A stretch of 64,000 nt of DNA, taken from the IMG/VR virus record IMGVR_UViG_3300028127_000003. One strand, written 5' to 3'. The stretch is from a virus. Below are positions 1 to 64,000 of the stretch, piece after piece. Under the pieces are notes generated by a model. The model had not been told where the DNA came from, searched no databases, and was given only the letters and a program-made list of their open reading frames with translations. Positions within the stretch are counted from its first letter, which is position 1, and each line of letters opens with the position of its first letter. The position numbers were made by a program, and so were the translations under genes.

Positions 1-1
1 C

Positions 2-2704
2 GTTTGAAACTGAAGGTGATACTAGGATTTTAAATTCAACCCTCTGATATCTTCTAAATTCAGTATCATTCTGTCCAGTATACCAATAATCCCAATCTTC
101 TCCAGATAATACACCTGTCCCTGGGTTTTCCCATCCTCCGCTATACATCTTTTCTATGGTACCACCGGGACCGCTTATTGTCGGACCAACTTGTGTACCT
201 ATTGTTGCAGCCGTATTCCAGTGATTAGTACCCTCTGTATAGTTATATGGCATTGAATATTGTGGAAAGTCAGTTGTCGGGTCTATTGTTAAACTATCAT
301 AGAGGTCTTCTATTATACCTTTGTTCCATCTTGTAATTATAGGAACTTGAACCATCGCAACAGTTTGACCTATATCATTATAAATGTCTAAAAAGACCTC
401 TGCTGGCCATGTCCATCTTCCCTGTTGATCATATAATTCTCCGCTTGTTAATGCGTTTGCTGTGGTAGAATTAGCCTGCTCATAAAGTGAAGGCCATACG
501 GGCTCAAATTGACCAGGGCTTCCCGATATTGGACGTACTATTGCGCCGTCTGATGTATTAGTAGCCCAATCGCCATATCCTCCTCTACCTCCTGTTAGTG
601 TTAAACTAAATCTGTTGTTCGGCGGAGGAGCAGAATTAGAAGGACTGTTTGATTGATTCATAGGACTATAGTGCCAACTCTCTTCTTCAGGATCTTCTAC
701 TTTAGGCAATCTATAAAAATAACGAGGAGTACCATACCAGCTATTTCCTCCTTTTTCCCATGAGCTTCCAGTTGCAACTATATGTGCAGATGGATCTGTT
801 ATATTTAAAGCCACCGGATCTATTCCCATACTGGACTGTCCGGGAGAAACTGTATAAAAGTTGTTTTGATAACTAAAAATCTGACCTTCGTAATATGAAC
901 TAGTTGAACTTGGATTAAATTCTCCTACGTAATTCCATGCAGATGTAGTAGATGTATTTCCATTCCATCTTTCTGACCAGTCAGTAAACCATGAATAAGA
1001 TTCTGCTTCTCTTTCAGTATTGCAATTAGGTGGTGATTCTGGAGAAGGATTTGATGACCATGAGGTATCTTTACCTCTAGCTGTTAATCTTAAGTCAAAT
1101 ATATTAACTTGGCCGTATTCGAGTTGAACATCTGACGTACTTCCTGCTGACCATGTTCCTGTTGTAGTATTTTTAATTTCTCTACCTGCTGATTGAAGTG
1201 GCTGTCCAACGATAATCGAATTACCTTGATATCCATTAGCATCTACTAAATTTATTTCTCTCCATCTATCTGCTCCTGCTTCATCTGGTGAATTAGGAAA
1301 TACTGCATCGTTATATGTTGTGCTATTGTTATCTAATAATTTAGAATACATGGCAGGGAATGTAAGAGGAGCAGGGCCTGTAACATTATAATATAAATCA
1401 GATGCTCCTAAATATATTAATTGAGGAGTTTTAACAACCGCATACTCAGTTGTTGCATAATTAGAATTAGTTGAAGTCTCACTTACCCATGCCTCTGTAG
1501 AATCAACAGTTATATCATATTCAATTGAATTCGCGTCTTGAGAGAAAGTAAATAGACCTCCTCCTATAAAATTAGGTCTTGATGCACCACTTAGTGATGT
1601 TATTTGGCCTACGTTTGTTGTAAAATTAAATGAAAAGGAATTTAAATTAGGAACAGTGTAGTTTATATTACTATTTTTCCAAGTTTGACCATTACATAAA
1701 TACCATCCCTCATATTGCGTACCTGCAACTCCTCTTCCAACTACAATATCTATCGTACTTGGATCACTATTTAAATTTATTGTTTGATTCTGTGTAAAGT
1801 TACTAACATCAATATATGTGTCATAATGAAAAGATATTATTGTTCCTATGGGAACACTTGCACCTATTTCAGATGCTTCCTTAAAACCTATCGTTCCAGT
1901 ATTGTCTAATGCCACCGCAATCTTATCTACATCTGGGTTAGTGTTAGTTGTTCCACCTACGTAAGAGTTATTAATTTTAAAAATACTACCTGTAAATATT
2001 GCATCGTTAGTAGAAAGAAATGATCCTGTAAATTTTACACCGTTAATAGCGTCCATTGACATCATCTCATTATCATTGACATCGTTGATTATGTACGTAT
2101 CTGCATTCCATCTATATTCTCCTGCCGCTACACTAGATGCAAATTTAAATTCTAGAACAGACTGTTCGCCAATTGAACTTAAAGCAGGATAATTAGTCAA
2201 TGCTATGTCTAAATACTTATCTGTTCCTTTTTCAGATATTAATCTAATGTTAGAATCATGATAATTTGAATTCTTATTAATTAATAAAACGCTATTTAGA
2301 TACCCCGATATTAAATTTAAATCATTATACTCATCATCATTACTTGCATAACCTAATAATACGTTAGTTGGAGGGAAATTCACCTGTGTTGCTGGACCTG
2401 CCAGCTCATGTTCAGGTACTATAGTTTTAATATTAAGAGCTCCATTGTACCATATTGCTCCGTCTTTCCATTTTGAATTATTAGAAGCGTCAGCAGGTCC
2501 TTGAAAACCCTGAGGACCGTCAATACCCTGAGGACCATCGTCACCAGTTGCACCCTGAAATCCCGTTTCACCAATAGAACCAGTGGCTCCCATTGGTCCA
2601 CCGCCATTAGCAACTAACTGATCAAAGTTATAATTAACTTTATCCAGTTTTTCCTGTTGTGTATCAGATTGTAGAATCTGCTTTAAATTAATAGGTATTG
2701 GCAT
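2..2704 (-). CDS. Tail fibre/baseplate collar-domain structural protein, runs off the left edge (not in ORF track)
   Basis: Manually translated from ATG at 2704: MPIPINLKQILQSDTQQEKLDKVNYNFDQLVANGGGPMGATGSIGETGFQG (short collagen), later VPIGTIISF...GRGVAGTQYEGWYLCNGQTW (tail-collar-like). Frame spot-checked open at several points and at the window edge; paralogous N-terminus to 2757..6251. Confidence 0.8.
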   Translation of the reverse strand, partial: MPIPINLKQILQSDTQQEKLDKVNYNFDQLVANGGGPMGATGSIGETGFQGATGDDGPQGIDGPQGFQGPADASNNSKWKDGAIWYNGALNIKTIVPEHELAGPATQVNFPPTNVLLGYASNDDEYNDLNLISGYLNSVLLINKNSNYHDSNIRLISEKGTDKYLDIALTNYPALSSIGEQSVLEFKFASSVAAGEYRWNADTYIINDVNDNEMMSMDAINGVKFTGSFLSTNDAIFTGSIFKINNSYVGGTTNTNPDVDKIAVALDNTGTIGFKEASEIGASVPIGTIISFHYDTYIDVSNFTQNQTINLNSDPSTIDIVVGRGVAGTQYEGWYLCNGQTWKNSNINYTVPNLNSFSFNFTTNVGQITSLSGASRPNFIGGGLFTFSQDANSIEYDITVDSTEAWVSETSTNSNYATTEYAVVKTPQLIYLGASDLYYNVTGPAPLTFPAMYSKLLDNNSTTYNDAVFPNSPDEAGADRWREINLVDANGYQGNSIIVGQPLQSAGREIKNTTTGTWSAGSTSDVQLEYGQVNIFDLRLTARGKDTSWSSNPSPESPPNCNTEREAESYSWFTDWSERWNGNTSTTSAWNYVGEFNPSSTSSYYEGQIFSYQNNFYTVSPGQSSMGIDPVALNITDPSAHIVATGSSWEKGGNSWYGTPRYFYRLPKVEDPEEESWHYSPMNQSNSPSNSAPPPNNRFSLTLTGGRGGYGDWATNTSDGAIVRPISGSPGQFEPVWPSLYEQANSTTANALTSGELYDQQGRWTWPAEVFLDIYNDIGQTVAMVQVPIITRWNKGIIEDLYDSLTIDPTTDFPQYSMPYNYTEGTNHWNTAATIGTQVGPTISGPGGTIEKMYSGGWENPGTGVLSGEDWDYWYTGQNDTEFRRYQRVEFKILVSPSVSN

Positions 2705-2727
2705 TACTTAAATCTTTATTTATTTAG

Positions 2728-2735
2728 TATATATC
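2728..2735 (-). promoter_or_regulatory. Candidate late promoter RATATATA
   Basis: GATATATA 23 nt before ATG 2704. Confidence 0.55.
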
Positions 2736-2756
2736 TTTAATTTCTAGAACTAATTA

Positions 2757-5700
2757 TTACTGGACCTTTTCCTCTAGCTCTTCAACATTATGGCATAAAA
2801 TACCGTCTGCAATATAAACATCTTCATTTTCAACATCAATAGAATATGTGTTAACCGTTTTGTGAATAGTTTCATTAGAGTTAACTCTTGTCCATTTTTC
2901 ATTAACATATATCATGTCGGTCGTATCAATATAAAGAGCCTGTTTAAAGAATATTTCTCCATCTGGTCTTTTTATTAATATAGGGTGTTCGTTTGTTATT
3001 TTAGTTAATCCGTTATTAATATCTTGATAGTTCTTATAAGTTCCTTTTATTATTCTGACTATTTTAGCAGATGACTTAGGAGCCCTGAATTCCATCGCAT
3101 TAGTTTTAAAATTTCTCCATTCACCACTATCGCTTAATCCTTTTATATCAAACGAATCTAATACATCTCCTACTTTTAAGTTTTCAACTAATTTAGTAGT
3201 TCCATTTGCCATACTAATTACAGTACCTTCAACGTGACATGGATCAATGGAAATTCCTATAGTAGTATCGCTAGCGAGTTCATTCAATGTACCACTATAA
3301 TCAAAATCTAAGTCCAATATTTCACTAGGCTCTTCTATTGGCGTCATGATACTTAGTGATACATAATTGTCACCTGGGTTGAAACTTACACTAGCCCAAT
3401 TCATGCTGTTGCTAGGATCCTCTATAGTAAAATTAGAAGAACTAAGCTGGGATGGAGATATGCCACTAAGCGTAAAATAAACATTTCCATTACCTCCTCC
3501 ACCGAAATAATTAAGTGTATTATTGGTATTTCCGTCATCCCAGTCAAATATAACACCGGATGGACTTCCTCCCGAGCATTCTGTCGGATTAGTGGCAGTT
3601 GCTTGACTATTTGAATCAATAGCTTTATAATGTTCACCTGTATATCCTGATGTACCAGAGTCTCCAGTCCAGTCGGCTATTTTTATCGAGATGTTTGTTC
3701 CTGGAATAAAGGTATCTGATTTTAATAATGTAAGTGGATATTTTCCAAGATTAGCGATTGAACTATAAAGAACTGTGTTAGAACTCTGGTCTTGTCTTAC
3801 GTATATTTGGTTTGACAACCATGACGAAACTCTACCTTCATTCTCGGCATTTGAATTAGATGCACCTAAATTCGTTACGCGCCATGATCCAGGGTTTTCT
3901 CCTAATTCAAACATATCAGAAGAATAAAATATATCATTACCTGAAGTTGCATCACATGCCGTAGTAGCACCTATTCCAAGAGAAAGGTCTCCACTCGACC
4001 ATTGTACAAATCTAGATTTTATAACATCTCCTTTAAATTCATTATCATTTGCTGACCAATATTTTCTCCATGCCATATATAATCCAGAATCTATTGTTAA
4101 CATACCACCGAAGCCAAAATTAACCAGATACGTATCCGTATTTGGTACACTCCTATACCAACCATCAGTTAATTGATCTATGGTATTATTTCCATCATTA
4201 CGTTTCCATATATGTGAAGTATTTTCATAATCTTTAAAATCACTAGAAGATCCCACGACATCTGGATGATTGTCTATTTTATTAGAAATAAATACTTTTT
4301 CCAAAGAAGTGCCGGCTGGCCATCCAGTAAACCCGGTTACATCTGCCTCTGTCATTGTTACAGGAGGGAGCAGTCCGTTATTAGAAATACCAATGCTAGA
4401 ATACGTACCGTCAACTCCATTTACACTTTCAGAATACATCATCCAGCATTCTTTAGGCTCTGTTTCTAAAGCGTCATCTGAAGATATCCCAACACCATTA
4501 ATATATTTTCTTGCATAGCCCCATCCATTCTGTCCACCAGATTCTCTAGCTAACCATCCGTCTGCTAATTCCTGTCCGTTTGAATAGCATCTTACATTAC
4601 CATTTGCAAAATTATTATCGTTATTCCAATAAGCATCTAATTGAGCTCCATCACTTGGAGCACCGTCTGCCGTCCATTGTATTGTTTCTGGGTTTAATGT
4701 AGTTGCATATTGCATTGCAATATCTATGTTAGTGCTGTACGTGCCTGGTGCGATAGTATTTGAATCCATAGATCCTGTCATCGCGTGATATTGTAATTGT
4801 ATATTAGAAGAGCTGGTAGAGGCGGCGGCCGTACTCCACTTATAATCATATTCTTTCAAATAAATTATACTAATTTGTTCTCCCATTATGATATGCTCAG
4901 AAGGCGCAAACTGTATATTTTCATTGTCATATATTCTTACATCTTCTGTACTATTATCAAAAGAATGTGATATGACATTAGGGTTTAATCCAGAACCATC
5001 GAGACCCAATGCACTAACTCCTCCTGAAAAAAGTATATTACCATTATATGTGGCTAAGCTACCTCCACTTGTACTGCCTGATAAATCTCCCGTTAAACCT
5101 GCTATATTAGTAATAGCCCAGTCAAACCCGTTTAAGTTAGGTGTATCGTATGCTACGATTCCTCCATCACCCCATGTTTCTCCATTACATAAGTACCATC
5201 CTGCATAAAGCCCGGTTGGTTTACCTGATCCGAAGTTTGTTTTAATTACTTCATCTCCGTCTACAATTAACATAGGCCCTGTCTCGGCATCCGATAGATT
5301 AAAGTTCTCTTCACCAAAGAAGGTATCACTGGGTATTCTTATTATAGATCCCACGGGGAATACTTGAAACATGTTAAAAACATCTTCCCATTCAACTCTT
5401 CCCTGTGTGTCGTGTGATTTTAGTAATTTATTTAAACTTGGAGAGTGATTAGAATACTTTATCTCCCCTACTTTAAATTCTATTACACTACCCGGCGAGG
5501 TTGCATCTACATTAAGTTCATACGGAATTACGGATTCGGCACCTAATACGTTTTGAATGGTTCCATTAAAATAAAACCTATTGTCTCTATCAAATTTTAT
5601 AGCAAATTTATTATTTACGTGATCAGCATTGATATCCGGAGTAAATGTTAAAACAGGAAATTCAATATTATTACTATCTTCTTCTATTTTTAATCCAATA

Positions 5701-6251
5701 TTATATGACTTATCGAGATGTTTATCTTCTGCAAATATGATAGAATTCTGAGGAGATGGAGTGGGGTTATTGGGGCTTGAACCGGTTGAAGCTTCTGTTA
5801 TAATATTTAATGTTCCGCTCTTCGAAGCACTGACAGGCTCTGTTGATAATTCACCATAATAAGGACTTATTAATTCCCCATTGCTATCTAAATGAGCCGA
5901 TGCACCAATTGCTAATGTAACCGTTCCACTCTGATTAACAGCAACGGAAGGATATATTACCCTTTGTGTTGGATTATTATCATCTGTTATCTCTTGTGAT
6001 TTCCAAGTTCCACTTGACTCTGGTCCTATCATACCCTGTGTTCCACGTGGTCCCTCAGTTCCTTGTAGACCGTCTTCACCCTTATCACCATCTTCACCAT
6101 TTGGTCCTTCAATTCCTACAGGGCCACTTGGCCCTCCGTTTTTCATTAGTCTAAAATTAAAATTAATTTTATCAATTTTATCCTTTGACCACCATTCACT
6201 ACTGTTAGGATCTAGATCACTCTTAAAAAGTTCTTTGATTCTTATGTTCAT
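2757..6251 (-). CDS. Tail fibre/collar-domain protein with short collagen stretch and C-terminal Hint domain
   Basis: N-terminal KIDKINFNF followed by G-X-Y run, FPVGSII...GWYLCNG...PNL collar motif, C-terminal CHVEGT...EHP...ADGILCHN. Confidence 0.8.
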   Translation of the reverse strand: MNIRIKELFKSDLDPNSSEWWSKDKIDKINFNFRLMKNGGPSGPVGIEGPNGEDGDKGEDGLQGTEGPRGTQGMIGPESSGTWKSQEITDDNNPTQRVIYPSVAVNQSGTVTLAIGASAHLDSNGELISPYYGELSTEPVSASKSGTLNIITEASTGSSPNNPTPSPQNSIIFAEDKHLDKSYNIGLKIEEDSNNIEFPVLTFTPDINADHVNNKFAIKFDRDNRFYFNGTIQNVLGAESVIPYELNVDATSPGSVIEFKVGEIKYSNHSPSLNKLLKSHDTQGRVEWEDVFNMFQVFPVGSIIRIPSDTFFGEENFNLSDAETGPMLIVDGDEVIKTNFGSGKPTGLYAGWYLCNGETWGDGGIVAYDTPNLNGFDWAITNIAGLTGDLSGSTSGGSLATYNGNILFSGGVSALGLDGSGLNPNVISHSFDNSTEDVRIYDNENIQFAPSEHIIMGEQISIIYLKEYDYKWSTAAASTSSSNIQLQYHAMTGSMDSNTIAPGTYSTNIDIAMQYATTLNPETIQWTADGAPSDGAQLDAYWNNDNNFANGNVRCYSNGQELADGWLARESGGQNGWGYARKYINGVGISSDDALETEPKECWMMYSESVNGVDGTYSSIGISNNGLLPPVTMTEADVTGFTGWPAGTSLEKVFISNKIDNHPDVVGSSSDFKDYENTSHIWKRNDGNNTIDQLTDGWYRSVPNTDTYLVNFGFGGMLTIDSGLYMAWRKYWSANDNEFKGDVIKSRFVQWSSGDLSLGIGATTACDATSGNDIFYSSDMFELGENPGSWRVTNLGASNSNAENEGRVSSWLSNQIYVRQDQSSNTVLYSSIANLGKYPLTLLKSDTFIPGTNISIKIADWTGDSGTSGYTGEHYKAIDSNSQATATNPTECSGGSPSGVIFDWDDGNTNNTLNYFGGGGNGNVYFTLSGISPSQLSSSNFTIEDPSNSMNWASVSFNPGDNYVSLSIMTPIEEPSEILDLDFDYSGTLNELASDTTIGISIDPCHVEGTVISMANGTTKLVENLKVGDVLDSFDIKGLSDSGEWRNFKTNAMEFRAPKSSAKIVRIIKGTYKNYQDINNGLTKITNEHPILIKRPDGEIFFKQALYIDTTDMIYVNEKWTRVNSNETIHKTVNTYSIDVENEDVYIADGILCHNVEELEEKVQ
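2787..3239 (-). other. Hint (intein-like/BIL) autoprocessing domain within 2757..6251
   Basis: Block A C-HVEGTVISMANGTTKLVENLKVGD, block B TNEHP, block F/G YSIDVENEDVYIADGILCHN; the residue after HN is Val. Confidence 0.85.
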
Positions 6252-6253
6252 TT

Positions 6254-9200
6254 TTATGCAATTATTTTAGAATGGACCCTCAAATTATATCGATACCCTG
6301 GTTTTTTATTATATATTAATCTGAAATTTAAAGGCTTTTCAGCGAAACTTCTGATTTCAAAATTAGTAAGTTCAAAAAACCCATCAGATGTAATATCTTC
6401 TATATTAGTTACGCTTTCCAATTCACTATATTTAGATTGATTTATATCATCACTTGGAAGATACCCTGCTATTTCAGTTCCATATACCTTTATTTGATCT
6501 ATTATAAATCTAGGTATAATGTTTTCTTCAATGTATATTGTTGAATCATCTTCCAATGTTGTTTTATCTCCATACGAATATTCAGAAGTAGCGTACCTTG
6601 AATAATACGCAGTTATATTTTCTTCTTTTAATTTTCTTACAATAGAATTAGCGATGTAGAAGTCAATGTGAATTTTTTGAGAATCTTCAAAAATATAAGC
6701 ACCATCATCTTCTCTTTCATCATATCTAATTACATCTAACGCTTGAAGAGATCTTACTCTTTTTAAATTGTATGAAGTTATATCATATTCATTTTTAACT
6801 TTCATTATTGTAGATGCAAAGAAAGATCTTTCTTCTATAGGGCTTAATGTTCCATGGACTTCCTTTGATCTATTTGTTCCACCAAAGGACCTTGTATAAT
6901 AGTCTTTAGCATATTTACTCTTAAATAGGTTTAAATCTTTTTTATCTATTGCTATTTCTCCAATTAATGGATATAGGGGTAGTTTATCTGATTCTTGACT
7001 TAGTTTAATAACCTTCGGCTGTAATTCATTTACTTTATGAAAGAAAAAGTTATTGATAATTCCGTAATTTTCATCAACTCCTAAATTAGAATTAAACATA
7101 CAATTTACTCCTATCAGTCTGTTGTATTTTTTCAACCTGTTCTCTTGCTCTTCATTAAAAGAATCTAAGGTATTTCTAAATTTATAATTGCCATAGGGAG
7201 ATGAAAAAGTTACAACATCTTTAAATAAAGGATCATAGCTACCGTTCATTCTTTTAAGAGTAGTGTAATATCCACCATCTTCTCTTGCAACCAGATTATA
7301 ACCTATATTATCATTATTTAATTTAAATGCCTTAGGTTTATCATCATCTATTTCTATGTCTAAAATTGAGGTTTTTACAAACTCAACACCGCTTTGTATT
7401 TCTAAACAAAACTGACCTGACTCTATATCTCCATTCTCTAGAATAGTAGTATACGTTATATCTCTATGTGTATTAATTCTATCTGCAAATCCAAATGAAG
7501 AAACGTCTTGTAATGCATTATCCCATGCCTTTTTACCACCGTTATAATATTTAAGAGGTATAATGTTAGGAATCGTAGTTGGATCGTCATAGGGTACATC
7601 TAAATCCTGATAATATTCTCCAGTCTGCTGATTTAATACCCATAGGTAAGGAAGACCTTTAACTATTATTTGTGAATCGTCTATCACCGAAACAACCTGT
7701 AAAGAATAAGTTTCATTTCCACTTTCAAATAATATATATGAATATTGCTCATCTATTTTAAAAATGTCTTGTGTAAATTTAGGTGTATTTTCGCCAACTG
7801 ATTGCACCGAAGCTTCCACTATCGTTGTAATTTCAGGATCTTCAGTATTCCATACTGTTACTGAGCTACCTCCAAACTCTAAGAAACCTCTAATATTACT
7901 ATCAAGTATTTCTCCTTCATTTAAAAGGTCATTTAAATTATATAACAAATATCTGTCTAATTGTGATATATCATTTGTAGGAACTTGTAAATTTATAAGA
8001 ATGCTAATAGTTTTAAATTTATTATTTCTTACAACCTCTATATCTACTCCCGTGTTGTTTATTTCGTCGTTAGAAGTATAGTTAAGTATTGTTGCAACTT
8101 TAAAATCATTTACATCAGACGAAGATTTAAAAGATATCGGGCTAGTCGATAAAAATTCAGTTCTATCTTTATAAATATATCTTAATCCTTTAAAAACTGT
8201 AGATGAAAAATTAACAGAATCTCCACCTTGCATTTTAGTGTACATTTTAAGTGGGGTTGAATTAACCCATTCACCGGGTTCAATTGTCGCTAGACCTGAG
8301 CTATCATTTTGATGAGCACCTGTATAGTTTAATATAGTTGAAAAATAATCAAAGTCAGTGCTTTTTAAATTTGCGACTAATTCTGAATAAGGCTTTTCGT
8401 ACCCTTCATAGACATAATCCATAAGTAATGGAATACTGCTAGGTTCTAATAAATATGTAGGAATATTATGTATATAGAAGTGTTCCATATTTAGTTTTTC
8501 AGCTGATCTTTCTGAAAGTTTAGTAATATCAGCTGATAAATTATTTACACCGAATGCTTCATTGGTGTTTAGGATGTATGATAAATTTCTAGAGTTAGTA
8601 GAATCTTTTAAATTAAATTTACATATAGTAGGTACGACTCTTGAATTAACACTCGTCTCCTTTAATGAGTTCTCCTTTAACCTATCATATTCATTAATGA
8701 TTTCTGTATCTATAAAATCACTTTCAACTATATCATCTCTAATAATACTAGATAAAGATTTAAACTTAAATAATTGACTATTACCAGGACCCGGTTTAAA
8801 TATAAAATCTTCATAGATATCAGCAACGTTAGACTGGTTGAAAAAATAATTAGCAGATGCTAAATCCTTCGTGATTATTTTAGTAAAGAACATCGTACCC
8901 ATTGATGTATAGATTACATCTTTTACCTCTGTCCATTCCTGTTCACCAGGATTACCTACCGTATCGACCTTTACAAAGTCTCCTTTTTTAATAAATTCAC
9001 TAACGTCTATATCATGTATTAATATATAAGGATCTGCTCCAGGAAAAGGTTGGTCATTGGCTTCGAGGACGTAAATGGAAGAAACATTTGCTACTCCAAA
9101 CGAAGCTTCATCATTCTTATATTGCATGCTCTCTAAAACTAAAAAGTCTATTTTAGAATTTGAAGTATCGTAGAAATCAAAATTAAAATCCTTGAAATCA

Positions 9201-11083
9201 TACGCTGAAAACTTTCCAAAGGGAGTATCATAGGTTTCATAACTTGTAATCACATTGTCCATTGAAAAAACCACCGGTTTTTGAAAAATAACTCTAAAGT
9301 TTTCTGAATAAGGATCTTTTATTATTTCTATAATCCTAACATAGTTATCCTTATTAAGTTCTTTAATAAAATACCCTACCTGTAGGTTTCCTATTTCGTT
9401 AGGGGATATTAATACACCCTGATTAACAGAACATCCACCAATCATAGTGTAAATTTCATAGTCTCCTAATTGCAATCCACCCGTAACAGTTCCACCTTCA
9501 CTTATAAAGTCGTTATACTTATTTGAAAATGCAAGATTTGCGTCGGTTGAACTTTGCATATCGATAAAGGGGTTCGGATTAGATGAACTAATACCAAATA
9601 CAGTTGTATTCTTATTCCTTCCCTGTGAGTAGTCATCTATGATCACCCTGTTCTTTATAGAGCTAGCATTATACGGTATAACTTCTGCATTTCTAATCGC
9701 CGCTGCAAGTGCTGCTGCTATTTGAGAAGTATTACCTATTGCAGAATATCTATTTTCTTGAAATGTTCCAATTGGAAGAGAAGTGTCTGCGATTAAAACA
9801 AAATCACCCAAATTAAAGTTTTCAATACTTATCTCGAGCAAGTCTCCTAAAAATACTTTATCATTATCAGAAGGCTGGTCTATTATATTTAATTCTATAA
9901 AACCATTAAATGGTGTTTTGTTTATTACGGGGGTGTTAAACTCTGTTTGTTTTTTATTTACAAAAATAGAAGAGTCTCCATTATATGATGTTAGTATTTG
10001 GTTTTTTTCTATTCTAGTCTTTCTAAATCTATTTAAAACGTTATGATATTTATTATTAATATCTTTTACCCATCCAAGAATCGGCTGGGTGTAATCCTTT
10101 ATAGATGGTAATTTATCTAATTCGTCAGACGATGAATTGCTTATATCTAAATTTAAGTGTCCTATTGAATTTACAGAATTGACAACTACAGTTCCTTCTT
10201 GATGTTCATCTACGAAAATTCCAAAATATCTATAAACATTATAGTCGTCGGCTTCATTATCGTCAAATAAAAATTCTAAATTAATTATATTGTGAGAAAC
10301 AATTCCGTTTCTTTCAAAGCTAGTTGTTAATGTATTATTAGCTAAAATTTCGGGAAGGTCTTCTTTAACGTAATCATCATCTATATAATCTGACTTTTCA
10401 ACAAAGCCACCTAACATTACGTCTATTCCGTTAAAGGAAGTAGGATCATCCAGTTCAAAATTAAAATCAATATGCGACTTAGGAATTAAGGGATTAGATA
10501 CGTGACTATTTAGATATCTCCCTAGCTTAGAGTTATTAGTCATATCATACGATTTTATTAAAGTCGCATTAGATAACATTTCTTGAATTCTAGAATTTTG
10601 ACTAGGATCATCTTCTAAAGATTTTTCTTTAAAATCTACATCTTTAATTCTATAAATTATAAATTTTTCAGGAACACTTTCTTCTAACCATATTGGAGCA
10701 AATATTCTATATTGCTCGTCATAGGCCTTTGTATAATTGAATGAAGCTCCGTAATTATATAGGTTTTCATATTGTGTAGAATAGTCTTTAGAAACACTTA
10801 GATCTGTAAATTCCCTACCGACCTGATATCTTTCATCTTTACTTAATCTTCCGTAAAACTGAGCAACGTCCCTACAATATTCACCTGAACTAGAAATAGG
10901 ATATTTCTGATATTCATACTGCGATAGAGTTCTATTTGCCTTGATTGAGCTTAAATAGATATCTCCCTCTTCGTCAGTAATTAATTTGACATTAGAAGTT
11001 AACTTGGGGTTAGTTCTTAATAGGGCAAAGGACTTATCCTTATACGAAATACCTTCTGCTTGTGTGTTAATCGTTATCGCCAT
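6254..11083 (-). CDS. Very large hypothetical virion/baseplate-region protein (1609 aa)
   Basis: Long ORF in the structural module with a late-type motif upstream; no recognised motif. Confidence 0.6.
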   Translation of the reverse strand: MAITINTQAEGISYKDKSFALLRTNPKLTSNVKLITDEEGDIYLSSIKANRTLSQYEYQKYPISSSGEYCRDVAQFYGRLSKDERYQVGREFTDLSVSKDYSTQYENLYNYGASFNYTKAYDEQYRIFAPIWLEESVPEKFIIYRIKDVDFKEKSLEDDPSQNSRIQEMLSNATLIKSYDMTNNSKLGRYLNSHVSNPLIPKSHIDFNFELDDPTSFNGIDVMLGGFVEKSDYIDDDYVKEDLPEILANNTLTTSFERNGIVSHNIINLEFLFDDNEADDYNVYRYFGIFVDEHQEGTVVVNSVNSIGHLNLDISNSSSDELDKLPSIKDYTQPILGWVKDINNKYHNVLNRFRKTRIEKNQILTSYNGDSSIFVNKKQTEFNTPVINKTPFNGFIELNIIDQPSDNDKVFLGDLLEISIENFNLGDFVLIADTSLPIGTFQENRYSAIGNTSQIAAALAAAIRNAEVIPYNASSIKNRVIIDDYSQGRNKNTTVFGISSSNPNPFIDMQSSTDANLAFSNKYNDFISEGGTVTGGLQLGDYEIYTMIGGCSVNQGVLISPNEIGNLQVGYFIKELNKDNYVRIIEIIKDPYSENFRVIFQKPVVFSMDNVITSYETYDTPFGKFSAYDFKDFNFDFYDTSNSKIDFLVLESMQYKNDEASFGVANVSSIYVLEANDQPFPGADPYILIHDIDVSEFIKKGDFVKVDTVGNPGEQEWTEVKDVIYTSMGTMFFTKIITKDLASANYFFNQSNVADIYEDFIFKPGPGNSQLFKFKSLSSIIRDDIVESDFIDTEIINEYDRLKENSLKETSVNSRVVPTICKFNLKDSTNSRNLSYILNTNEAFGVNNLSADITKLSERSAEKLNMEHFYIHNIPTYLLEPSSIPLLMDYVYEGYEKPYSELVANLKSTDFDYFSTILNYTGAHQNDSSGLATIEPGEWVNSTPLKMYTKMQGGDSVNFSSTVFKGLRYIYKDRTEFLSTSPISFKSSSDVNDFKVATILNYTSNDEINNTGVDIEVVRNNKFKTISILINLQVPTNDISQLDRYLLYNLNDLLNEGEILDSNIRGFLEFGGSSVTVWNTEDPEITTIVEASVQSVGENTPKFTQDIFKIDEQYSYILFESGNETYSLQVVSVIDDSQIIVKGLPYLWVLNQQTGEYYQDLDVPYDDPTTIPNIIPLKYYNGGKKAWDNALQDVSSFGFADRINTHRDITYTTILENGDIESGQFCLEIQSGVEFVKTSILDIEIDDDKPKAFKLNNDNIGYNLVAREDGGYYTTLKRMNGSYDPLFKDVVTFSSPYGNYKFRNTLDSFNEEQENRLKKYNRLIGVNCMFNSNLGVDENYGIINNFFFHKVNELQPKVIKLSQESDKLPLYPLIGEIAIDKKDLNLFKSKYAKDYYTRSFGGTNRSKEVHGTLSPIEERSFFASTIMKVKNEYDITSYNLKRVRSLQALDVIRYDEREDDGAYIFEDSQKIHIDFYIANSIVRKLKEENITAYYSRYATSEYSYGDKTTLEDDSTIYIEENIIPRFIIDQIKVYGTEIAGYLPSDDINQSKYSELESVTNIEDITSDGFFELTNFEIRSFAEKPLNFRLIYNKKPGYRYNLRVHSKIIA
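6310..6317 (-). promoter_or_regulatory. Candidate late promoter RATATATA
   Basis: AATATATA 58 nt before ATG 6251, inside the upstream gene end. Confidence 0.4.
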
Positions 11084-11111
11084 TTATAAATAGACTCTAT
11101 TTTTGTTAGAG

Positions 11112-11119
11112 TATATATC
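11112..11119 (-). promoter_or_regulatory. Candidate late promoter RATATATA
   Basis: GATATATA 28 nt before ATG 11083. Confidence 0.58.
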
Positions 11120-11140
11120 TTGCTTAGTTACAGCGAGATA

Positions 11141-14100
11141 TTACCTATATGGACGAGCATCGAAATCGTATAATCTAGATGAACTAAAATCATTATATCC
11201 ACTGAAGAATCTTCTTCTATTCCACCACCAGTTTCCGGAACCAAGGGAGTTTCTATAATTACTCAGCATCACTTTGTTGATACTATTTTTATTTGTTCCA
11301 ACTGCTCTATATTTAGCGTAAACTTCTACATCGAAGCTAAATTCAGTTTTATAAGAATCTATGATGTCTAGCCCTATTTTCTTTGAATATGTTAAATTGG
11401 TAAATGCATTTCCATATATTCCAGCAACTCTACCTTTACCGGTTTCACTCTCTCCAAAATAATCTGTCATTCTATATTGGAATACCATATCAACTGACAC
11501 TGCATTTTGACTTCCACCTTCAATTAATTTTTTACCATACTTGTTAGGTCCATCTACCGATAGACTAGTTTGGTTTATAGGTGAAAGGTATAAGAAAGAA
11601 CCACATGAAAGACCACCTAATAAAAATTGATCATCTTCCGTAAATGAGTTTTTTAAAGACTTTTTACCAATTACATTACCTTGTTCATCTATTGGTCCAG
11701 ATTCACCGTCACTTCTAAATGTAATTGTCAGCGGTTGATATGCTGTTTGAATTTTTCCATTCTTATCGTTAGATCTTTTAATAGCATATTTCGGCATCGA
11801 TACAATTCCCGTTGAAACTATATCCTTTGTATTTAAACCTATGTCAGACTGAAGTAGCGGGTGTGATTTATGAAGAAAAAGACCTGAATCATACTTAGCA
11901 GCCGTTATTTGAGAAACAGAAACTGTATCAGCTGAGTTCGGAAGAATAGCTTCAGGAACGTTCGGATCAGATTGGAATCCGTTTTCATCTTCATTCTGCA
12001 CACCCTGTCCATTATTATTCCATGTTCCATTCCATATAAAATCACCAGCTCCGTTTAAATTACTAGGTAAATCTTGATGTGGTTGTATTTTAAAGTCTGT
12101 AAAATCTCTTAAATGAGTTCTATCAGAAATTGATCCAATTCCAGAATTCGTGACTGTTGCAAATGTTAATCCATATTCTGCGCTACTTACTCCTGTTAAG
12201 TTTGAATCCCTAGACAAGTCAGTATCAGGATCTATAATCGAATAAAGATCAGCGTTATTAGCTATATTTCTAAATCTAGAATAAATAAACTGTCCATTTA
12301 ATTGAGATGATTGGTCTGGCGCAACAGAAAAATGATTGTATGAATTTCCATCACCTGTAAGATTTTGATAAACAACAGGGACTAAATCATACTGAGCCTC
12401 TGTCATATAATATGTATCATTTGCTATTTTAACATCAGGTGTTGTAGTTCCAGTTGGTTGTTTATTACCAGTTTCTAAATTAATAATACCTAGGCCATAT
12501 TCTTGTTGTGATGAAGAAACATAAGCAGGTTGTTTAAGATTTCCATTAATTCTTGCACATAATTCTAGATCAGATGCCTTAGTATTATGAAGTTCTACTC
12601 TATAATTTTTAGTAACAATATATCCTTTAGTTTCATCATCTGGTTTTTCATCTACATAATATCCTGCGAATATTTTAGCAGTTGAATTATTTTTAACTAG
12701 CGTTACTTCACCTTCTTCGTCAATAATTTTAATTTGTAATTCTCCAACGGCACCTTCAACCTTAGCTTGTAGTCTTTCTAATTGATTCTGTAATTCCAAT
12801 AATTTATCATATACGCTAATAGGATTCTGTTCTCCTGTTAAAAAACCAGATGCTAGTGATTCTGCGGCATGGGCATAATAAGTATCTCCTGCCGTAAATC
12901 CACTATCAAGGTGTGTAAATAATCCTTGTGATTCTAAATCATCATTTATTTCAACCTTAACATTATCTAAATCATTTTGGTTTACTAGGCTATTTGCTCC
13001 GTCTGTAGATATTTCTCCTTCAGGAAAAGGAATAGTAATAATATCTGACCATTCTGACTCTACTGGGGTTTGTGGGAAACCTGCTTCAGAAACAGATTTA
13101 ATCATCATTTCTATTTTTTCACCAGGCTGAATAGATAAATCTATTGAGTTAAAATTAATAGCCTGTGAATCTTCTTCAGATTCTAGAATCCATCTATATC
13201 CACCATCTGCTTGCTTTTCTCTTTTTCTAATAGGACCTTTAACTTCGACCCAGTTTGAAAATGCAGCAGTTTTTTTATTAAATTTGATTTGCTCTATTAC
13301 AGATGTTTTACCCGTTGAGGAAACGTATCTATATCTAGCAATAAACTGAACTACTTCTTGTGAAATTTCATCACCAACTTTCTTTGGCTCCGGAATAGAC
13401 CAAAAGCCTCTTACCCTATATTTAGGATTAACTTTAGGTAATTCATTTGATTCAGCAATCGCTTTAATCTGTCCAACGCTTGAAGAGAATACTTTAGTTT
13501 CAGCAGCCTTTTCTCTAATGATAGAAGCTAATTCATTTTTCTCTCTATTTCTTTCTATTTTAGATGAGAACTTTTTAGTAGCAATTAATTTTCTTTTCTT
13601 TCTAATTGTAGTGTCAAGCTTTTTAATAACTTCTTTAGCTTTAACTTTATCAGATTTGATCTTTTTTACTTGTTCAACGCTAGCGTTTTGAGTAAGGTGT
13701 TTATTAATTTGTGTTACTTTAAAGTTATCTACTTCTACGATTGGTGCATCTGGGATAAGACCTTCTGATGCAGGTGGAATGTAATCAACCTTAAGTGCTT
13801 TAATAAATTGACCAAAATCAGCAACTTCTTCTTTATAGTATTTAGCAAGTGTAGTAACTATACCATCTTCATTTTGAATAGTAAGTTCATTCGAAAAGAA
13901 TGCAACACCTGGTGAGAAATCAGTAGCTGGTAGTTTAGAGATAGGATCTATTGGTTTAACAAAAACTACTTGTCTTTCATTAAATCCAACTTTAACTTCT
14001 ATAGAAACAGAAGCATCAATATCTTTATAAATAGCGAGAGCATTCGCTCCTATTTTAATCGGTGAATAACCTTCTAAAAGTGACAATTCAACTTGTGTTG

Positions 14101-14956
14101 TTGAAGAATCAATAGAGGTTACTCTATATCTTGTGTTATATTCAGACGTGTTTACTACCAATGAATCTCCAATTTTTAGAGTTTCAGTATCTTTCATGTC
14201 TTTATTAGAGTCCGAATATGTTAATTTATTTAGAGTATATACTTTTACGGTTTTAGTTTGACTAGTCCCGTCTATTAGAGATGTTTTCTGAACATTTTCT
14301 ACTTTTAATACGTCTAACTGGCCATTATACTGAATAGATCTTACTGGCATATCTACCGTCTCTGCATCTATTCTATATTTTAAACCATCTTCTTTTATTT
14401 TAGAAATAAATTTAGAATAATTGACATCATTCTGACCTTTAAAAATTTCATCAAAGGATTCAGTGGAAGACAAGTCTTCATGATCAAATATAACTCTTTC
14501 AGTATAAACTCTTTCAGTATCTACTGGAATTTGTCCTTTAACATCTAAACTAATAGTTAATAAAGGATTTAAGAAATCTTCAAAGAAATCGTTTAGTTGT
14601 GTATTAAATTCTTTTGGAGTTGCTAACGACTTTATAGGTAAAGAAGGACCTTTTAATTTAGAAGTATGTATTCTTCTATAAGAACCATCTTTAAGTTTTA
14701 CATTTGCACTGGAAGTATCTAAACCACTAATCGCAGTTATGTTCTTATCAATTCTTTCAATTTCTCTTTTCAAAAATCCAAATGCTGGAATTTGAATTGC
14801 AGTCATTTCTCCTGTGCGATTATCGAATAAATCTATTGTAACCGTTTCTTTATCGGTTGAAATAGCCTCATTGATACGTTCGAAAGTTTCTAGTGAATTA
14901 GTGTTTAATTCTAGAAACTGTTCGAGTAAATGTGATATAGAATTGCTAGCGCTCAT
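11141..14956 (-). CDS. Large hypothetical structural protein with coiled coils and an FN3-like segment
   Basis: Lys-rich coiled coil (KKIKSDKVKAKEVIKKLD), FN3-like end IKSVSEAG...ESEWSDII, second coiled coil LLELQNQLERLQAKVE. Confidence 0.55.
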   Translation of the reverse strand: MSASNSISHLLEQFLELNTNSLETFERINEAISTDKETVTIDLFDNRTGEMTAIQIPAFGFLKREIERIDKNITAISGLDTSSANVKLKDGSYRRIHTSKLKGPSLPIKSLATPKEFNTQLNDFFEDFLNPLLTISLDVKGQIPVDTERVYTERVIFDHEDLSSTESFDEIFKGQNDVNYSKFISKIKEDGLKYRIDAETVDMPVRSIQYNGQLDVLKVENVQKTSLIDGTSQTKTVKVYTLNKLTYSDSNKDMKDTETLKIGDSLVVNTSEYNTRYRVTSIDSSTTQVELSLLEGYSPIKIGANALAIYKDIDASVSIEVKVGFNERQVVFVKPIDPISKLPATDFSPGVAFFSNELTIQNEDGIVTTLAKYYKEEVADFGQFIKALKVDYIPPASEGLIPDAPIVEVDNFKVTQINKHLTQNASVEQVKKIKSDKVKAKEVIKKLDTTIRKKRKLIATKKFSSKIERNREKNELASIIREKAAETKVFSSSVGQIKAIAESNELPKVNPKYRVRGFWSIPEPKKVGDEISQEVVQFIARYRYVSSTGKTSVIEQIKFNKKTAAFSNWVEVKGPIRKREKQADGGYRWILESEEDSQAINFNSIDLSIQPGEKIEMMIKSVSEAGFPQTPVESEWSDIITIPFPEGEISTDGANSLVNQNDLDNVKVEINDDLESQGLFTHLDSGFTAGDTYYAHAAESLASGFLTGEQNPISVYDKLLELQNQLERLQAKVEGAVGELQIKIIDEEGEVTLVKNNSTAKIFAGYYVDEKPDDETKGYIVTKNYRVELHNTKASDLELCARINGNLKQPAYVSSSQQEYGLGIINLETGNKQPTGTTTPDVKIANDTYYMTEAQYDLVPVVYQNLTGDGNSYNHFSVAPDQSSQLNGQFIYSRFRNIANNADLYSIIDPDTDLSRDSNLTGVSSAEYGLTFATVTNSGIGSISDRTHLRDFTDFKIQPHQDLPSNLNGAGDFIWNGTWNNNGQGVQNEDENGFQSDPNVPEAILPNSADTVSVSQITAAKYDSGLFLHKSHPLLQSDIGLNTKDIVSTGIVSMPKYAIKRSNDKNGKIQTAYQPLTITFRSDGESGPIDEQGNVIGKKSLKNSFTEDDQFLLGGLSCGSFLYLSPINQTSLSVDGPNKYGKKLIEGGSQNAVSVDMVFQYRMTDYFGESETGKGRVAGIYGNAFTNLTYSKKIGLDIIDSYKTEFSFDVEVYAKYRAVGTNKNSINKVMLSNYRNSLGSGNWWWNRRRFFSGYNDFSSSRLYDFDARPYR

Positions 14957-14957
14957 A

Positions 14958-16943
14958 TTATCTTAAGATATCGTATTCAAACGTTTTATTTACTGGATCT
15001 ACACATACTATTTCGATATATGGTTTATTAGATAATAAGTCCGATAAAGAAATAGAAAGTTTTTGCGACCATCCATTACTCTTATCAGTCCACAGTGTTA
15101 TGTAATGTGTTGATAAGTTTTTTATTTTATTTTTAAAAGTTACTCTAACTACTTGGCCTTTTTTCCAACTTGTTATTGTATCATCTAAGTATATATTTAG
15201 ATTAGAATCAAAGTCCTGTGCCTGATCTGTATAGACCATAACTAAGTTGTCAAATTCTTTAAGTCTTTGCCATACCGCCTTTGTTCCAGCTTCATCTGGT
15301 AAAAACATAGAATCAGCAGATAATTCTCTTTCATTAGTAGAAGTTACAGTATCATATACATAAGCTTGTCCTAAAGAATAGCCATAATTAACACAACTGA
15401 TTTTAACTTTACCATTGTTTGATTTATCAATAGACACTCCTGGGTTACCTGACTCTAAAACATCTGTATTATATTGTATCTCTGTTGGAATTACACCAGA
15501 AATAACCTGATTTAATCTAGAGTTGGTATTTGTTATTAGATCTAAAAGACTTCTTTCATCTTGAAAATTAATAGTAGCATTTTCAACATCCTGTTCTATA
15601 TGGTCTAGTCTCTTAGATATTCCTTGTAAGTTTTCAGAACTTAAAAAGAAACTTTCTAACATTTCAACTTTCTTAGAAATATCATTGTATCTAGTATTAG
15701 CATCTCTTAATAATTGAACCGCGTTTTCTAAGGCACTTGTTGTGTCTAAGAAAATGTCCATTGAGAAAGTAGAATAATCATTAACATTCTTTTCTATCCC
15801 AACATTATCTAGCGCTGAATTAAATTTAAGATTTAATTTAAGTGCAAATGCATTACCATTAAGACCGGTAACTTCATTCGGCTTATACTTAGTTAATTCT
15901 GGAATATACCATCCATCATTTGAAGTATCTTCTTTCCAGTTATCTAATAATATTATACCGTATAGGTTTGTTGCTTTATTTCCAATGTTAGACTTTGAAT
16001 ATATGTCATAATACACTAGGATAGCATTGAATCTAAAATCTCCACCTCTTTTAGAATAATCTAATATTGAATCTAATTTAGGATCATTTATTATTTTAGA
16101 GTAGGCGCTTGAATTAAAATCAATTCCAAATGTTGGAACTTCATTTTCGTCAGTATTATAAGTTCCGTCAGCTTGATCAGCATAAGATTCTACATTTAAA
16201 AAAGGATCTGGGTGAGTATCATCATTTGTTCTTCCTTCAATTTCAGCACCAGGTACAAACTTAATATTATTAGTATTAAACTTAGATGTTTCTAATAAAA
16301 CTTCAGGAGTATATCCTACAGAAGAAGGAACGTTAACAAATATTTCGTTGTACTGTTGCCCTTTATAATTTTTATCGTTAGTTACATCAATATTTCCAAT
16401 GTATTTTATAACTTGACTATATTCAGAACCGGCTTGAGTAGAATCATCTAGCTCTATCATTCTAGAATATCCTGTTGAAACTTCTTGTGAAGTTGCAGTT
16501 CTTACTCTTATCGCATTGATGTGATATAAGTATTTAAAGAATATTTTTTCAGCATCACTTTGAAATAAAACATCATCAAAATCATCATTAACCTCTGGGT
16601 TAAGAAGCATGTTCTCTAAATTAAGAGCATAACTTTGAAAAGTTTGTGCAAAATGTACGTTACCATTACCATCATGTAACGAATCATTATAAGAACTAGC
16701 ATTAGAACCGCCACCTCCTTCAAATAGTCTATCATACTTGATATAATTAGGACCCTCTGATAGATCAGTCGGATCACTTTGAATAAAATCAGCATATACT
16801 GGCAAGTCTAGTAATGCAAATTTAGAAAATTCAAAGTTAATATCCGGATTATAATAAGCGCGTGTCAAATCCCTTGCTGCATTAGCAAATGCATACATCG
16901 TACCTCCTTGTTCTTGTGGAATCCTTATTAATGGTGTAGCCAT
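14958..16943 (-). CDS. Hypothetical structural protein with central coiled coil (661 aa)
   Basis: Long ORF abutting its neighbours; heptad region LENAVQLLRDANTRYNDISKKVEMLE. Confidence 0.55.
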   Translation of the reverse strand: MATPLIRIPQEQGGTMYAFANAARDLTRAYYNPDINFEFSKFALLDLPVYADFIQSDPTDLSEGPNYIKYDRLFEGGGGSNASSYNDSLHDGNGNVHFAQTFQSYALNLENMLLNPEVNDDFDDVLFQSDAEKIFFKYLYHINAIRVRTATSQEVSTGYSRMIELDDSTQAGSEYSQVIKYIGNIDVTNDKNYKGQQYNEIFVNVPSSVGYTPEVLLETSKFNTNNIKFVPGAEIEGRTNDDTHPDPFLNVESYADQADGTYNTDENEVPTFGIDFNSSAYSKIINDPKLDSILDYSKRGGDFRFNAILVYYDIYSKSNIGNKATNLYGIILLDNWKEDTSNDGWYIPELTKYKPNEVTGLNGNAFALKLNLKFNSALDNVGIEKNVNDYSTFSMDIFLDTTSALENAVQLLRDANTRYNDISKKVEMLESFFLSSENLQGISKRLDHIEQDVENATINFQDERSLLDLITNTNSRLNQVISGVIPTEIQYNTDVLESGNPGVSIDKSNNGKVKISCVNYGYSLGQAYVYDTVTSTNERELSADSMFLPDEAGTKAVWQRLKEFDNLVMVYTDQAQDFDSNLNIYLDDTITSWKKGQVVRVTFKNKIKNLSTHYITLWTDKSNGWSQKLSISLSDLLSNKPYIEIVCVDPVNKTFEYDILR

Positions 16944-16967
16944 CTAATTAACTGTTTTATTTTTATA

Positions 16968-17528
16968 TTATGAAATTGTGGCTTTATGTGAACCTGTAAT
17001 CCACCAAGTGCCGTCCGTACTTCCTATAAAACTGATACTACCGTTCTGTAAAACATCTATTGAGGTATCAGCGCCATTTATATTGTCTAAACCTGTACCT
17101 TGCATTTGAAATGCAGTCGATGCAATAATAGTTAAAATTTGTCCATCTGCTGAAGGTCCTAATTCTACATCAGCTGAACCAGTGTAAATATAAGCTCCTA
17201 GTGTAGGAGTAACTGTTCCTGCTGGAAAAGTAGCAGTAGGAGCCACTGTAAACTGGAGTGCTTTTTCTAAAATTACATTTTCTTTAAACGTAGCTTCAAC
17301 GCCTGCCTCTAATGAAGATGCAGTTACGTTAAAAGTATTTAAAGTACCTGTGTTTAAGGACAGTGTGCCTGCCGTAATAGCTCCAGTTAAAGATAACGTA
17401 GAACTTGTCGTGTCTAGAACATTTGCGATTAATCCTAATTCTTCATTTACGTTATCAAAATTATTATTGATAGTAAGTCTCGAAGAAGAAAGAGAATGCG
17501 TTCCTAAAATTGTTGTAATACTTGCCAT
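16968..17528 (-). CDS. Small baseplate/fibre-associated structural protein
   Basis: N-terminal SLSSSRLTINNNF motif resembles the xINxNF start of wedge/fibre proteins; beta-rich T/G/S composition. Confidence 0.5.
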   Translation of the reverse strand: MASITTILGTHSLSSSRLTINNNFDNVNEELGLIANVLDTTSSTLSLTGAITAGTLSLNTGTLNTFNVTASSLEAGVEATFKENVILEKALQFTVAPTATFPAGTVTPTLGAYIYTGSADVELGPSADGQILTIIASTAFQMQGTGLDNINGADTSIDVLQNGSISFIGSTDGTWWITGSHKATIS

Positions 17529-17529
17529 T

Positions 17530-20319
17530 TTATTTAATTGTTAAGATGTTTTTTCTTGTTATGTTTTTATTTCCGTTCAAATCAGTTAATTCAAGCTCAA
17601 TACTGTACTCTCCCTTAGTGTCAAATAAGTATGTCAGCCACTGATTATCATAATATATATCTTCTTTTTTTACACTATTATTTATCAATCTCCATTTCTG
17701 TTTTATTATGCCCGGCATTTTAGTCAGGTCATATGAAAATGTCATGTGATTTAATAGATTAATAGTACCGTGATCGTCTATTATATAAGAATCATTGAAG
17801 CTAGGATTGTATGCTTGGTATTTAACAAAACTATCTGGATCTATGATTCCAGTGCTAGTCGTAGCATTGTAAAAATCATATACTTGATTGGGTTGTTTAG
17901 AAACTACGAGCATATAATTACATACATCTGCTCCATCAAAATTATTTACTATATTTCCATCAGTATCTTTATATATCGGATTCCAATTGAATTTAGTAAA
18001 AATAGGCCATTGGTTAGGATTCAAATTATTCAATTCATCCTTTAAGCTTTCCCAAGCCGCAAAATCAGTATTAGACGTAGGATATGTTGCAACAGGTGTA
18101 TATTCTTCTATTATTTCTAAATCTGTAAAAGGATCTAATTGTGAAACAGAAATAGTTCCATTATTAGCGCCGTTTAATTCTAATTTAAAAGAAGAATTTA
18201 AATCTGGTCCAACCCTAGTTTGATCCCAGCATATTTCGGGACCATCATTCCATACATGTTTTCTTAATGATTTCCATTGATAAGGCCCTGTCGTTTCATT
18301 AAATCCAGTTGGAGTTGTAGAATCTGCAAATCTTCTTACCATTGAGAATTCTTTACCATCTTCATCTTCGTGTAAATAATTAGCTCTATCGAGAGTTAGA
18401 TAATATGTAGCAATACTTTCTTCAACAGTGTTTAGGTTTTCTCTACCCCATTCCCATGAAGAACCTGCTTCATCCCATTGATATTTATAATTAGCCCAAT
18501 CTAATTCAGGCGTGAGTTTCTGATACATTCCATATACTTCAACATTCTTAGATTTAACTGTTATCTTTTCATTGTGACTAATACTTCTTATGTTATATAA
18601 ATCCCAAAAAGCAACATCAATAGTGTACTCACCGATGTATGGAAGTATTATTGGTAGTGTATACCAATTGTCAATAGATCCTCTGATAGTTTTAAAGTAG
18701 CCTCTAGGACCTTTAATTATCCATTCAATTTCATATACACTTCTTTTCCACCAATCATCCCATGTTAAATAAGGATCTTGTAAAGTGGTATATGGAGGTT
18801 GTCCGGGTGGAGAATGTAAAATATTAGCATCATCGTCAGTATCGTTTGCATCTATGAAAGTAAAGTCTGCATCATCCCATGTATCTTTAAGTGAAGTTCC
18901 AGTTAAAATAATAGGAGCTCCTATTGGAATTCCTGCAATGGTATTATGTGAAGACATATCTTCATCGTGCCAATCTGTATAGAAAGATCTAATAGAATCT
19001 TCTAATTCATTTCTTTCTGTTTTATTAAAAACTTCTATCTTTTGATTACGACCTTCTAGTCTATAATCTACTTTCCTAAGATCTTCTATATAAATTGATT
19101 TAGCATCTGGAAATATATCATAATGTACGTCTTGTCCAGCATACTGTGCGTGTATTTGGTGTTGATTATTCCAAACTCTCTGATTTACTCCGTCAAAGTA
19201 ATCACCCTCTGCTGTGATATCTACGATCTTTGCGTTAAGCGGTAAATATTCTTTCTGTAGTTTACGCTTTAAAGCATATAATTTTATTAAGATTTCATCC
19301 GGCGAAAAATCTGTAATTTCCTCTACTTCTGGTAAATCAAATTCATTTAATTTTCCAGTAGGAACGTTTAATCGGTATGCTAATGAAAATCTAGAAGTTT
19401 TCTTTTGATTAGAATTAGGAAGGTTCTTATTTCTACTCTTTTTTGCTAAGAAACCTACTTCAGTTTGATTAGCAACAGGAACCACCATCATTTTTCCAAA
19501 TCCTTCAGATTGTTCGTTTATGTTTAACCAATACTCTCTAAGACTTACATTACTATATCCAAAGAAATCAATAACACCTAATAGGGCTTTATATGTTCCT
19601 ATAAAGGGTTTAATAGTAGAAGCCTGTAATAAAAGTTCTTTTCTTTTTCTATTTAATAGTTTATAATCTACACCAAGGTCTTTAATATCAGAATCTCTAA
19701 ATATCAAATAATCCATTTCGTCTAGATTTAATGCCATGTTAGTTAAAAGACTTTTTAGTCTTTCATCTTCAGCAACTACTTCACCATAAACTTTAATTTC
19801 TGCAACCTTTACTTCATTACCATCTTCGGTCGCATATACATTTAATGTTCTAATATGAAAACCTTCTTTATCTGAACTTAATGCTATATTGGCGATGCAT
19901 GCTTGTACATTCAATGCCGCTGCGTTTAAAGGAACTATTTTAAAACCATCAGAGTCAATTGAAGTGTAGTGACTGTTGTCTCTCATTTTAGAAACCTGAG
20001 AAGAATCTACAACTACTTCGTAGTCTCCGTTCTTCATTGTTCCACTATAAAGAAAAATATCATTACTATCTCCATAGCCTGAAACAAATTCAAATCTTAA
20101 AGTATTAGTATTAGCATCGACTGATATAGGATGTACAAATCTTTGATTATCTAATTCATCCCTTACTTCTTCTAGAACATATAAATTTATCGTTTCATAT
20201 AGGCCTGTCGATATTTCAGGTAGAAATATAGTACCCGTAGAATATTCTAAAGTAGAATCATACGTTAAATTTAATTCGTTAGAACTATTATCAAAGAATC
20301 TAAGATTTTGATATGGCAT
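17530..20319 (-). CDS. Baseplate wedge protein (gp7/gpI-like) with PKD-like domains
   Basis: KPFIGTYKALLGVIDFFGY resembles the xGT-helix of wedge proteins; two GEY-x-I-x-L PKD-like strands; next to the gp6-like gene. Confidence 0.55.
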   Translation of the reverse strand: MPYQNLRFFDNSSNELNLTYDSTLEYSTGTIFLPEISTGLYETINLYVLEEVRDELDNQRFVHPISVDANTNTLRFEFVSGYGDSNDIFLYSGTMKNGDYEVVVDSSQVSKMRDNSHYTSIDSDGFKIVPLNAAALNVQACIANIALSSDKEGFHIRTLNVYATEDGNEVKVAEIKVYGEVVAEDERLKSLLTNMALNLDEMDYLIFRDSDIKDLGVDYKLLNRKRKELLLQASTIKPFIGTYKALLGVIDFFGYSNVSLREYWLNINEQSEGFGKMMVVPVANQTEVGFLAKKSRNKNLPNSNQKKTSRFSLAYRLNVPTGKLNEFDLPEVEEITDFSPDEILIKLYALKRKLQKEYLPLNAKIVDITAEGDYFDGVNQRVWNNQHQIHAQYAGQDVHYDIFPDAKSIYIEDLRKVDYRLEGRNQKIEVFNKTERNELEDSIRSFYTDWHDEDMSSHNTIAGIPIGAPIILTGTSLKDTWDDADFTFIDANDTDDDANILHSPPGQPPYTTLQDPYLTWDDWWKRSVYEIEWIIKGPRGYFKTIRGSIDNWYTLPIILPYIGEYTIDVAFWDLYNIRSISHNEKITVKSKNVEVYGMYQKLTPELDWANYKYQWDEAGSSWEWGRENLNTVEESIATYYLTLDRANYLHEDEDGKEFSMVRRFADSTTPTGFNETTGPYQWKSLRKHVWNDGPEICWDQTRVGPDLNSSFKLELNGANNGTISVSQLDPFTDLEIIEEYTPVATYPTSNTDFAAWESLKDELNNLNPNQWPIFTKFNWNPIYKDTDGNIVNNFDGADVCNYMLVVSKQPNQVYDFYNATTSTGIIDPDSFVKYQAYNPSFNDSYIIDDHGTINLLNHMTFSYDLTKMPGIIKQKWRLINNSVKKEDIYYDNQWLTYLFDTKGEYSIELELTDLNGNKNITRKNILTIK

Positions 20320-20321
20320 TA

Positions 20322-20591
20322 TTATCTAATTTTTTTATCATCTTTTTTCATGGTGTAAGATTTGTAAATTTTTAAATAGTTTACAGAATCTACCCAATCG
20401 GCGATTGTATCTTGAATAAGATTAACAAAGTCGTTCATTTGATTATTTCTCCAAATATGAGAAGAAATTGAGTTTTTCAAAATATTACTTCTATAATCAT
20501 TACCTAAATTTTTTCTATCGTCAAATGCATTTTCCCTGATAGAATATAATCTCTTTTTTCTACTTTTAAAAAGGTTACTAAAAATACTCAT
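20322..20591 (-). CDS. Hypothetical protein (baseplate region)
   Basis: 89-aa ORF coupled to both neighbours. Confidence 0.55.
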   Translation of the reverse strand: MSIFSNLFKSRKKRLYSIRENAFDDRKNLGNDYRSNILKNSISSHIWRNNQMNDFVNLIQDTIADWVDSVNYLKIYKSYTMKKDDKKIR

Positions 20592-22411
20592 TATATAGCT
20601 TTTCTATTTTTAGCCTGAACTTTAGCGAATATGCTATTTTTCACAGCTGGTTCATCAAAGTAAATTGAAAGAGCTGCTTTTTCTCCAGTCTTTACTGAAT
20701 CATCCACCATGTTTCCATTTTGATCTAACCAGCCACCTCTAAATAATGCAACTTCTTCTTTTTCTAAAATTATATCTCCAAATGAATCTAAATTAATTAC
20801 ATTCTCTGGAAGAGGTGCATTGGGTTCAAAATTAATTTGCCTTTCAGTTACTGTTCTTTTAAAGAAAACCATTTTTTGTTTTCCATTACCTATATCTTCT
20901 AAGATTGGGGTAGAAGGAGTTACCGTTACTGTTTTAGAAGTATAATATCCTAATCTTCTAGCCGTTTCTTCTTTTTCAGAAGTGAATTTAACGTTAACGG
21001 AATCAATACCTTCAATTGATTCAACAATAGCGACAATATCAGATTTTGGTAATCTATCTCTTCTTGTAATGTTAATTAGGTATTCTGCTATTTTAGATCT
21101 AATTTCAGTAGCAAGATTAGCCTTTGTATATCCTTCAAAGTATCTTACTTTAATATCCATTCTAAAATATTGTGGGGAAGGATCTACTATTTTAATTTCA
21201 GTTGTTACCATCTGTCTTCCTGATTTTTCTAATAATCCCATAATTCCTTCTTTTTCTATTTCAGTAAAAAAGAATTCAGAATTATCTAAGCTAAAATAAT
21301 CTTTATTGTTTTGTAATTTTTTAAGAGTATTAGGCAACATGAACAGATAGATAACATTATCATCGTCTAAATATCCATCATCTGTAGTGTTATATGCATC
21401 TAAATAAGAAAACATACCATATCTTGAAAGAAAGTGCTCATAGTTATCAGGAGTTGCTAATACAAATGAATGTGACTGTAATGGGGCAATTAACTTTGTT
21501 AATTCAATATCTTCTGGATTTGCTCCCATTTTAGGTGCAACTGTAAATTCAGATTCTAATAATTCATTTAGATCATGCGTATTTCCTAATGAATCTGTTC
21601 CTTCAGTTTTGAATTCAAACGATAAATCAGCTCTACCGTTTAAATTACCCATAGCACCTCCTATTTTTAAATATTCGATTTCAATCGATGCACCTGTTGG
21701 AGGAATGTCACCAAATGAACCATTACCGAAATAAAGATCTAATCCACCTGTAATTCCTGTTTTTACTAAATAACCTTCAGTTCCCTTTTTCATATCATAT
21801 AAAGAATCATATTTAGTCCATAAATTAGAATTAACCTTTACTCTAATCTGTCCATGGTCTATCATGCTTTTAGTTATTACATTAAAGGATTGAAAAGATT
21901 CTCCAGTTGAGGTTAATGTTTGAGATTCATATTCTCCCTGAATTACAGGAATATAAATATAATTTGCGTTTGATTTTTCTAATCTAAATTGATCATTACT
22001 TGTTCTCAGGGTGTATTTAAGACCGTTGTCTTTGCATTCTATAATAGCATTGGATGGAATGTTTAAAGCATCACCAGCAATATCATCTAAACCCTGCACT
22101 CCTAATCTAAGCTTTAATTCACCTGAAGCGGCAGCTCCTCTAAATGAATCATGTCCTGCTAATCTTGAGAGTCCATATATTGATTCTGGGTTTTGAGCTG
22201 TAAGAATATTTTGCTCTACTGTAGAATCTTCAATGTAGAAGAATATTAATCTTCCTATTTCTGAAATAACGTCTAGGATTTGTGAAAACGGAGAGGCTGT
22301 TGTAAATGCACCTTCTACCTCGCCATATATCCTAGTAATATAGGATCTAATGTCGTCAATCATTTCTCCAGCTTTTATTCTGGAAGTTGATAAAAATTTA
22401 TTATCTGCCAT
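20591..22411 (-). CDS. Baseplate wedge subunit (T4 gp6 / baseplate J-like)
   Basis: FTTASPFSQILDVI, SIYGLSRLAGH, LYFGNGSFGDIPPTGASIEIEY, VLATPDNYEHFL, DIVAIVESIEGIDSV match the gp6/J pattern; adjacent to gp25. Confidence 0.8.
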   Translation of the reverse strand: MADNKFLSTSRIKAGEMIDDIRSYITRIYGEVEGAFTTASPFSQILDVISEIGRLIFFYIEDSTVEQNILTAQNPESIYGLSRLAGHDSFRGAAASGELKLRLGVQGLDDIAGDALNIPSNAIIECKDNGLKYTLRTSNDQFRLEKSNANYIYIPVIQGEYESQTLTSTGESFQSFNVITKSMIDHGQIRVKVNSNLWTKYDSLYDMKKGTEGYLVKTGITGGLDLYFGNGSFGDIPPTGASIEIEYLKIGGAMGNLNGRADLSFEFKTEGTDSLGNTHDLNELLESEFTVAPKMGANPEDIELTKLIAPLQSHSFVLATPDNYEHFLSRYGMFSYLDAYNTTDDGYLDDDNVIYLFMLPNTLKKLQNNKDYFSLDNSEFFFTEIEKEGIMGLLEKSGRQMVTTEIKIVDPSPQYFRMDIKVRYFEGYTKANLATEIRSKIAEYLINITRRDRLPKSDIVAIVESIEGIDSVNVKFTSEKEETARRLGYYTSKTVTVTPSTPILEDIGNGKQKMVFFKRTVTERQINFEPNAPLPENVINLDSFGDIILEKEEVALFRGGWLDQNGNMVDDSVKTGEKAALSIYFDEPAVKNSIFAKVQAKNRKAI

Positions 22412-22428
22412 TTTTATTTTTAGTTTTA

Positions 22429-22782
22429 TTATACGTAAACTCCAAGTTGATATCTATTATCAATTCTTATATCTACAAACACTGCATGTCTGTCAACTTC
22501 TTTTGTGAAATCAACATCAACAGTTACGTTAAATTTTCTAGCTAAAGGAACATATTTATAAATCTGTTCTGCAACTACTTTTTTTAATAAATAGTCATTA
22601 TAACTTAATGAATATACATAGTCTTCTAAATTAGCTCCGAATTCAGGATCACCTAAAACATCTCCTCTTCTCGTAAAAAGAACAGTTTCTATCTGCGTCA
22701 TCAACCTAGCTAATTCAGAACTAATTTCTAATTTGCTTGGATCGAATCCAGGATCTCCTTTTGCTTTTATATAAAACTCCAT
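22429..22782 (-). CDS. Baseplate wedge protein gp25-like (GPW/gp25 family)
   Basis: IETVLFTRRGDVLGDPEFGANLEDY...IYKYVP is the gp25 family pattern. Confidence 0.85.
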   Translation of the reverse strand: MEFYIKAKGDPGFDPSKLEISSELARLMTQIETVLFTRRGDVLGDPEFGANLEDYVYSLSYNDYLLKKVVAEQIYKYVPLARKFNVTVDVDFTKEVDRHAVFVDIRIDNRYQLGVYV

Positions 22783-22787
22783 TTAAC

Positions 22788-22795
22788 TATATATT
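22788..22795 (-). promoter_or_regulatory. Candidate late promoter RATATATA (leaderless spacing)
   Basis: AATATATA 5 nt before ATG 22782. Confidence 0.52.
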
Positions 22796-22798
22796 CTA

Positions 22799-23632
22799 TT
22801 AAGAATGCATCATCCAATCGGTGCCTTCATCTGTTTTTATTTCTTCAATCACTGCTTCCAGTTCTCCTTCACCTAAACCCTGAATTGCGTCTGCATTGAC
22901 TTCAATATTTCCAGGTAAAGCAAAACCAAATATACTTAACTTTTGTCCTAATGAAATTTTAATCTTTGCAGCACAATATCTAAAGAATGCTTCATCTTCA
23001 AATAATGCACACTCTGGAATTGTTTCATATACTTCTAATATAATATCTCTGTTAGGGGTTTCTCCAGTAAATTTAATCTCATGTGTTAGTTGGTTATAGT
23101 GATAGCCAATGGGGTTTTCTAGAATTTGTCTAGCCATATCAAAGAAACTTTCATTAACCACATAATATTGAAGGTTCTCTGCGGCATCTACTACACCATC
23201 TCCACTGAACATTCCAGTATACATCATTCTTTCGATAGCAAAATCACCTTGTGAAAATCTAATATCTGTTCCACCTGCATACTTTGATCCAGTTTCAAAA
23301 CATCCATATACTGAATAAACTTCTCCACCACCTGTAACTGGATCCATCTTTGGAAGAGTAAAGCATCTTCTAGATTTAAAAAGATTAGACTTAAAAAGTT
23401 CTTTAGGTAAAACCATAAAGTTTTCTTTCATCGAATACTCGTAATTTTTATAGAACCATTTCTTTGCTCTCTTGACAATATTCTCTACTTCTGATTTTGG
23501 AAGATTCATAGGAATCATACAAGACCCTGTTACTTCCGATGCCAACTCATTTACAAAGTCGTTAAAGCATTTATTATCATCCCATGTAGGTTTATCTAAG
23601 TGGCTATTATTACCTATTATATTATCACTCAT
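22799..23632 (-). CDS. Neck/head-tail adaptor protein (T4 gp13-like)
   Basis: C-terminal FFRYCAAKIKISLGQKLSIFGFALPGNIEVNADAI...ELE matches the gp13 W/Y..A..K...G..L.K...LPGG...N motif. Confidence 0.7.
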   Translation of the reverse strand: MSDNIIGNNSHLDKPTWDDNKCFNDFVNELASEVTGSCMIPMNLPKSEVENIVKRAKKWFYKNYEYSMKENFMVLPKELFKSNLFKSRRCFTLPKMDPVTGGGEVYSVYGCFETGSKYAGGTDIRFSQGDFAIERMMYTGMFSGDGVVDAAENLQYYVVNESFFDMARQILENPIGYHYNQLTHEIKFTGETPNRDIILEVYETIPECALFEDEAFFRYCAAKIKISLGQKLSIFGFALPGNIEVNADAIQGLGEGELEAVIEEIKTDEGTDWMMHS

Positions 23633-23648
23633 TTTGTTTTAGTTATTT

Positions 23649-24944
23649 TTAAACTTCCGTATAAAGTATTTTTTCAGTGTTGTCAAACTTTGCAGTTCTT
23701 TTATCGTATTTACCGTCTCTAAATATACCTCCTTGCATCGTCCCTTTCATTATTCCATTTCCGTATATGTAACAGTCTTTTAATACACAAGACTGGTGAA
23801 CGTATGAACTTTCTAATTTAGATGAATTAACCTGTGTAGATTGATAGAAATTACACGTATGTATGTCAGATCCATTTATGTCACATCCGAAGAAATCACA
23901 ATTTGTGAATTCTCCTCTCAAAGAACATCTTACAAATTCATATCCTTCTAATTCTACACAATATGATAAGTTACCATGATCAACTTGAATTACACCATTG
24001 TCGGCATCATAGTTAATATGCCCTTTTGTTAATTCACCATGTGTAAATAATCTAAGAACTCTTTCTCTAATATTAGGCCAGTGTAAATCTATTATCTTTT
24101 CATTGTCATTTAAATCAACCGTTAATTTAACATCTTGATTCCAACCTGTATTAATGGTTTTCCAATCTTTTCTAGCCTTTATAACTCTTTCATTCTTAGC
24201 AAGAATTTTTCTAAGCTCTATTGAATTAAGATTGTTAAATTGAACATTACCCGTGCTATTCCATAGTTGAGTTATAAAAAGATCTAGCATTTGTAGAATC
24301 TTAGAAGTTTTCTTTTCCCAATCTTTTCCACCGAGATATCTAAATTCTAAATAATTCTTATGTCTTTTTTCAAAGTTAATTCCGTAATATTTAGAATCAG
24401 GATATATGAAATTACTAGGAGTAATATTTAATCCATCATAGAAATAAGTATCTGACTTAGGTAAAACGAATTTAATTGATTTTGCGTATGCAGAATCTTT
24501 TCTTTCAGGAAAAAACTTAAAGACTTGACTTTCTTTAAAATCTAAAATAAATTTAAGAACATTCATCTTAGATATTCTATGTTTATTTTCTATTTTATCT
24601 GTATCGAAAGAAAGGTTTAAGTGAATAGAACTTCTATCATTCGTATATCCATTTTCTTCTATCCATTTACATACTTTAATAATCATCATCCTTGCAGCAT
24701 AATACGGCTGTGCGCCTGTTACGAGTTCCATTAGTTTTTCACCACCTGACATATCAGGTTCAATTTTAAACTCATCTCTTGTAACTTCAAAATCACTATG
24801 CGCCTTTGCTTCTACTCTAATCTTTTTACCTAAAAGACCCGCTAACTCTTTAGCAGTCGTATCGATATCCTTGTTAGAATAAAATTCAAATTCAACACCT
24901 ACCAGTGCATTCTTTAATATGTCTGAATTATTAATATTATTCAT
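23649..24944 (-). CDS. Putative amidoligase (COOH-NH2 ligase type 2) with C-terminal beta-helix-like repeats
   Basis: GVEFEF, EPDMSGG..MELVT, SSIHLNLS, KYYGINF, LEFRYLGG; C-terminal repeats such as CSLRGEFTNCDFFGCDING. Confidence 0.7.
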   Translation of the reverse strand: MNNINNSDILKNALVGVEFEFYSNKDIDTTAKELAGLLGKKIRVEAKAHSDFEVTRDEFKIEPDMSGGEKLMELVTGAQPYYAARMMIIKVCKWIEENGYTNDRSSIHLNLSFDTDKIENKHRISKMNVLKFILDFKESQVFKFFPERKDSAYAKSIKFVLPKSDTYFYDGLNITPSNFIYPDSKYYGINFEKRHKNYLEFRYLGGKDWEKKTSKILQMLDLFITQLWNSTGNVQFNNLNSIELRKILAKNERVIKARKDWKTINTGWNQDVKLTVDLNDNEKIIDLHWPNIRERVLRLFTHGELTKGHINYDADNGVIQVDHGNLSYCVELEGYEFVRCSLRGEFTNCDFFGCDINGSDIHTCNFYQSTQVNSSKLESSYVHQSCVLKDCYIYGNGIMKGTMQGGIFRDGKYDKRTAKFDNTEKILYTEV

Positions 24945-24972
24945 TTACGTAATTATATAACTTAAGTTGGTT

Positions 24973-24980
24973 TATATATC
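24973..24980 (-). promoter_or_regulatory. Candidate late promoter RATATATA
   Basis: GATATATA 28 nt before ATG 24944, just after a terminator. Confidence 0.6.
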
Positions 24981-25003
24981 TCTGTTAGATACACTATAAC
25001 GTG

Positions 25004-25029
25004 AAAAAGCCCGAGTGATCGGGCTCTTT
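25004..25029 (-). terminator. Intrinsic terminator after bS1
   Basis: GAGCCCGA-TCAC-TCGGGCTT followed by a T-run. Confidence 0.8.
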
Positions 25030-25049
25030 CAACTAAATTATAGATTTGA

Positions 25050-26378
25050 TTATAGTTTAAGGAATACTTTTCTAGTGTCTTCTTCAACTCTGATCACTTG
25101 AACAGTAATATCTGCACCTTTTGATATGTCTTTAATATCTATGTTTTCAGGGAATTCAGATACATGTAAGAGTCCTACTACACCTTCTTCTATTTCTACA
25201 AATAAACCATAGTCTTTAGTAGATTTTACCTTTCCTACCACTTCAGTTTTCTTAGTATATCTTGAAGAAATACCTTCCCATGGATCTACTTTCTTTTCAG
25301 CAGGAGAACCTTGAACAAGTGTAATTTTTCTTTCATTAATAACTTCTTTAACATAGAATTTAATCTCTGTTCCTGGCTCTAAAGATCTATCTCTATGTGC
25401 CTTTGAAGTTTCAGTATCTAAGTCGTTAACGTGAATCATACCAGTTAAACATCCTTCAAACTCAACGAATACGCCGTATTTTGCAGAACCAGTAACGTGA
25501 CCTGTTCTTTCAACTGTAATATCTTCTTGTATTGTTTTGAGTGTATTAGGAATAAGAGCTCTTAAATATGCTCTATGTGAAACTACCACAGTTCCTTTTT
25601 CTTCCGAATAACTTACAGGTACTACATACATTTCCGTGTCGATGATTGATTCAAAGTCATGCAATTTATTTACACCAGCTAAAGAACCTGGCATAAAGCA
25701 ATCAATTCCTTGAACTTGAACAATATATCCTCCACCTGGAATCATTTTAGAAACAATACCACTATATGCTGTATTTCCATCGTCAATAGATGCTACGATT
25801 TCTTTAATAACTTTAGTCTTAAGACCTTCAGTCACAGAACCTATCATATATTTCTTGACATTCATTGAAGTATCGGCGATCAATTGAACATCGACTTCAA
25901 CTCCTTGTTTTAGAAGTTCTCTTACTTCTGTAGTTTCTCTTGATAAATCTACATAGATTAATTCTCTATATCCTACATCAATTGATGCCCATTCGGAATC
26001 AACTGCATACACCTTTCCAGTATAGCTAGCTCCTAATTGTAAAGAATATAAAGTATTTGAAGTTAGTGAATGACCTTCCATTAGGTCAAATAGTTCTTGG
26101 GCGTATGATTCTCTGCTATATACCTTTACACCTTTAGGTGTTTTAATATGTGGATTGGGTTTCCTAAGCTTAGTTACACATGTTGCCTCATATTGGTCCC
26201 ACATGAATTCTCCGTTTTCATCCATATAATTTGTATCTGGACCGGGAGTTGGTTTTTCCGGGGTTGCGGCGTTTAATGAAGTTTCTACTTTAACTTCTGT
26301 TTCTTGGTTAGCTTCTGTAAGCTGTGTAGTTGTCGAGAGTCTTGGTCTCTTTTGTTTTTGAGTTGTCTTTGTTGACAT
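25050..26378 (-). CDS. rpsA: Ribosomal protein bS1 homologue, 4 S1 domains
   Basis: Four OB/S1 repeats: YTGKVYAVD, GGGYIVQVQGIDCFMPGS...VVVSHRA, GHVTGSAKYGVFVEF..GMIHVNDL, GKVKSTKDYGLFVEI..GLLHVSE. Confidence 0.85.
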   Translation of the reverse strand: MSTKTTQKQKRPRLSTTTQLTEANQETEVKVETSLNAATPEKPTPGPDTNYMDENGEFMWDQYEATCVTKLRKPNPHIKTPKGVKVYSRESYAQELFDLMEGHSLTSNTLYSLQLGASYTGKVYAVDSEWASIDVGYRELIYVDLSRETTEVRELLKQGVEVDVQLIADTSMNVKKYMIGSVTEGLKTKVIKEIVASIDDGNTAYSGIVSKMIPGGGYIVQVQGIDCFMPGSLAGVNKLHDFESIIDTEMYVVPVSYSEEKGTVVVSHRAYLRALIPNTLKTIQEDITVERTGHVTGSAKYGVFVEFEGCLTGMIHVNDLDTETSKAHRDRSLEPGTEIKFYVKEVINERKITLVQGSPAEKKVDPWEGISSRYTKKTEVVGKVKSTKDYGLFVEIEEGVVGLLHVSEFPENIDIKDISKGADITVQVIRVEEDTRKVFLKL

Positions 26379-26419
26379 TTACTTTGTTTTTTAAAAGGGT
26401 TAATGTATGTTTTACTAGT

Positions 26420-26427
26420 TATATATC
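26420..26427 (-). promoter_or_regulatory. Candidate late promoter RATATATA
   Basis: GATATATA 41 nt before the bS1 ATG 26378. Confidence 0.55.
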
Positions 26428-28144
26428 AAATTACGGTGGCGTCAAATCCTATCATTGGAACGTAAGGAACAGTAGGAACTGGTATACCACCCATATAAAT
26501 AAATTTCATTTCACTAAGATGCGTAAAATAAGAATATGCAAGTGCTTTAGCCACTGCATTGGCTGCACCTTCCCTATCTAATCCATAATCTTTACCTGAA
26601 TTAAGAGCTCTTCTTAAATTATCTGCTAATTTCCTTTGATTTCCGTAACTAACTCCTATGTATTTTCCGCCTAAAGGAGGAACAGATAAACATGGTGGTG
26701 TCGGGGGATCAGTTGCAAATGGCTGTATTGTTGCATCTTTCCAATATTTAAGAGTTGCCTTTGCAAGTTCTTTATATGGATCATCTTTACTTCCACCTTC
26801 TGCTAACATTGCAGCTTCAATTCCCATTTCTACTATTAAAGTATTTCTAATTTGCTTAGCTAAAGTTCCCGTTTTAGACATATCTATATTCACAATAGAA
26901 TCCTGTGTTTCGTCGTTTTCAGTAAGAGGACATCCTTGCCATTTTTTTCTTAATTCATCTTCTAGAAAAACGGGTTTAACTTTATTTTTTTTAAAACCAT
27001 AGTCTTGTTTACCGTTCCATGTAAATTCTGTAATAACATACTGAGTTAATGCAGGTGGCATTTTATTATTTTCATCAAAAGGCTCCTGTATTTTTAAATT
27101 AGTTAATTTAAATGGATATCTTACTTTTAATTTTTCGGCAGGTTCCATTTCTTCATATCCTACGGGTAATGTAGTATCAAAGGGCCATGGATATTTAATA
27201 GCTTGTATAGAATCTTTCTTTAATGCGGTTTCCTCACTGTATAAAAACTTTCCATCGCTATCTACAGTTGGATGGCACTTCTTTATTTCATCAATTACAT
27301 ATTTAGAAACTAGTAGATGAAATTCACCATCATAATTTCTATTATTATTATTTATTGAAACACCCGAGGAAGATTTAAATGATTGCCAACCCCAGTCTAA
27401 TCCCTTTAGTGTAGATATGGCTGCCTTCCTGTTATTGTTCATCTGCTGAATGTCTTGATTACTAAATCCTGAACCGCCAACCCCAGCTGTGGAATTGCTT
27501 CTAATTTCATTAGTTCCCATCCAAGTCGCCCAGTGCCAAAAATCCCATCTTTTATCTCCGTCAGAAATATCCTCAAATTGCATTAATAATCTTGTTGCAA
27601 ATATTCTAGCTAATTCATCGCCGGTTTCTTTACCATCTAAGCGATGAAACTCGAAGAATTTAAATCTATATAGGTTTTCTGCTTCGTCATCCTTAAACTC
27701 TTCCAGATACTTGTCAAGCTCTTCAGTTGGCTCGTATTGTATACCTCCTGAAATTTCACCTTCTAGTTTATTATATTCAGGATCATTGTCTTTTCCTGCA
27801 ATACTTAACCTGGAAGCTGCGCCAGCTGCACTCGCCAACCATGTTGCAATTCCTATTTTCTTTTCTTCGGTGTCTGGTGTTTCCATGACAGGTTCTCCTT
27901 TTTCAAAAAGGTCAGTGAACCAATGTTCATAGCTTGCTATGAATGCACTCTCCCCGGGTGATGATTCATGAGGTGCCATTCCTGGAATACACGTTGCATT
28001 AGGACCAGAACCTTTTTTAACATCAATCGTATATTGTGTGGCTAATAATTTACCGAATTCTGCGGCACTAGTCGGTGGGGCAGTAGGTGCGCTTAAAAGA
28101 AATCCTTCTACTTCACTAATAAAATTAGTCCAATCTGCAGCCAT
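26426..28144 (-). CDS. Hypothetical protein immediately downstream of the gp5-like spike
   Basis: 572-aa ORF coupled to the spike gene; Pro-rich termini; no recognised family. Confidence 0.55.
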   Translation of the reverse strand: MAADWTNFISEVEGFLLSAPTAPPTSAAEFGKLLATQYTIDVKKGSGPNATCIPGMAPHESSPGESAFIASYEHWFTDLFEKGEPVMETPDTEEKKIGIATWLASAAGAASRLSIAGKDNDPEYNKLEGEISGGIQYEPTEELDKYLEEFKDDEAENLYRFKFFEFHRLDGKETGDELARIFATRLLMQFEDISDGDKRWDFWHWATWMGTNEIRSNSTAGVGGSGFSNQDIQQMNNNRKAAISTLKGLDWGWQSFKSSSGVSINNNNRNYDGEFHLLVSKYVIDEIKKCHPTVDSDGKFLYSEETALKKDSIQAIKYPWPFDTTLPVGYEEMEPAEKLKVRYPFKLTNLKIQEPFDENNKMPPALTQYVITEFTWNGKQDYGFKKNKVKPVFLEDELRKKWQGCPLTENDETQDSIVNIDMSKTGTLAKQIRNTLIVEMGIEAAMLAEGGSKDDPYKELAKATLKYWKDATIQPFATDPPTPPCLSVPPLGGKYIGVSYGNQRKLADNLRRALNSGKDYGLDREGAANAVAKALAYSYFTHLSEMKFIYMGGIPVPTVPYVPMIGFDATVI

Positions 28145-28146
28145 TC

Positions 28147-28872
28147 TTATTTATTTTCTTGTTGATAATCAGGGTGTTTACTTTTCAAAGATGCAACACC
28201 CGATGGGGTAGGAGGTAATGAAACCGCAGTTCCTGATGGACCAACTCCGGTTGGATGTATATGGTTTTCAAAAAGAGTTAAATACTCGTCTAACCATGCT
28301 TCTAGTGATTTACCCCTTACAGCGGGTTCTGAAGTATCTTCTCCACTTTCACCTGTATTACTTAAATATACGTCTCCTGAATCTATGAATATTCTATCGT
28401 CCGTAGAAATTTTAATATCACCTACTTCGTCGATTTGAATTATAGGTCTTTCTTTTGCGCCAAATCCTCTGGTAATTACAAGACCATCTTCTTCTGAGTG
28501 ATAAATTCTTACGTTTCTTTCAGCATCATACACTAAACTGATTACATTTTCAGCATTGCCTGCACCATCTAAAATATCTTCTTTAAGAAAAAGATTCTGC
28601 TCTATTTGAAACCAATATTCAGGATGATATAAATTTCCATTATCAAATCTAGCTGAAACTATATCCCCTATTCTTGGAACATGATGTGAACCTACTGCAT
28701 TTCTATTCATAGGAGTTGCCCATGGAATAGCATCATCCGGTAAATTATCATATTTACCCAGGACCTTAACCTTACATCTACCTAGTTTAAGAGGATCGAC
28801 ATTATCGATAACTTCTCCTAACCAATGAGTGTCTCTAAGATTATCAGTATTTAATTCTTTTTCTGTTGACAT
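28147..28872 (-). CDS. Baseplate hub/central spike (gp5/VgrG-like OB fold with short beta-spike)
   Basis: WLGEVIDNVDPLKLGRCKVKV...PWA...VPRIGDIV...F.NG...P; C-terminal HIH metal-binding tip motif. Confidence 0.85.
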   Translation of the reverse strand: MSTEKELNTDNLRDTHWLGEVIDNVDPLKLGRCKVKVLGKYDNLPDDAIPWATPMNRNAVGSHHVPRIGDIVSARFDNGNLYHPEYWFQIEQNLFLKEDILDGAGNAENVISLVYDAERNVRIYHSEEDGLVITRGFGAKERPIIQIDEVGDIKISTDDRIFIDSGDVYLSNTGESGEDTSEPAVRGKSLEAWLDEYLTLFENHIHPTGVGPSGTAVSLPPTPSGVASLKSKHPDYQQENK

Positions 28873-28875
28873 ATA

Positions 28876-30132
28876 TTAATCGTTTATATTACCAAGGGAT
28901 TGGGCTGCTGCATCGTTTAGTGCAGCTCCTACTGTCGCACTAGTATCTACATTAAATACATTCTCTGCGATGTTAGAACCAATATTATCTACTCCATCAG
29001 AAACACCTCGTAAGGCGTCTTGATATATGTTTTCAAAATTAGGAACTCTACCTCTAATACCGTCCCTTGCACCTTGAACTAATTCATCTTTCTTTTCTCT
29101 TGCTAATCTGTTCAGGTCGTTTAAACCTCTTTCTCCTATTTCTTTAAGTTTAGCTAGCGCCTTATCTTTTAAAAGACCTAATATCCCATCAGCTTCATAA
29201 TTTTCAGAATCATGTGCTGGGGATAATGCGTTAGGTATAGTATCAGAAACAATTCCATTTAATACTCTTGCATCCATACTATCTACAACTTCATATTGCA
29301 TTTCAATAGTTTGTCTAGCCTGTTCGCCTGGATTTTTAGTAAGATCTCCAAATATTTCAGAACCTGTGTTTAAGGCAAATTCACATTCACCGAATCTAAA
29401 CATAAAGAAGGGTCTATTGTCAGATCCTGATATACCTTTGTTTGAATTATCAACTCCTAGGCTTGGTTTCATATTTCCAGGAAAACCCTTAATAGCAGCC
29501 AAGTCTATCTTTTTAGGAACCCCTGATAATGTAATTTTAGACATGTTTTGGATCTTTCTAACCTCAGTAACATATACTATCATTGAAAACTTTCTTAAAT
29601 TTTCAGGTAAAATCCAATTCCATTTAACTTCGTCAAACACTGCTTTTCTATAAAGGTGCATAAGACCAGAAACTCTAAGGTTAATAGATTCTAAACAGCT
29701 TAGTGTTAACTTAGCATCATCGCCTCCGTAATATGGAGTAGTAGGATTAAAATTTGTAATTGCTCTATCAACACCCTGTAATCCTTGGAAAAACCACGGT
29801 GTATTTCTATTTATGTCTAGTAATGCCTTTTTAAATTTAACTAGAGCATCTAATCTTTCTTCATAGAATTTAGTTGATCCCGCAGAAGCACTTGAACTAA
29901 GTGCAGATAATCTATTAGTGTCTTTGCTACTTTTTTTAGCTGACTCCGGCGGCTTTTTTGTAGCTCCTAATTGATTAACGTAGAATTCTTCGGCCGCTCC
30001 AGATAATAGAGGCGAATTAGTATGATCGCTTACGTTAAATAATATAACAAACGATAAAAAAGTCGGATCCTGATATGGCGACTGTGCTAATTTACCTTTT
30101 TGAAAATCTAATTTACTTTTAAAATCTGACAT
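28876..30132 (-). CDS. Hypothetical baseplate/tail-tube-associated protein
   Basis: Long ORF between spike and hub-like genes; no certain motif. Confidence 0.5.
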   Translation of the reverse strand: MSDFKSKLDFQKGKLAQSPYQDPTFLSFVILFNVSDHTNSPLLSGAAEEFYVNQLGATKKPPESAKKSSKDTNRLSALSSSASAGSTKFYEERLDALVKFKKALLDINRNTPWFFQGLQGVDRAITNFNPTTPYYGGDDAKLTLSCLESINLRVSGLMHLYRKAVFDEVKWNWILPENLRKFSMIVYVTEVRKIQNMSKITLSGVPKKIDLAAIKGFPGNMKPSLGVDNSNKGISGSDNRPFFMFRFGECEFALNTGSEIFGDLTKNPGEQARQTIEMQYEVVDSMDARVLNGIVSDTIPNALSPAHDSENYEADGILGLLKDKALAKLKEIGERGLNDLNRLAREKKDELVQGARDGIRGRVPNFENIYQDALRGVSDGVDNIGSNIAENVFNVDTSATVGAALNDAAAQSLGNIND

Positions 30133-30136
30133 ATAG

Positions 30137-30144
30137 TATATATT
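30137..30144 (-). promoter_or_regulatory. Candidate late promoter RATATATA (leaderless spacing)
   Basis: AATATATA 4 nt before ATG 30132. Confidence 0.52.
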
Positions 30145-30163
30145 ATTATTTGATAGGGTTTAA

Positions 30164-31642
30164 TTATCCTTTAACGTTATTTAATCTACTCGGCCATTCT
30201 CTTCTTAATAGAGTAAGTTTTTGAATAATTCCAGTAGACTCCTTATATATGTATTTAATTCCACCTATTACATAATAACCTGTTAAAAATTCATCTTTAA
30301 CCTGATCTGCGTTTAAATCATTTACGCTTTCAACTTCTTCTTCATTTTCTGTTTCAAATCCCTTTTCATCTTTATCGCCACCTATACCCTGCTGTGCAGT
30401 CATTTGTGTAAACCCACTTTTTAATATTTGAATAGGTATTTTTTGCCACAAATGAATTCCAGGATTAAATGTCTTTAAGGTTATTTCTAACTGCATTTTA
30501 TTCATTTCATCTAAATTCTGTTGATTGCTTAATGCGGCAAATGAATAGTTAAGATGTACATTTGGCATATCATCTGATTGAATAGGGAGCCTTCCCATGT
30601 ATTTTGATTTTACCTCTTTAGTATATCTGTCTTCATCTCTTCTTCCCTTTAGCGGCTCCTCAATGTCCTTCATACTATCACTAGCGAGTGGTTCTATTTC
30701 ATGAGCAACAACACCAACAGAGTCGTTCTCAAAATATATCATTTTTCTTTTATAGCCGTTCTTTTTAGAAAGTCCGCCTGAATTGTTAACTAAGTTATAG
30801 CTTTGTATGAATGAATTAGTAGAATTCATAGACGAAGCGTTAGTTAGCATGTTAGGTATTCCTATTGCGTTTGAAGTCTGTTCTTCTCCATCTTCATCGA
30901 AATCTATTTCAAAGTTAATAAGTGTTTCATCCATTCCATCTTCTGAATTTAAAAGAGCATTAATATCTACGAAACATATATTATAATAAGGATCGATACA
31001 ATATGTCTGAAAACTATCTTCACCGACATATGAATGTTCCACTAAATTATTTAAAAATTCTATATTAGGTTGACATGCATTAAGTGCTTTCATTGCGTCA
31101 TCCGATGAATCAATGTTAGTTGCTAATCCTAGTTTTAAATTATTAGCAAATTCTTCTATCTGTTCTCTAGATGTTCCTTCATACGAAGCACATCCTTCTG
31201 AATATAATGTAGGTACTTTCATCGTACCCTGTATAGAAAATTTAGTGCCACTAGTGGCTTTTTTCAAATCGCCAGTAGCAGGGCCTCCTATTTCATCTAT
31301 ATCAAAATCTATTCTAATATCTTTAAAAGTGTCTTGTTGTCTTGCTGCAATTCTAACTGAAACGACATCACCATCTCTTGGAATTTGATCCGCATCAAAG
31401 GTTCCTCTAGTGTCTATTATAGTTAGGGCTAATTTAGGAATTTTAGTACTACAATCAATTTCAAATCTCTTAACATCTTGTCCCGTAAATGAAGCTCCAT
31501 TAATAACTACCATTGGAATAGGACCTCCTATTTCATGGCTCATTTTCTGTCCACCCTCATCTTCACCATGTGCATCAAACTTTATTGTGTCTAATTCCAA
31601 TGAGTGTTCTATTACATTTAGAATGTGATTATCTATCGGCAT
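30164..31642 (-). CDS. Possible baseplate hub protein (gp27/gpD-like)
   Basis: Position near gp5 and gp53; C-terminal LEITLKTFNPGIHLWQKIPI...LTGYYVIGGIKYIY...QKLTLLRR resembles hub proteins. Confidence 0.5.
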   Translation of the reverse strand: MPIDNHILNVIEHSLELDTIKFDAHGEDEGGQKMSHEIGGPIPMVVINGASFTGQDVKRFEIDCSTKIPKLALTIIDTRGTFDADQIPRDGDVVSVRIAARQQDTFKDIRIDFDIDEIGGPATGDLKKATSGTKFSIQGTMKVPTLYSEGCASYEGTSREQIEEFANNLKLGLATNIDSSDDAMKALNACQPNIEFLNNLVEHSYVGEDSFQTYCIDPYYNICFVDINALLNSEDGMDETLINFEIDFDEDGEEQTSNAIGIPNMLTNASSMNSTNSFIQSYNLVNNSGGLSKKNGYKRKMIYFENDSVGVVAHEIEPLASDSMKDIEEPLKGRRDEDRYTKEVKSKYMGRLPIQSDDMPNVHLNYSFAALSNQQNLDEMNKMQLEITLKTFNPGIHLWQKIPIQILKSGFTQMTAQQGIGGDKDEKGFETENEEEVESVNDLNADQVKDEFLTGYYVIGGIKYIYKESTGIIQKLTLLRREWPSRLNNVKG

Positions 31643-31653
31643 TTATTTTAGTT

Positions 31654-32079
31654 TTAATATGTGGGTTTGTTAATGATCTTCTTTTTAACGAGGATATCTA
31701 CAAAATCTCTAAAGTCCATTCCTACCTTAGCTCCTTTAACGTCTTTATCACCTTCAACGAATACGCCACCATCAAAATAGTAACTCTTTCCATTATCGGC
31801 TGCTACTTTAATTAAAGTACCTAACATAACCTTTCCAGGAACTCTTACCTTAGAACCATGTAAAGCTTTTACGGAATCTTTGTTCCATTTGCTTAAATAC
31901 ATTTCTTCTCCAGTTGTACTTCCACCAGCTACCATTCCACCGGCTGCCGTTAATGCTTCACCTTCGGGTGTGTCTCTTTCAGCATAAAGAACTGCGATGA
32001 TTTCTTTTGCTAGATCTTGGTCTCTTCCGACCTTTAATCCCTCGTTAAGGAACTGTTCAAATAATTGTACGTGTTTCAT
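31654..32079 (-). CDS. Hypothetical protein with capsid-targeting-like N-terminus
   Basis: Starts MKHVQLFEQFLNE. Confidence 0.6.
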   Translation of the reverse strand: MKHVQLFEQFLNEGLKVGRDQDLAKEIIAVLYAERDTPEGEALTAAGGMVAGGSTTGEEMYLSKWNKDSVKALHGSKVRVPGKVMLGTLIKVAADNGKSYYFDGGVFVEGDKDVKGAKVGMDFRDFVDILVKKKIINKPTY

Positions 32080-32102
32080 AATTGTTTTTATTTATTTTAT
32101 TC

Positions 32103-32579
32103 TTAGATTTTAACTTGTCCGTTACTGACGTCGATATTTGTTTCGCCAGATCTTAAAATATTTGGAGGTAATATTTCTTTATTATATTTTTTAGATAGAT
32201 ACTCAATTCTATTAGCATCCTTAACTGGTAGTCTTTTTGTATTAATAAACTGTTCTCTAATAGGATTTTTATAAGTAGCATTAAGCATTAATTTCCATTT
32301 CTTCTTTCCAGAATCTTGATTAGGAATTAGTAATACATCACCTTCTTTGATAGAAAATGGATTTGAAATTCCATTAAATTTTAAAATATCATCAGTACGA
32401 TCATGTGTTCCGTATTCTGACAAAGATATTAGATCTATTCTACCCGTTTCGTCAGCTTCTACAATATGTATTGATTGTACTGCGCTTTCCGTCATGTCTA
32501 GAAAAACAAACGATGGAGAAGCCATTGTTAGTTTATCCTCAGATAATTTCTTATTATCTATACTATATAGTTTTATCAT
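32103..32579 (-). CDS. Baseplate wedge gp53 / LysM-tail X-like protein
   Basis: HIVEADETGRIDLISLSEYG...ILKFNGISNPFSIKEGDVLLIP. Confidence 0.75.
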   Translation of the reverse strand: MIKLYSIDNKKLSEDKLTMASPSFVFLDMTESAVQSIHIVEADETGRIDLISLSEYGTHDRTDDILKFNGISNPFSIKEGDVLLIPNQDSGKKKWKLMLNATYKNPIREQFINTKRLPVKDANRIEYLSKKYNKEILPPNILRSGETNIDVSNGQVKI

Positions 32580-34342
32580 TATCCGTTAGCTATTTTTCTA
32601 AATTCTCTATTGAGAGCCTTTCTCTTATCTTTACCACCGTAGGCTGTTTCAATATAAGTTTGATTAACATCAACTCCTTCTTCAGGCTGTAAATAAAATC
32701 TACCTCTACCCATATTAAACATAGATTCAATATCCAGTTTATCTCTAGCTCTACCAGGCTTAAGAGTTATTTCTACTGTCATTCTTTCTGGAAAATCTTG
32801 TACACCCATACCTCCTTCAAAGGTAACGTTAGTTTCTCTACATGTTAAATTACCTACCATCATTATAGGATTTAAAGGATTACCAACCGTAAGGTGCCAT
32901 GAACCCGTAGGATCACCTGTTAATAAAGATGCTGCCGCCTGTCCACCTCCTGGAGAATTAAACATTTTCATTAAAGTACCTCCTAATATATTATTTAAGA
33001 ATTTAGAATCACCTTTACCAGACATCGCGTTTCCTATATCTTTGGCAACTCCTTTAAACATGTCTCCTAAACCAGATGCAACGCTTTTAATAAATCCACT
33101 ATAATTACCCGATTTAATTAAACTAAGATCACCCAATGGTTTACCAGCTGATCCGTTTCCTACATATCTAACTGATCCTCCCCAGAAAGGAGCCTGACTG
33201 GAAGTTAGTACCATTATGTTTGCTAACTGATCTAGCATTAAAACCTTAGGATTTGCTCCACCAAAGGATCTTAATTCATATTCAAATTTAAGTTTAAATT
33301 CTTGATTAAAAGTTAAACCTTGATCTCTAAAAGATACATCTTTAATTACATTCACCGGACCGAATATATGATTAGGATATGTAGTTGCTTGTGCATCATA
33401 TCCACTTCCTCCGTTTTTTCTTCTTTGTGCCGTTACACCATCTACACCTGCCGCTGCATTAGCCGCTGCAGTACCTATTACACTAGAATCTAAGAATTGT
33501 CCAAATGCACCTCTTCTGCTTGAGTTATTAGATTGTACAGTTTGCACTGAAGCTGATTCATCTTTCCAATTATATCCATGTGACCAATTAAGAATTGAGG
33601 ACATACTATTACCTGTAACTTCACTCATCCATGTTACTGCTCTTGCAATATCGGGTTGATCTGTTTCACGCACTTTACCATCTTTATCAATGTCCATTGG
33701 TGTAATAATATCATCCTGTACTGGATATGGAAATCTTCTTAAAGTTAGTAGATAATTATTAGGTATTTTACCATTATATCTACACATTGCAAAGTCGGCG
33801 TAATTATACATATATCCATATCCACTTGAACCGGCTGCATTATTTTTAGTAACTTCTACTATTTTAGAAACAGTAGGATTATCTAATGTTCTCTCGTCTA
33901 TTTTATTATATTCAATAGAGTCTACTCCTTTAGACTTAGCAGCTCCACCTGGTGTAAAGAAACTACCTCTATAATTTACTAGAGTATATTTATTAAAAGT
34001 AGAATATGCATGTACACCATCCGTTATTTTTTCTTTAGTGTCTTTTCCATCCTTTCCTCTTTTATAATATATTACTGAGTCAGCCTCTTGTGTATAATAT
34101 TGTGATTTTCCACCAGGAGCAACGTTACTTAAAGGCTCACCCACTAAAAGAGCTCTACTTCTTGTGTTAGGGTTATCAAACGTTCCGAGCAGTGTATTCT
34201 GAGGATCTACATTCGCAGAACGAGCACCCTTTCCGTCTGGGCTTGACAAATTAAAGAAGTTATCTACTTTATCTCCAAATCCTGAAACTGATGATTTTAA
34301 ACTGGAAGCGGCTCCCGCTGATACTAATCCAAATAATGGCAT
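32579..34342 (-). CDS. Possible baseplate-tail tube junction/tube initiator (gp48/gp54-like)
   Basis: FKLKFEYELRS and WHLTVGNP...NLTCRETNVTF...FPERMTVEITLK resemble the tube-initiator fold; adjacent to the gp53-like gene. Confidence 0.45.
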   Translation of the reverse strand: MPLFGLVSAGAASSLKSSVSGFGDKVDNFFNLSSPDGKGARSANVDPQNTLLGTFDNPNTRSRALLVGEPLSNVAPGGKSQYYTQEADSVIYYKRGKDGKDTKEKITDGVHAYSTFNKYTLVNYRGSFFTPGGAAKSKGVDSIEYNKIDERTLDNPTVSKIVEVTKNNAAGSSGYGYMYNYADFAMCRYNGKIPNNYLLTLRRFPYPVQDDIITPMDIDKDGKVRETDQPDIARAVTWMSEVTGNSMSSILNWSHGYNWKDESASVQTVQSNNSSRRGAFGQFLDSSVIGTAAANAAAGVDGVTAQRRKNGGSGYDAQATTYPNHIFGPVNVIKDVSFRDQGLTFNQEFKLKFEYELRSFGGANPKVLMLDQLANIMVLTSSQAPFWGGSVRYVGNGSAGKPLGDLSLIKSGNYSGFIKSVASGLGDMFKGVAKDIGNAMSGKGDSKFLNNILGGTLMKMFNSPGGGQAAASLLTGDPTGSWHLTVGNPLNPIMMVGNLTCRETNVTFEGGMGVQDFPERMTVEITLKPGRARDKLDIESMFNMGRGRFYLQPEEGVDVNQTYIETAYGGKDKRKALNREFRKIANG

Positions 34343-34370
34343 ATTGTAATATTATGTTTTTACTAGGTTT

Positions 34371-34378
34371 TATATATT
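34371..34378 (-). promoter_or_regulatory. Candidate late promoter RATATATA
   Basis: AATATATA 28 nt before ATG 34342, at the head of the baseplate block. Confidence 0.58.
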
Positions 34379-34968
34379 CACAATTCTATGTCATCCAGAT
34401 CGTCTGACTGTGGTCTATATAAAAGCTTATCATAATATTTATCCGTCTTTGGTTCTCTATCTCCTAAAAACTTCTTGAGATGGGCAGCATATACTCCCCT
34501 GGATTGATAATAATATTTGCCAGAAGAATATACACTTCTGCTTGAGAGTTCAAATATATCTTTAAAATTCTTTTCGATTAAGAAATCTTGTATATTATTA
34601 AATAGATCTATTACCTCTGTCTTGGTTTTAACACACATTACAGAATCAACTGAGATCATATAAGATTCCCATTTAGAATCTATTTGATTCTGAAAATCTT
34701 TCATAGATTTATAGTTCTTTCTAGTAAGACCGAATGTTGTAGTTCTATTATTAAAGTCTTTTGAAAACTTCATACCGAAGAGATATCTTTTTAAGAAATC
34801 TATGTTGTCATGAAACTTAGTAATTCTTATTTGATACCTTGGCATATCCTCGTCGAACTTAACGTCATGAATTATTCCATAAACGGGAAATACAATGTGA
34901 GAATGTCTAGTGTTGGATATAAGGGCATGTATTCTTTCACCCTTTGAAAATAACTTATGCCTTATCAT
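34378..34968 (-). CDS. Hypothetical protein
   Basis: 196-aa ORF, same strand, abutting neighbours. Confidence 0.6.
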   Translation of the reverse strand: MIRHKLFSKGERIHALISNTRHSHIVFPVYGIIHDVKFDEDMPRYQIRITKFHDNIDFLKRYLFGMKFSKDFNNRTTTFGLTRKNYKSMKDFQNQIDSKWESYMISVDSVMCVKTKTEVIDLFNNIQDFLIEKNFKDIFELSSRSVYSSGKYYYQSRGVYAAHLKKFLGDREPKTDKYYDKLLYRPQSDDLDDIEL

Positions 34969-35369
34969 TATAGATCGATTATCTTGACGCTTTCGAATCT
35001 TTTAAGAACGCCTTTAGGATAATCATCTCTGTTAATGACTGTTAAGTTTAGTGATGCATCAGGTTCTATTGTTTCTTTTAAAAATAATTTAAAGTTGTCA
35101 ATAGTTTCTGCATCTAAATTTTTAAATAAGTAAATGATTTTTTCTAAGTCGGCATTCTTATTTAGAACATTAATGAAAGAATCTCTTATTGCAAGACCAA
35201 TTACAGAGCGATGTGGTTCAGTGTCATAGGGATCTGATTTAACTAGCTTATTTCTAATGCTATAGAAATCTATAACCGTTTCTCCTGGGTTGTTTCTACA
35301 GAATTTATTAAATTCCTTTCTACTATTACACCATACACATTCTATTGTAATTTCAGTCGTTGTTGTCAT
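34968..35369 (-). CDS. Hypothetical protein
   Basis: 133-aa ORF overlapping neighbours by 1-4 nt. Confidence 0.6.
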   Translation of the reverse strand: MTTTTEITIECVWCNSRKEFNKFCRNNPGETVIDFYSIRNKLVKSDPYDTEPHRSVIGLAIRDSFINVLNKNADLEKIIYLFKNLDAETIDNFKLFLKETIEPDASLNLTVINRDDYPKGVLKRFESVKIIDL

Positions 35370-35680
35370 CTTATCAATTTCTCCAATTCTTTAATTTTAG
35401 TTTGTAAAGTTTGGATTTTATGTTTTGTTTCGATGGTAGAGGGACTGTAATTAGTTCCCCATTCAGTGACCACCTTTATTTGATTAGATTGTTTTGAATT
35501 ACCAAAATCTAATCCGACATCGATACAGATATCTCTGATAAAATTTAATCTATCATCGATACCTTTATCAAAATCATAGACAATAACTGACTCGTATTTC
35601 TCACCAGCCGCATTGATGTTATCATCTGTTACGGTTTTAATTACACCGTTATCTGCTATCTTAAGAGTTATCTCCTGCAT
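35366..35680 (-). CDS. Hypothetical protein
   Basis: 104-aa ORF in a coupled run. Confidence 0.6.
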   Translation of the reverse strand: MQEITLKIADNGVIKTVTDDNINAAGEKYESVIVYDFDKGIDDRLNFIRDICIDVGLDFGNSKQSNQIKVVTEWGTNYSPSTIETKHKIQTLQTKIKELEKLIR

Positions 35681-36047
35681 TTAGTCTTTCTTCTAGGGAT
35701 TGTTGAACTTTCTTGTATATTTTCCTAGCCGCTTTTCTATCAGCTCTATAAGTTTCTTTATCTTTGATTGTAGTCATTGCGAAGGCTTCTTCTAATAAAT
35801 CAATCTCTTCTTTATTATAACCCACCTTAGTCCATGTTTCCTTTAATGAATTAAGCTTTGAACCTAACTGCTCTTCAATTTGGTCATTGACTTTTTTCTC
35901 ATGAGCCTCTTGGAATTGTTTTCCTTCCTCCTGTTTCATGGCGTACCACGCTATTCCTTTTTCAGAGAATCTTCCCCATTCGTTTTTAGCTTTTAATAAC
36001 CCAGCTCTTTTATAGGTGTCTCTTCTGTATTTTCTTGCTTGACTCAT
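35661..36047 (-). CDS. Hypothetical basic helical protein
   Basis: 128-aa ORF in a coupled run. Confidence 0.6.
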   Translation of the reverse strand: MSQARKYRRDTYKRAGLLKAKNEWGRFSEKGIAWYAMKQEEGKQFQEAHEKKVNDQIEEQLGSKLNSLKETWTKVGYNKEEIDLLEEAFAMTTIKDKETYRADRKAARKIYKKVQQSLEERLNAGDNS

Positions 36048-36562
36048 AGTTTATAATAATTAGTTACAAATTCAGTTATTTGTTCGTTTAAAAATTCTTG
36101 TAGGTTATTTATCTCTATTTGAGAAACAGCTGATTTAGAGATCTCTTCTAAGATTTGTTCTTTTTCTTCTTCAGAGTTTTCAACTAGCATGTTAAATATT
36201 TCTTTCTTAGGAAGATTAATTCCTACGCTTAATTGAAATGATTCGACATTCTTAGCAGATAAAGTTTTAATTAATTGACCAAGGGGAGAAGTATTTTCTT
36301 TAACTTCTACCTTTTTTTCAATTTCTTTAACGGGAGCTTTTTTAGGCGTAGGTGTAGTTCCTACAAGCTCGACTCCAGGAAATGGTAATCCTTCAGTAGT
36401 TATTAGTTCTAAAAACTCAGGTAATACTTTGTTGAATATTTTAGATCCATCTTTAAAGTAAGTAAATTCAGAATCTTTAGATTCTACCTCAACCACTTTA
36501 CCAAAATTATCTCCCTTTTTCCACTGATATTTTACAATATCTTTTTCTTCAGTTGTTTGCAT
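36044..36562 (-). CDS. Hypothetical protein
   Basis: 172-aa ORF directly downstream of the promoter motif at 36581. Confidence 0.65.
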   Translation of the reverse strand: MQTTEEKDIVKYQWKKGDNFGKVVEVESKDSEFTYFKDGSKIFNKVLPEFLELITTEGLPFPGVELVGTTPTPKKAPVKEIEKKVEVKENTSPLGQLIKTLSAKNVESFQLSVGINLPKKEIFNMLVENSEEEKEQILEEISKSAVSQIEINNLQEFLNEQITEFVTNYYKL

Positions 36563-36580
36563 GATTTAACCTATTTTATT

Positions 36581-36607
36581 ATTATACACCTAAACTTAGA
36601 AAAGTTT
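36581..36607 (-). promoter_or_regulatory. Bipartite promoter motif AAACWWTT-N13-TATARY
   Basis: AAACTTTT-CTAAGTTTAGGTG-TATAAT, upstream of ATG 36562. Confidence 0.7.
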
Positions 36608-36811
36608 AAGCTGTGGTATAATATAGAAGGTATTAGATTCTCCTTCTTGATAGAACTTTATAAAGTCGTTTATAAAGGCATGGGATGTAGATGGTCCTAT
36701 CATTGCCTCTGTCTTTTTAATATACCTTCTAAAAAACTCATGGCTTCCATGTTCTTTTAAATAGTCTTCTAGGCGGTTTACTTCTGGTAAGTTTATTTTA
36801 TTAATGCTCAT
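36596..36811 (-). CDS. Hypothetical protein
   Basis: 71-aa ORF overlapping the end of the dCMP deaminase gene. Confidence 0.5.
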   Translation of the reverse strand: MSINKINLPEVNRLEDYLKEHGSHEFFRRYIKKTEAMIGPSTSHAFINDFIKFYQEGESNTFYIIPQLKLF

Positions 36812-37307
36812 TCCATACGATTACTTGTTCAACAATAATTCCTGCCTTTTTTAATAAAGAAATACCTGACAGATCTCTATATCCTTCACAGTAGAATACT
36901 TTTTCTACACCAGCTTGTATAATTAACTTAGCGCATTCAAAGCATGGAGAAGTAGTAGTATATAGGATCGATCCTTTCGAAGTAAGTGTAGATTTTGAAA
37001 TCTTCATTAGTGCATTTGATTCTGCATGTAAGACTTCTTGTTTAGTAACTTGTTTAGAACAACAAGTATCTTCACATTCATATCCTTTTTCTATTAAAAT
37101 TTCTTTGTGATCAGGATTATCTATATTTCTAGTTTGAGTTTCTTCACATTGATTATCAAAACCATGTGGAGTTCCATTATATCCAAATGAAACAATCTGC
37201 TCGTCTTTAACTACTATACAGCCGACTTTCCTTCTCTCAGCATAACTAAGTTTAGAAATTTGATATGCTATTTGCATGTATATTACGTCTACTGAAATTC
37301 TTGGCAT
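36801..37307 (-). CDS. dCMP deaminase (ComEB/dCMP deaminase family)
   Basis: KVGCIVVKD..IVSFGYNGTP, HAESNAL, PCFECAKLIIQAG zinc-deaminase motifs. Confidence 0.92.
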   Translation of the reverse strand: MPRISVDVIYMQIAYQISKLSYAERRKVGCIVVKDEQIVSFGYNGTPHGFDNQCEETQTRNIDNPDHKEILIEKGYECEDTCCSKQVTKQEVLHAESNALMKISKSTLTSKGSILYTTTSPCFECAKLIIQAGVEKVFYCEGYRDLSGISLLKKAGIIVEQVIVWNEH

Positions 37308-37320
37308 ATTACTTTATAAA

Positions 37321-37355
37321 TAAAAAGGGTCCATGTATTATACATGAACCCTTTA
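37321..37355 (-). terminator. Intrinsic terminator after the acidic protein, overlapping a promoter motif
   Basis: AAAGGGTTCATGTA-TAA-TACATGGACCCTTT then TTATTT; 14-bp stem with one G-U pair. Confidence 0.75.
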
Positions 37356-37363
37356 AAAAGTTT
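37337..37363 (-). promoter_or_regulatory. Bipartite promoter motif AAACWWTT-N13-TATARY
   Basis: AAACTTTT-TAAAGGGTTCATG-TATAAT, upstream of dCMP deaminase. Confidence 0.7.
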
Positions 37364-37381
37364 ATATTGTTAATTTTAATA

Positions 37382-38407
37382 TTAAGCTTCTGGAGTTTCC
37401 TCACCAACAGCTGAATCAGATTCTTTCATCTCATTCACTTTCTTAGAATATGCTTCGATCATTTCATTACATGCAGCTTCATAAGCTTCAACTGAATAAT
37501 CTTCTTTCATTTCTTTAAGGCATTGAGCAGCCATTCCGCCAACTAATGCAGCATTTTCTTTCATATAAGTTTCAACAGTATGCTCATCATGTGCATCGTC
37601 TTCCCATGCTTTAGCTTCATTTTTACAAGATTCGTAAACCTCTTTTAACATATCAGAAACTAGTGCTGTTTCTTCCTCTTCTTCAGCAACCTCTTCAGTT
37701 TCTTCTTCAGCAACTTCTTTAGTTTCTTCTTCAGCAACAACTTCTTCAGTTTCTTCTTCAGCAACTTCTTCAGTTTCTTCAGCTTCAGAAATTTCTTCAT
37801 TTCCAGCAGCATCAACAGTGTCTTCTAATTCAGCTTCTAATTCGTCTGATTTGTCTTCAGGAGTTTCACAGTCATTATCAACTACTTCAGTTTCATCTTT
37901 TAAATCTTCAGCAGGTAAACCAGCTTCTTCACCAGATTCAGTTACTGCTTCGATGTTTTCAACTATTTCATCTTCGATTACTTCTTCAGATTCTTTAATA
38001 CCTAAGAAATCGGCAGCAGCTGCCTTTAATTCGTCATAAGTATATTTGCCTGCTAGAGCGTCATCAAGAATTGTTCCTCCTTTTTTACCAATCGCGTATA
38101 ATGATACGTGATCAAATCCTAACCAAGGTCCAACGAATTCGTCTGATGCTTTTAAACCTAAATCAACGGATAGTGTCCATGATAAAGATCTTCTTCCTAG
38201 GAATTGGTCATTGTAACCTAATTTTCCAGCTTTAATATAACCGGATGCGTTTACTGCTTCTTCTATAGCATCACCGTTTCCTTGAACTTCTTCCGCTTTT
38301 TCTTCAGATTGTTCAACTGGCTCAGCTGTTGCAACTACGTCTTGTTGCACCTCCTCAGTTCTATCCATCTCAGATAAAAACTGTTCAAATGATTTTAATT
38401 TTGCCAT
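37382..38407 (-). CDS. Highly acidic protein with capsid-targeting-like N-terminus (prohead core/internal protein candidate)
   Basis: MAKLKSFEQFLSE start; Glu-rich repeats EEETEEVA; late-type motif upstream, terminator downstream. Confidence 0.6.
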   Translation of the reverse strand: MAKLKSFEQFLSEMDRTEEVQQDVVATAEPVEQSEEKAEEVQGNGDAIEEAVNASGYIKAGKLGYNDQFLGRRSLSWTLSVDLGLKASDEFVGPWLGFDHVSLYAIGKKGGTILDDALAGKYTYDELKAAAADFLGIKESEEVIEDEIVENIEAVTESGEEAGLPAEDLKDETEVVDNDCETPEDKSDELEAELEDTVDAAGNEEISEAEETEEVAEEETEEVVAEEETKEVAEEETEEVAEEEEETALVSDMLKEVYESCKNEAKAWEDDAHDEHTVETYMKENAALVGGMAAQCLKEMKEDYSVEAYEAACNEMIEAYSKKVNEMKESDSAVGEETPEA

Positions 38408-38447
38408 AATTTTTTATTTTATTTGTTTTATTGTATTAATTACTATC

Positions 38448-38455
38448 TATATATC
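38448..38455 (-). promoter_or_regulatory. Candidate late promoter RATATATA
   Basis: GATATATA 40 nt before ATG 38407. Confidence 0.55.
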
Positions 38456-38460
38456 CCTTT

Positions 38461-38943
38461 TTATAGGGTTTTAATCTTATTTTGTTTCATCCAGGCTTCT
38501 AGCTCTTTAACTGCTCTATCGAATACCCTGTTTCTATCAATTTTTAATTCAAATGAATTAAAGTAATTTTTCATCATATAATACGCAGGTTCTACGCTTT
38601 CATCATTCGCTGCTAGATCTTCTACGTGTTTAGAAACTTCATACGCATAATATGCAGATTTTTCAGCCATAGGGTTTGTCATTGCTTGATAGAATTGTCC
38701 ACCATAGAATTTACCTACTATGTCTCCGAATTTTTCTTTCATTTCTATCCATGAAATTCCTTCTAATCCAATCCATAATTTGGCTTGAACAGATTTCGTA
38801 TCTTTTCTAATAAAACCGGCCTTAGCCATTTCTTTAGATATATCTTTAATTTTCTTAGGAATTGGTAATTTACCAAACTCTTTTTCCCATGTAGAAATTT
38901 CTTTGTCGTTTACAAAGGATTCAAATAGCTTTATGTGTTTCAT
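38461..38943 (-). CDS. Hypothetical protein with capsid-targeting-like N-terminus
   Basis: Starts MKHIKLFESFVND. Confidence 0.6.
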   Translation of the reverse strand: MKHIKLFESFVNDKEISTWEKEFGKLPIPKKIKDISKEMAKAGFIRKDTKSVQAKLWIGLEGISWIEMKEKFGDIVGKFYGGQFYQAMTNPMAEKSAYYAYEVSKHVEDLAANDESVEPAYYMMKNYFNSFELKIDRNRVFDRAVKELEAWMKQNKIKTL

Positions 38944-39284
38944 TTTTTAGTTATTTGTATTTTCAAAGAAGAAGTACCCTGTATAATTCTATGATACTCT
39001 CCTGCATTTACTTCTATATATCCTTTTAATTCTATAGGGAGCTTATTATCATATTGGAACTTCCAATCATTTTCGTTTAAAGCTTCGATAACCCTGTCCT
39101 CCTCGTCGAAGTGCCATTTAAAAAGATGTTCAGGTTGGTTTGGTAAGAATTCTCTAATGATTATATTTTTTGAAACAGTCGTCTCCGTAAAGGGTAATGT
39201 TTTATCATCGACCATGGATATCATTTCTTCCATGGACATTTCTCCACAACCGCAACTTTTACATTTACAATCTTTATCTACCAT
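38940..39284 (-). CDS. Small cupin-like phage protein
   Basis: WHFDEEDR...WKFQYDN..P...GEYHRII two-His cupin-like pattern; true start may be a downstream Met. Confidence 0.55.
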   Translation of the reverse strand: MVDKDCKCKSCGCGEMSMEEMISMVDDKTLPFTETTVSKNIIIREFLPNQPEHLFKWHFDEEDRVIEALNENDWKFQYDNKLPIELKGYIEVNAGEYHRIIQGTSSLKIQITKK

Positions 39285-39817
39285 GGTTGATCACTTTTTA
39301 TACCAAGCTGTTTTCCAAAAAGAGTAGGTCCGTAACATGCCCAAAATCCCGCCTTAGTCGGATCCATCTTAGCCATTTTATCACAACCGTGTCTAGCCCA
39401 AAAGTTAGCTGCTCTTCCCGGGTCGTCGTTCTTAATAGTAGATGAAGGATCTCCCCATTCTAATTTCTTAGCAATGATGTTTCCTTCTTTATCAGTTCTT
39501 CCACTATTTCTGTAAACTATGAATTTCTTATTTCCACCCCTTGTTGGTGAATCTAATTTTACATTCTTTTGATTTCCTCCTCTAGGTTTATAGACTGCTT
39601 TAGTTCCTACTTCTAGATTTTTAGCCATCCATCCTGAAGGACCCTTTAAGATAATATTGTTTTTATCCCAATATTGCTTTACTTCTTCAAATAATTCAAT
39701 ATATGCATCGCTTCCTAAACGAAAGAATGAATTAGTAAGATCTAATCCTTCTTCAATGTGAGCTTTTAATTCGGGGGAAACTTCGTTCCAATCTTCAAAT
39801 GTCTTTATAAACTTCAT
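39278..39817 (-). CDS. Capsid-targeting-like N-terminus plus basic C-terminal domain seen in T4-like phage hypotheticals
   Basis: MKFIKTFEDWNE start; C-terminal WGDP...RAANFWARHGC...AGFWAC. Confidence 0.6.
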   Translation of the reverse strand: MKFIKTFEDWNEVSPELKAHIEEGLDLTNSFFRLGSDAYIELFEEVKQYWDKNNIILKGPSGWMAKNLEVGTKAVYKPRGGNQKNVKLDSPTRGGNKKFIVYRNSGRTDKEGNIIAKKLEWGDPSSTIKNDDPGRAANFWARHGCDKMAKMDPTKAGFWACYGPTLFGKQLGIKSDQPW

Positions 39818-39821
39818 AACT

Positions 39822-39829
39822 TATATATC
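39822..39829 (-). promoter_or_regulatory. Candidate late promoter RATATATA (leaderless spacing)
   Basis: GATATATA 4 nt before ATG 39817. Confidence 0.55.
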
Positions 39830-40761
39830 TATGATAGAACGAGCTCCTTTAAAAACTCCTGCTTGTATCGCTGTAGGGCAAGTTCTTTCGCCTTTGCTTC
39901 GAGTTCGATATCTAGATCCATACCATACGTTTCAATGTGATCATATACATAATCAGCATGTGCACGTTTATTGCCTTGTGTAGCATCTTCGTGTATTTGT
40001 TTACATGAAGAATAGTGGCATAGTTGGCGAATTCCTTTAGGCCATGATTTAGCTGCAAGTTCTAGAGCTTCTTTTTCTGGCATTGAATCTTCGTAGCACC
40101 AGTGATGATGATAGTCAAATGTGATTGGAGTTTTACCCGTTAATAGATGTATGTCATATAAATCCTGTACCGAATACTGTGCTGTTTTGTCATCGTTTTC
40201 GATAACTAGACGATTCGCTGCACCTGGAGTAAGTCGCTTGAAATTTTCAGCAAATCTTTTCTTAGTAGCTTCTTTATCGTCGTAGGTTCCGCCGATGTGA
40301 ATATTGATAGCAGCATAAGGAGTTTGTGGTAAATCTAGCATATCCATTATTTCGCCGTGTTGACGTAAATCTTTAAGGGCTTTGATAACTACCTTTTCAT
40401 TCGGAGAAGCAAGAACATTGAAAGGACCTGGATGGAATGTCAATCTTTGGCCATATTGTTTAGCAAGTTTACCTGCACCTTTCATTAGATTACACACTTT
40501 GTCATAATCAGGAAGTTCAGATAATTCGTATTCCGACATCCATGGAAATAGATTACTTGACATACGATACATTGTTATGTCGTTCTTGTAATTCCACTTG
40601 ATAATTTCTATCATGTCCTTGATATTTAACACTGCAAGTTCTGATGCGTATTTAATACCTTTTTCCATGAAGGTTCTTTTAATCATTTTTCTACCAACAT
40701 ATATGTTCGATTCTTTTTTAAGAGTCATGTTGATACAACAATATCCGTAGTCTGCTGCCAT
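39829..40761 (-). CDS. uvsE: UV damage endonuclease UvsE/UvdE
   Basis: GYCCIN, YRMSSNLFPW, HPGPFNVLASP, INIHIGG, LVIENDD, FDYHHH, HADY, EAKAKE. Confidence 0.93.
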   Translation of the reverse strand: MAADYGYCCINMTLKKESNIYVGRKMIKRTFMEKGIKYASELAVLNIKDMIEIIKWNYKNDITMYRMSSNLFPWMSEYELSELPDYDKVCNLMKGAGKLAKQYGQRLTFHPGPFNVLASPNEKVVIKALKDLRQHGEIMDMLDLPQTPYAAINIHIGGTYDDKEATKKRFAENFKRLTPGAANRLVIENDDKTAQYSVQDLYDIHLLTGKTPITFDYHHHWCYEDSMPEKEALELAAKSWPKGIRQLCHYSSCKQIHEDATQGNKRAHADYVYDHIETYGMDLDIELEAKAKELALQRYKQEFLKELVLS

Positions 40762-40771
40762 ATATTTTATA

Positions 40772-41014
40772 TTAAGAGTTTGTATTAAGTTTCTTTTTTA
40801 CTTCTTTGACCGTTCGTTCGGCCATGCATGCTTCTTCTAACGTAAATACATCGAAATCCATAAAAAGTAATCGGTCTTCAGTCTGAACAAACAGATTGTC
40901 ACCAATTACTTCATATCCATTTTGTCTGTATACTACACTGTCTTCTATTCGTACGACATGAGTCGTGCCTTCGATTCTAGCAATGCGTTCATACATTGAA
41001 ATCATTAGTCCCAT
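40772..41014 (-). CDS. Hypothetical protein
   Basis: 80-aa ORF; exact start uncertain. Confidence 0.55.
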   Translation of the reverse strand: MGLMISMYERIARIEGTTHVVRIEDSVVYRQNGYEVIGDNLFVQTEDRLLFMDFDVFTLEEACMAERTVKEVKKKLNTNS

Positions 41015-41418
41015 TGCTTTTCAAATTCGTACCAATGATCTGTTTCTGCACAACACTTGAGTCCGTCGACAATAAGCATATCAATTTCAGAAGCGGAGAG
41101 AGTGTCGAACCATGCGCTAATGATACCTTCTAAAAGAGGAAGAGTTTCCTCAGATGTCATTGAATTGCGACCCATGTTAGAATAAATGTATTCTTCCTGT
41201 GCTTGTCTAACAATTGCTCCACCAATTCTAATTGCTACATCACCGTTATCGTTAAATCGCCTTCCTGAAAAGTATTCGCCATCTCCGAACTTTTCGAAAA
41301 TATCCTTTTCTGGATGTCTCATTTTAAAGATTCCAATTTGAGTAGTGAGATGTGGGATAATAGATTTTGCAGGTTCATACCAACTAATTCCGTTTGCTTT
41401 GATTGATTCTAAGTTCAT
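41005..41418 (-). CDS. Hypothetical protein
   Basis: 137-aa ORF downstream of repeat copy 1. Confidence 0.65.
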   Translation of the reverse strand: MNLESIKANGISWYEPAKSIIPHLTTQIGIFKMRHPEKDIFEKFGDGEYFSGRRFNDNGDVAIRIGGAIVRQAQEEYIYSNMGRNSMTSEETLPLLEGIISAWFDTLSASEIDMLIVDGLKCCAETDHWYEFEKQWD

Positions 41419-41437
41419 GTGTTTGTTTTAATTATTA

Positions 41438-41496
41438 ATTACTATACTAATATAAGCAAAATACTTGAGATAAAAAAACATTTTACTGTTTATTTT
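41438..41496 (-). repeat. Dispersed ~65-bp intergenic repeat, copy 1 (candidate early promoter)
   Basis: Shares AAATAAACAG..AAA..TTTTTTTATCTCA....TTTTGCTTATATTAGTATAGTAAT with copies 2 and 3. Confidence 0.8.
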
Positions 41497-41633
41497 TAAT
41501 CTTCTTTATTTTTATGCTTATTCTTTCTTCGATACTTTTTCTTGTTTCTCACAGGAGTAGGCATACGAAGGGCATCAAGCCACTCTTGTAATGTTAAATT
41601 TACTTCTTTTAATTTCTTACCCTTGTTTTCCAT
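41496..41633 (-). CDS. 45-aa basic protein, ArfA-like (not in ORF track)
   Basis: Manual translation MENKGKKLKEVNLTLQEWLDALRMPTPVRNKKKYRRKNKHKNKED*; its ATG overlaps the upstream stop (TAATG). Confidence 0.6.
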   Translation of the reverse strand: MENKGKKLKEVNLTLQEWLDALRMPTPVRNKKKYRRKNKHKNKED

Positions 41634-41857
41634 TACCTTTCTAAGATTACAAAATCTCCAAACGCTTCGTCAAATACCTTAATAAGATTTTCATAGTCTC
41701 CTCCTGTCATTTGAGAATAAAGAGTTTCCCAATCCTTTCCAAGATCTTTTGAAAAACTTTTTGCGTAGGCTAATAGCATGAAGGCATTTCCTTCAGGACC
41801 CGTTAAGTCGATTATTACAGGATTTGATTGATGTTTGTGAAGTTTTTTTCTGATCAT
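41633..41857 (-). CDS. Hypothetical phage protein
   Basis: 74 aa, IDLTGPEGNAFMLL...MTGGDYENL; downstream of repeat copy 2. Confidence 0.65.
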   Translation of the reverse strand: MIRKKLHKHQSNPVIIDLTGPEGNAFMLLAYAKSFSKDLGKDWETLYSQMTGGDYENLIKVFDEAFGDFVILER

Positions 41858-41873
41858 TATTATTGCTTGATTG

Positions 41874-41939
41874 ATTACTATACTAATATAAGCAAAAAAT
41901 CTGAGATAAAAAAACTTTTAGCTGTTTATTTTCAAAAAA
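41874..41939 (-). repeat. Dispersed ~65-bp intergenic repeat, copy 2 (candidate early promoter)
   Basis: Near-identical to copy 3; TATAGT element 19 nt before ATG 41857. Confidence 0.8.
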
Positions 41940-41962
41940 CTTTTGGTTATAACCAGAAGTTA

Positions 41963-42559
41963 TTACAAAAACTTATGGTACAGTTTACCTAAAGGATATT
42001 CGTTATCTTCTGACTCCATCTTTTCAGGATGCCATTGAACTGCCCATATCTTTTTATCTAAGTCTTCGAATCCTTCAACTACAGAATATAATGGATATGA
42101 AAGATGTGTAGCTTTGAAGTTTTTAGCTAGTATATTACAGTGTTGATGATGCCTAGAATTAACACTAGTTAATGTTCCATTTAAATCTTCAACCGTATGG
42201 AATTGAGATGGCTTCCCGCTATGATCAACGTCTTCTGAAAAGTCAGCTGCTTTATGATCTTCTACTATTGCATCAGATAAATCTTCTACCGTTCCTCCAA
42301 AATAATGATTTAGGATTTGCATTCCTCTACATATTCCTAATATTCTATTATTAGAATCCAGGGCCTGTTTAATCCATACGAATTCTTTAGCGTCCCTTTC
42401 TTCGTCTTTTCCAATGTCTGCTCCTCCACATAATAGTAAAGGGCCTTTGACCTTGCGTCTAAGATCTAGCCATATTATTTCATGGTTGTAATGTGAAAGC
42501 CAGAGTCGAATTGCCTCTTTTTCCTTTATTCCCCTTGGAGGTGCTACGTAAATAGTCAT
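41963..42559 (-). CDS. Class I glutamine amidotransferase / peptidase C26 (gamma-glutamyl hydrolase-like)
   Basis: LLLCGGADI, LGICRGMQILN (catalytic Cys), VNSRHHQ, AVQWHPE (His-Glu). Confidence 0.88.
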   Translation of the reverse strand: MTIYVAPPRGIKEKEAIRLWLSHYNHEIIWLDLRRKVKGPLLLCGGADIGKDEERDAKEFVWIKQALDSNNRILGICRGMQILNHYFGGTVEDLSDAIVEDHKAADFSEDVDHSGKPSQFHTVEDLNGTLTSVNSRHHQHCNILAKNFKATHLSYPLYSVVEGFEDLDKKIWAVQWHPEKMESEDNEYPLGKLYHKFL

Positions 42560-42561
42560 AA

Positions 42562-42584
42562 TAAAAACCCAATGAATTTGGGTT
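42562..42584 (-). terminator. Probable intrinsic terminator after 42597..43154
   Basis: AACCCAA-ATTCA-TTGGGTT then TTTATT. Confidence 0.55.
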
Positions 42585-42596
42585 ATTTTTAAAAAG

Positions 42597-43154
42597 CTAG
42601 GATTTGAAAAGGTTGTTTACCTGATCAACGATATCTTTTCCTTTATAAGATGCCTTAAAATGTTTAAGCAATTCTTTCTTAGCTTTCTTTTTATCAGAAG
42701 ATGATAAATTGTCAAATCTGTCTATAATAGAAGAATTGTTATCTTTTGCGGCTCTATATTGTCCACCATCATCGATGTATTGTGCATATAGATCGTATGA
42801 TTTAAAGTATTTTAAGAATAATTCTAGATCAGATAAGATTTCTTTTTCTAGTTGATTCTTTAATTTTCTATAGATGGTTTTCTTTTTGTTATAGTAATAT
42901 TCCCATCCATCATTTTCTTGCATTCTCCATCCACTTACTTTATACATGTGGATTGTATCTTTAGAAGATAATTTGATTTCAAATTTAATACCCTTGTCAG
43001 TTGAAAGATCTTCAATGCTTTTAAGCATATCTTCCTTAGGTAATAATCTCGCCATAATCCATTCAACTTCCTGTTTCATTTCTTCAGGAGAACCCCAGTT
43101 CTTTTTGAAATCGTTATATGCGTAATACTTTTCGAATGTCATTAGATGTTTCAT
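42597..43154 (-). CDS. Hypothetical protein with capsid-targeting-like N-terminus
   Basis: Starts MKHLMTFEKY; late-type motif 4 nt upstream; terminator downstream. Confidence 0.6.
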   Translation of the reverse strand: MKHLMTFEKYYAYNDFKKNWGSPEEMKQEVEWIMARLLPKEDMLKSIEDLSTDKGIKFEIKLSSKDTIHMYKVSGWRMQENDGWEYYYNKKKTIYRKLKNQLEKEILSDLELFLKYFKSYDLYAQYIDDGGQYRAAKDNNSSIIDRFDNLSSSDKKKAKKELLKHFKASYKGKDIVDQVNNLFKS

Positions 43155-43158
43155 ACTC

Positions 43159-43166
43159 TATATATC
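43159..43166 (-). promoter_or_regulatory. Candidate late promoter RATATATA (leaderless spacing)
   Basis: GATATATA 4 nt before ATG 43154. Confidence 0.55.
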
Positions 43167-43891
43167 TATCCTACGAATCCAGGATCTCCAGCTCTTCTAT
43201 CCCATCCGATATGTTTGACATATCCATCATTATCGTCCACTGATAAACTAACAACTATAAAACCCTGATCTCTATACCAGTGATCTACGAGATGTTCTCT
43301 AACCATTCCCGTGTACCCGTTATTTAATAGTCTATAGTCGCTCATTCTTTTTAAGCCTGGATTCCAGCTAAATCCCATATAATCCCTGACTATCATGGGA
43401 GTACCATCTTCGTTCAAGTCTCCTGTTGAAAAACTGGCAGGAAGAACAGCTCTAACTTTCATTCCGTTTAATTCAAATACTCTTTCAGATATTTTATTTA
43501 AAATCCTATCGTTCTTTGGGCGTATCCATGCTTGTAATATTTTTTCACTAGCAGAGAGAATTCTAATAGAATCTTCGATAAATCCATGTCTATAGAATTC
43601 CCAATCTTCTTCACAATGAAAAACATATTTAGTAGTTACGGTAGAGTATGCTTTATCTATTGACTTTGACTGTCCTAGTTTATTTTCATTAAACATAAAC
43701 TCTAAAGAGTTATTATACTTCTTATTAAGCTCATTACATGCATCAAATACTTCTTCCTGTGCAGAGTCCTCTGTTATAATAAATCTTTCAATTGGATATG
43801 TGTTGAATTTAAAAAAAGAGTCTAGTGTTTTTTCTAAAAGATCAACTCTTCCACATGAGGTAAGAACAACTGTAACTGAATTTATTTCCAT
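43166..43891 (-). CDS. GT-A fold glycosyltransferase (GT2-like)
   Basis: VTVVLTSCGRVDLLEKTLDSF, IITEDS, GQSKSID, VFHCEEDWEF. Confidence 0.75.
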   Translation of the reverse strand: MEINSVTVVLTSCGRVDLLEKTLDSFFKFNTYPIERFIITEDSAQEEVFDACNELNKKYNNSLEFMFNENKLGQSKSIDKAYSTVTTKYVFHCEEDWEFYRHGFIEDSIRILSASEKILQAWIRPKNDRILNKISERVFELNGMKVRAVLPASFSTGDLNEDGTPMIVRDYMGFSWNPGLKRMSDYRLLNNGYTGMVREHLVDHWYRDQGFIVVSLSVDDNDGYVKHIGWDRRAGDPGFVG

Positions 43892-44223
43892 AGTATTTGT
43901 ATCGATATTAAAATAAGGGTTAATAATAGAGACACTCCGGTCTTCGCCGTGATACCTTCATTCATAAAGTAATAAGTCATAGCAGTAAATATAAGAATAC
44001 CACTAGCAAAACCTATGAATCTTCCAGGCCAAAGTAAACCGTCAAAGTGCTCAACAACCATCTGTGTTGCTTTAATTAAAATGTAACTAATAATAGAACC
44101 CATTCCAATGGCAACTGGCCATGGGTTTTTCTTAAACCAGGGCCATACAAATTGTCCATTAGTTTGAATCCAAATAAGTCCTTGCCCTAAGAGGAATAAT
44201 AAAAAGCCGTAAAAAAGTTTCAT
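43882..44223 (-). CDS. Small multi-pass membrane protein (DMT/SMR-like)
   Basis: About four hydrophobic segments in 113 aa. Confidence 0.55.
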   Translation of the reverse strand: MKLFYGFLLFLLGQGLIWIQTNGQFVWPWFKKNPWPVAIGMGSIISYILIKATQMVVEHFDGLLWPGRFIGFASGILIFTAMTYYFMNEGITAKTGVSLLLTLILISIQILWK

Positions 44224-44852
44224 TAGAATAATGAATTAGTAGTAGTTAATAGATGTGATATAAATGAAGGCCTATGTGAATCACTGGCTCCCATTTCCTT
44301 TATTGCAGTTATATGTTGCTTTGTTCCATATCCTTTATTAGAATTCCATCCATATCCTGGAGTTTCTTCATCTAATTCTTTCATTAACATATCTCTACTT
44401 GTTTTAGCAAGTATGGATGCAGCAGCGATAGAACTATATTTATTATCTCCACCTATTACGGTTTTAAAAGGTATTCCTTCATATCCGTGGAATTGATCTC
44501 CATCCACTAATATAAAATTAAATGAATTGTCAATAGTGTTTAGACATTCTTTCATTCCTAGAAGAGTAGCCTTTAATATGTTAGTAGATTCTATTGTTTC
44601 CGTATCTATATGCTGAACGCTATACGCAATTGCGTTATCTAATACTATTTCCCTAGCCTCTTTTCTTTGAGATTCATTTAGCAATTTAGAATCTTTTATT
44701 AAAGGATGGTTAAATCCATACGGCATAATAACCGCAGATACTGTAACTGGGCCTGCCAAGGCACCTCGACCTGCTTCGTCTATTCCAACTTCAACGATAC
44801 TTCTATCGTCATTATAACTTCCTTTAAGTAAGATGTGTTTTGCTTTCTCCAT
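44223..44852 (-). CDS. rnhB: Ribonuclease HII (start moved to MEKAK at 44852)
   Basis: GIDEAGRGALAGPV, DSKLL, VDG, GDNKYSSIAAASILAK..RD, NKGYGT; the promoter motif overlaps the longer ORF-track start. Confidence 0.93.
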   Translation of the reverse strand: MEKAKHILLKGSYNDDRSIVEVGIDEAGRGALAGPVTVSAVIMPYGFNHPLIKDSKLLNESQRKEAREIVLDNAIAYSVQHIDTETIESTNILKATLLGMKECLNTIDNSFNFILVDGDQFHGYEGIPFKTVIGGDNKYSSIAAASILAKTSRDMLMKELDEETPGYGWNSNKGYGTKQHITAIKEMGASDSHRPSFISHLLTTTNSLF

Positions 44853-44868
44853 ATTAAGTTTTATAGGA

Positions 44869-44895
44869 GTTATACACACATTTAGTGAAATGTTT
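44869..44895 (-). promoter_or_regulatory. Bipartite promoter motif AAACWWTT-N13-TATARY
   Basis: AAACATTT-CACTAAATGTGTG-TATAAC, upstream of rnhB. Confidence 0.7.
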
Positions 44896-45622
44896 ATTTA
44901 GGCTCGTGGTTTTCCTTCCACTTATCGTATCTCTTTACAACTTCCTGAAGGATCTTTGCTCTAACAATATCTTTTTCAGTAAATTCATGCACACCTATTC
45001 CTTTAATACCTGTCATTAATTCAGTAAACGAAGGTAAACCAACATTGGCTTTAGATATATCATGCTGGCTAACGTCTCCTGTTACTATAACCTTAGAGTC
45101 TTTACCCATTCTTGTTACAAATAACATTAACTGCTTGAACGTTGCATTCTGTGCTTCATCTAATACCATTAATGATCCGTCAAATGTATCACCTCTCATA
45201 TAAGCCATTGGCCTAAATACAATAACTTCTTTCTCTACGAGAGTTTGTGCTATTTCAGATCCTACTATTTTTGTAATGTTCGATATGTATGATTGCATGA
45301 ATGGATCTATCTTGTCTGCGATATCTCCTGGTAAAAATCCTAACTTTTCACCTGCTTCCTGGATGGGTTTACATAATACTATTTGTGAAATCTCTTTTCT
45401 AGCTAAGAGGAGGAGTGCAGTATAACATGCTGTAAATGTTTTGGATGTTCCAGCTGGACCTGTGCAAAACGTTATCTGATTCTCTAGTATTGTGTTTGTA
45501 TATTTCTTTTGGGATTGTCTTAATTGTACTCCTTTTAATTCTGCTTCTTTTATTCCGTATCTTCTTCTTCTAGGTCCATCGGAACTAGATGAAGATTTAT
45601 TGTTTGAATTGTTTCTGCTCAT
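44894..45622 (-). CDS. phoH: PhoH-family ATPase
   Basis: GPAGTSKT P-loop, GEKLGFLPGD, AYMRGDTF, LDEAQN, TGDVSQHD. Confidence 0.93.
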   Translation of the reverse strand: MSRNNSNNKSSSSSDGPRRRRYGIKEAELKGVQLRQSQKKYTNTILENQITFCTGPAGTSKTFTACYTALLLLARKEISQIVLCKPIQEAGEKLGFLPGDIADKIDPFMQSYISNITKIVGSEIAQTLVEKEVIVFRPMAYMRGDTFDGSLMVLDEAQNATFKQLMLFVTRMGKDSKVIVTGDVSQHDISKANVGLPSFTELMTGIKGIGVHEFTEKDIVRAKILQEVVKRYDKWKENHEPK

Positions 45623-45636
45623 CGAGTTTAATTTTT

Positions 45637-45936
45637 TTAGTCTCCTGCCATTATTACCGTTTTTTTAAGCTGCAATAACGTATCACATTTTTCATACTCC
45701 TCAAGTTCTTCAAAATATTCTATAATAATATCTATGAACTTGCTTCTTTGTCCTTCGCCATGAGGGATTTCTATCGTATTCTTGCCTTCGCTGAATACAA
45801 CAAATCTATTAATGGTTTTAGTAAAATTTCTTGTGATAGTATAATAGCTTGATCTCATCAATGCGTCTTTGTCATCACTAAAAGATTCCTTCATTACAAA
45901 GTATATTTTTTTATATCGAGATATTAATAATCTCAA
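45637..45936 (-). CDS. Small protein with C-terminal UVR-like motif
   Basis: Ends YFEELEEYEKCDTLLQLKK. Confidence 0.6.
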   Translation of the reverse strand: MRLLISRYKKIYFVMKESFSDDKDALMRSSYYTITRNFTKTINRFVVFSEGKNTIEIPHGEGQRSKFIDIIIEYFEELEEYEKCDTLLQLKKTVIMAGD

Positions 45937-45938
45937 TT

Positions 45939-45946
45939 TATATATT
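45939..45946 (-). promoter_or_regulatory. Candidate late promoter RATATATA
   Basis: AATATATA 2 nt before the TTG start called at 45936; the true start may be later. Confidence 0.35.
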
Positions 45947-46000
45947 TAATTCCGGTAAGGTCTAAGGTAAAATGAAGTAAAAAAATATGTTATTATATTT

Positions 46001-46198
46001 CTACTTGTCCTTGTTTTCGGCGTTAGATTTCTTTTGAAGATATATTGCCTTTTGGAACTTAAGTCTCTTTAATGCAGAGGGCTTCGTATATTGCTTTTCA
46101 TCTCTAACCTTTTTCATCTGTTTGGTCTTAATGGTTTTACGCTTATACTGTTTTAAAGCTTTTTCTATATTCCCTTTATCTACATTAATTATTAACAT
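46001..46198 (-). CDS. rpsU: Ribosomal protein bS21
   Basis: MLII...NIEKALKQYKRK...Y.KPS..KR...KAIY matches Bacteroidota-type bS21. Confidence 0.88.
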   Translation of the reverse strand: MLIINVDKGNIEKALKQYKRKTIKTKQMKKVRDEKQYTKPSALKRLKFQKAIYLQKKSNAENKDK

Positions 46199-46497
46199 AT
46201 ATTGCTTATGATTTTTTTAAGTTCATGGCATCTTTCATATTCTTCTTGTTCTGCGAAATATTTGATAACCGTTTCTAGTGCTGCTATTTTTTCTTCTTTA
46301 GGAGAATTATTGTTTAATGCTCCCATTTCATTTTCAATTATAGCCTTATAAATTAAGTCCATCATTATCTCTTTGGATGATGATTTCAATTTTTCAATAA
46401 ACGCGATTGATTCTACGCTGTTGTTAACTTCAAATTCTGGATTATTTCTATTGGTATCTGAATTATCCCATTCGTCAAAATCTGGTAAATCATTCAT
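46192..46497 (-). CDS. Small protein with C-terminal UVR-like motif
   Basis: Ends YFAEQEEYERCHELKKI. Confidence 0.6.
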   Translation of the reverse strand: MNDLPDFDEWDNSDTNRNNPEFEVNNSVESIAFIEKLKSSSKEIMMDLIYKAIIENEMGALNNNSPKEEKIAALETVIKYFAEQEEYERCHELKKIISNIC

Positions 46498-47290
46498 TGT
46501 CTATTTCTTTTATTTTTTTTATTAGTTCTATTTGTGAATCTTTAAGGGGTGGATTAAATGCATTTAACTTCACCATAAGGTTACCATAAGTATTCATACT
46601 ATATATCGGGAATCCTTTACCACTTATTCTTAATATCTTATTATTCTGTGAATTTGGAGGAACATTTACCTTTATTTTATAAAAAGGCGTATTGATTTCT
46701 ATTTCAGTTCCTAGAATCATATCATAAAAAGAAACATTTGCATCTACATAGATGTCATTTCCGTTTAATATAATCCTATCATCATATTTTAAATTAATTA
46801 TAATGATTAGATCTCCTTTGGGTGCAGATGAATTAGCAGGATGAGGTTGACCTTTTCCACTAATTTTTAACTTCATACCTTCATAAACTCCTTTAGGTAT
46901 ATTAACGTTTAGTTTTTTAGAACCTATGTCTACTCTCTTTTGGGTTCCATGATAAGATTCTTCTAGGGTTATTGTCATTCTAACCGTAACGTCTCTTCCT
47001 TTTGAAGAGGAACCAAACGCATCATTGAACATATCACTGAAGGATCCTTCTCCGTTTTGAAACCAACTATGAAATGGATTGTCAGAAGACTTATATCCTA
47101 ATTCAATATCATACTTTCTTTTTCTGTTCTCGTCAGATAAAACCTCGTATGCTGTAACTATTTCTTTAAAGGAAGACTCATCCCCTTCGACGGTATCGGG
47201 ATGATATTGCTTTGCTAGTTTACGATAGGCCTTCTTAATCTCGGCTTGGCTTGCTGACTTGTCTATCTGCAGCAGTTCGTAGTAGTTCAT
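46490..47290 (-). CDS. dnaJ: DnaJ/CbpA-type J-domain co-chaperone (no zinc finger)
   Basis: NYYELLQI...EIKKAYRKLAKQYHPD, AYEVLSD, C-terminal LKISGKG, GDLII, LRISGKGFP. Confidence 0.92.
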   Translation of the reverse strand: MNYYELLQIDKSASQAEIKKAYRKLAKQYHPDTVEGDESSFKEIVTAYEVLSDENRKRKYDIELGYKSSDNPFHSWFQNGEGSFSDMFNDAFGSSSKGRDVTVRMTITLEESYHGTQKRVDIGSKKLNVNIPKGVYEGMKLKISGKGQPHPANSSAPKGDLIIIINLKYDDRIILNGNDIYVDANVSFYDMILGTEIEINTPFYKIKVNVPPNSQNNKILRISGKGFPIYSMNTYGNLMVKLNAFNPPLKDSQIELIKKIKEIDNE

Positions 47291-47429
47291 TCTTTCTTTT
47301 CTTTACGGCTTCCTTAACGACTTTAATGCTCTTTCTTTTTTCAACCACATCTCTTTTCTGTTGGTTTTCCATAAGATCTGCAATTCTCGTAAGTTGCTCC
47401 GCAATGACTTTTAATAATTGTTCTTCCAT
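47235..47429 (-). CDS. Hypothetical small protein (start moved to MEEQL)
   Basis: Helical basic ORF overlapping the dnaJ start; ATG at 47429 chosen over the ORF-track start. Confidence 0.5.
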   Translation of the reverse strand: MEEQLLKVIAEQLTRIADLMENQQKRDVVEKRKSIKVVKEAVKKRKNELLRTAADRQVSKPSRD

Positions 47430-47447
47430 GATATATTTATACACATT

Positions 47448-47732
47448 TTATTTATTGTCTAGAATATTTTTAAGATGTGCACATTTTTCATATTCTTCAG
47501 ATTCCTGAAACCAATCTAACATTTGCTGTAATGTTCTGATAATCGGTTCTATTTCTATGCCGTTGTCTTGCATTGATTTAAAGTCAACTCCTTTTTCTAA
47601 GATCATATCCCAGTTATTTCTAACTAGTTTATCTTTCAGTTCGTGAAGGTTATTTTCCATATCTGCATTTTTTTGAATTTGAGCTATTTCATCGTGCTCA
47701 TCGTTGTTTTGGTCTTCGAAGTCTTCAAACAT
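47448..47732 (-). CDS. Small protein with C-terminal UVR-like motif
   Basis: Ends WFQESEEYEKCAHLKNI; downstream of repeat copy 3. Confidence 0.62.
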   Translation of the reverse strand: MFEDFEDQNNDEHDEIAQIQKNADMENNLHELKDKLVRNNWDMILEKGVDFKSMQDNGIEIEPIIRTLQQMLDWFQESEEYEKCAHLKNILDNK

Positions 47733-47747
47733 ATTTCTTTATTTTTA

Positions 47748-47813
47748 ATTACTATACTAATATAAGCAAAATTTCTGAGATAAAAAAACTTTTAACTGTT
47801 TATTTTCAAAAAA
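47748..47813 (-). repeat. Dispersed ~65-bp intergenic repeat, copy 3 (candidate early promoter)
   Basis: Near-identical to copy 2; TATAGT element 18 nt before ATG 47732. Confidence 0.8.
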
Positions 47814-47820
47814 GTTTAAA

Positions 47821-48564
47821 TTAAAATGGAGCTTCAACCTTAGATACTAGTTCCATATCTGACATCTTTAACATCACGTTCATAGTTCCAATAACATCAT
47901 CTTCACAATAGTCTTTAATTTCTTCTAATCTTCCAGCGTAATACGCTTCTGATACTTCACCACCATACATGTTTTGTTTAGGAGAAGGTATCTGTAAAAG
48001 ATCACAGATCATAGAAAGAGATGCACCATTCCATCCGCCAAATTTCCATATTTCATTAGTGTCTAATAGACAATTCTCCCATGGCTTAAGTTTTTGTAAG
48101 TGTAATTGTTGTGGAATTTCTACACCTTGAATAATGGATCTTTTAATTAAGTAAGGCATATCAAAGCCTTTAATGTTATGACCTACTATTTGAATTTTAG
48201 GATTTGCCTTAAAGATTAATGCCATCGTATCCATAAATTCCTTTAGAGTATTCTTTTCATCATCTCCATAAAAAGACTTTATCTTAGGGGTAGGTGTAAT
48301 GCCATCTGGGAAGGTGACTTGTCCGATTGTAATAACTACTGCTCTTCCGAATTCAGGATAAAGGGCAGCATCCTTGATATACATATCAGCATCTGAAACT
48401 CCTTCATACTCTGATTTACTTTGTCTACCATACTTTGCTTTCTTTTCCCAGTGTGAGTATGCATTTTCTCCAATAATCTCTGCAAAGCTATCTAAGTCCT
48501 TTGCAGCAGTTGACGTTTCAATGTCAATAAATAACATGTTTTTTAAATCTGAAATACTATACAT
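47821..48564 (-). CDS. DEDD 3'-5' exonuclease related to the PolB exonuclease domain
   Basis: FIDIET, GHNIKGFDMPYL, DT.EIW, SL..IC..L.IPSPK, YCEDDV. Confidence 0.85.
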   Translation of the reverse strand: MYSISDLKNMLFIDIETSTAAKDLDSFAEIIGENAYSHWEKKAKYGRQSKSEYEGVSDADMYIKDAALYPEFGRAVVITIGQVTFPDGITPTPKIKSFYGDDEKNTLKEFMDTMALIFKANPKIQIVGHNIKGFDMPYLIKRSIIQGVEIPQQLHLQKLKPWENCLLDTNEIWKFGGWNGASLSMICDLLQIPSPKQNMYGGEVSEAYYAGRLEEIKDYCEDDVIGTMNVMLKMSDMELVSKVEAPF

Positions 48565-48805
48565 CTTTTTCTTGTTTTGGGTGAGTTTTTCTAATATTAT
48601 AAATAGAGACTGGATATCTCATTTGTCTTCCATAATTTCCATTAACAAATGTAAACCATCGATGGCCGTATGTTTCTGTTAATTTGTCAGAGGTACCTTC
48701 TAACTTTCCTACTTCCCATGATCCTGCGAAATAGAAATAGTACGTTTCGCCAATAATTGGCTTCTTAACGTGAATAATCTCTAGCTTCTTTTTCTTCTTT
48801 GCCAT
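48557..48805 (-). CDS. Hypothetical protein (start moved to MAKKK)
   Basis: ATG 4 nt downstream of the TATAAT of the promoter motif at 48810. Confidence 0.55.
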   Translation of the reverse strand: MAKKKKKLEIIHVKKPIIGETYYFYFAGSWEVGKLEGTSDKLTETYGHRWFTFVNGNYGRQMRYPVSIYNIRKTHPKQEKDV

Positions 48806-48809
48806 ATAG

Positions 48810-48836
48810 ATTATACTCAAATATGTGTAATTGTTT
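48810..48836 (-). promoter_or_regulatory. Bipartite promoter motif AAACWWTT-N13-TATARY
   Basis: AAACAATT-ACACATATTTGAG-TATAAT, 4 nt before ATG 48805. Confidence 0.7.
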
Positions 48837-49302
48837 ATATTTTCTTCTTTAATCTCATTAAGTATACTACTCTAGAGAAATGATAAAAGGAAAGAATAGG
48901 TATCTGTAACACTTCAAACAAGAATAAATTCTGTTCAGTGTTTATAAAGAGTGTTGGATATAATATTGCAGATATTATTCCAAAGATTTTAAATCTTTTA
49001 TCAAAGAGCATGATCCATGTCGATGACATAAAAAATAGAATAGCAGATATATTATGTATTGTAGGGTAATTTGCAACGCTAAAGCTTGCTATGATTATTA
49101 ATAAGAATGCCGGTATTTTCCATTCAATAGAACGATGAAGCCATAATCCTAATGAAACTCCTATTGTTAATAAAGGGAATAAGATTGGTTTTAATTGATG
49201 ATAATCACTATAACTATCCTCTATGCCTAGGATTAATGGCAGACACACTGTATATAATATTGCGTAAATACACAGTGCAAATCGTAACCATAATCTATTC
49301 AT
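48835..49302 (-). CDS. Multi-pass membrane protein
   Basis: Five to six hydrophobic segments; SYSDYH and HNISAILFF motifs. Confidence 0.6.
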   Translation of the reverse strand: MNRLWLRFALCIYAILYTVCLPLILGIEDSYSDYHQLKPILFPLLTIGVSLGLWLHRSIEWKIPAFLLIIIASFSVANYPTIHNISAILFFMSSTWIMLFDKRFKIFGIISAILYPTLFINTEQNLFLFEVLQIPILSFYHFSRVVYLMRLKKKI

Positions 49303-49328
49303 ACTTGGAAGTTTATTAACTATACTTA

Positions 49329-49355
49329 ACTATACACTTCCATTTGGAATTGTTT
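49329..49355 (-). promoter_or_regulatory. Bipartite promoter motif AAACWWTT-N13-TATARY
   Basis: AAACAATT-CCAAATGGAAGTG-TATAGT, upstream of ATG 49302. Confidence 0.7.
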
Positions 49356-49358
49356 CAA

Positions 49359-49583
49359 TTAAAAGTGTCCGTGTTCTTTAACACGTCTTATCATAAGATA
49401 TGTGTTATATGATACGTTAATTTCTGCATATCCTCCTGTAATTGTAGAAGGACAAGATTCTCTAGAAATCCAATAGCTAGGTGGTTCTTTAATTCTTTCT
49501 GTTATAAAGTCAAACAGTTTGTCAATGTCCATGTGATGAACCCATAAGTTCACATGCATACAAGTCATATCCGGATATGCCAT
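49359..49583 (-). CDS. Hypothetical protein
   Basis: 74-aa ORF in the run. Confidence 0.5.
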   Translation of the reverse strand: MAYPDMTCMHVNLWVHHMDIDKLFDFITERIKEPPSYWISRESCPSTITGGYAEINVSYNTYLMIRRVKEHGHF

Positions 49584-49586
49584 AAT

Positions 49587-50540
49587 TTATTCTTTTATTT
49601 CGAATCGTTCGCTGTCAAGTTCTATAGTTTTTTTATCTAAATCATTAGATAATTTTGTTAGGGCCTTGTCAGTATCTTTGTTTACTTCTCTTCCGTAAAA
49701 GTCTTTAAATATTTTACGGTATATTTGCACAGTAGAATCATAAGGAACTCCAGGTTGAGAATTACTTTCTATAATATACAATTTTCCTTCTTGATCTTCC
49801 ATTATATCAAAACATATATATGGTAAATCTTTAAACTTATCACAGAATTTTTCTATTAGTGTTTTAAATTTTTCAGGAAGAGTTGTAATATCTCTTTTGA
49901 TATATTTAAAATTCATTTCTTCTTTTCCGTCACCATCACCTGATTTTGCTTTATCATTTAATGGTTCTCTTTCCATCCAAAAGAAAGCATCTCCTTTAAA
50001 GTTAATTATTCTATGCTCTGATTTCTTATCTACGAATTCGGAATATACGTCAAATTTAGAATGATCAGCTTTATCCCAATCTTCCTGAGATTTAAAAACC
50101 TGAATTCCAATACCTGAATGTCCTTCAGCTGGCTTTGCAATTAATGGAAAACCAATTTCTAAAGCTTCTTTCTCGTCATGGCATGTTTGTGGAATGTTTT
50201 CATCTCCATCGACTATTTTATGAAACTCTGCCTTAGATCCAGATTGCTTAATGAATTCTGGTCTATTATATACATTTTCTTTTTTAACTAATCCTTCCTT
50301 TAAAAGGGTTTCAACTACTCCTGAATTATAGGTTAATATAGGATAGTCTGGATTAATATCTATGTCTTTATAATTGTCTTTATTGATTTGTATAAAGAAA
50401 TTATCTGACGCAAATCCTTTATAAGACCACCACCTGTGACCTGAGTCGGGATCAATTGCTAGATAAACTTTAAAAAGATCATTAGTATCTTCGTTTAGGC
50501 TTTCGTTAATAAATTGGTTGAATGATTGTATTTGCTTCAT
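49587..50540 (-). CDS. ATP-grasp fold protein with capsid-targeting-like N-terminus
   Basis: MKQIQSFNQFINE start; SKAEFH, FPLIAKPAEGHSGIGI, YSEFVD..SEHR, ICFDIM...LYIIESNSQPG. Confidence 0.8.
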   Translation of the reverse strand: MKQIQSFNQFINESLNEDTNDLFKVYLAIDPDSGHRWWSYKGFASDNFFIQINKDNYKDIDINPDYPILTYNSGVVETLLKEGLVKKENVYNRPEFIKQSGSKAEFHKIVDGDENIPQTCHDEKEALEIGFPLIAKPAEGHSGIGIQVFKSQEDWDKADHSKFDVYSEFVDKKSEHRIINFKGDAFFWMEREPLNDKAKSGDGDGKEEMNFKYIKRDITTLPEKFKTLIEKFCDKFKDLPYICFDIMEDQEGKLYIIESNSQPGVPYDSTVQIYRKIFKDFYGREVNKDTDKALTKLSNDLDKKTIELDSERFEIKE

Positions 50541-50547
50541 ATTCTAT

Positions 50548-51165
50548 TTATCCACTCATCTTACAGAAACTTACAGTAATATACCTTGTTCCTGAAAAAA
50601 TAGGCTTTGCACCGTGTCTATGTGTAATTGCACCTGGGTGTAAAGCTGCCATTCCAACTCTAGGAGGACTAATATTTGCCTTATATAATGGGAAATAAGT
50701 TCCACCTCCTGTAAAATCTTCATTCATTCTAACAACAGTTGTTAAATGGCTATTATCATGGTGAAGAGAAAGGTGCGCTTGTGTTTCTGTAGTATACTTT
50801 ACAATAAATGTTTCATCTGACATAGAATTCCACTGCTTTCCTTCTAAAGTCCAGAACCATATTCCTAATGGCCTAACAAATTCGTTAAGAACCTTTGAGT
50901 AAATTTCATTCATCCATACTTTGTCAATGAGCATGTCGGTTGTTGGATAAAATTCATGTCTATCTACTGTCCATTCTCCTTCAGTTTCACATAGTTCAAT
51001 TAGATCTTTACAAAACTGTTCTTTAAATAAAGGAAATACTAAAACACTCGGAGCCGCTTCGTCAACTATGAGTTCATATTCTCCTTTTCTTAAAAGGGGA
51101 TCGATGTATTTGTCACACCATGCATCCCAATCGCTTGCATCTAAAATTTCTACGTATTTTCCCAT
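50548..51165 (-). CDS. 2OG-Fe(II) dioxygenase of the procollagen lysyl hydroxylase (PLOD C-terminal) type
   Basis: VFPLF...FC..LI, YPTTD, FIVKY...Q..L.LHHD.S..T....N..F.GGGT.F, G.A.LHPG..TH.H...P..SGTRYI.VSF parallel the PLOD catalytic domain. Confidence 0.85.
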   Translation of the reverse strand: MGKYVEILDASDWDAWCDKYIDPLLRKGEYELIVDEAAPSVLVFPLFKEQFCKDLIELCETEGEWTVDRHEFYPTTDMLIDKVWMNEIYSKVLNEFVRPLGIWFWTLEGKQWNSMSDETFIVKYTTETQAHLSLHHDNSHLTTVVRMNEDFTGGGTYFPLYKANISPPRVGMAALHPGAITHRHGAKPIFSGTRYITVSFCKMSG

Positions 51166-53039
51166 TATTTTACTTTTTCTAATTTAGTTACTTTTTTTTC
51201 AACTCCTGATTTTTCAGCGTATGTTTCGTTAGCAACTCCTTCTTCTTCTCCATATCTTGACTCTGCTGAGATAGGATAGTCAGGGCTTTCATTATATGCC
51301 CAATCTTCTATTCCTAATTCAATAAATCTAGCGTTGATTTGTTCATTATAATATTGTGCTATTGTTCTAACTCTTCTTTGAATGTCTGCTCTTGATAAAT
51401 CATGAGTGTTTCTTCCACCTTGATTATTATAGAGAAATTGAATATAGCTTAGTTTAGGTATTTTACATATCTTAGAATATAGGAAGCTTCTGATCACTAA
51501 TTCAAAATCATCTGCAATTGTTAGACTTCTGTTATGTCCTCCTATTTCAAAATAAGTAGATCTTCTCCATGCTCTAACGTGATTTGGAACTCCTACAATA
51601 TGTCTGATTGTTTTTGGATTAATATTCTGTTGATTAGCAGGTGACAACATTCTACCTTCATACTCTTCTTCTCTATAAGAACCATATCCTAATGCAAACC
51701 CTTCTCCATATCTTTGATTTTCCCACTCTTCATTTACCTCGGCAGTATCTCCATAAAACATACCACAATCAGGATGTGCCTGTGCAGCATTATGTAAATC
51801 TTCTGCACATGTTTTAACCAATAAGTCATCATGGTCTAATTCTGCTAGAATATATCCTTTAGCAAGAGAACAACATCTGTATTTAGATTCTCCAATACAT
51901 CCTCCTGATTTTTCTCTAAAATCATACACCTTTACTCTTGGATCTACTAACGCAATTTCTTCTGCTATCTTTAAAGTTTTACCTCCATCGGTGGAATCAT
52001 TTACTAAAACCCATTCCCAGTTATTATACGTCTGATCTCTTACGGATCTATATGTGTTCCATAACTTTTCACCAGTATTATATATAGGCGTAAAGAATGA
52101 AATCATCTGATCATCTTCTAGGTTAGAAGGAGATAGAATAGAATTCATTGCTACGGAATATGCAGTGTTTCCTATATTTTCCGTGTTCTCAGAATTAAAC
52201 CACCTTTTTCTAAATTGGAGAGGAAGAGAAGCTAGGTTAGGAAACTCTTTCCATGATTCTCCATTTGTAATAATTGCATCAGGATTAAACGACGTAACTG
52301 CGTTAATTACTTCACTATCGTCTTCTAAGTATTTAACGTCTAATTCATCTGCTTCATACGATAAATATTTTATAGACTTTAATTCTGGCTTAGTTTTTCC
52401 TATATAAATTATTTTAGGTATTTTTGCACTTGGTACTTTTTCTAAATAATTGTAGTGGCATAAAACCTTGTCAATCCATACGAATGAATCACCATGTGTT
52501 TTTAATACTTCTTCTATAAAGAAACCGTCTGCTGCATAATTTGCACTAAACGAATGAGTATCAAATATGCTTCTATTAATAACCATCTGTGCAATGTCAA
52601 TTTTCTGAAATGCAGTATTTTCACGACTAGCTACTCTAATTTCTTGTCCGGTAAAATCTCTACCTGCAACTAATTGAGAAACGATATGAACCTGTGCAAT
52701 TGGAAGATTCTTTATACTCGCTTTAATAGTTTTGTAAAAGTCTTCGTGTATAATGTTATCATCATCTAGTAAATAGATCCAACCTGATTTGATTGTTCTA
52801 ATAATATCAGAAACTTCAGGATATAATAATCCTCCTCTTTGTCCTTTTACAAAATGTAATTTGACATTGACAGTATCTGTTAAGTTCGAGAGAACCTCTG
52901 CATCAATATCCTTTAATGCTCCTGTATCAAATACAATGTGCCAATTTACTGTTACTCCCTTAGGCGCATTTAATACTCCTTCTTTAATTGTTAAAAGGTT
53001 ACTTGTTCTGGTACACCTTGTAATAATATTAATCTTCAT
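51165..53039 (-). CDS. Two-domain GT-A/GT2 glycosyltransferase
   Basis: N-domain WIYLLDDDN; C-domain ISFFTPIYNT, WEWVLVNDS, LAELDHDD, DDFELVIR. Confidence 0.85.
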   Translation of the reverse strand: MKINIITRCTRTSNLLTIKEGVLNAPKGVTVNWHIVFDTGALKDIDAEVLSNLTDTVNVKLHFVKGQRGGLLYPEVSDIIRTIKSGWIYLLDDDNIIHEDFYKTIKASIKNLPIAQVHIVSQLVAGRDFTGQEIRVASRENTAFQKIDIAQMVINRSIFDTHSFSANYAADGFFIEEVLKTHGDSFVWIDKVLCHYNYLEKVPSAKIPKIIYIGKTKPELKSIKYLSYEADELDVKYLEDDSEVINAVTSFNPDAIITNGESWKEFPNLASLPLQFRKRWFNSENTENIGNTAYSVAMNSILSPSNLEDDQMISFFTPIYNTGEKLWNTYRSVRDQTYNNWEWVLVNDSTDGGKTLKIAEEIALVDPRVKVYDFREKSGGCIGESKYRCCSLAKGYILAELDHDDLLVKTCAEDLHNAAQAHPDCGMFYGDTAEVNEEWENQRYGEGFALGYGSYREEEYEGRMLSPANQQNINPKTIRHIVGVPNHVRAWRRSTYFEIGGHNRSLTIADDFELVIRSFLYSKICKIPKLSYIQFLYNNQGGRNTHDLSRADIQRRVRTIAQYYNEQINARFIELGIEDWAYNESPDYPISAESRYGEEEGVANETYAEKSGVEKKVTKLEKVK

Positions 53040-53053
53040 ATTTATATTTGTTT

Positions 53054-53986
53054 TTATACGTCAAAAAAGAACATGTGAAAAAATCTAGCATTGTCAATTG
53101 CATCTCCAAAATACTGAGTCGCAGCGTGGATATTTTTAGCATTAAACAAGACTAATCTATTATACACATTTCCTACTTCATCTATTTTTTCAAAATTAGA
53201 TCCATCGTAAAAATTCATTTCATTACTATTACCCTTGAATGCATCTATGTATGCTTGGGTTTTTCTTTTATCGTCATCGAATGTATAATCACCCGTGACT
53301 TTACTTCTATAGAACGCAGTTCCAGATGTAGGTGGAGCGTCAGGTGTTAAATATACCATTGCTGCATAAGTTTGATTATCCACGTGATAAACAATCTGTT
53401 GATCTGCTGTACAAAATTGAAATATTCCGTTAGCATACCTGTCGTGATTCCAATTGAATATTGGTTTTCCTATAATTTCTTCTAGTTTTTCTTTAGTTCC
53501 ATCTAAGATAAATCTTTCATTTGCTCTTTGGCCCTTGTGATAATCGGAAGGTGTAAATTCTAAATGGTTCATTGCCCATTCTCTTACAAGGTCAGGATCA
53601 TTATAAAAATTATCTACTACTATAACATCCTTTGATGTATTTGCAAATCCTGAATGATACGATAACCAGTGTCCGATTGGACCTATTGCAGTTTCTCCAA
53701 TACTAGTATGGATGACTAGTGTTTTTAGTTTTTTATCAAAAGGAACCTCAATAGTAAATGACATATTCTGATTAGTAAGCTGATTTGAATATACTTCCAT
53801 TACGTCTTGCCTATCACCTAAAAATTGAACTTTAAGAGGTTCATTTGACATTGAAAAGCCTAAAGCTTCTCCGCCTATTAATCCAACCCATCCATTAAGA
53901 GTATATGTGTCTGTATTCTTAGTTACGCTTTCCACATAGAATTTTACATTCTTGTTAAACGTATCATGTTTGATTTTATTATCCAT
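53054..53986 (-). CDS. 2OG-Fe(II) dioxygenase (DUF6445-like) with N-terminal extra domain
   Basis: VIVVDNFYNDPD, YHVD, AAMVYLTPDAP..SGT.FY, YNRLVLF...IHAA, R.F.MFFF. Confidence 0.75.
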   Translation of the reverse strand: MDNKIKHDTFNKNVKFYVESVTKNTDTYTLNGWVGLIGGEALGFSMSNEPLKVQFLGDRQDVMEVYSNQLTNQNMSFTIEVPFDKKLKTLVIHTSIGETAIGPIGHWLSYHSGFANTSKDVIVVDNFYNDPDLVREWAMNHLEFTPSDYHKGQRANERFILDGTKEKLEEIIGKPIFNWNHDRYANGIFQFCTADQQIVYHVDNQTYAAMVYLTPDAPPTSGTAFYRSKVTGDYTFDDDKRKTQAYIDAFKGNSNEMNFYDGSNFEKIDEVGNVYNRLVLFNAKNIHAATQYFGDAIDNARFFHMFFFDV

Positions 53987-54007
53987 CGATTGTGTTCTAT
54001 AATATTA

Positions 54008-54034
54008 GTTATACTTAGATATTTTAAATTGTTT
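54008..54034 (-). promoter_or_regulatory. Bipartite promoter motif AAACWWTT-N13-TATARY
   Basis: AAACAATT-TAAAATATCTAAG-TATAAC, upstream of the dioxygenase-GT-PLOD operon. Confidence 0.7.
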
Positions 54035-54068
54035 ACTAAGTGTAATAAGATAATAAGTTATTACAATC

Positions 54069-54076
54069 TATATATC
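54069..54076 (-). promoter_or_regulatory. Candidate late promoter RATATATA
   Basis: GATATATA immediately after the collagen terminator, upstream of the dioxygenase-GT-PLOD operon, in tandem with the bipartite motif. Confidence 0.55.
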
Positions 54077-54080
54077 ACAT

Positions 54081-54110
54081 AAAAAAAGGGTCCTCTTTCG
54101 AGGACCCTTT
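54081..54110 (-). terminator. Intrinsic terminator after the collagen fibre gene
   Basis: AAAGGGTCCTC-GAAA-GAGGACCCTTT plus T-run; GNRA loop. Confidence 0.88.
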
Positions 54111-54134
54111 CTAAAATTATCTTGATGATTTAAA

Positions 54135-59693
<5,559 letters not shown>

Positions 59694-59713
59694 GTTTTAA
59701 TAATTTATTTTTT

Positions 59714-60490
59714 TTAGTCGTCTAGATTACTTTTGTCGTATACTACTTCAAACTGATCAGTTCCAGCAAGCTCATAACCTGCAAGAGTTCCGTTCCAGTA
59801 AAGTGTATCTCCAGCATCTAAGTCAGAAGCAGGAACAGCAGTTGCACCACCGTCTCTTGAGAAATATACGTCTCCGTTTCTATCATTATAAGATTCGTCA
59901 AGTGCTATACCGTTTAAGAATACTTGAACTGTTGAATCTTGGAAAGGAGTATACGTTAGTGTAAGTCCTGTTGATGAGTAATTACCTGAAGTTACAGCAG
60001 AGAACGAAGTCTGTGTGAATTCTTCTGGTTGAATTAGGTCTGTTGGCGACTGCGATGGTCTCCATGGAAGAACATGACCCACTGTTTCTGTTAATGCTTG
60101 TAAAACAGGATTGCTGTATGCAAAACCTGGATCACCAGTATTAACGTAATCTTCTAAAGTACCGTTACCTGAGTTATCTACAACGTAGAAATCTCCGGGA
60201 ACTAACTGGTCCAATTTAGGCCATGCTGAAACGTTAATAGTTCCAACTTGCACAGCGATAAAATTGTCCGCGTCTACAATAGATTCGATGATTAATCTTC
60301 CTAGCTTGTTAGCAGTGCTTGAATCAGCTAACACCCATCTAGAACCCACATAAGCTATAACAACTCCAGCAGAAAAACCGTGGTCTTCCTGTGTGTAAGC
60401 TGATTTAAGCGAACCTGATTCAATGCTGGTGTTAATAAGATCAAGAGCAGCCTGTAAGCCGTCAATTTGCTTGATTTTAATTAATGACAT
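59714..60490 (-). CDS. Fibre-associated structural/adaptor protein
   Basis: HGFSAG.V...W.LAD beta-clip-like segment and C-terminal VQVFLNG domain; co-transcribed with the collagen gene. Confidence 0.55.
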   Translation of the reverse strand: MSLIKIKQIDGLQAALDLINTSIESGSLKSAYTQEDHGFSAGVVIAYVGSRWVLADSSTANKLGRLIIESIVDADNFIAVQVGTINVSAWPKLDQLVPGDFYVVDNSGNGTLEDYVNTGDPGFAYSNPVLQALTETVGHVLPWRPSQSPTDLIQPEEFTQTSFSAVTSGNYSSTGLTLTYTPFQDSTVQVFLNGIALDESYNDRNGDVYFSRDGGATAVPASDLDAGDTLYWNGTLAGYELAGTDQFEVVYDKSNLDD

Positions 60491-60545
60491 GAATAGTTAC
60501 ATTTTTTTTTATTTATTTTAAATGTGGAATAATTCCACTCAATCT

Positions 60546-60553
60546 TATATATT
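60546..60553 (-). promoter_or_regulatory. Candidate late promoter RATATATA
   Basis: AATATATA 55 nt before ATG 60490 (adaptor-collagen unit). Confidence 0.5.
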
Positions 60554-60609
60554 ATAAATTGATGGGATAAAGGTCCCAGAATCTATAGTATAAGATATTA
60601 TTTTACGTA

Positions 60610-61380
60610 TTAAAAATCCCACTTATCTGTAAAGTGACATCTTACGTATGTTGGTCGGTTCATTACTGCTCCGCCTTTATGATTTTCTCTGAATCTTACG
60701 TTGAAATCTGAATCTTCACTTACGTTACCCCAAGTATCTCTCCATAAAACAGATGCAGATGGTTTATGCATAAACAACCAAGGACTCATTACTACTAAAC
60801 CTTCCTTTATTCTTGTTATGTTCCACTTTCCTTCAACATCTGGAAGTTCTTCACCATATTCTGTAGAATCTTCAAATGTTTTATCGTCTTTAAATTTCAT
60901 TACTTCGTTATCGTACCAAGATCTGTTAATCCACCAATTAGCGTCAGGGTTTTTATTAAACTCTATCATTAGGTGTAGTGTATGTTCTTCTAATAACATA
61001 TCGTCTGAATCCATATATGTAATTAAATTTCCAGTTGCGGCTCCTACTCCTACTCTACGAGGAAAACCTCTATAATATTTGTTGCCTTCTTCGTTTTGCA
61101 TATATGTACTCATTTCTTTTGAGTTTCTAGAAACGTATATTAATCTTATGTTATCTTCAGTTTGAAAATGAGCATCATATAGTGACTTTGTTTCCATGCA
61201 ATTGTCTGCTACTATTATTAATTCACAGTTTTTATATAATTGATTTTGAAAACTCTGGACTGCTCTTAAAAATTTAGAATGTGAATCTTTCCTAGATCCT
61301 GGATAATTACCAAGATATGATTGCATGATAATACTAATCTTTGGCTTTGCAGCCGCTTCAATTACTTCTTTTAATTCCAT
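60610..61380 (-). CDS. GT2-family glycosyltransferase
   Basis: KISIIMQSY, CELIIVADN, RRVGVGAATGNLITYMDSDD, SEDSDF. Confidence 0.82.
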   Translation of the reverse strand: MELKEVIEAAAKPKISIIMQSYLGNYPGSRKDSHSKFLRAVQSFQNQLYKNCELIIVADNCMETKSLYDAHFQTEDNIRLIYVSRNSKEMSTYMQNEEGNKYYRGFPRRVGVGAATGNLITYMDSDDMLLEEHTLHLMIEFNKNPDANWWINRSWYDNEVMKFKDDKTFEDSTEYGEELPDVEGKWNITRIKEGLVVMSPWLFMHKPSASVLWRDTWGNVSEDSDFNVRFRENHKGGAVMNRPTYVRCHFTDKWDF

Positions 61381-61392
61381 TATTTATTATGT

Positions 61393-62580
61393 TTATTTAT
61401 ATAGGTTTGTTGACCAGTCATATTCGTTTGATAGAGCATGTTTTCCTGGTTCAAAAATATTCTCTATTAGTTTTTTATATGTATCTACGATGTTAGGATT
61501 TGTTGTAAGATATCTTGAAAGAACCTTTGTGCTTTTTGCTGTATATTCCTTTTCTATCTCATCATGATGATTTAATACATTCTCTAACATCTTTGCAGCT
61601 GACACTGTATCGAATCCTTTATAATAATACCCTGCATCCTTTATCATTGTTGCGTTATGAACTAAAGGATATCCAAAATAAAGAGCGTCTAAATATGCAT
61701 AGTTTAAAGGATTATCCCATTGATGTGAAAGAACTATATCCGTTTTCTCAGAAAGAAAATTAGTTACTGGGTACCTTGAGCACATTTTTAATTTACCGGA
61801 ATGAGTTACATCTAAGTGTTTAATGGAACTAATAAAGTATTTACTAGATAATAATCTTTTACCACTTCCTACCCAAAATTCATTGAACGCCTTTTTACCC
61901 TTTTTTCTGTATAGTTCTTCTACCATCATGATAAGAGGCATACAATATTTAACTACATTCATATTAGGTTCCATTGAAGATAGGTTCATATCTTCTGCAT
62001 TCTTGCCTCCTTTATAGAATGCGTCTTTCATACCATTTCTGACGTTTTTAGAATTTTCTTCTTTTATAAACTTAGGACTCCATACAAATGGAACCACTTT
62101 AACCTTGTCAGCAGAAAGCCTTCCCATTGTTTGATAGTATGATCTATTTTGATATTCCTGCTGTGGAATAAACCATGCTTCATCGTGGCCATGCGTCCAA
62201 TTACTTACAGATTCTTTAGAATCAAATAAGACTCTTTCCATATCTATAATATAATTATTACCGCAAAAGTATTTAATAATCTTAATTTTAGGATTCTTTT
62301 TTCTAACGGCGACTGTTTGCTCGGTACTAAATGAAGTTCCTAGAAGTATTAATAAATCCGTTGAATTTACTTTATCTGCATATTTATAAATAGGATATTT
62401 AGAAGTGTCCCAATCTACCTTTGACAGATCTTTAACTTTATTACTAGTGTCTAACGCATATACACTATGATCTCCTATTTCAGAAAGAGTTTCAATTAAA
62501 TTTAATACATTTAATTTGATTCCATTTATCCAAAGAGATTCATTATCCTGTTGTAATCCTAGTGTAATTCCAATGTTCAT
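61393..62580 (-). CDS. DUF2827-like putative glycosyltransferase (start moved to MNIGIT)
   Basis: SLWINGI, PFVWSP, MEPN.NVVK, SHQWDNPLNY.YLDALY.GYPLVHN; the ORF-track extension lies in a terminator. Confidence 0.7.
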   Translation of the reverse strand: MNIGITLGLQQDNESLWINGIKLNVLNLIETLSEIGDHSVYALDTSNKVKDLSKVDWDTSKYPIYKYADKVNSTDLLILLGTSFSTEQTVAVRKKNPKIKIIKYFCGNNYIIDMERVLFDSKESVSNWTHGHDEAWFIPQQEYQNRSYYQTMGRLSADKVKVVPFVWSPKFIKEENSKNVRNGMKDAFYKGGKNAEDMNLSSMEPNMNVVKYCMPLIMMVEELYRKKGKKAFNEFWVGSGKRLLSSKYFISSIKHLDVTHSGKLKMCSRYPVTNFLSEKTDIVLSHQWDNPLNYAYLDALYFGYPLVHNATMIKDAGYYYKGFDTVSAAKMLENVLNHHDEIEKEYTAKSTKVLSRYLTTNPNIVDTYKKLIENIFEPGKHALSNEYDWSTNLYK

Positions 62581-62603
62581 GTTAAACCGATATTTTGTTT
62601 TAC

Positions 62604-62611
62604 TATATATT
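62604..62611 (-). promoter_or_regulatory. Candidate late promoter RATATATA
   Basis: AATATATA just after a terminator, 23 nt before ATG 62580. Confidence 0.58.
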
Positions 62612-62617
62612 TTAAAT

Positions 62618-62646
62618 AAAAAAGGCTCCTCTTCCGAGGAGCCTTT
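62618..62646 (-). terminator. Intrinsic terminator after the coiled-coil fibre gene
   Basis: AAAGGCTCCTC-GGAA-GAGGAGCCTTT plus T-run; GNRA loop. Confidence 0.88.
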
Positions 62647-62689
62647 AATCAATTAAGCATTAAGCTAATAATTTAAACCGAAGTTTAGA

Positions 62690-64000
62690 TTATAGTTTTA
62701 TACCCATAACTTGAACTTTGTCCTTAGCATCAACGTCATAAGCTAATAAGCCTGTGAAATCGATATCAGTTCCACCTGTACATCTGAAGTCAACGAATAC
62801 ACCGTTTACATAAACAGTTAAATCATCGTTAGTTCCGAATGCAACTGGCTGAGGTAAAGTAAATAAGTTAGTTGCAGTAAATACTGCAGTTTGTCTTAGG
62901 TACGTACCACCTTCTTCAACAGCTACTTCTAATGAATCGATAGATGCGTTTATAACATTTACCTCTCCGTTAGTTGTTGCTATCTCAGCAGCTAATTCAG
63001 CAGATAAAGCAGATTCAACAGAACCAGCTCTTGTGATTTCAGCAGCTAAGTCACCTTCAACACCTAATACTCTAGTGTCGATTGAAGTGATGTCACCAGC
63101 TAATTCACCGTCAACAACCTCTAAAGAATTAACTGAAGCAGTTAATAATAAGTTGTCAGCGTCGTTAGCGTCGATCTGTGCTTTTAACTTAGCGTCTTCA
63201 CCAGCTCTATCTTCTTTTTCTTGCTCGATAGCAATCGCTAGATTGTTATCAACAGCTTCTAAAGAATCGATAGATCTGTCTTGTGCGATTTGCTCAGCGT
63301 TAGTTGAAGCGATTTCAGCAGCTAAAGCAACTTCTAAAGAATCAACAGATGCGTCAGTTCTTACTACGAATGCAGCAAAAGCATCATCATTTTCAGTATC
63401 AACAGAGTTGATTAAAGAAACGATTTCAGCGAATGAATCTTTGTCAGCAGTTGAAGCTTCTAAGATTGCATCGATTCTACCTTTTTCTGTAGCGATGTCA
63501 GATGCTAATTCACCATCAACAACCTCTAAAGAGTTTACAGATAATGTTAAGTTAGCGTTGTCTAAATCGTTAGCGTCGATTCTAGAACCTAATGCTAAAT
63601 CAGCAGCAGCTCTTAATCTTGCTTCCTCTTCGATAGAAGATGATAAACCAGCGTCAGCAGCTTCTAAAGAATCAATAGATGCGTTTTGAACAGCTTGCTC
63701 AGCAGCAGTTTCAGCGATCTCAGCAGATAATTCTGCAGATATCTTACCTTCCATTGCAGTTGCTCTGTCGATTTCAGCTTGTAAGTCACCTTCAACACCA
63801 GATACTCTAGTGTCTAATGAAGTGATGTTACCAGCAAAACCATTGTCAACAACTTCTAATGAATCGATAGATGCGTTAACATTGATAAAATCAGCGTTAG
63901 TTGCAGCGATCTCTGCGTTTAAAGCAGCTTCAATAGCATTTTCTCTACCAGTTGCTCTTTCGATTTCAGAAGCTAAGTCACCTTCAACACCTAATACTCT
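62690..64000 (-). CDS. Long acidic coiled-coil repeat fibre protein, 5' end outside the window
   Basis: Frame open from 64000 (RVLGVEGDLASEIERA...); recurring ASIDSLE and AEIxRA repeats; C-terminal LTVYVNGV domain. Confidence 0.8.
   Translation of the reverse strand, partial: RVLGVEGDLASEIERATGRENAIEAALNAEIAATNADFINVNASIDSLEVVDNGFAGNITSLDTRVSGVEGDLQAEIDRATAMEGKISAELSAEIAETAAEQAVQNASIDSLEAADAGLSSSIEEEARLRAAADLALGSRIDANDLDNANLTLSVNSLEVVDGELASDIATEKGRIDAILEASTADKDSFAEIVSLINSVDTENDDAFAAFVVRTDASVDSLEVALAAEIASTNAEQIAQDRSIDSLEAVDNNLAIAIEQEKEDRAGEDAKLKAQIDANDADNLLLTASVNSLEVVDGELAGDITSIDTRVLGVEGDLAAEITRAGSVESALSAELAAEIATTNGEVNVINASIDSLEVAVEEGGTYLRQTAVFTATNLFTLPQPVAFGTNDDLTVYVNGVFVDFRCTGGTDIDFTGLLAYDVDAKDKVQVMGIKL

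Follow-up and report, generated by a model that had tools for sequence, protein, structure and literature searches.

Unrelated proteins of large uncultured T4-related phages share an N-terminal peptide that resembles the T4 capsid-targeting sequence

The textbook example of a short peptide able to direct arbitrary proteins into a phage head is the capsid-targeting sequence (CTS) of phage T4, which is in use for cargo delivery. Its presence on the T4 internal proteins, which are basic, and its removal by gp21 were reportedly described by Mullaney and Black in 1996. To our knowledge nearly all documented cases of the CTS come from T-even phages, where it has been described on a small number of internal proteins. 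The prohead protease gp21 removes the CTS from IPII, IPIII and IPI (PMC9026906, PMC3012670) and cleaves after L/I-X-E (PMC9026906), and, according to the T-even literature, the CTS is all that the diverse internal proteins of these phages have in common. Asp at the position equivalent to the terminal Glu blocks processing but not targeting (PMC9026906). In the giant phages phiKZ, 201phi2-1 and SPN3US, ejection or inner-body proteins carry long N-terminal propeptides that are cut by gp21-related proteases at S/A/G-X-E (PMC5694885, PMC9026906), and the major capsid protein (MCP) of the cultured Sphingomonas phage PAU loses about 65 N-terminal residues (PMC5646251).

We analysed a window of 64,000 nucleotides from the 133-kb IMG/VR record IMGVR_UViG_3300028127_000003, in which a first-pass annotation had proposed that six unrelated proteins share a CTS-like N-terminal tag. 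All six N-termini were found as quoted; the positions attached to them are the low (stop) ends of the genes. All six genes lie on the minus strand, so that each N-terminus is encoded at the gene's high coordinate. Their shared start is MK(H)xxxFExF-h-N-E. The genes and one possible relative are given here with the scores of their tags against the weight matrix (PWM) described below.

31654-32079, minus strand: tagged gene, 141 aa; N-terminus MKHVQLFEQFLNE followed by G; strongest member, PWM 39.2
37382-38407, minus strand: tagged gene, 341 aa, very acidic and scaffold-like; MAKLKSFEQFLSE followed by M; PWM 15.5
38461-38943, minus strand: tagged gene, 160 aa; MKHIKLFESFVND; PWM 33.8; terminal Glu replaced by Asp
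39278-39817, minus strand: weakly tagged gene, 179 aa; MKFIKTFEDWNE followed by V; PWM 7.2
42597-43154, minus strand: marginal member, 185 aa; MKHLMTFEKYYAYN; below the PWM threshold, targeting half only
49587-50540, minus strand: tagged gene for a predicted ATP-grasp ligase, 317 aa; MKQIQSFNQFINE followed by S; PWM 22.7; core gene of the clade
22799-23632, minus strand: possible relative, head-tail adaptor-like, 277 aa; FNDFVNE at residues 23-29, not N-terminal

By PWM score four of the six tags are strong, that of 39278-39817 is weak and that of 42597-43154 is marginal. The proposal that the tags end in a gp21-type site held for the four genes with h-x-E and failed for two degenerate ones, 38461-38943 with its Asp and 42597-43154, where neither h-x-E nor a cleavable Glu was found near the tag. 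The gene at 31654-32079 sits within a tail/baseplate block, has one tagged homologue in another record (L036) and gave no family match in Pfam, PHROG or NCBIfam. The orthologue of 37382-38407 in the complete genome G018 is also tagged, and the 341-aa protein has a stretch in common with the tail of the protease-scaffold protein (17 of 20 residues identical). In the adaptor-like protein a domain match begins at residue 30, directly after FNDFVNE; in a scan of the proteome no other internal segment matched the tag profile as well.

The sequence ATATATA is a strand-biased, promoter-like motif that precedes the portal gene and large tail/baseplate genes. It lies upstream of 37382-38407 at a distance of 48 nt, and of both 39278-39817 and 42597-43154 at 12 nt, in line with the earlier remark that three of the genes have a late motif directly upstream. 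Overall it precedes 7 of 12 tagged genes and 20 of 112 others (OR 6.4, p=0.004). None of the host-like enzymes in the same window carries the tag, so the finding that the first-pass annotation had named as evidence against its reading, a motif equally frequent in host-like genes, was not made.

The 133-kb record holds at least 9-10 tagged genes, the six in the window and at least three more. The 7-residue core F[ENDQ].[FWY][ILVY][NS][EDS] occurs 8 times in its 42,312 residues, and 7 of these 8 occurrences begin at exactly residue 7. F[ENDQ]x[FWY] beginning at residues 5-9 was found in 11 proteins, against 0.9 expected. We built a PWM from 166 independent tags of other phages and ran it over all six frames of the record. 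Scores of at least 8 were reached at 7 sites compared with 0 in the reversed-sequence control, and scores of at least 5 at 10 sites compared with 1. BLAST linked no pair of the record's tagged proteins, which agrees with the description of their bodies as unrelated.

The tag copies use different codons, with synonymous codon usage at the invariant residues equal to that in the protein bodies, and their upstream DNA is not conserved between copies. In the 166 independent tags conservation spans 39 nt of the ORF and stops at a codon boundary, exactly after Glu13 and a small residue (A/S/G in 65% at position 14). Positions 3-6 are conserved though they were wildcards in the search pattern. The clade consensus is MKHIKLFEQF[ILV]NE, 13 residues. 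Its conserved Asn at P2, for which the T4 L/I-X-E rule gives no explanation, is partly imposed by the search pattern, looser sets having A, T, K, L, S or F there. These results show that the tag is a peptide feature under selection at the protein level and not a DNA repeat.

A scan of IMG/VR yielded 178 further copies, each opening a real ORF. The 178 proteins fall into 124 clusters, with more than 100 unrelated bodies; the mature parts have a median pI of 5.75, most being acidic. Tagged genes make up 6-9% of the genes in this clade, number about 19 in a complete 256-kb relative, and form tandem arrays, of which one in G018 packs 13 into 6.3 kb and one in L069 packs 9 into 5 kb. Acb1/2H-phosphoesterase-like and cREC-like proteins are tagged in relatives. 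Outside the clade, 17 genes of PAU open with MK[TS][LI]xxL[YF]E, against 0 in the control, and 13 of the 17 lie in the head region; among their products are one protein that GenBank annotates as scaffolding and two that it annotates as 'internal capsid proteins' (MKTISKLYEAKLNE followed by AS). LR756500 has a variant tag, MKYIKEYEEF, with 19 matches against 3 in the control. No tag was detected in PTm1, yet it has the same protease-scaffold fusion as the clade. Among open-access papers we found none that describes the tag.

The head genes of the record are of T4 type. Its portal belongs to Portal_T4 (PF07230, E=2e-69), and its protease is a gp21-type Peptidase_S77 (PF03420, 41.6 bits, cut-off 27; phrog_207 at E=1.6e-40) fused to an acidic scaffold. 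BLASTP aligned this protease with T4 gp21 (E=8e-10), and both the His and the Ser motif are kept (GELDHP and ISSR aligned); the alignment covers these two catalytic motifs, and the third catalytic residue lies outside it. The MCP is off the contig in the 133-kb record; PF07068 is present in G018 and G004. Among 41 tag-bearing records of at least 60 kb, the T4 portal was found in 24 and the S77 protease in 23. The T4 portal is present in every tag-bearing record that is at least 60% complete, T4 gp32 was found in 6 of the 17 portal-less fragments, and an HK97-type portal in 0 of the 41. Among the records scanned, the tag is confined to T4-type phages, and its bearers form a clade of large T4-related phages, typically with the S77 protease joined to an acidic scaffold.

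The head module itself contains tagged genes. Between portal and protease lies a conserved small acidic gene, which in 12 of 18 head modules begins with the tag or something very near to it; it is tagged in G018 and bears a degenerate tag in the 133-kb record. Its place is that of the T4 prohead-core genes 67/68. No match to any T4 gp67/68 family was obtained, and the link to these genes is therefore positional only. Further head-module genes in the clade are also tagged. Every clade scaffold repeats a tag-like abstract unit 5-12 times, at about 35 times the proteome rate in the 133-kb record, for a pattern of four positions written after both tag and scaffold had been seen; with the unbiased tag profile, none of the top 30 internal windows in two genomes was a scaffold repeat. 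The majority of tagged genes are not part of the head module; in the 133-kb record they occur among auxiliary enzymes and beside replication genes.

The T4 CTS as the first-pass annotation had given it agrees with the T4 record, where we verified MKTYQEFIAE on ipII and ipIII, and its gp21 site agrees with PMC9026906. Both YQEFIAE of T4 and FEQF[ILV]NE of the clade read aromatic-x-x-aromatic-aliphatic-x-Glu, a pattern that the gp23 cut site of T4 (FGSFLTE, followed by A) also fits. Of the T4 residues, 4 and 7, which serve targeting, correspond to F7 and F10 of the clade, and 8 and 10, which serve processing, to h11 and E13. T4, PAU, LR756500 and the clade make up a graded series that is suggestive of descent of the tag from a common origin with the CTS, for a peptide that is too short for statistics.

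Every part of the CTS-like reading that could be tested from sequence passed. We consider it probable, at roughly 70%, that the shared N-terminus is a T4-type capsid-targeting propeptide. An amphipathic helix with two aromatic residues would dock the protein on the scaffolding core during prohead assembly, and the prohead protease would then cut after the terminal Glu of h-x-E, freeing the mature protein inside the head. Some of the cargo, possibly including the ATP-grasp ligase, might exit with the DNA at infection. Encapsidation, cleavage and host delivery, the latter having been proposed earlier as an 'injected ligase', are what we infer from these sequences. Core components that undergo degradation rather than injection may be among the tagged proteins, and the acidic 341-aa and 122-aa tagged proteins are more likely core or scaffold accessories.

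The first-pass annotation had counted an ATP-grasp enzyme among the tagged proteins, and structure prediction supported this fold. The AlphaFold2 (AF2) model of the 317-aa protein (pLDDT 84.4, pTM 0.83) gave Ddl, LysX/ArgX, RimK and PsnB as top Foldseek matches in the PDB (probability 1.00, E about 1e-10, TM 0.5-0.6) at 12-18% identity, with no closely related homologue of characterised function; Pfam matches were sub-threshold. By its modelled fold the protein is an ATP-grasp ligase, with ligase activity predicted. Residues 1-13 are modelled as a short, low-confidence helix that is detached and not packed on the body. Among 403 homologues, all orthologues examined keep the tag, some of the tags ending in FIAE. 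Two orthologues have an insert of about 60 aa positioned after the tag, which thus remains at the extreme N-terminus. E258, N260, D245 and K136 do not vary across 33 sequences; going by the general features of the family, we take them to be the Mg/ATP-binding active-site residues (E-x-N motif, Lys). In a broader and more tentative version, which we hold to be possible and on balance doubtful, the tag would load at least 20 different proteins per virion, including active enzymes (the ATP-grasp, and the Acb1/2H-phosphoesterase-like and cREC-like proteins of relatives), to be injected with the DNA as a takeover and counter-defence kit.

An improbable alternative is a helix that docks or localises the proteins to another virion part (neck, tail or baseplate), to a shared chaperone or to a cellular site, and that the prohead protease does not cut. 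The scattering of the tagged genes, the position of 31654-32079 among tail/baseplate genes, the internal unit in the head-tail adaptor-like protein and the mostly acidic mature parts, which differ from the DNA-associated internal proteins of T4, would all suit such a role. It leaves unexplained, however, the invariant terminal Glu with its small residue, the match to the key positions of the T4 CTS, the tag on the gene between portal and protease and on the PAU scaffolding protein, and the exclusive tie to heads with an S77 protease.

Less probable still is a recognition leader for a modifying enzyme rather than a sorting signal. The enzyme would be the ATP-grasp protein, encoded by a conserved core gene in LR756500 and in two complete genomes that bear the tag (G018 and G004); the protein's nearest folds include macrocyclases of RiPP pathways that bind helical leaders (PsnB, MdnB-type and other RiPP ATP-grasp ligases among the Foldseek matches). 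But the ATP-grasp protein is itself tagged, and PAU with its 17 tagged genes and T4 with its CTS have no ATP-grasp homologue. The tag also ends in a protease-type h-x-E site and is found on head-module genes, and there is no sign of a core peptide to modify. A shared start that reflects the nucleic acid (a translation-initiation region or a mobile promoter cassette), or chance resulting from the composition of an AT-rich genome, for which one could cite the MK starts and A-rich second codons common in AT-rich phages and the ATATATA upstream of several tagged genes, is effectively refuted by the codon usage, by the differing codons and upstream DNA, by the end of conservation after 39 nt of the ORF, at a codon boundary, and by reversed-pattern and reversed-sequence controls that give 0 (for the latter, at a PWM score of at least 8).

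The capsid-targeting reading points to a mechanism known from T4 that has been scaled up, with a different and longer tag, across a large group of uncultured jumbo phages. If confirmed, it would allow virion-packaged and possibly injected proteins to be listed from sequence in phages that cannot be grown, would yield a wealth of candidate factors for anti-defence and host takeover, and would supply a second, orthogonal tag for cargo loading into phage capsids. T4, PAU, LR756500 and the clade would then serve as a comparative series to separate scaffold-docking from cleavage residues. Should the broader version with its injected kit hold, metagenomic sequence would directly reveal injected effectors, and the ATP-grasp protein would represent a kind of virion-borne ligase not known before, one that acts on either co-packaged core proteins or targets in the host.

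Like the T4 CTS, the clade tag is a peptide of 10-13 residues at the extreme N-terminus of otherwise unrelated proteins, with two aromatic positions followed by aliphatic-x-Glu and a small residue, in a genome whose portal is of T4 type and which encodes an S77 protease; the tagged genes form polymorphic tandem arrays, as at the T4 internal-protein loci. Unlike the CTS it is three residues longer (MKHIKL-FEQFINE versus MKT-YQEFIAE), and its protease is fused to the scaffold. T4 has three tagged genes, whereas the 133-kb fragment has at least 9-10 and the 256-kb relative about 19, and the clade's bodies, known here from sequence alone, are unrelated (more than 100), mostly acidic and include the conserved ATP-grasp.

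PAU (JQ362498) shares the architecture MK-x-h-x-x-h-aromatic-E-x-x-h-N-E followed by A/S, together with a T4-type portal and protease; it also has a T4-type MCP, with an L-x-E site at the processing boundary near residue 65. Its tagged head-module proteins are labelled in GenBank as 'internal capsid protein' (gp142, gp154) and 'scaffolding' (gp152). In contrast to the clade, PAU has only one aromatic position, its tagged genes are concentrated in the head region, its protease and scaffold are separate genes, and its portal is only 31% identical to that of the record. The giant phages phiKZ, 201phi2-1 and SPN3US likewise load many head proteins that a diverged gp21 homologue processes after Glu, but their propeptides are mostly 80-130 residues with no single shared short tag, their cleavage motif differs and their head lineage is much further from T4. 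Graspetide leaders (PsnB, MdnB/C; structures 7dro, 7m4s) resemble the tag in being short helical N-terminal peptides common to several substrates, encoded alongside an ATP-grasp ligase of similar fold. In the clade, unlike in graspetide systems, the ligase itself is tagged, the tagged proteins are large, unrelated and folded, and phages that lack the ligase have the tag too.

The window corresponds to bases 50915-114914 of a 133,305-bp IMG/VR virus record (G000), which CheckV rates as about 44% complete. The record has a G+C content of about 32% and carries nearly all of its genes on the minus strand. A T4-type head module lies at its 5′ end, in which the gene of an acidic 122-aa protein stands between a portal gene (PF07230, E=2e-69) and a Peptidase_S77 (gp21-type) protease-scaffold gene. 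The protease matches T4 gp21 (E=8e-10), with GELDHP opposite GELNHP and ISSR opposite VSSR. Replication genes of the T4 type (UvsW, UvsY-like, gp61-type primase and gp32) and tail and baseplate genes are also present. The record thus covers part of the genome of a large phage related to T4. By portal protein, the closest database relative is LR756500, an uncultured 462-kb phage (57% identity); identity is 34–38% for the Lak megaphages and further huge phages, and 31–33% for the cultured jumbo phages PAU (Sphingomonas) and PTm1 (Tenacibaculum). The head module of LR756500 (L123) is interrupted directly after the major capsid protein (MCP) gene by two ORFs on the opposite strand, which by eye look like a repeat-rich, homing-endonuclease-like gene (13423-15222, 599 aa) and a transposase/TnpB-like gene (15401-16270, 289 aa). 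Within the window, the Pfam collagen triple-helix repeat matches 16 stretches of an 1852-aa ORF (54135-59693, minus strand) whose C-terminus is a Peptidase_S74 (endosialidase chaperone) domain. We therefore read it as a collagen-like tail fibre, which accounts for a G+C content that jumps to 41–42%, and for a strong GC skew, at 54–60 kb.

The six N-termini listed by the first-pass annotation as sharing a tag (13 residues, consensus MKHIKLFEQF[ILV]NE) are all present as written, on minus-strand genes. A weight-matrix scan of the whole record scored four of these genes strongly and one weakly, and 42597-43154 fell under the threshold. The record also contains a row of three tagged genes next to the replication module, and weaker candidates that include the 122-aa protein. 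The genes concerned are as follows.

31654-32079, minus strand: tagged gene
37382-38407, minus strand: tagged gene
38461-38943, minus strand: tagged gene, tag ending FVND
39278-39817, minus strand: weakly tagged gene
42597-43154, minus strand: marginal tagged gene
49587-50540, minus strand: tagged ATP-grasp protein
Outside the window, beside the replication module: tagged gene, 105 aa, N-terminus MKKVKLFEQYINE
Outside the window, beside the replication module: tagged gene, 444 aa, N-terminus MKLYTNFDNFINE
Outside the window, beside the replication module: tagged gene, 1072 aa, N-terminus MSTKKTFESFVNSMNE
Head module: weaker tag candidate, 122 aa, N-terminus MKHLKTFKNYSNLTE
G000:C1:1-1551 (locus L005), minus strand, outside the window: Peptidase_S77 protease fused to a long acidic scaffold-like tail, truncated by the contig end

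The large 105-, 444- and 1072-aa tagged genes are clustered (G000:C1:27633-34414, minus strand; L003:634-7415) directly upstream of a cytidylyltransferase-domain protein and replication genes. A possible fourth member of the cluster is a 623-aa ORF with an internal start, MKNIISFESF, at 29339. No known-family matches were obtained for the tagged genes of this cluster.

The tag is specific to protein N-termini. Its core, F[ENDQ]x[FWY][ILVY][NS][EDS], occurs eight times in the 42,312 residues of the whole record, and seven of these eight copies start at exactly residue 7. The weight matrix, made from independent tags of other phages and applied in all six frames, gave seven sites scoring at least 8, versus none in the reversed-sequence control. 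The copies use different codons and follow unrelated upstream DNA, and synonymous usage at the invariant tag residues equals that in the bodies (166 tags, from the matches listed). Selection thus acts on the peptide. Within the proteome, no internal stretch fits the tag profile better than FNDFVNE, at residues 23–29 of a 277-aa head-tail adaptor-like protein (phrog_211; window 22799-23632, minus strand) whose domain match starts at residue 30; this may be a longer propeptide containing a tag unit, or chance.

The cargo is diverse. As the first-pass annotation had proposed, the bodies are unrelated: BLAST found no similarity among them. A scan of IMG/VR with the back-translated pattern ATG AAR N12 TTY GAR NNN TTY NTN AAY GAR returned at least 116 matching stretches. 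Each of the 178 matches listed stands at the start of an ORF 39 aa or more in length (median 134), with an in-frame stop at a median of five codons before the start. Among these matches, positions left free by the pattern were nevertheless conserved (H 56%, I 62%, K 68%, L/T 92%), conservation reached no further than Glu13 and the small residue that follows it at position 14 (A/S/G, 65%), and the mature parts fell into 124 clusters, 89 of them singletons. Pfam families were rare in the tagged bodies: over 148 tagged proteins of other phages the hits were scattered and single, and fell on Acb1/2H-phosphoesterase, cREC_REC, a cytidylyltransferase, ATP-grasp and several DUFs. Searches of Pfam, PHROGs and NCBIfam with nine or ten tagged proteins gave almost no functional lead, nor did a PDB sequence search or the ESM Atlas for the 1072-aa protein. 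Tagged genes can form arrays, with nine in 5 kb of one record (L069) and thirteen in 6.3 kb of G018, a complete 256-kb relative in which about 19 of 348 ORFs are tagged. A conserved ...CAMLYFDFP... follows the tag in proteins of relatives encoded at L023:3747-4292, L057 (cut) and G018:C1:198662-199201; these are probably the members matching Pfam Acb1/2′-5′ RNA ligase (2H phosphoesterase). If packaged, such an enzyme could break down cyclic-nucleotide defence signals on entry.

From the IMG/VR matches listed, we surveyed head type in the 41 records with the tag that reach 60 kb, nearly all of them fragments. Portal_T4 was found in 24/41 and Peptidase_S77 in 23/41, and the portal was present in all records at least 60% complete. 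An HK97-type portal was found in 0/41, using a model that does match control genomes; of the 17 records in which no portal was matched, 6 have T4 gp32. In this survey the heads accompanying the tag are of the S77/T4 type only. In the tag-bearing records the protease always lies inside a 600–830-aa open frame, so a protease-scaffold fusion is typical of the clade; the fusion has this length in all relatives examined, and the PTm1 annotation gives the same fusion. Tags also occur on head-module genes. A conserved small acidic gene between portal and protease begins with the tag or a near variant (MKYVKLFEQFIKE, MKIIKTFEDFITE, MKTIKTFEQFINS, ...MKKLIKTFEQFIFE) in 12 of the 18 head modules examined and in G018. 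Further genes of the head module carry it too, such as one in L147 (MQYVKLFEQFINEA) that lies between scaffold and MCP. The gene between portal and protease occupies the place of the T4 prohead-core genes 67 and 68, a likeness of position only, as it has no match to the gp67/68 families.

Neither LR756500 nor PAU nor PTm1 has the strict tag. In PAU, 17 genes begin with MK[TS][LI]xxL[YF]E (reversed control, 0), and 13 of the 17 lie in the head region. Among them are gp152, annotated in GenBank as scaffolding protein, and gp142 and gp154, which bear the label 'internal capsid protein' (MKTISKLYEAKLNE↓AS). The PAU MCP loses about 65 residues, as found by N-terminal sequencing, with a mature length of 520 of 585 (PMC5646251). 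With this length the cut falls a single residue past an L-M-E site, which is suggestive of cleavage there without being exact. LR756500 has the variant MKYIKEYEEF (19 hits versus 3 in the control), and looser patterns found no variant tag in PTm1. So it appears that T4, PAU and this clade share a single design, of which each lineage has its own version.

The T4 capsid targeting sequence (CTS) cited in the first-pass annotation, MKTYQEFIAE, was found in the T4 record on ipIII and also on ipII, with MKTFKEFTST on ipI. The first ten residues of IPIII are enough for packaging; residues 4 and 7 of the CTS serve targeting and 8 and 10 processing, Asp at position 10 blocks cleavage and keeps targeting, and gp21 cleaves after L/I-X-E (PMC9026906). 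Tag and CTS have in common the skeleton aromatic-x-x-aromatic-aliphatic-x-Glu, which in the tag sits three residues further from the Met, so that T4 Y4/F7/I8/E10 correspond to tag F7/F10/h11/E13 (h, hydrophobic). The tag thus fits the key T4 residues; a first register, with tag F7 on CTS F7, was dropped for this better one. Some ATP-grasp orthologues have tags that finish ...FIAE, as in T4. By analogy with the T4 register, the product of 38461-38943 would be targeted and left uncut, and 42597-43154 would carry the targeting half only. In the T4 record the gp23 cut site reads FGSFLTE↓AEIGG, with FGSFLTE at residues 59–65. We rejected the MCP start MA(Q/N)LINE↓AEIR as a match to FLTE↓AEIGG, because in BLASTP the N-terminus of the MCP falls opposite the beginning of the gp23 propeptide. 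LINE at MCP residues 4–7 is kept across the clade, which proves nothing.

A regular-expression search found six copies of [FYW]xx[FYWH][ILVM]xE, at roughly 14-residue spacing, in the scaffold tail of the record, reading Y-x-x-[YH]-[LVI]-[AK]-E. Their density is 18.9 per 1000 residues versus 0.54 in the proteome (about 35-fold). All 17 of the other scaffolds examined have 5–12 such units (for example YSEYLAE and YAEYIAE), and a gp21-type h-x-E site closes every unit; T4 gp22, in contrast, has 16 L/I-X-E sites without the aromatic unit. Independently of this pattern, the acidic 341-aa tagged protein and the scaffold tail have a 17/20 stretch in common. An unbiased BLOSUM-weighted tag profile placed 0 scaffold windows among its top 30 internal matches in two genomes, and we therefore rejected the tag as a copy of the scaffold repeat. 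The resemblance is limited to four positions, defined after the fact, and counts as weak support.

The first-pass call of an ATP-grasp enzyme among the tagged proteins is borne out by the predicted structure of 49587-50540. The AF2 model (pLDDT 84.4, pTM 0.83) matches Ddl, LysX/ArgX, RimK and RiPP ATP-grasp ligases in Foldseek with probability 1.0, and residues 1–13 form a low-confidence short helix off the body. The best 120 of 403 homologues are 62–97% identical over the full length; E258-x-N260, D245 and K136 are invariant in the aligned relatives, and the tag stands at the start of 32/32 of them. Its P2 residue varies (N, A, L, T), and two relatives have an insert of roughly 60 aa behind it. 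Homologues occur in G018 (tagged), in G004, another tag-bearing complete genome, and in LR756500, and are absent from PAU and T4. The alternative that the tag is the leader peptide of an ATP-grasp ligase is weakened by the tags of PAU and T4, which occur without a homologue of that enzyme; the tag is therefore independent of it. About 7 kb from the ligase gene, a Peptidase_C26/GATase (gamma-glutamyl hydrolase-type) gene (window 41963-42559, minus strand) adjoins the marginal tagged gene 42597-43154 (minus strand). That the pair hints at glutamylation chemistry is pure speculation.

Of all 7-mers, ATATATA shows the strongest enrichment in front of genes in the whole record (25 genes versus 2.3 expected), with a strand bias of 46 versus 8. 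It stands 10–66 nt before the portal gene, large tail/baseplate genes and many tagged genes (e.g. the window 38455, 39829 and 43166 regions). The late motif noted earlier upstream of tagged genes holds as an enrichment, preceding 7/12 tagged genes versus 20/112 others (OR 6.4, P=0.004). Its lateness is judged from the genes behind it, which make ATATATA a candidate late promoter, likened to the T4 late promoter TATAAATA. Neighbouring genes of the window that lack the tag encode ordinary enzymes (PhoH, DnaJ, UvdE, dCMP deaminase, GATase/C26, GT2 and PolB-type exonuclease).

The most likely explanation is that the tag is a T4-type capsid-targeting propeptide (probability about 0.7). The tag would dock its protein to the scaffold core; cleavage after its terminal Glu, which we consider rather probable, would then be followed by ejection of the cargo. 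That some of the cargo, at least, is delivered into the host is a tentative proposal. No published description of the tag was found in the open-access literature on capsid targeting in metagenomes, jumbo phages and propeptides. The diverse internal proteins of T-even phages have only the CTS in common (PMC3012670), and this kind of mechanism is already known. The system is thus a variant of a known mechanism; what is new is the tag sequence, the much larger repertoire and the clade.

Follow-up and report, generated by a model that had tools for sequence, protein, structure and literature searches.

We analyzed a 64,000-nt stretch of viral DNA (the window) that carries a very large collagen-like gene. 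All the genes that an earlier sequence-only reading had named around it were present, on the minus strand and where that reading had placed them (Table 1). The fibre has collagen runs at residues 24 to 464, 467 to 796, and 913 to 1692, with a globular knee at residues 797 to 912 and a Peptidase_S74 domain, a C-terminal intramolecular chaperone, at residues 1753 to 1807. The proposed abundance of Y-position lysine was confirmed: lysine occupies Y in 119 of the 521 G-X-Y triplets and X in 9 (binomial p = 1e-25), and there are 119 G-X-K-G sites, mostly G-[A/L/T]-K-G-D-Q. Threonine is common at Y (137/521 triplets), proline is scarce (25 of 1852 residues, none at Y), and the net charge is -67 in the N arm and +49 in the C arm.

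Table 1. Features of the fibre locus, in window coordinates
Feature	Position	Strand	Basis
ATP-grasp-like ligase, 317 aa, last gene of the modification operon	49587..50540	-	Weak family matches
Stand-alone collagen lysyl hydroxylase (LH), PLOD/L230-type catalytic domain, 205 aa	50548..51165	-	phmmer vs PDB
Bifunctional-type glycosyltransferase GT624, 624 aa, two GT-A domains	51165..53039	-	Pfam, NCBIfam, AF2 model, fold search
DUF6445 protein, 310 aa, N-terminal beta domain and C-terminal 2OG/Fe(II) dioxygenase domain	53054..53986	-	Pfam DUF6445 E 4e-15
Putative promoter-like motif AAACAATT-N13-TATAAC ahead of the modification operon	54008..54034	-	Read from sequence
Terminator-like G+C hairpin and T run (AAAGGGTCCTCGAAAGAGGACCCTTTTTTT), directly 3' of the fibre gene	54081..54110	-	Read by eye from sequence
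Collagen-like virion fibre, 1852 aa	54135..59693	-	Pfam Collagen E 2e-235; Peptidase_S74 E 9e-16
258-aa protein, directly upstream of the fibre gene	59714..60490	-	Kept with the fibre in sister contigs, 96-100% identity
GT2-family glycosyltransferase, 256 aa	60610..61380	-	Pfam Glycos_transf_2 E 2.5e-8
DUF2827 protein, about 395 aa, putative protein glycosyltransferase	61393..62580	-	Pfam DUF2827 E 1e-90, full model length
Terminator-like hairpin closing the upstream unit, just ahead of the DUF2827-GT2-258aa-fibre unit	62621..62646	-	Terminator scan

Two terminator-like hairpins bound one transcription unit that holds the DUF2827, GT2, 258-aa, and fibre genes. The upstream hairpin is the sole terminator-like site from a scan of positions 49000 to 64000; the hairpin after the fibre gene is absent from the output of this consensus scan, and the stems of the two are nearly identical. 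The start codon of the DUF2827 gene is likely the ATG at 62580, because the upstream hairpin falls within the longer, TTG-started ORF. DUF2827 clusters in the Atlas are mostly from Uroviricota, and the Atlas record begins at residue 25. The GT2 protein shows weak NCBIfam matches to PglI and TuaG; its close homologues (87 to 98% identity) are confined to the phage's own clade, and a 39% match occurs elsewhere in contigs L005, L202, and L204. The earlier reading had named the two as a GT2 and a DUF2827-like glycosyltransferase, and the Pfam matches confirm these families. The 258-aa protein, which gave no match in Pfam, PHROG, or NCBIfam, is possibly a fibre adaptor.

On the other side of the fibre gene lies the modification operon. 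The stop codon of GT624 and the start codon of LH overlap in ATGA, and 14 and 7 nt separate this pair from the adjacent genes, an arrangement that bears out the coupled operon of dioxygenase, two-domain transferase, and hydroxylase proposed earlier. Judged by its sequence, the 205-aa protein is genuinely homologous to lysyl hydroxylases, PLOD-like along its whole length as had been claimed. Its best PDB match by phmmer is human LH3 (E = 2e-25, LH3 chain residues 517 to 713), and mimivirus L230 is matched at E = 1.5e-18, whereas the best prolyl 4-hydroxylase reaches only E = 0.29. These matches support a PLOD/L230-type enzyme over a generic prolyl 4-hydroxylase or a nucleic-acid- or small-molecule-modifying dioxygenase. 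The Fe/2OG residues H135, D137, H184, and R194 are invariant across 28 homologues. We found relatives of the LH domain in 194 other viral contigs, and most of these domains are part of a fusion with a COLGALT-like GT25; among the longer LH ORFs, every relative tested was a GT25-LH or GT4-GT25-LH protein. The GT25 part of the fused relatives matches human COLGALT1 (E = 1e-10), and a fused relative matches L230 (E = 1.5e-23).

The sequence-only reading was also right about a two-domain GT2 and a second dioxygenase. GT624 has a Pfam Glycos_transf_2 domain at residues 314 to 455 (E = 6e-18), a weak NCBIfam match to the HpsE GT2 at residues 23 to 106, and an invariant DxD in each GT-A domain (D92-94 and D402-405). 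The nearest folds to its AF2 model (pLDDT 80.6) are K4 chondroitin polymerase (E = 7e-20), heparosan synthase 2, and LARGE1. An LH3-like glycosyltransferase was rejected for GT624, as neither its sequence nor its fold is LH3-like and it resembles bifunctional polysaccharide polymerases. The DUF6445 protein (AF2 model pLDDT 90.5) has a DSBH fold nearest to OGFOD1, PHD2, HygX, and BesD, and its H201-x-D203...H287 and R277/R301 do not vary among 45 homologues. The ATP-grasp-like protein weakly matched several ATP-grasp families of Pfam and NCBIfam, each time under the cut-off, with D-Ala-D-Ala ligase as the best PDB match (E = 6e-4); homologues lie directly 3' of LH in lineages L007, L009, L015, L018, L020, and L021.

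A stand-alone GT25 gene is present in the same genome about 3.8 kb past the window end, which places it about 8 kb upstream of the fibre. It scores 67 bits in Pfam against a cut-off of 24, and in the alignment to its best PDB match, COLGALT1 (E = 5e-11), the EDD motifs coincide. By homology, it is the likeliest candidate for a hydroxylysine glycosyltransferase, ahead of the glycosyltransferases in the window. Both this gene and the ATP-grasp gene are missing from the sequence-only reading.

The region is best read as a locus for fibre modification in an uncultured, myovirus-like marine phage. Its gene content suggests that the phage probably makes animal-style modified collagen, because a lysyl-hydroxylase relative adjoins a fibre with lysine at Y, together with several sugar transferases. 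Reading substrates and chemical products out of the observed homologies, catalytic residues, folds, fusions, synteny, co-occurrence, and indel, we infer two modification routes that act on the 1852-aa fibre, one from lysine through hydroxylysine to a hexose and one independent of LH, and give this a probability of about 0.6. The fibre would trimerise with the aid of its S74 chaperone. Before the triple helix forms, LH with Fe(II), 2-oxoglutarate, and O2 would hydroxylate the Y-position lysine of G-X-K-G, and the COLGALT1-like GT25 would then place a hexose on the hydroxylysine, in parallel to what is done or inferred for L230 and the fused proteins of marine phages. In the second route, the DUF6445 dioxygenase would act with GT624, and probably also with DUF2827 and GT2, and other fibre residues may be hydroxylated and/or glycosylated, or a repeating glycan built on the fibre. 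The earlier claim of a phage building hydroxylysine-glycosylated collagen is partly supported, by the PLOD/L230 identity, the GT25 fusions, the collagen co-occurrence, and the distribution of Y-position lysine, but the flanking glycosyltransferases are untied from hydroxylysine and the COLGALT1-like GT25 lies outside the window. We found no literature on phage lysyl hydroxylases, and the descriptions of such modified collagen that we found concern animals and giant viruses alone.

The assignment of the DUF6445 dioxygenase and the three flanking glycosyltransferases to a hydroxylysine pathway with LH was not supported. DUF6445 and GT624 stay paired throughout the phage lineage, whether next to lysine-free collagens or with no collagen in the vicinity, and sister phages without LH keep these enzymes. 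A rather unlikely alternative is that LH hydroxylates the fibre, while GT624/DUF6445, GT2, and DUF2827 make or alter a polysaccharide (for instance a glycan of the host envelope or capsule, or some other decoration of the virion) and stand near the fibre through lineage synteny only. It fits the resemblance of GT624 to glycosaminoglycan and matriglycan polymerases. It also fits the place of GT624 in the syntenic core, where it adjoins the genes for exonuclease, DnaJ, PhoH, and RNase HII whether or not collagen genes are present (no collagen within 10 kb in L197 and L208-L219). DUF6445 likewise resembles the sugar- or small-molecule-modifying oxygenases HygX and BesD, and in long relatives the domain is repeatedly fused to glycosyltransferases or methyltransferases. 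However, collagen, DUF6445, and GT624 follow one another in this order in at least seven diverged lineages, the DUF2827, GT2, and 258-aa genes share the fibre's transcription unit, and LARGE1 builds its polymer on a protein. DUF2827 proteins, moreover, are proposed cytoplasmic glycosyltransferases with a genetic link to trimeric autotransporter adhesins, which are fibrous (bioRxiv 10.64898/2026.01.22.700529).

We investigated the linkage between LH and collagen in the other contigs. A collagen-like ORF lies within 10 kb of LH at 48 of 81 loci, or in 13 of 22 clusters at 80% identity, mostly directly upstream on the same strand. Among 108 control loci (880 kb) there was one, in a relative of this phage, which leaves about 0/107 for unrelated loci. 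Three of five apparently collagen-negative LH lineages have a collagen-like ORF 11 to 18 kb away; for the other two, no collagen was found on fragments that are 44 to 52% complete. Lysine at Y makes up 1 to 55% in the collagens of 17 LH-locus clusters. Of the 16 LH-less clusters, 12 have none and 14 have no more than 6.5% (Mann-Whitney p = 1e-5, which overstates independence because the LH-less set is one phage lineage). In a 100%-complete LH-less genome, the collagens are without any lysine at Y. These sequences suggest that lysine at Y is largely confined to collagens of LH-bearing loci. The expected co-occurrence was found for proximity and for lysine content, but some LH lineages are lysine-poor (L025 and L037, 1 to 2.5% at Y); L195 and L207 have K-rich collagens and a P4H-like oxygenase instead of LH. 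The lysine-poor lineages, those with no visible collagen, the dispensability of LH in sisters with the same fibre, and the many 2OG oxygenases without assigned substrate in marine phages (PMC2938197) would suit an enzyme acting on something else, such as a lysine of another phage or host protein, with collagen adjacency reflecting a shared hypervariable accessory region. We consider this distinctly improbable, as the protein is specifically homologous to collagen LH enzymes, which act on X-K-G (PMC9614988), the domain is fused to COLGALT-type GT25, and collagen adjacency and lysine at Y both go with LH.

Sister contigs L204, L205, L206, and L211 keep the K-rich fibre (lysine at Y 137/481) and the other enzymes without LH, which was missing both at the syntenic site and from the whole fragments (17 to 26% complete), so LH appears dispensable. 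The LH route would then be an accessory one, its gene lost or never acquired by these natural sister phages. L205 and L211 retain a GT25 of this genome's type, which would either use another acceptor or rely on an LH elsewhere in the genome. The difference is a clean, gene-sized indel, of which L204 has just the first ORF bases, as a recently gained or decaying gene with no role would leave, but this is very improbable for an intact ORF with all catalytic residues conserved, 91 to 100% identity in five other contigs from different samples, and translational coupling to GT624.

In the human pathway, procollagen lysine is converted by LH3/PLOD3 and COLGALT1 to Hyl, Gal-Hyl, and Glc-Gal-Hyl. The phage enzymes resemble this pair in their best PDB matches, in the aligned HxD...H...R of LH, and in the X-K-G target with lysine at Y. 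Unlike LH3, the phage LH has no LH3-type glycosyltransferase or accessory domain, and its coupled 624-aa transferase is not LH3-like; the setting is the bacterial cytoplasm instead of the ER, and the fibre is nearly proline-free. Mimivirus L230 (Acanthamoeba polyphaga mimivirus, LH domain PDB 6ax6) is likewise virus encoded and homologous over the full length. It is a bifunctional collagen lysyl hydroxylase and hydroxylysine glucosyltransferase that acts on the virus's own proline-poor collagen-like proteins with lysine at Y, and its N-terminal glycosyltransferase resembles GLT25D1 (PMC9614988), like that of the GT25-LH fusions of phages. Here, in contrast, the virus is a tailed bacteriophage, LH stands alone, GT25 is a separate gene, and the putative substrate is of tail-fibre type with an S74 chaperone.

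In uncultured marine phages, the GT25-LH and GT4-GT25-LH fusions have LH domains 46 to 60% identical to this one, and their genes also adjoin collagen-like fibre genes. The present locus is a split variant of that arrangement, with LH unfused, coupled to a GT2-type double transferase and polymorphic among close relatives, and with GT25 unlinked. GT624 shares tandem GT-A domains, each with DxD, with E. coli K4 chondroitin polymerase, Pasteurella heparosan synthase 2, and human LARGE1 (E = 7e-20 to 1e-10), but sequence identity is just 9 to 14%, and a different domain orientation keeps the overall TM at about 0.3. BclA-type collagen-like proteins of Bacillus anthracis are O-glycosylated prokaryotic trimeric fibres with enzymes encoded nearby, and the present fibre is similarly Thr-rich at Y. 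As with the trimeric autotransporter adhesins, for which a DUF2827 role is only proposed (bioRxiv 10.64898/2026.01.22.700529), DUF2827 is encoded here together with the fibre.

In a PDB search, the 205-aa predicted lysyl hydroxylase of the window (LH) matched human LH3 with an E value of 2e-25 (query residues 16 to 201 against chain residues 517 to 713), and its match to the lysyl hydroxylase domain of mimivirus L230 (E = 1.5e-18) spans the full length. The next-best family, the bacterial prolyl 4-hydroxylases (P4H), reached an E value of 0.29, and Pfam returned an OGFOD2-like match alone, under the cutoff. H135, D137, H184, and R194 of LH line up with the motifs HHD, THYH, and GTRY of LH3, where we take their counterparts to be H667, D669, H719, and R729, and all four are invariant across 28 homologues. 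By homology and by these putative Fe(II)/2OG residues, LH is classed as a collagen lysyl hydroxylase catalytic domain. This bears out the sequence-only reading, which had proposed a PLOD-type enzyme here; when PLOD and L230 were compared with generic P4H families, LH did not group with DNA- or small-molecule-modifying dioxygenases, and all the genes listed by that reading were found at the locus. PHROG names LH a "DNA endonuclease" and the DUF6445 protein encoded nearby a "minor coat protein"; against the PDB, motif, and fold evidence, neither label is credible.

The presumed substrate is a 1852-aa collagen-like protein (the fibre; Pfam Collagen, E = 2e-235). It carries a Peptidase_S74 chaperone domain at its C terminus (E = 9e-16, residues 1753 to 1807), preceded by 1692 residues that are largely collagen repeats. 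Trimeric fibres and spikes of phages usually end in such a chaperone, and the protein is accordingly of the predicted tail fibre or spike type, with a C-terminal intramolecular chaperone. Its collagen runs cover residues 24 to 464, 467 to 796, and 913 to 1692, the last two separated by a globular knee. Among the 521 triplets, lysine stands at Y, the third position of G-X-Y, 119 times versus 9 times at X (binomial p = 1e-25), usually in the sequence G-[A/L/T]-K-G-D-Q. Proline is scarce, with 25 residues and none of them at Y; at the remaining Y positions, Thr was counted 137 times and Gln 157 times. Many distant phage loci with LH (L010, L015, L049, L054, L059, L065, and L074) encode collagen-like fibres that contain an internal domain 23 to 60% identical to the knee, and the two collagen arms have opposite net charges (-67 and +49). 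Two further very large ORFs, with open frames of 1161 and 1169 aa, gave short subthreshold Collagen matches (E = 6e-6 and 2e-6) and may hold short G-X-Y stretches within other structural proteins.

Positions of the features discussed. Plain coordinates are window positions; G000:C1 and L264 coordinates are on the same contig, outside the window.
Feature	Position	Strand	Remark
Short subthreshold Collagen matches	~2495-2599, ~6024-6134	minus	
Proteostasis and associated genes	L264:5050-5718, 6872-7771, 7799-9802; window 46490-47290		L264 part outside window
ATP-grasp gene	49587-50540		
LH	50548-51165	minus	205 aa
GT624, two-domain glycosyltransferase	51165-53039	minus	624 aa
DUF6445 protein	53054-53986	minus	310 aa
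Terminator-like G+C hairpin with T run	54081-54110	minus	after fibre gene
Fibre	54135-59693	minus	1852 aa
Fibre knee domain	56958-57303		residues 797-912; no Pfam match
GT2 gene	60610-61380		
DUF2827 gene	61393-62580		
Hairpin nearly identical to the post-fibre one	62621-62646	minus	before DUF2827
GT25 (COLGALT1-like)	G000:C1:118746-119585 = L264:5747-6586	minus	279 aa; outside window
P4H-type 2OG-FeII_Oxy_3 oxygenase	G000:C1:12863-13141		200-aa frame; far from fibre locus

A predicted COLGALT-type enzyme does exist in the phage genome, beyond the window and separate from LH. This GT25 gene lies ~17 kb away from LH, between the ClpP and thymidylate synthase genes; its product scores 67.3 bits against Pfam Glyco_transf_25 (cutoff, 24), and its best PDB match is COLGALT1 (E = 5e-11), with the query EDD aligned to the EDD of COLGALT1. 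At the same position, L197, a relative without LH or collagen, carries only a 102-aa gene. ClpP, a ClpB/ClpA-like double AAA+ protein, thymidylate synthase, a LOG/lysine-decarboxylase-like protein, and a full DnaJ are all phage encoded, a predicted proteostasis set that is richer than usual.

From homologies, motifs, folds, fusions, synteny, and statistics, we infer with a probability of roughly 0.6 that two modification routes act on one fibre. In the first, LH would turn Y-position lysines of the unfolded fibre chains into hydroxylysine, on which GT25 would then put a hexose. In the second, independent of LH, the DUF6445 protein and the glycosyltransferase GT624, probably with the DUF2827 and GT2 proteins, would act on other residues or assemble a glycan.

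The AF2 model of GT624 contains two Rossmann-like GT-A modules, each with a DxD motif (D92-D94 and D402/D404/D405) that is invariant in 37 homologues. Its closest folds are K4 chondroitin polymerase (K4CP; E = 7e-20 over ~600 columns), heparosan synthase 2 (PmHS2), and LARGE1, with RmlT and TarP also among the best of the Foldseek matches listed; on this model, GT624 belongs to the tandem two-GT-A-domain type of K4CP, heparosan synthase, and LARGE1. The family comprises 1340 proteins, with full-length identity of at least 59% among the 120 listed, and the gene is part of the syntenic core of the phage lineage. We also considered a "split LH3," in which GT624 would stand for the GT and AC domains of LH3. 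The GT624 sequence did not match LH3, LH3 was absent among the listed Foldseek matches, and no homology was found between GT624 and the GT4-GT25 part of fused LH relatives. On these sequence and fold comparisons a split LH3 is rejected, and the likeness is one of layout.

In the DUF6445 protein, H201 and D203 (HxD), H287, R277, and R301 are invariant. Its AF2 model (pLDDT, 90.5) has a C-terminal domain with nearest folds in OGFOD1, PHD2, HygX, and BesD (probability 1.0; E = 6e-5 to 4e-4), which identifies the modeled domain as a DSBH 2OG/Fe(II) dioxygenase. In long relatives of 600 to 1800 aa (P0236, P0244, P0246, P0293, P0328, and P0333), the oxygenase domain is C-terminal, behind GT2, GT17, GT47/RXYLT1-like, DXD-sugar-binding, and methyltransferase modules. 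Since the domain is habitually fused to sugar transferases in this way, a general role as an oxygenase coupled to glycosyltransfer is suggested.

The GT2 and DUF2827 genes were confirmed, and the ATP-grasp gene completes the operon. A 2026 preprint (bioRxiv 10.64898/2026.01.22.700529) puts DUF2827 proteins forward as cytoplasmic glycosyltransferases with a link to trimeric autotransporter adhesins, which agrees with a function on a trimeric fibre. PDB sequence searches with the DUF2827 and ATP-grasp proteins gave no informative matches, and an Atlas query returned DUF2827 clusters only, with no structure. The ATP-grasp protein has a weak NCBIfam match to a ribosomal-peptide ATP-grasp maturase. 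Homologues with 26 to 29% identity are encoded directly after the LH gene, ~450 bp downstream, in several diverged lineages (L007, L009, L015, L018, L020, and L021), and L035, L036, and L039 have a copy with 65% identity ~8 kb downstream. It is conceivable that this protein ligates or cross-links the Lys/Asp-rich fibre.

Two terminator-like hairpins sharing the sequence AAAGG[G/C]TCCTCG[A/G]AAGAGGA[C/G]CCTTTTTT flank the stretch with the DUF2827, GT2, 258-aa, and fibre genes on both sides, and a promoter-like motif precedes the DUF6445 gene. Together these suggest two transcription units, DUF2827-GT2-258aa-fibre and DUF6445-GT624-LH-ATP-grasp. Because the upstream hairpin falls within the TTG-started DUF2827 ORF, the ATG at 62580 is the probable start.

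The DUF6445-GT624 pair is widespread and often lies directly downstream of lysine-free collagen genes (L220, L223, L233, and L238). Four sister contigs (L204, L205, L206, and L211), with GT624 89 to 95% identical, retain the K-rich fibre, DUF6445, GT624, and ATP-grasp genes; DUF2827, GT2, and the 258-aa gene are retained in L205, L206, and L211, and GT25 in L205 and L211 (99% identity). The LH gene is absent from all four, both at the syntenic site and elsewhere on the fragments. By alignment the absence is a clean gene-sized indel, and L204 keeps the first bases of the ORF only. LH therefore counts as an accessory module, and hydroxylysine cannot be a requirement of the flanking transferases. 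For the same reasons, the claim that the dioxygenase and glycosyltransferases of the locus constitute a hydroxylysine pathway with LH is not supported. In a related phage (ENA contigs L195 and L196, and L207; GT 60 to 64% identical, shared synteny), tandem collagen genes of ~740 to 840 aa each come first, and behind them lie DUF6445, the double GT, and a P4H-like 2OG-FeII_Oxy_3 oxygenase. In L195 and L207 the collagen genes are four in number and K-rich, and the oxygenase stands at the place of LH. Some DUF6445-GT624 pairs are without collagen within 10 kb, as would be expected if the flanking glycosyltransferases acted on glycans other than the fibre's; with so many pairs directly behind collagen genes, and with the adhesin link of DUF2827, we regard this as unlikely.

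For LH itself, a profile search returned relatives on 194 viral contigs, of which 80 loci were fetched. Most lineages have LH as the C-terminal domain of a longer protein with GT25-LH (~430 to 500 aa) or GT4-GT25-LH (~740 to 830 aa) architecture, and the GT25 part matches human procollagen galactosyltransferase 1 (E = 1e-10). The GT25-LH architecture is also the one reported for L230, with its GLT25D1-like N-terminal GT (PMC9614988). The co-occurrence with collagens in related phages, expected from the sequence-only reading, was recovered: a collagen-like ORF is present within 10 kb at 48/81 LH loci and in 13 of the 22 clusters formed at 80% identity, mostly on the strand of LH and ending 0.05 to 2 kb upstream of it. 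Several collagen-negative loci are without upstream sequence, and among the five with full flanks, three have a collagen gene 11 to 18 kb off on the same contig. Control loci chosen by a PhoH-type motif (n = 108, 880 kb) contained a collagen-like ORF in one case, on a contig from a relative of the window's phage.

Lysine placement at Y goes with LH presence. In dereplicated LH-bearing clusters, Lys occupies 1 to 55% of collagen Y positions, exceeding 18% in 11 of 17, versus exactly zero in 12 of 16 LH-less clusters (Mann-Whitney p = 1e-5, the LH-less set being one phage lineage); on an LH-less contig with a completeness rating of 100%, none of the 249 collagen triplets has Lys at Y. A substrate other than collagen would suit the loci where no collagen gene was seen, and is improbable beside this placement and the collagen neighbours. 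That LH is without function in the window's phage, as its absence from the sisters might hint, is very improbable for a protein that keeps all four motif residues.

A bolder reading can also be drawn, which we consider rather improbable. The fibre would be proteoglycan-like, its collagen core bearing a hydroxylysine-linked hexose made by LH and GT25, a repeating-disaccharide polymer made by GT624 and primed by the DUF6445 protein, possible cross-linking or extension by the ATP-grasp protein, and an LH route toggled between strains by a single-gene indel. If true, it would be a bacterial-virus counterpart of animal extracellular-matrix chemistry, and adsorption or shielding could be tuned by having the LH route active in some natural strains and inactive in others.

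The window covers bases 50915 to 114914 of a 133-kb IMG/VR viral contig (44% complete by CheckV), with almost all genes on the minus strand and a G+C content of ~32% overall and ~42% within the fibre gene. From its genes for a gp6-like baseplate wedge protein, PhoH, DnaJ, RNase HII, UvdE, and a PolB-type exonuclease, the source is predicted to be a large marine myovirus-like phage. The contig also encodes a further P4H-type oxygenase. When the locus was compared by megablast with cultured or deposited phages, no DNA match was found. In tblastn searches, cultured phages offered LH relatives of at most 30% identity, labelled hypothetical or 2OG oxygenase, and partial GT624 matches of at most 35%, so no isolate is to hand. 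The near-identical LH-plus and LH-minus phages are a natural, ready-made experiment. The locus is a pointer to new phage fibre biology, such as hydroxyproline-free stability, glycan shielding, or host recognition, and would be a source of compact LH and GT enzymes, expressed in bacteria, with which recombinant collagens could be produced in modified form. The locus also gives a first genomic context for DUF6445 and phage DUF2827 proteins.

Hydroxylation of collagen lysines followed by glycosylation is viewed as an animal trait, with L230 as the sole viral exception, and prokaryotic collagens are generally described as being without such modifications (PMC8968730, PMC9614988). A prediction by Iyer et al. 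(2010) has collagen-like proteins of bacteria hydroxylated and sulfated, but through other dioxygenase families (PMC2938197). Our literature searches found no description of a lysyl hydroxylase, hydroxylysine, or a COLGALT-type/GT25 enzyme in tailed phages. The same family in hundreds of tailed marine phage contigs with Lys-at-Y fibres would move both the origin of this chemistry and its spread into the prokaryotic virosphere, and the locus adds evidence for a second, LH-independent dioxygenase-plus-transferase module beside collagen fibres. The type of system is already known from animals and mimivirus; what is new is its occurrence in bacteriophages, the split architecture, the LH-plus/LH-minus polymorphism, and the second dioxygenase-transferase module.
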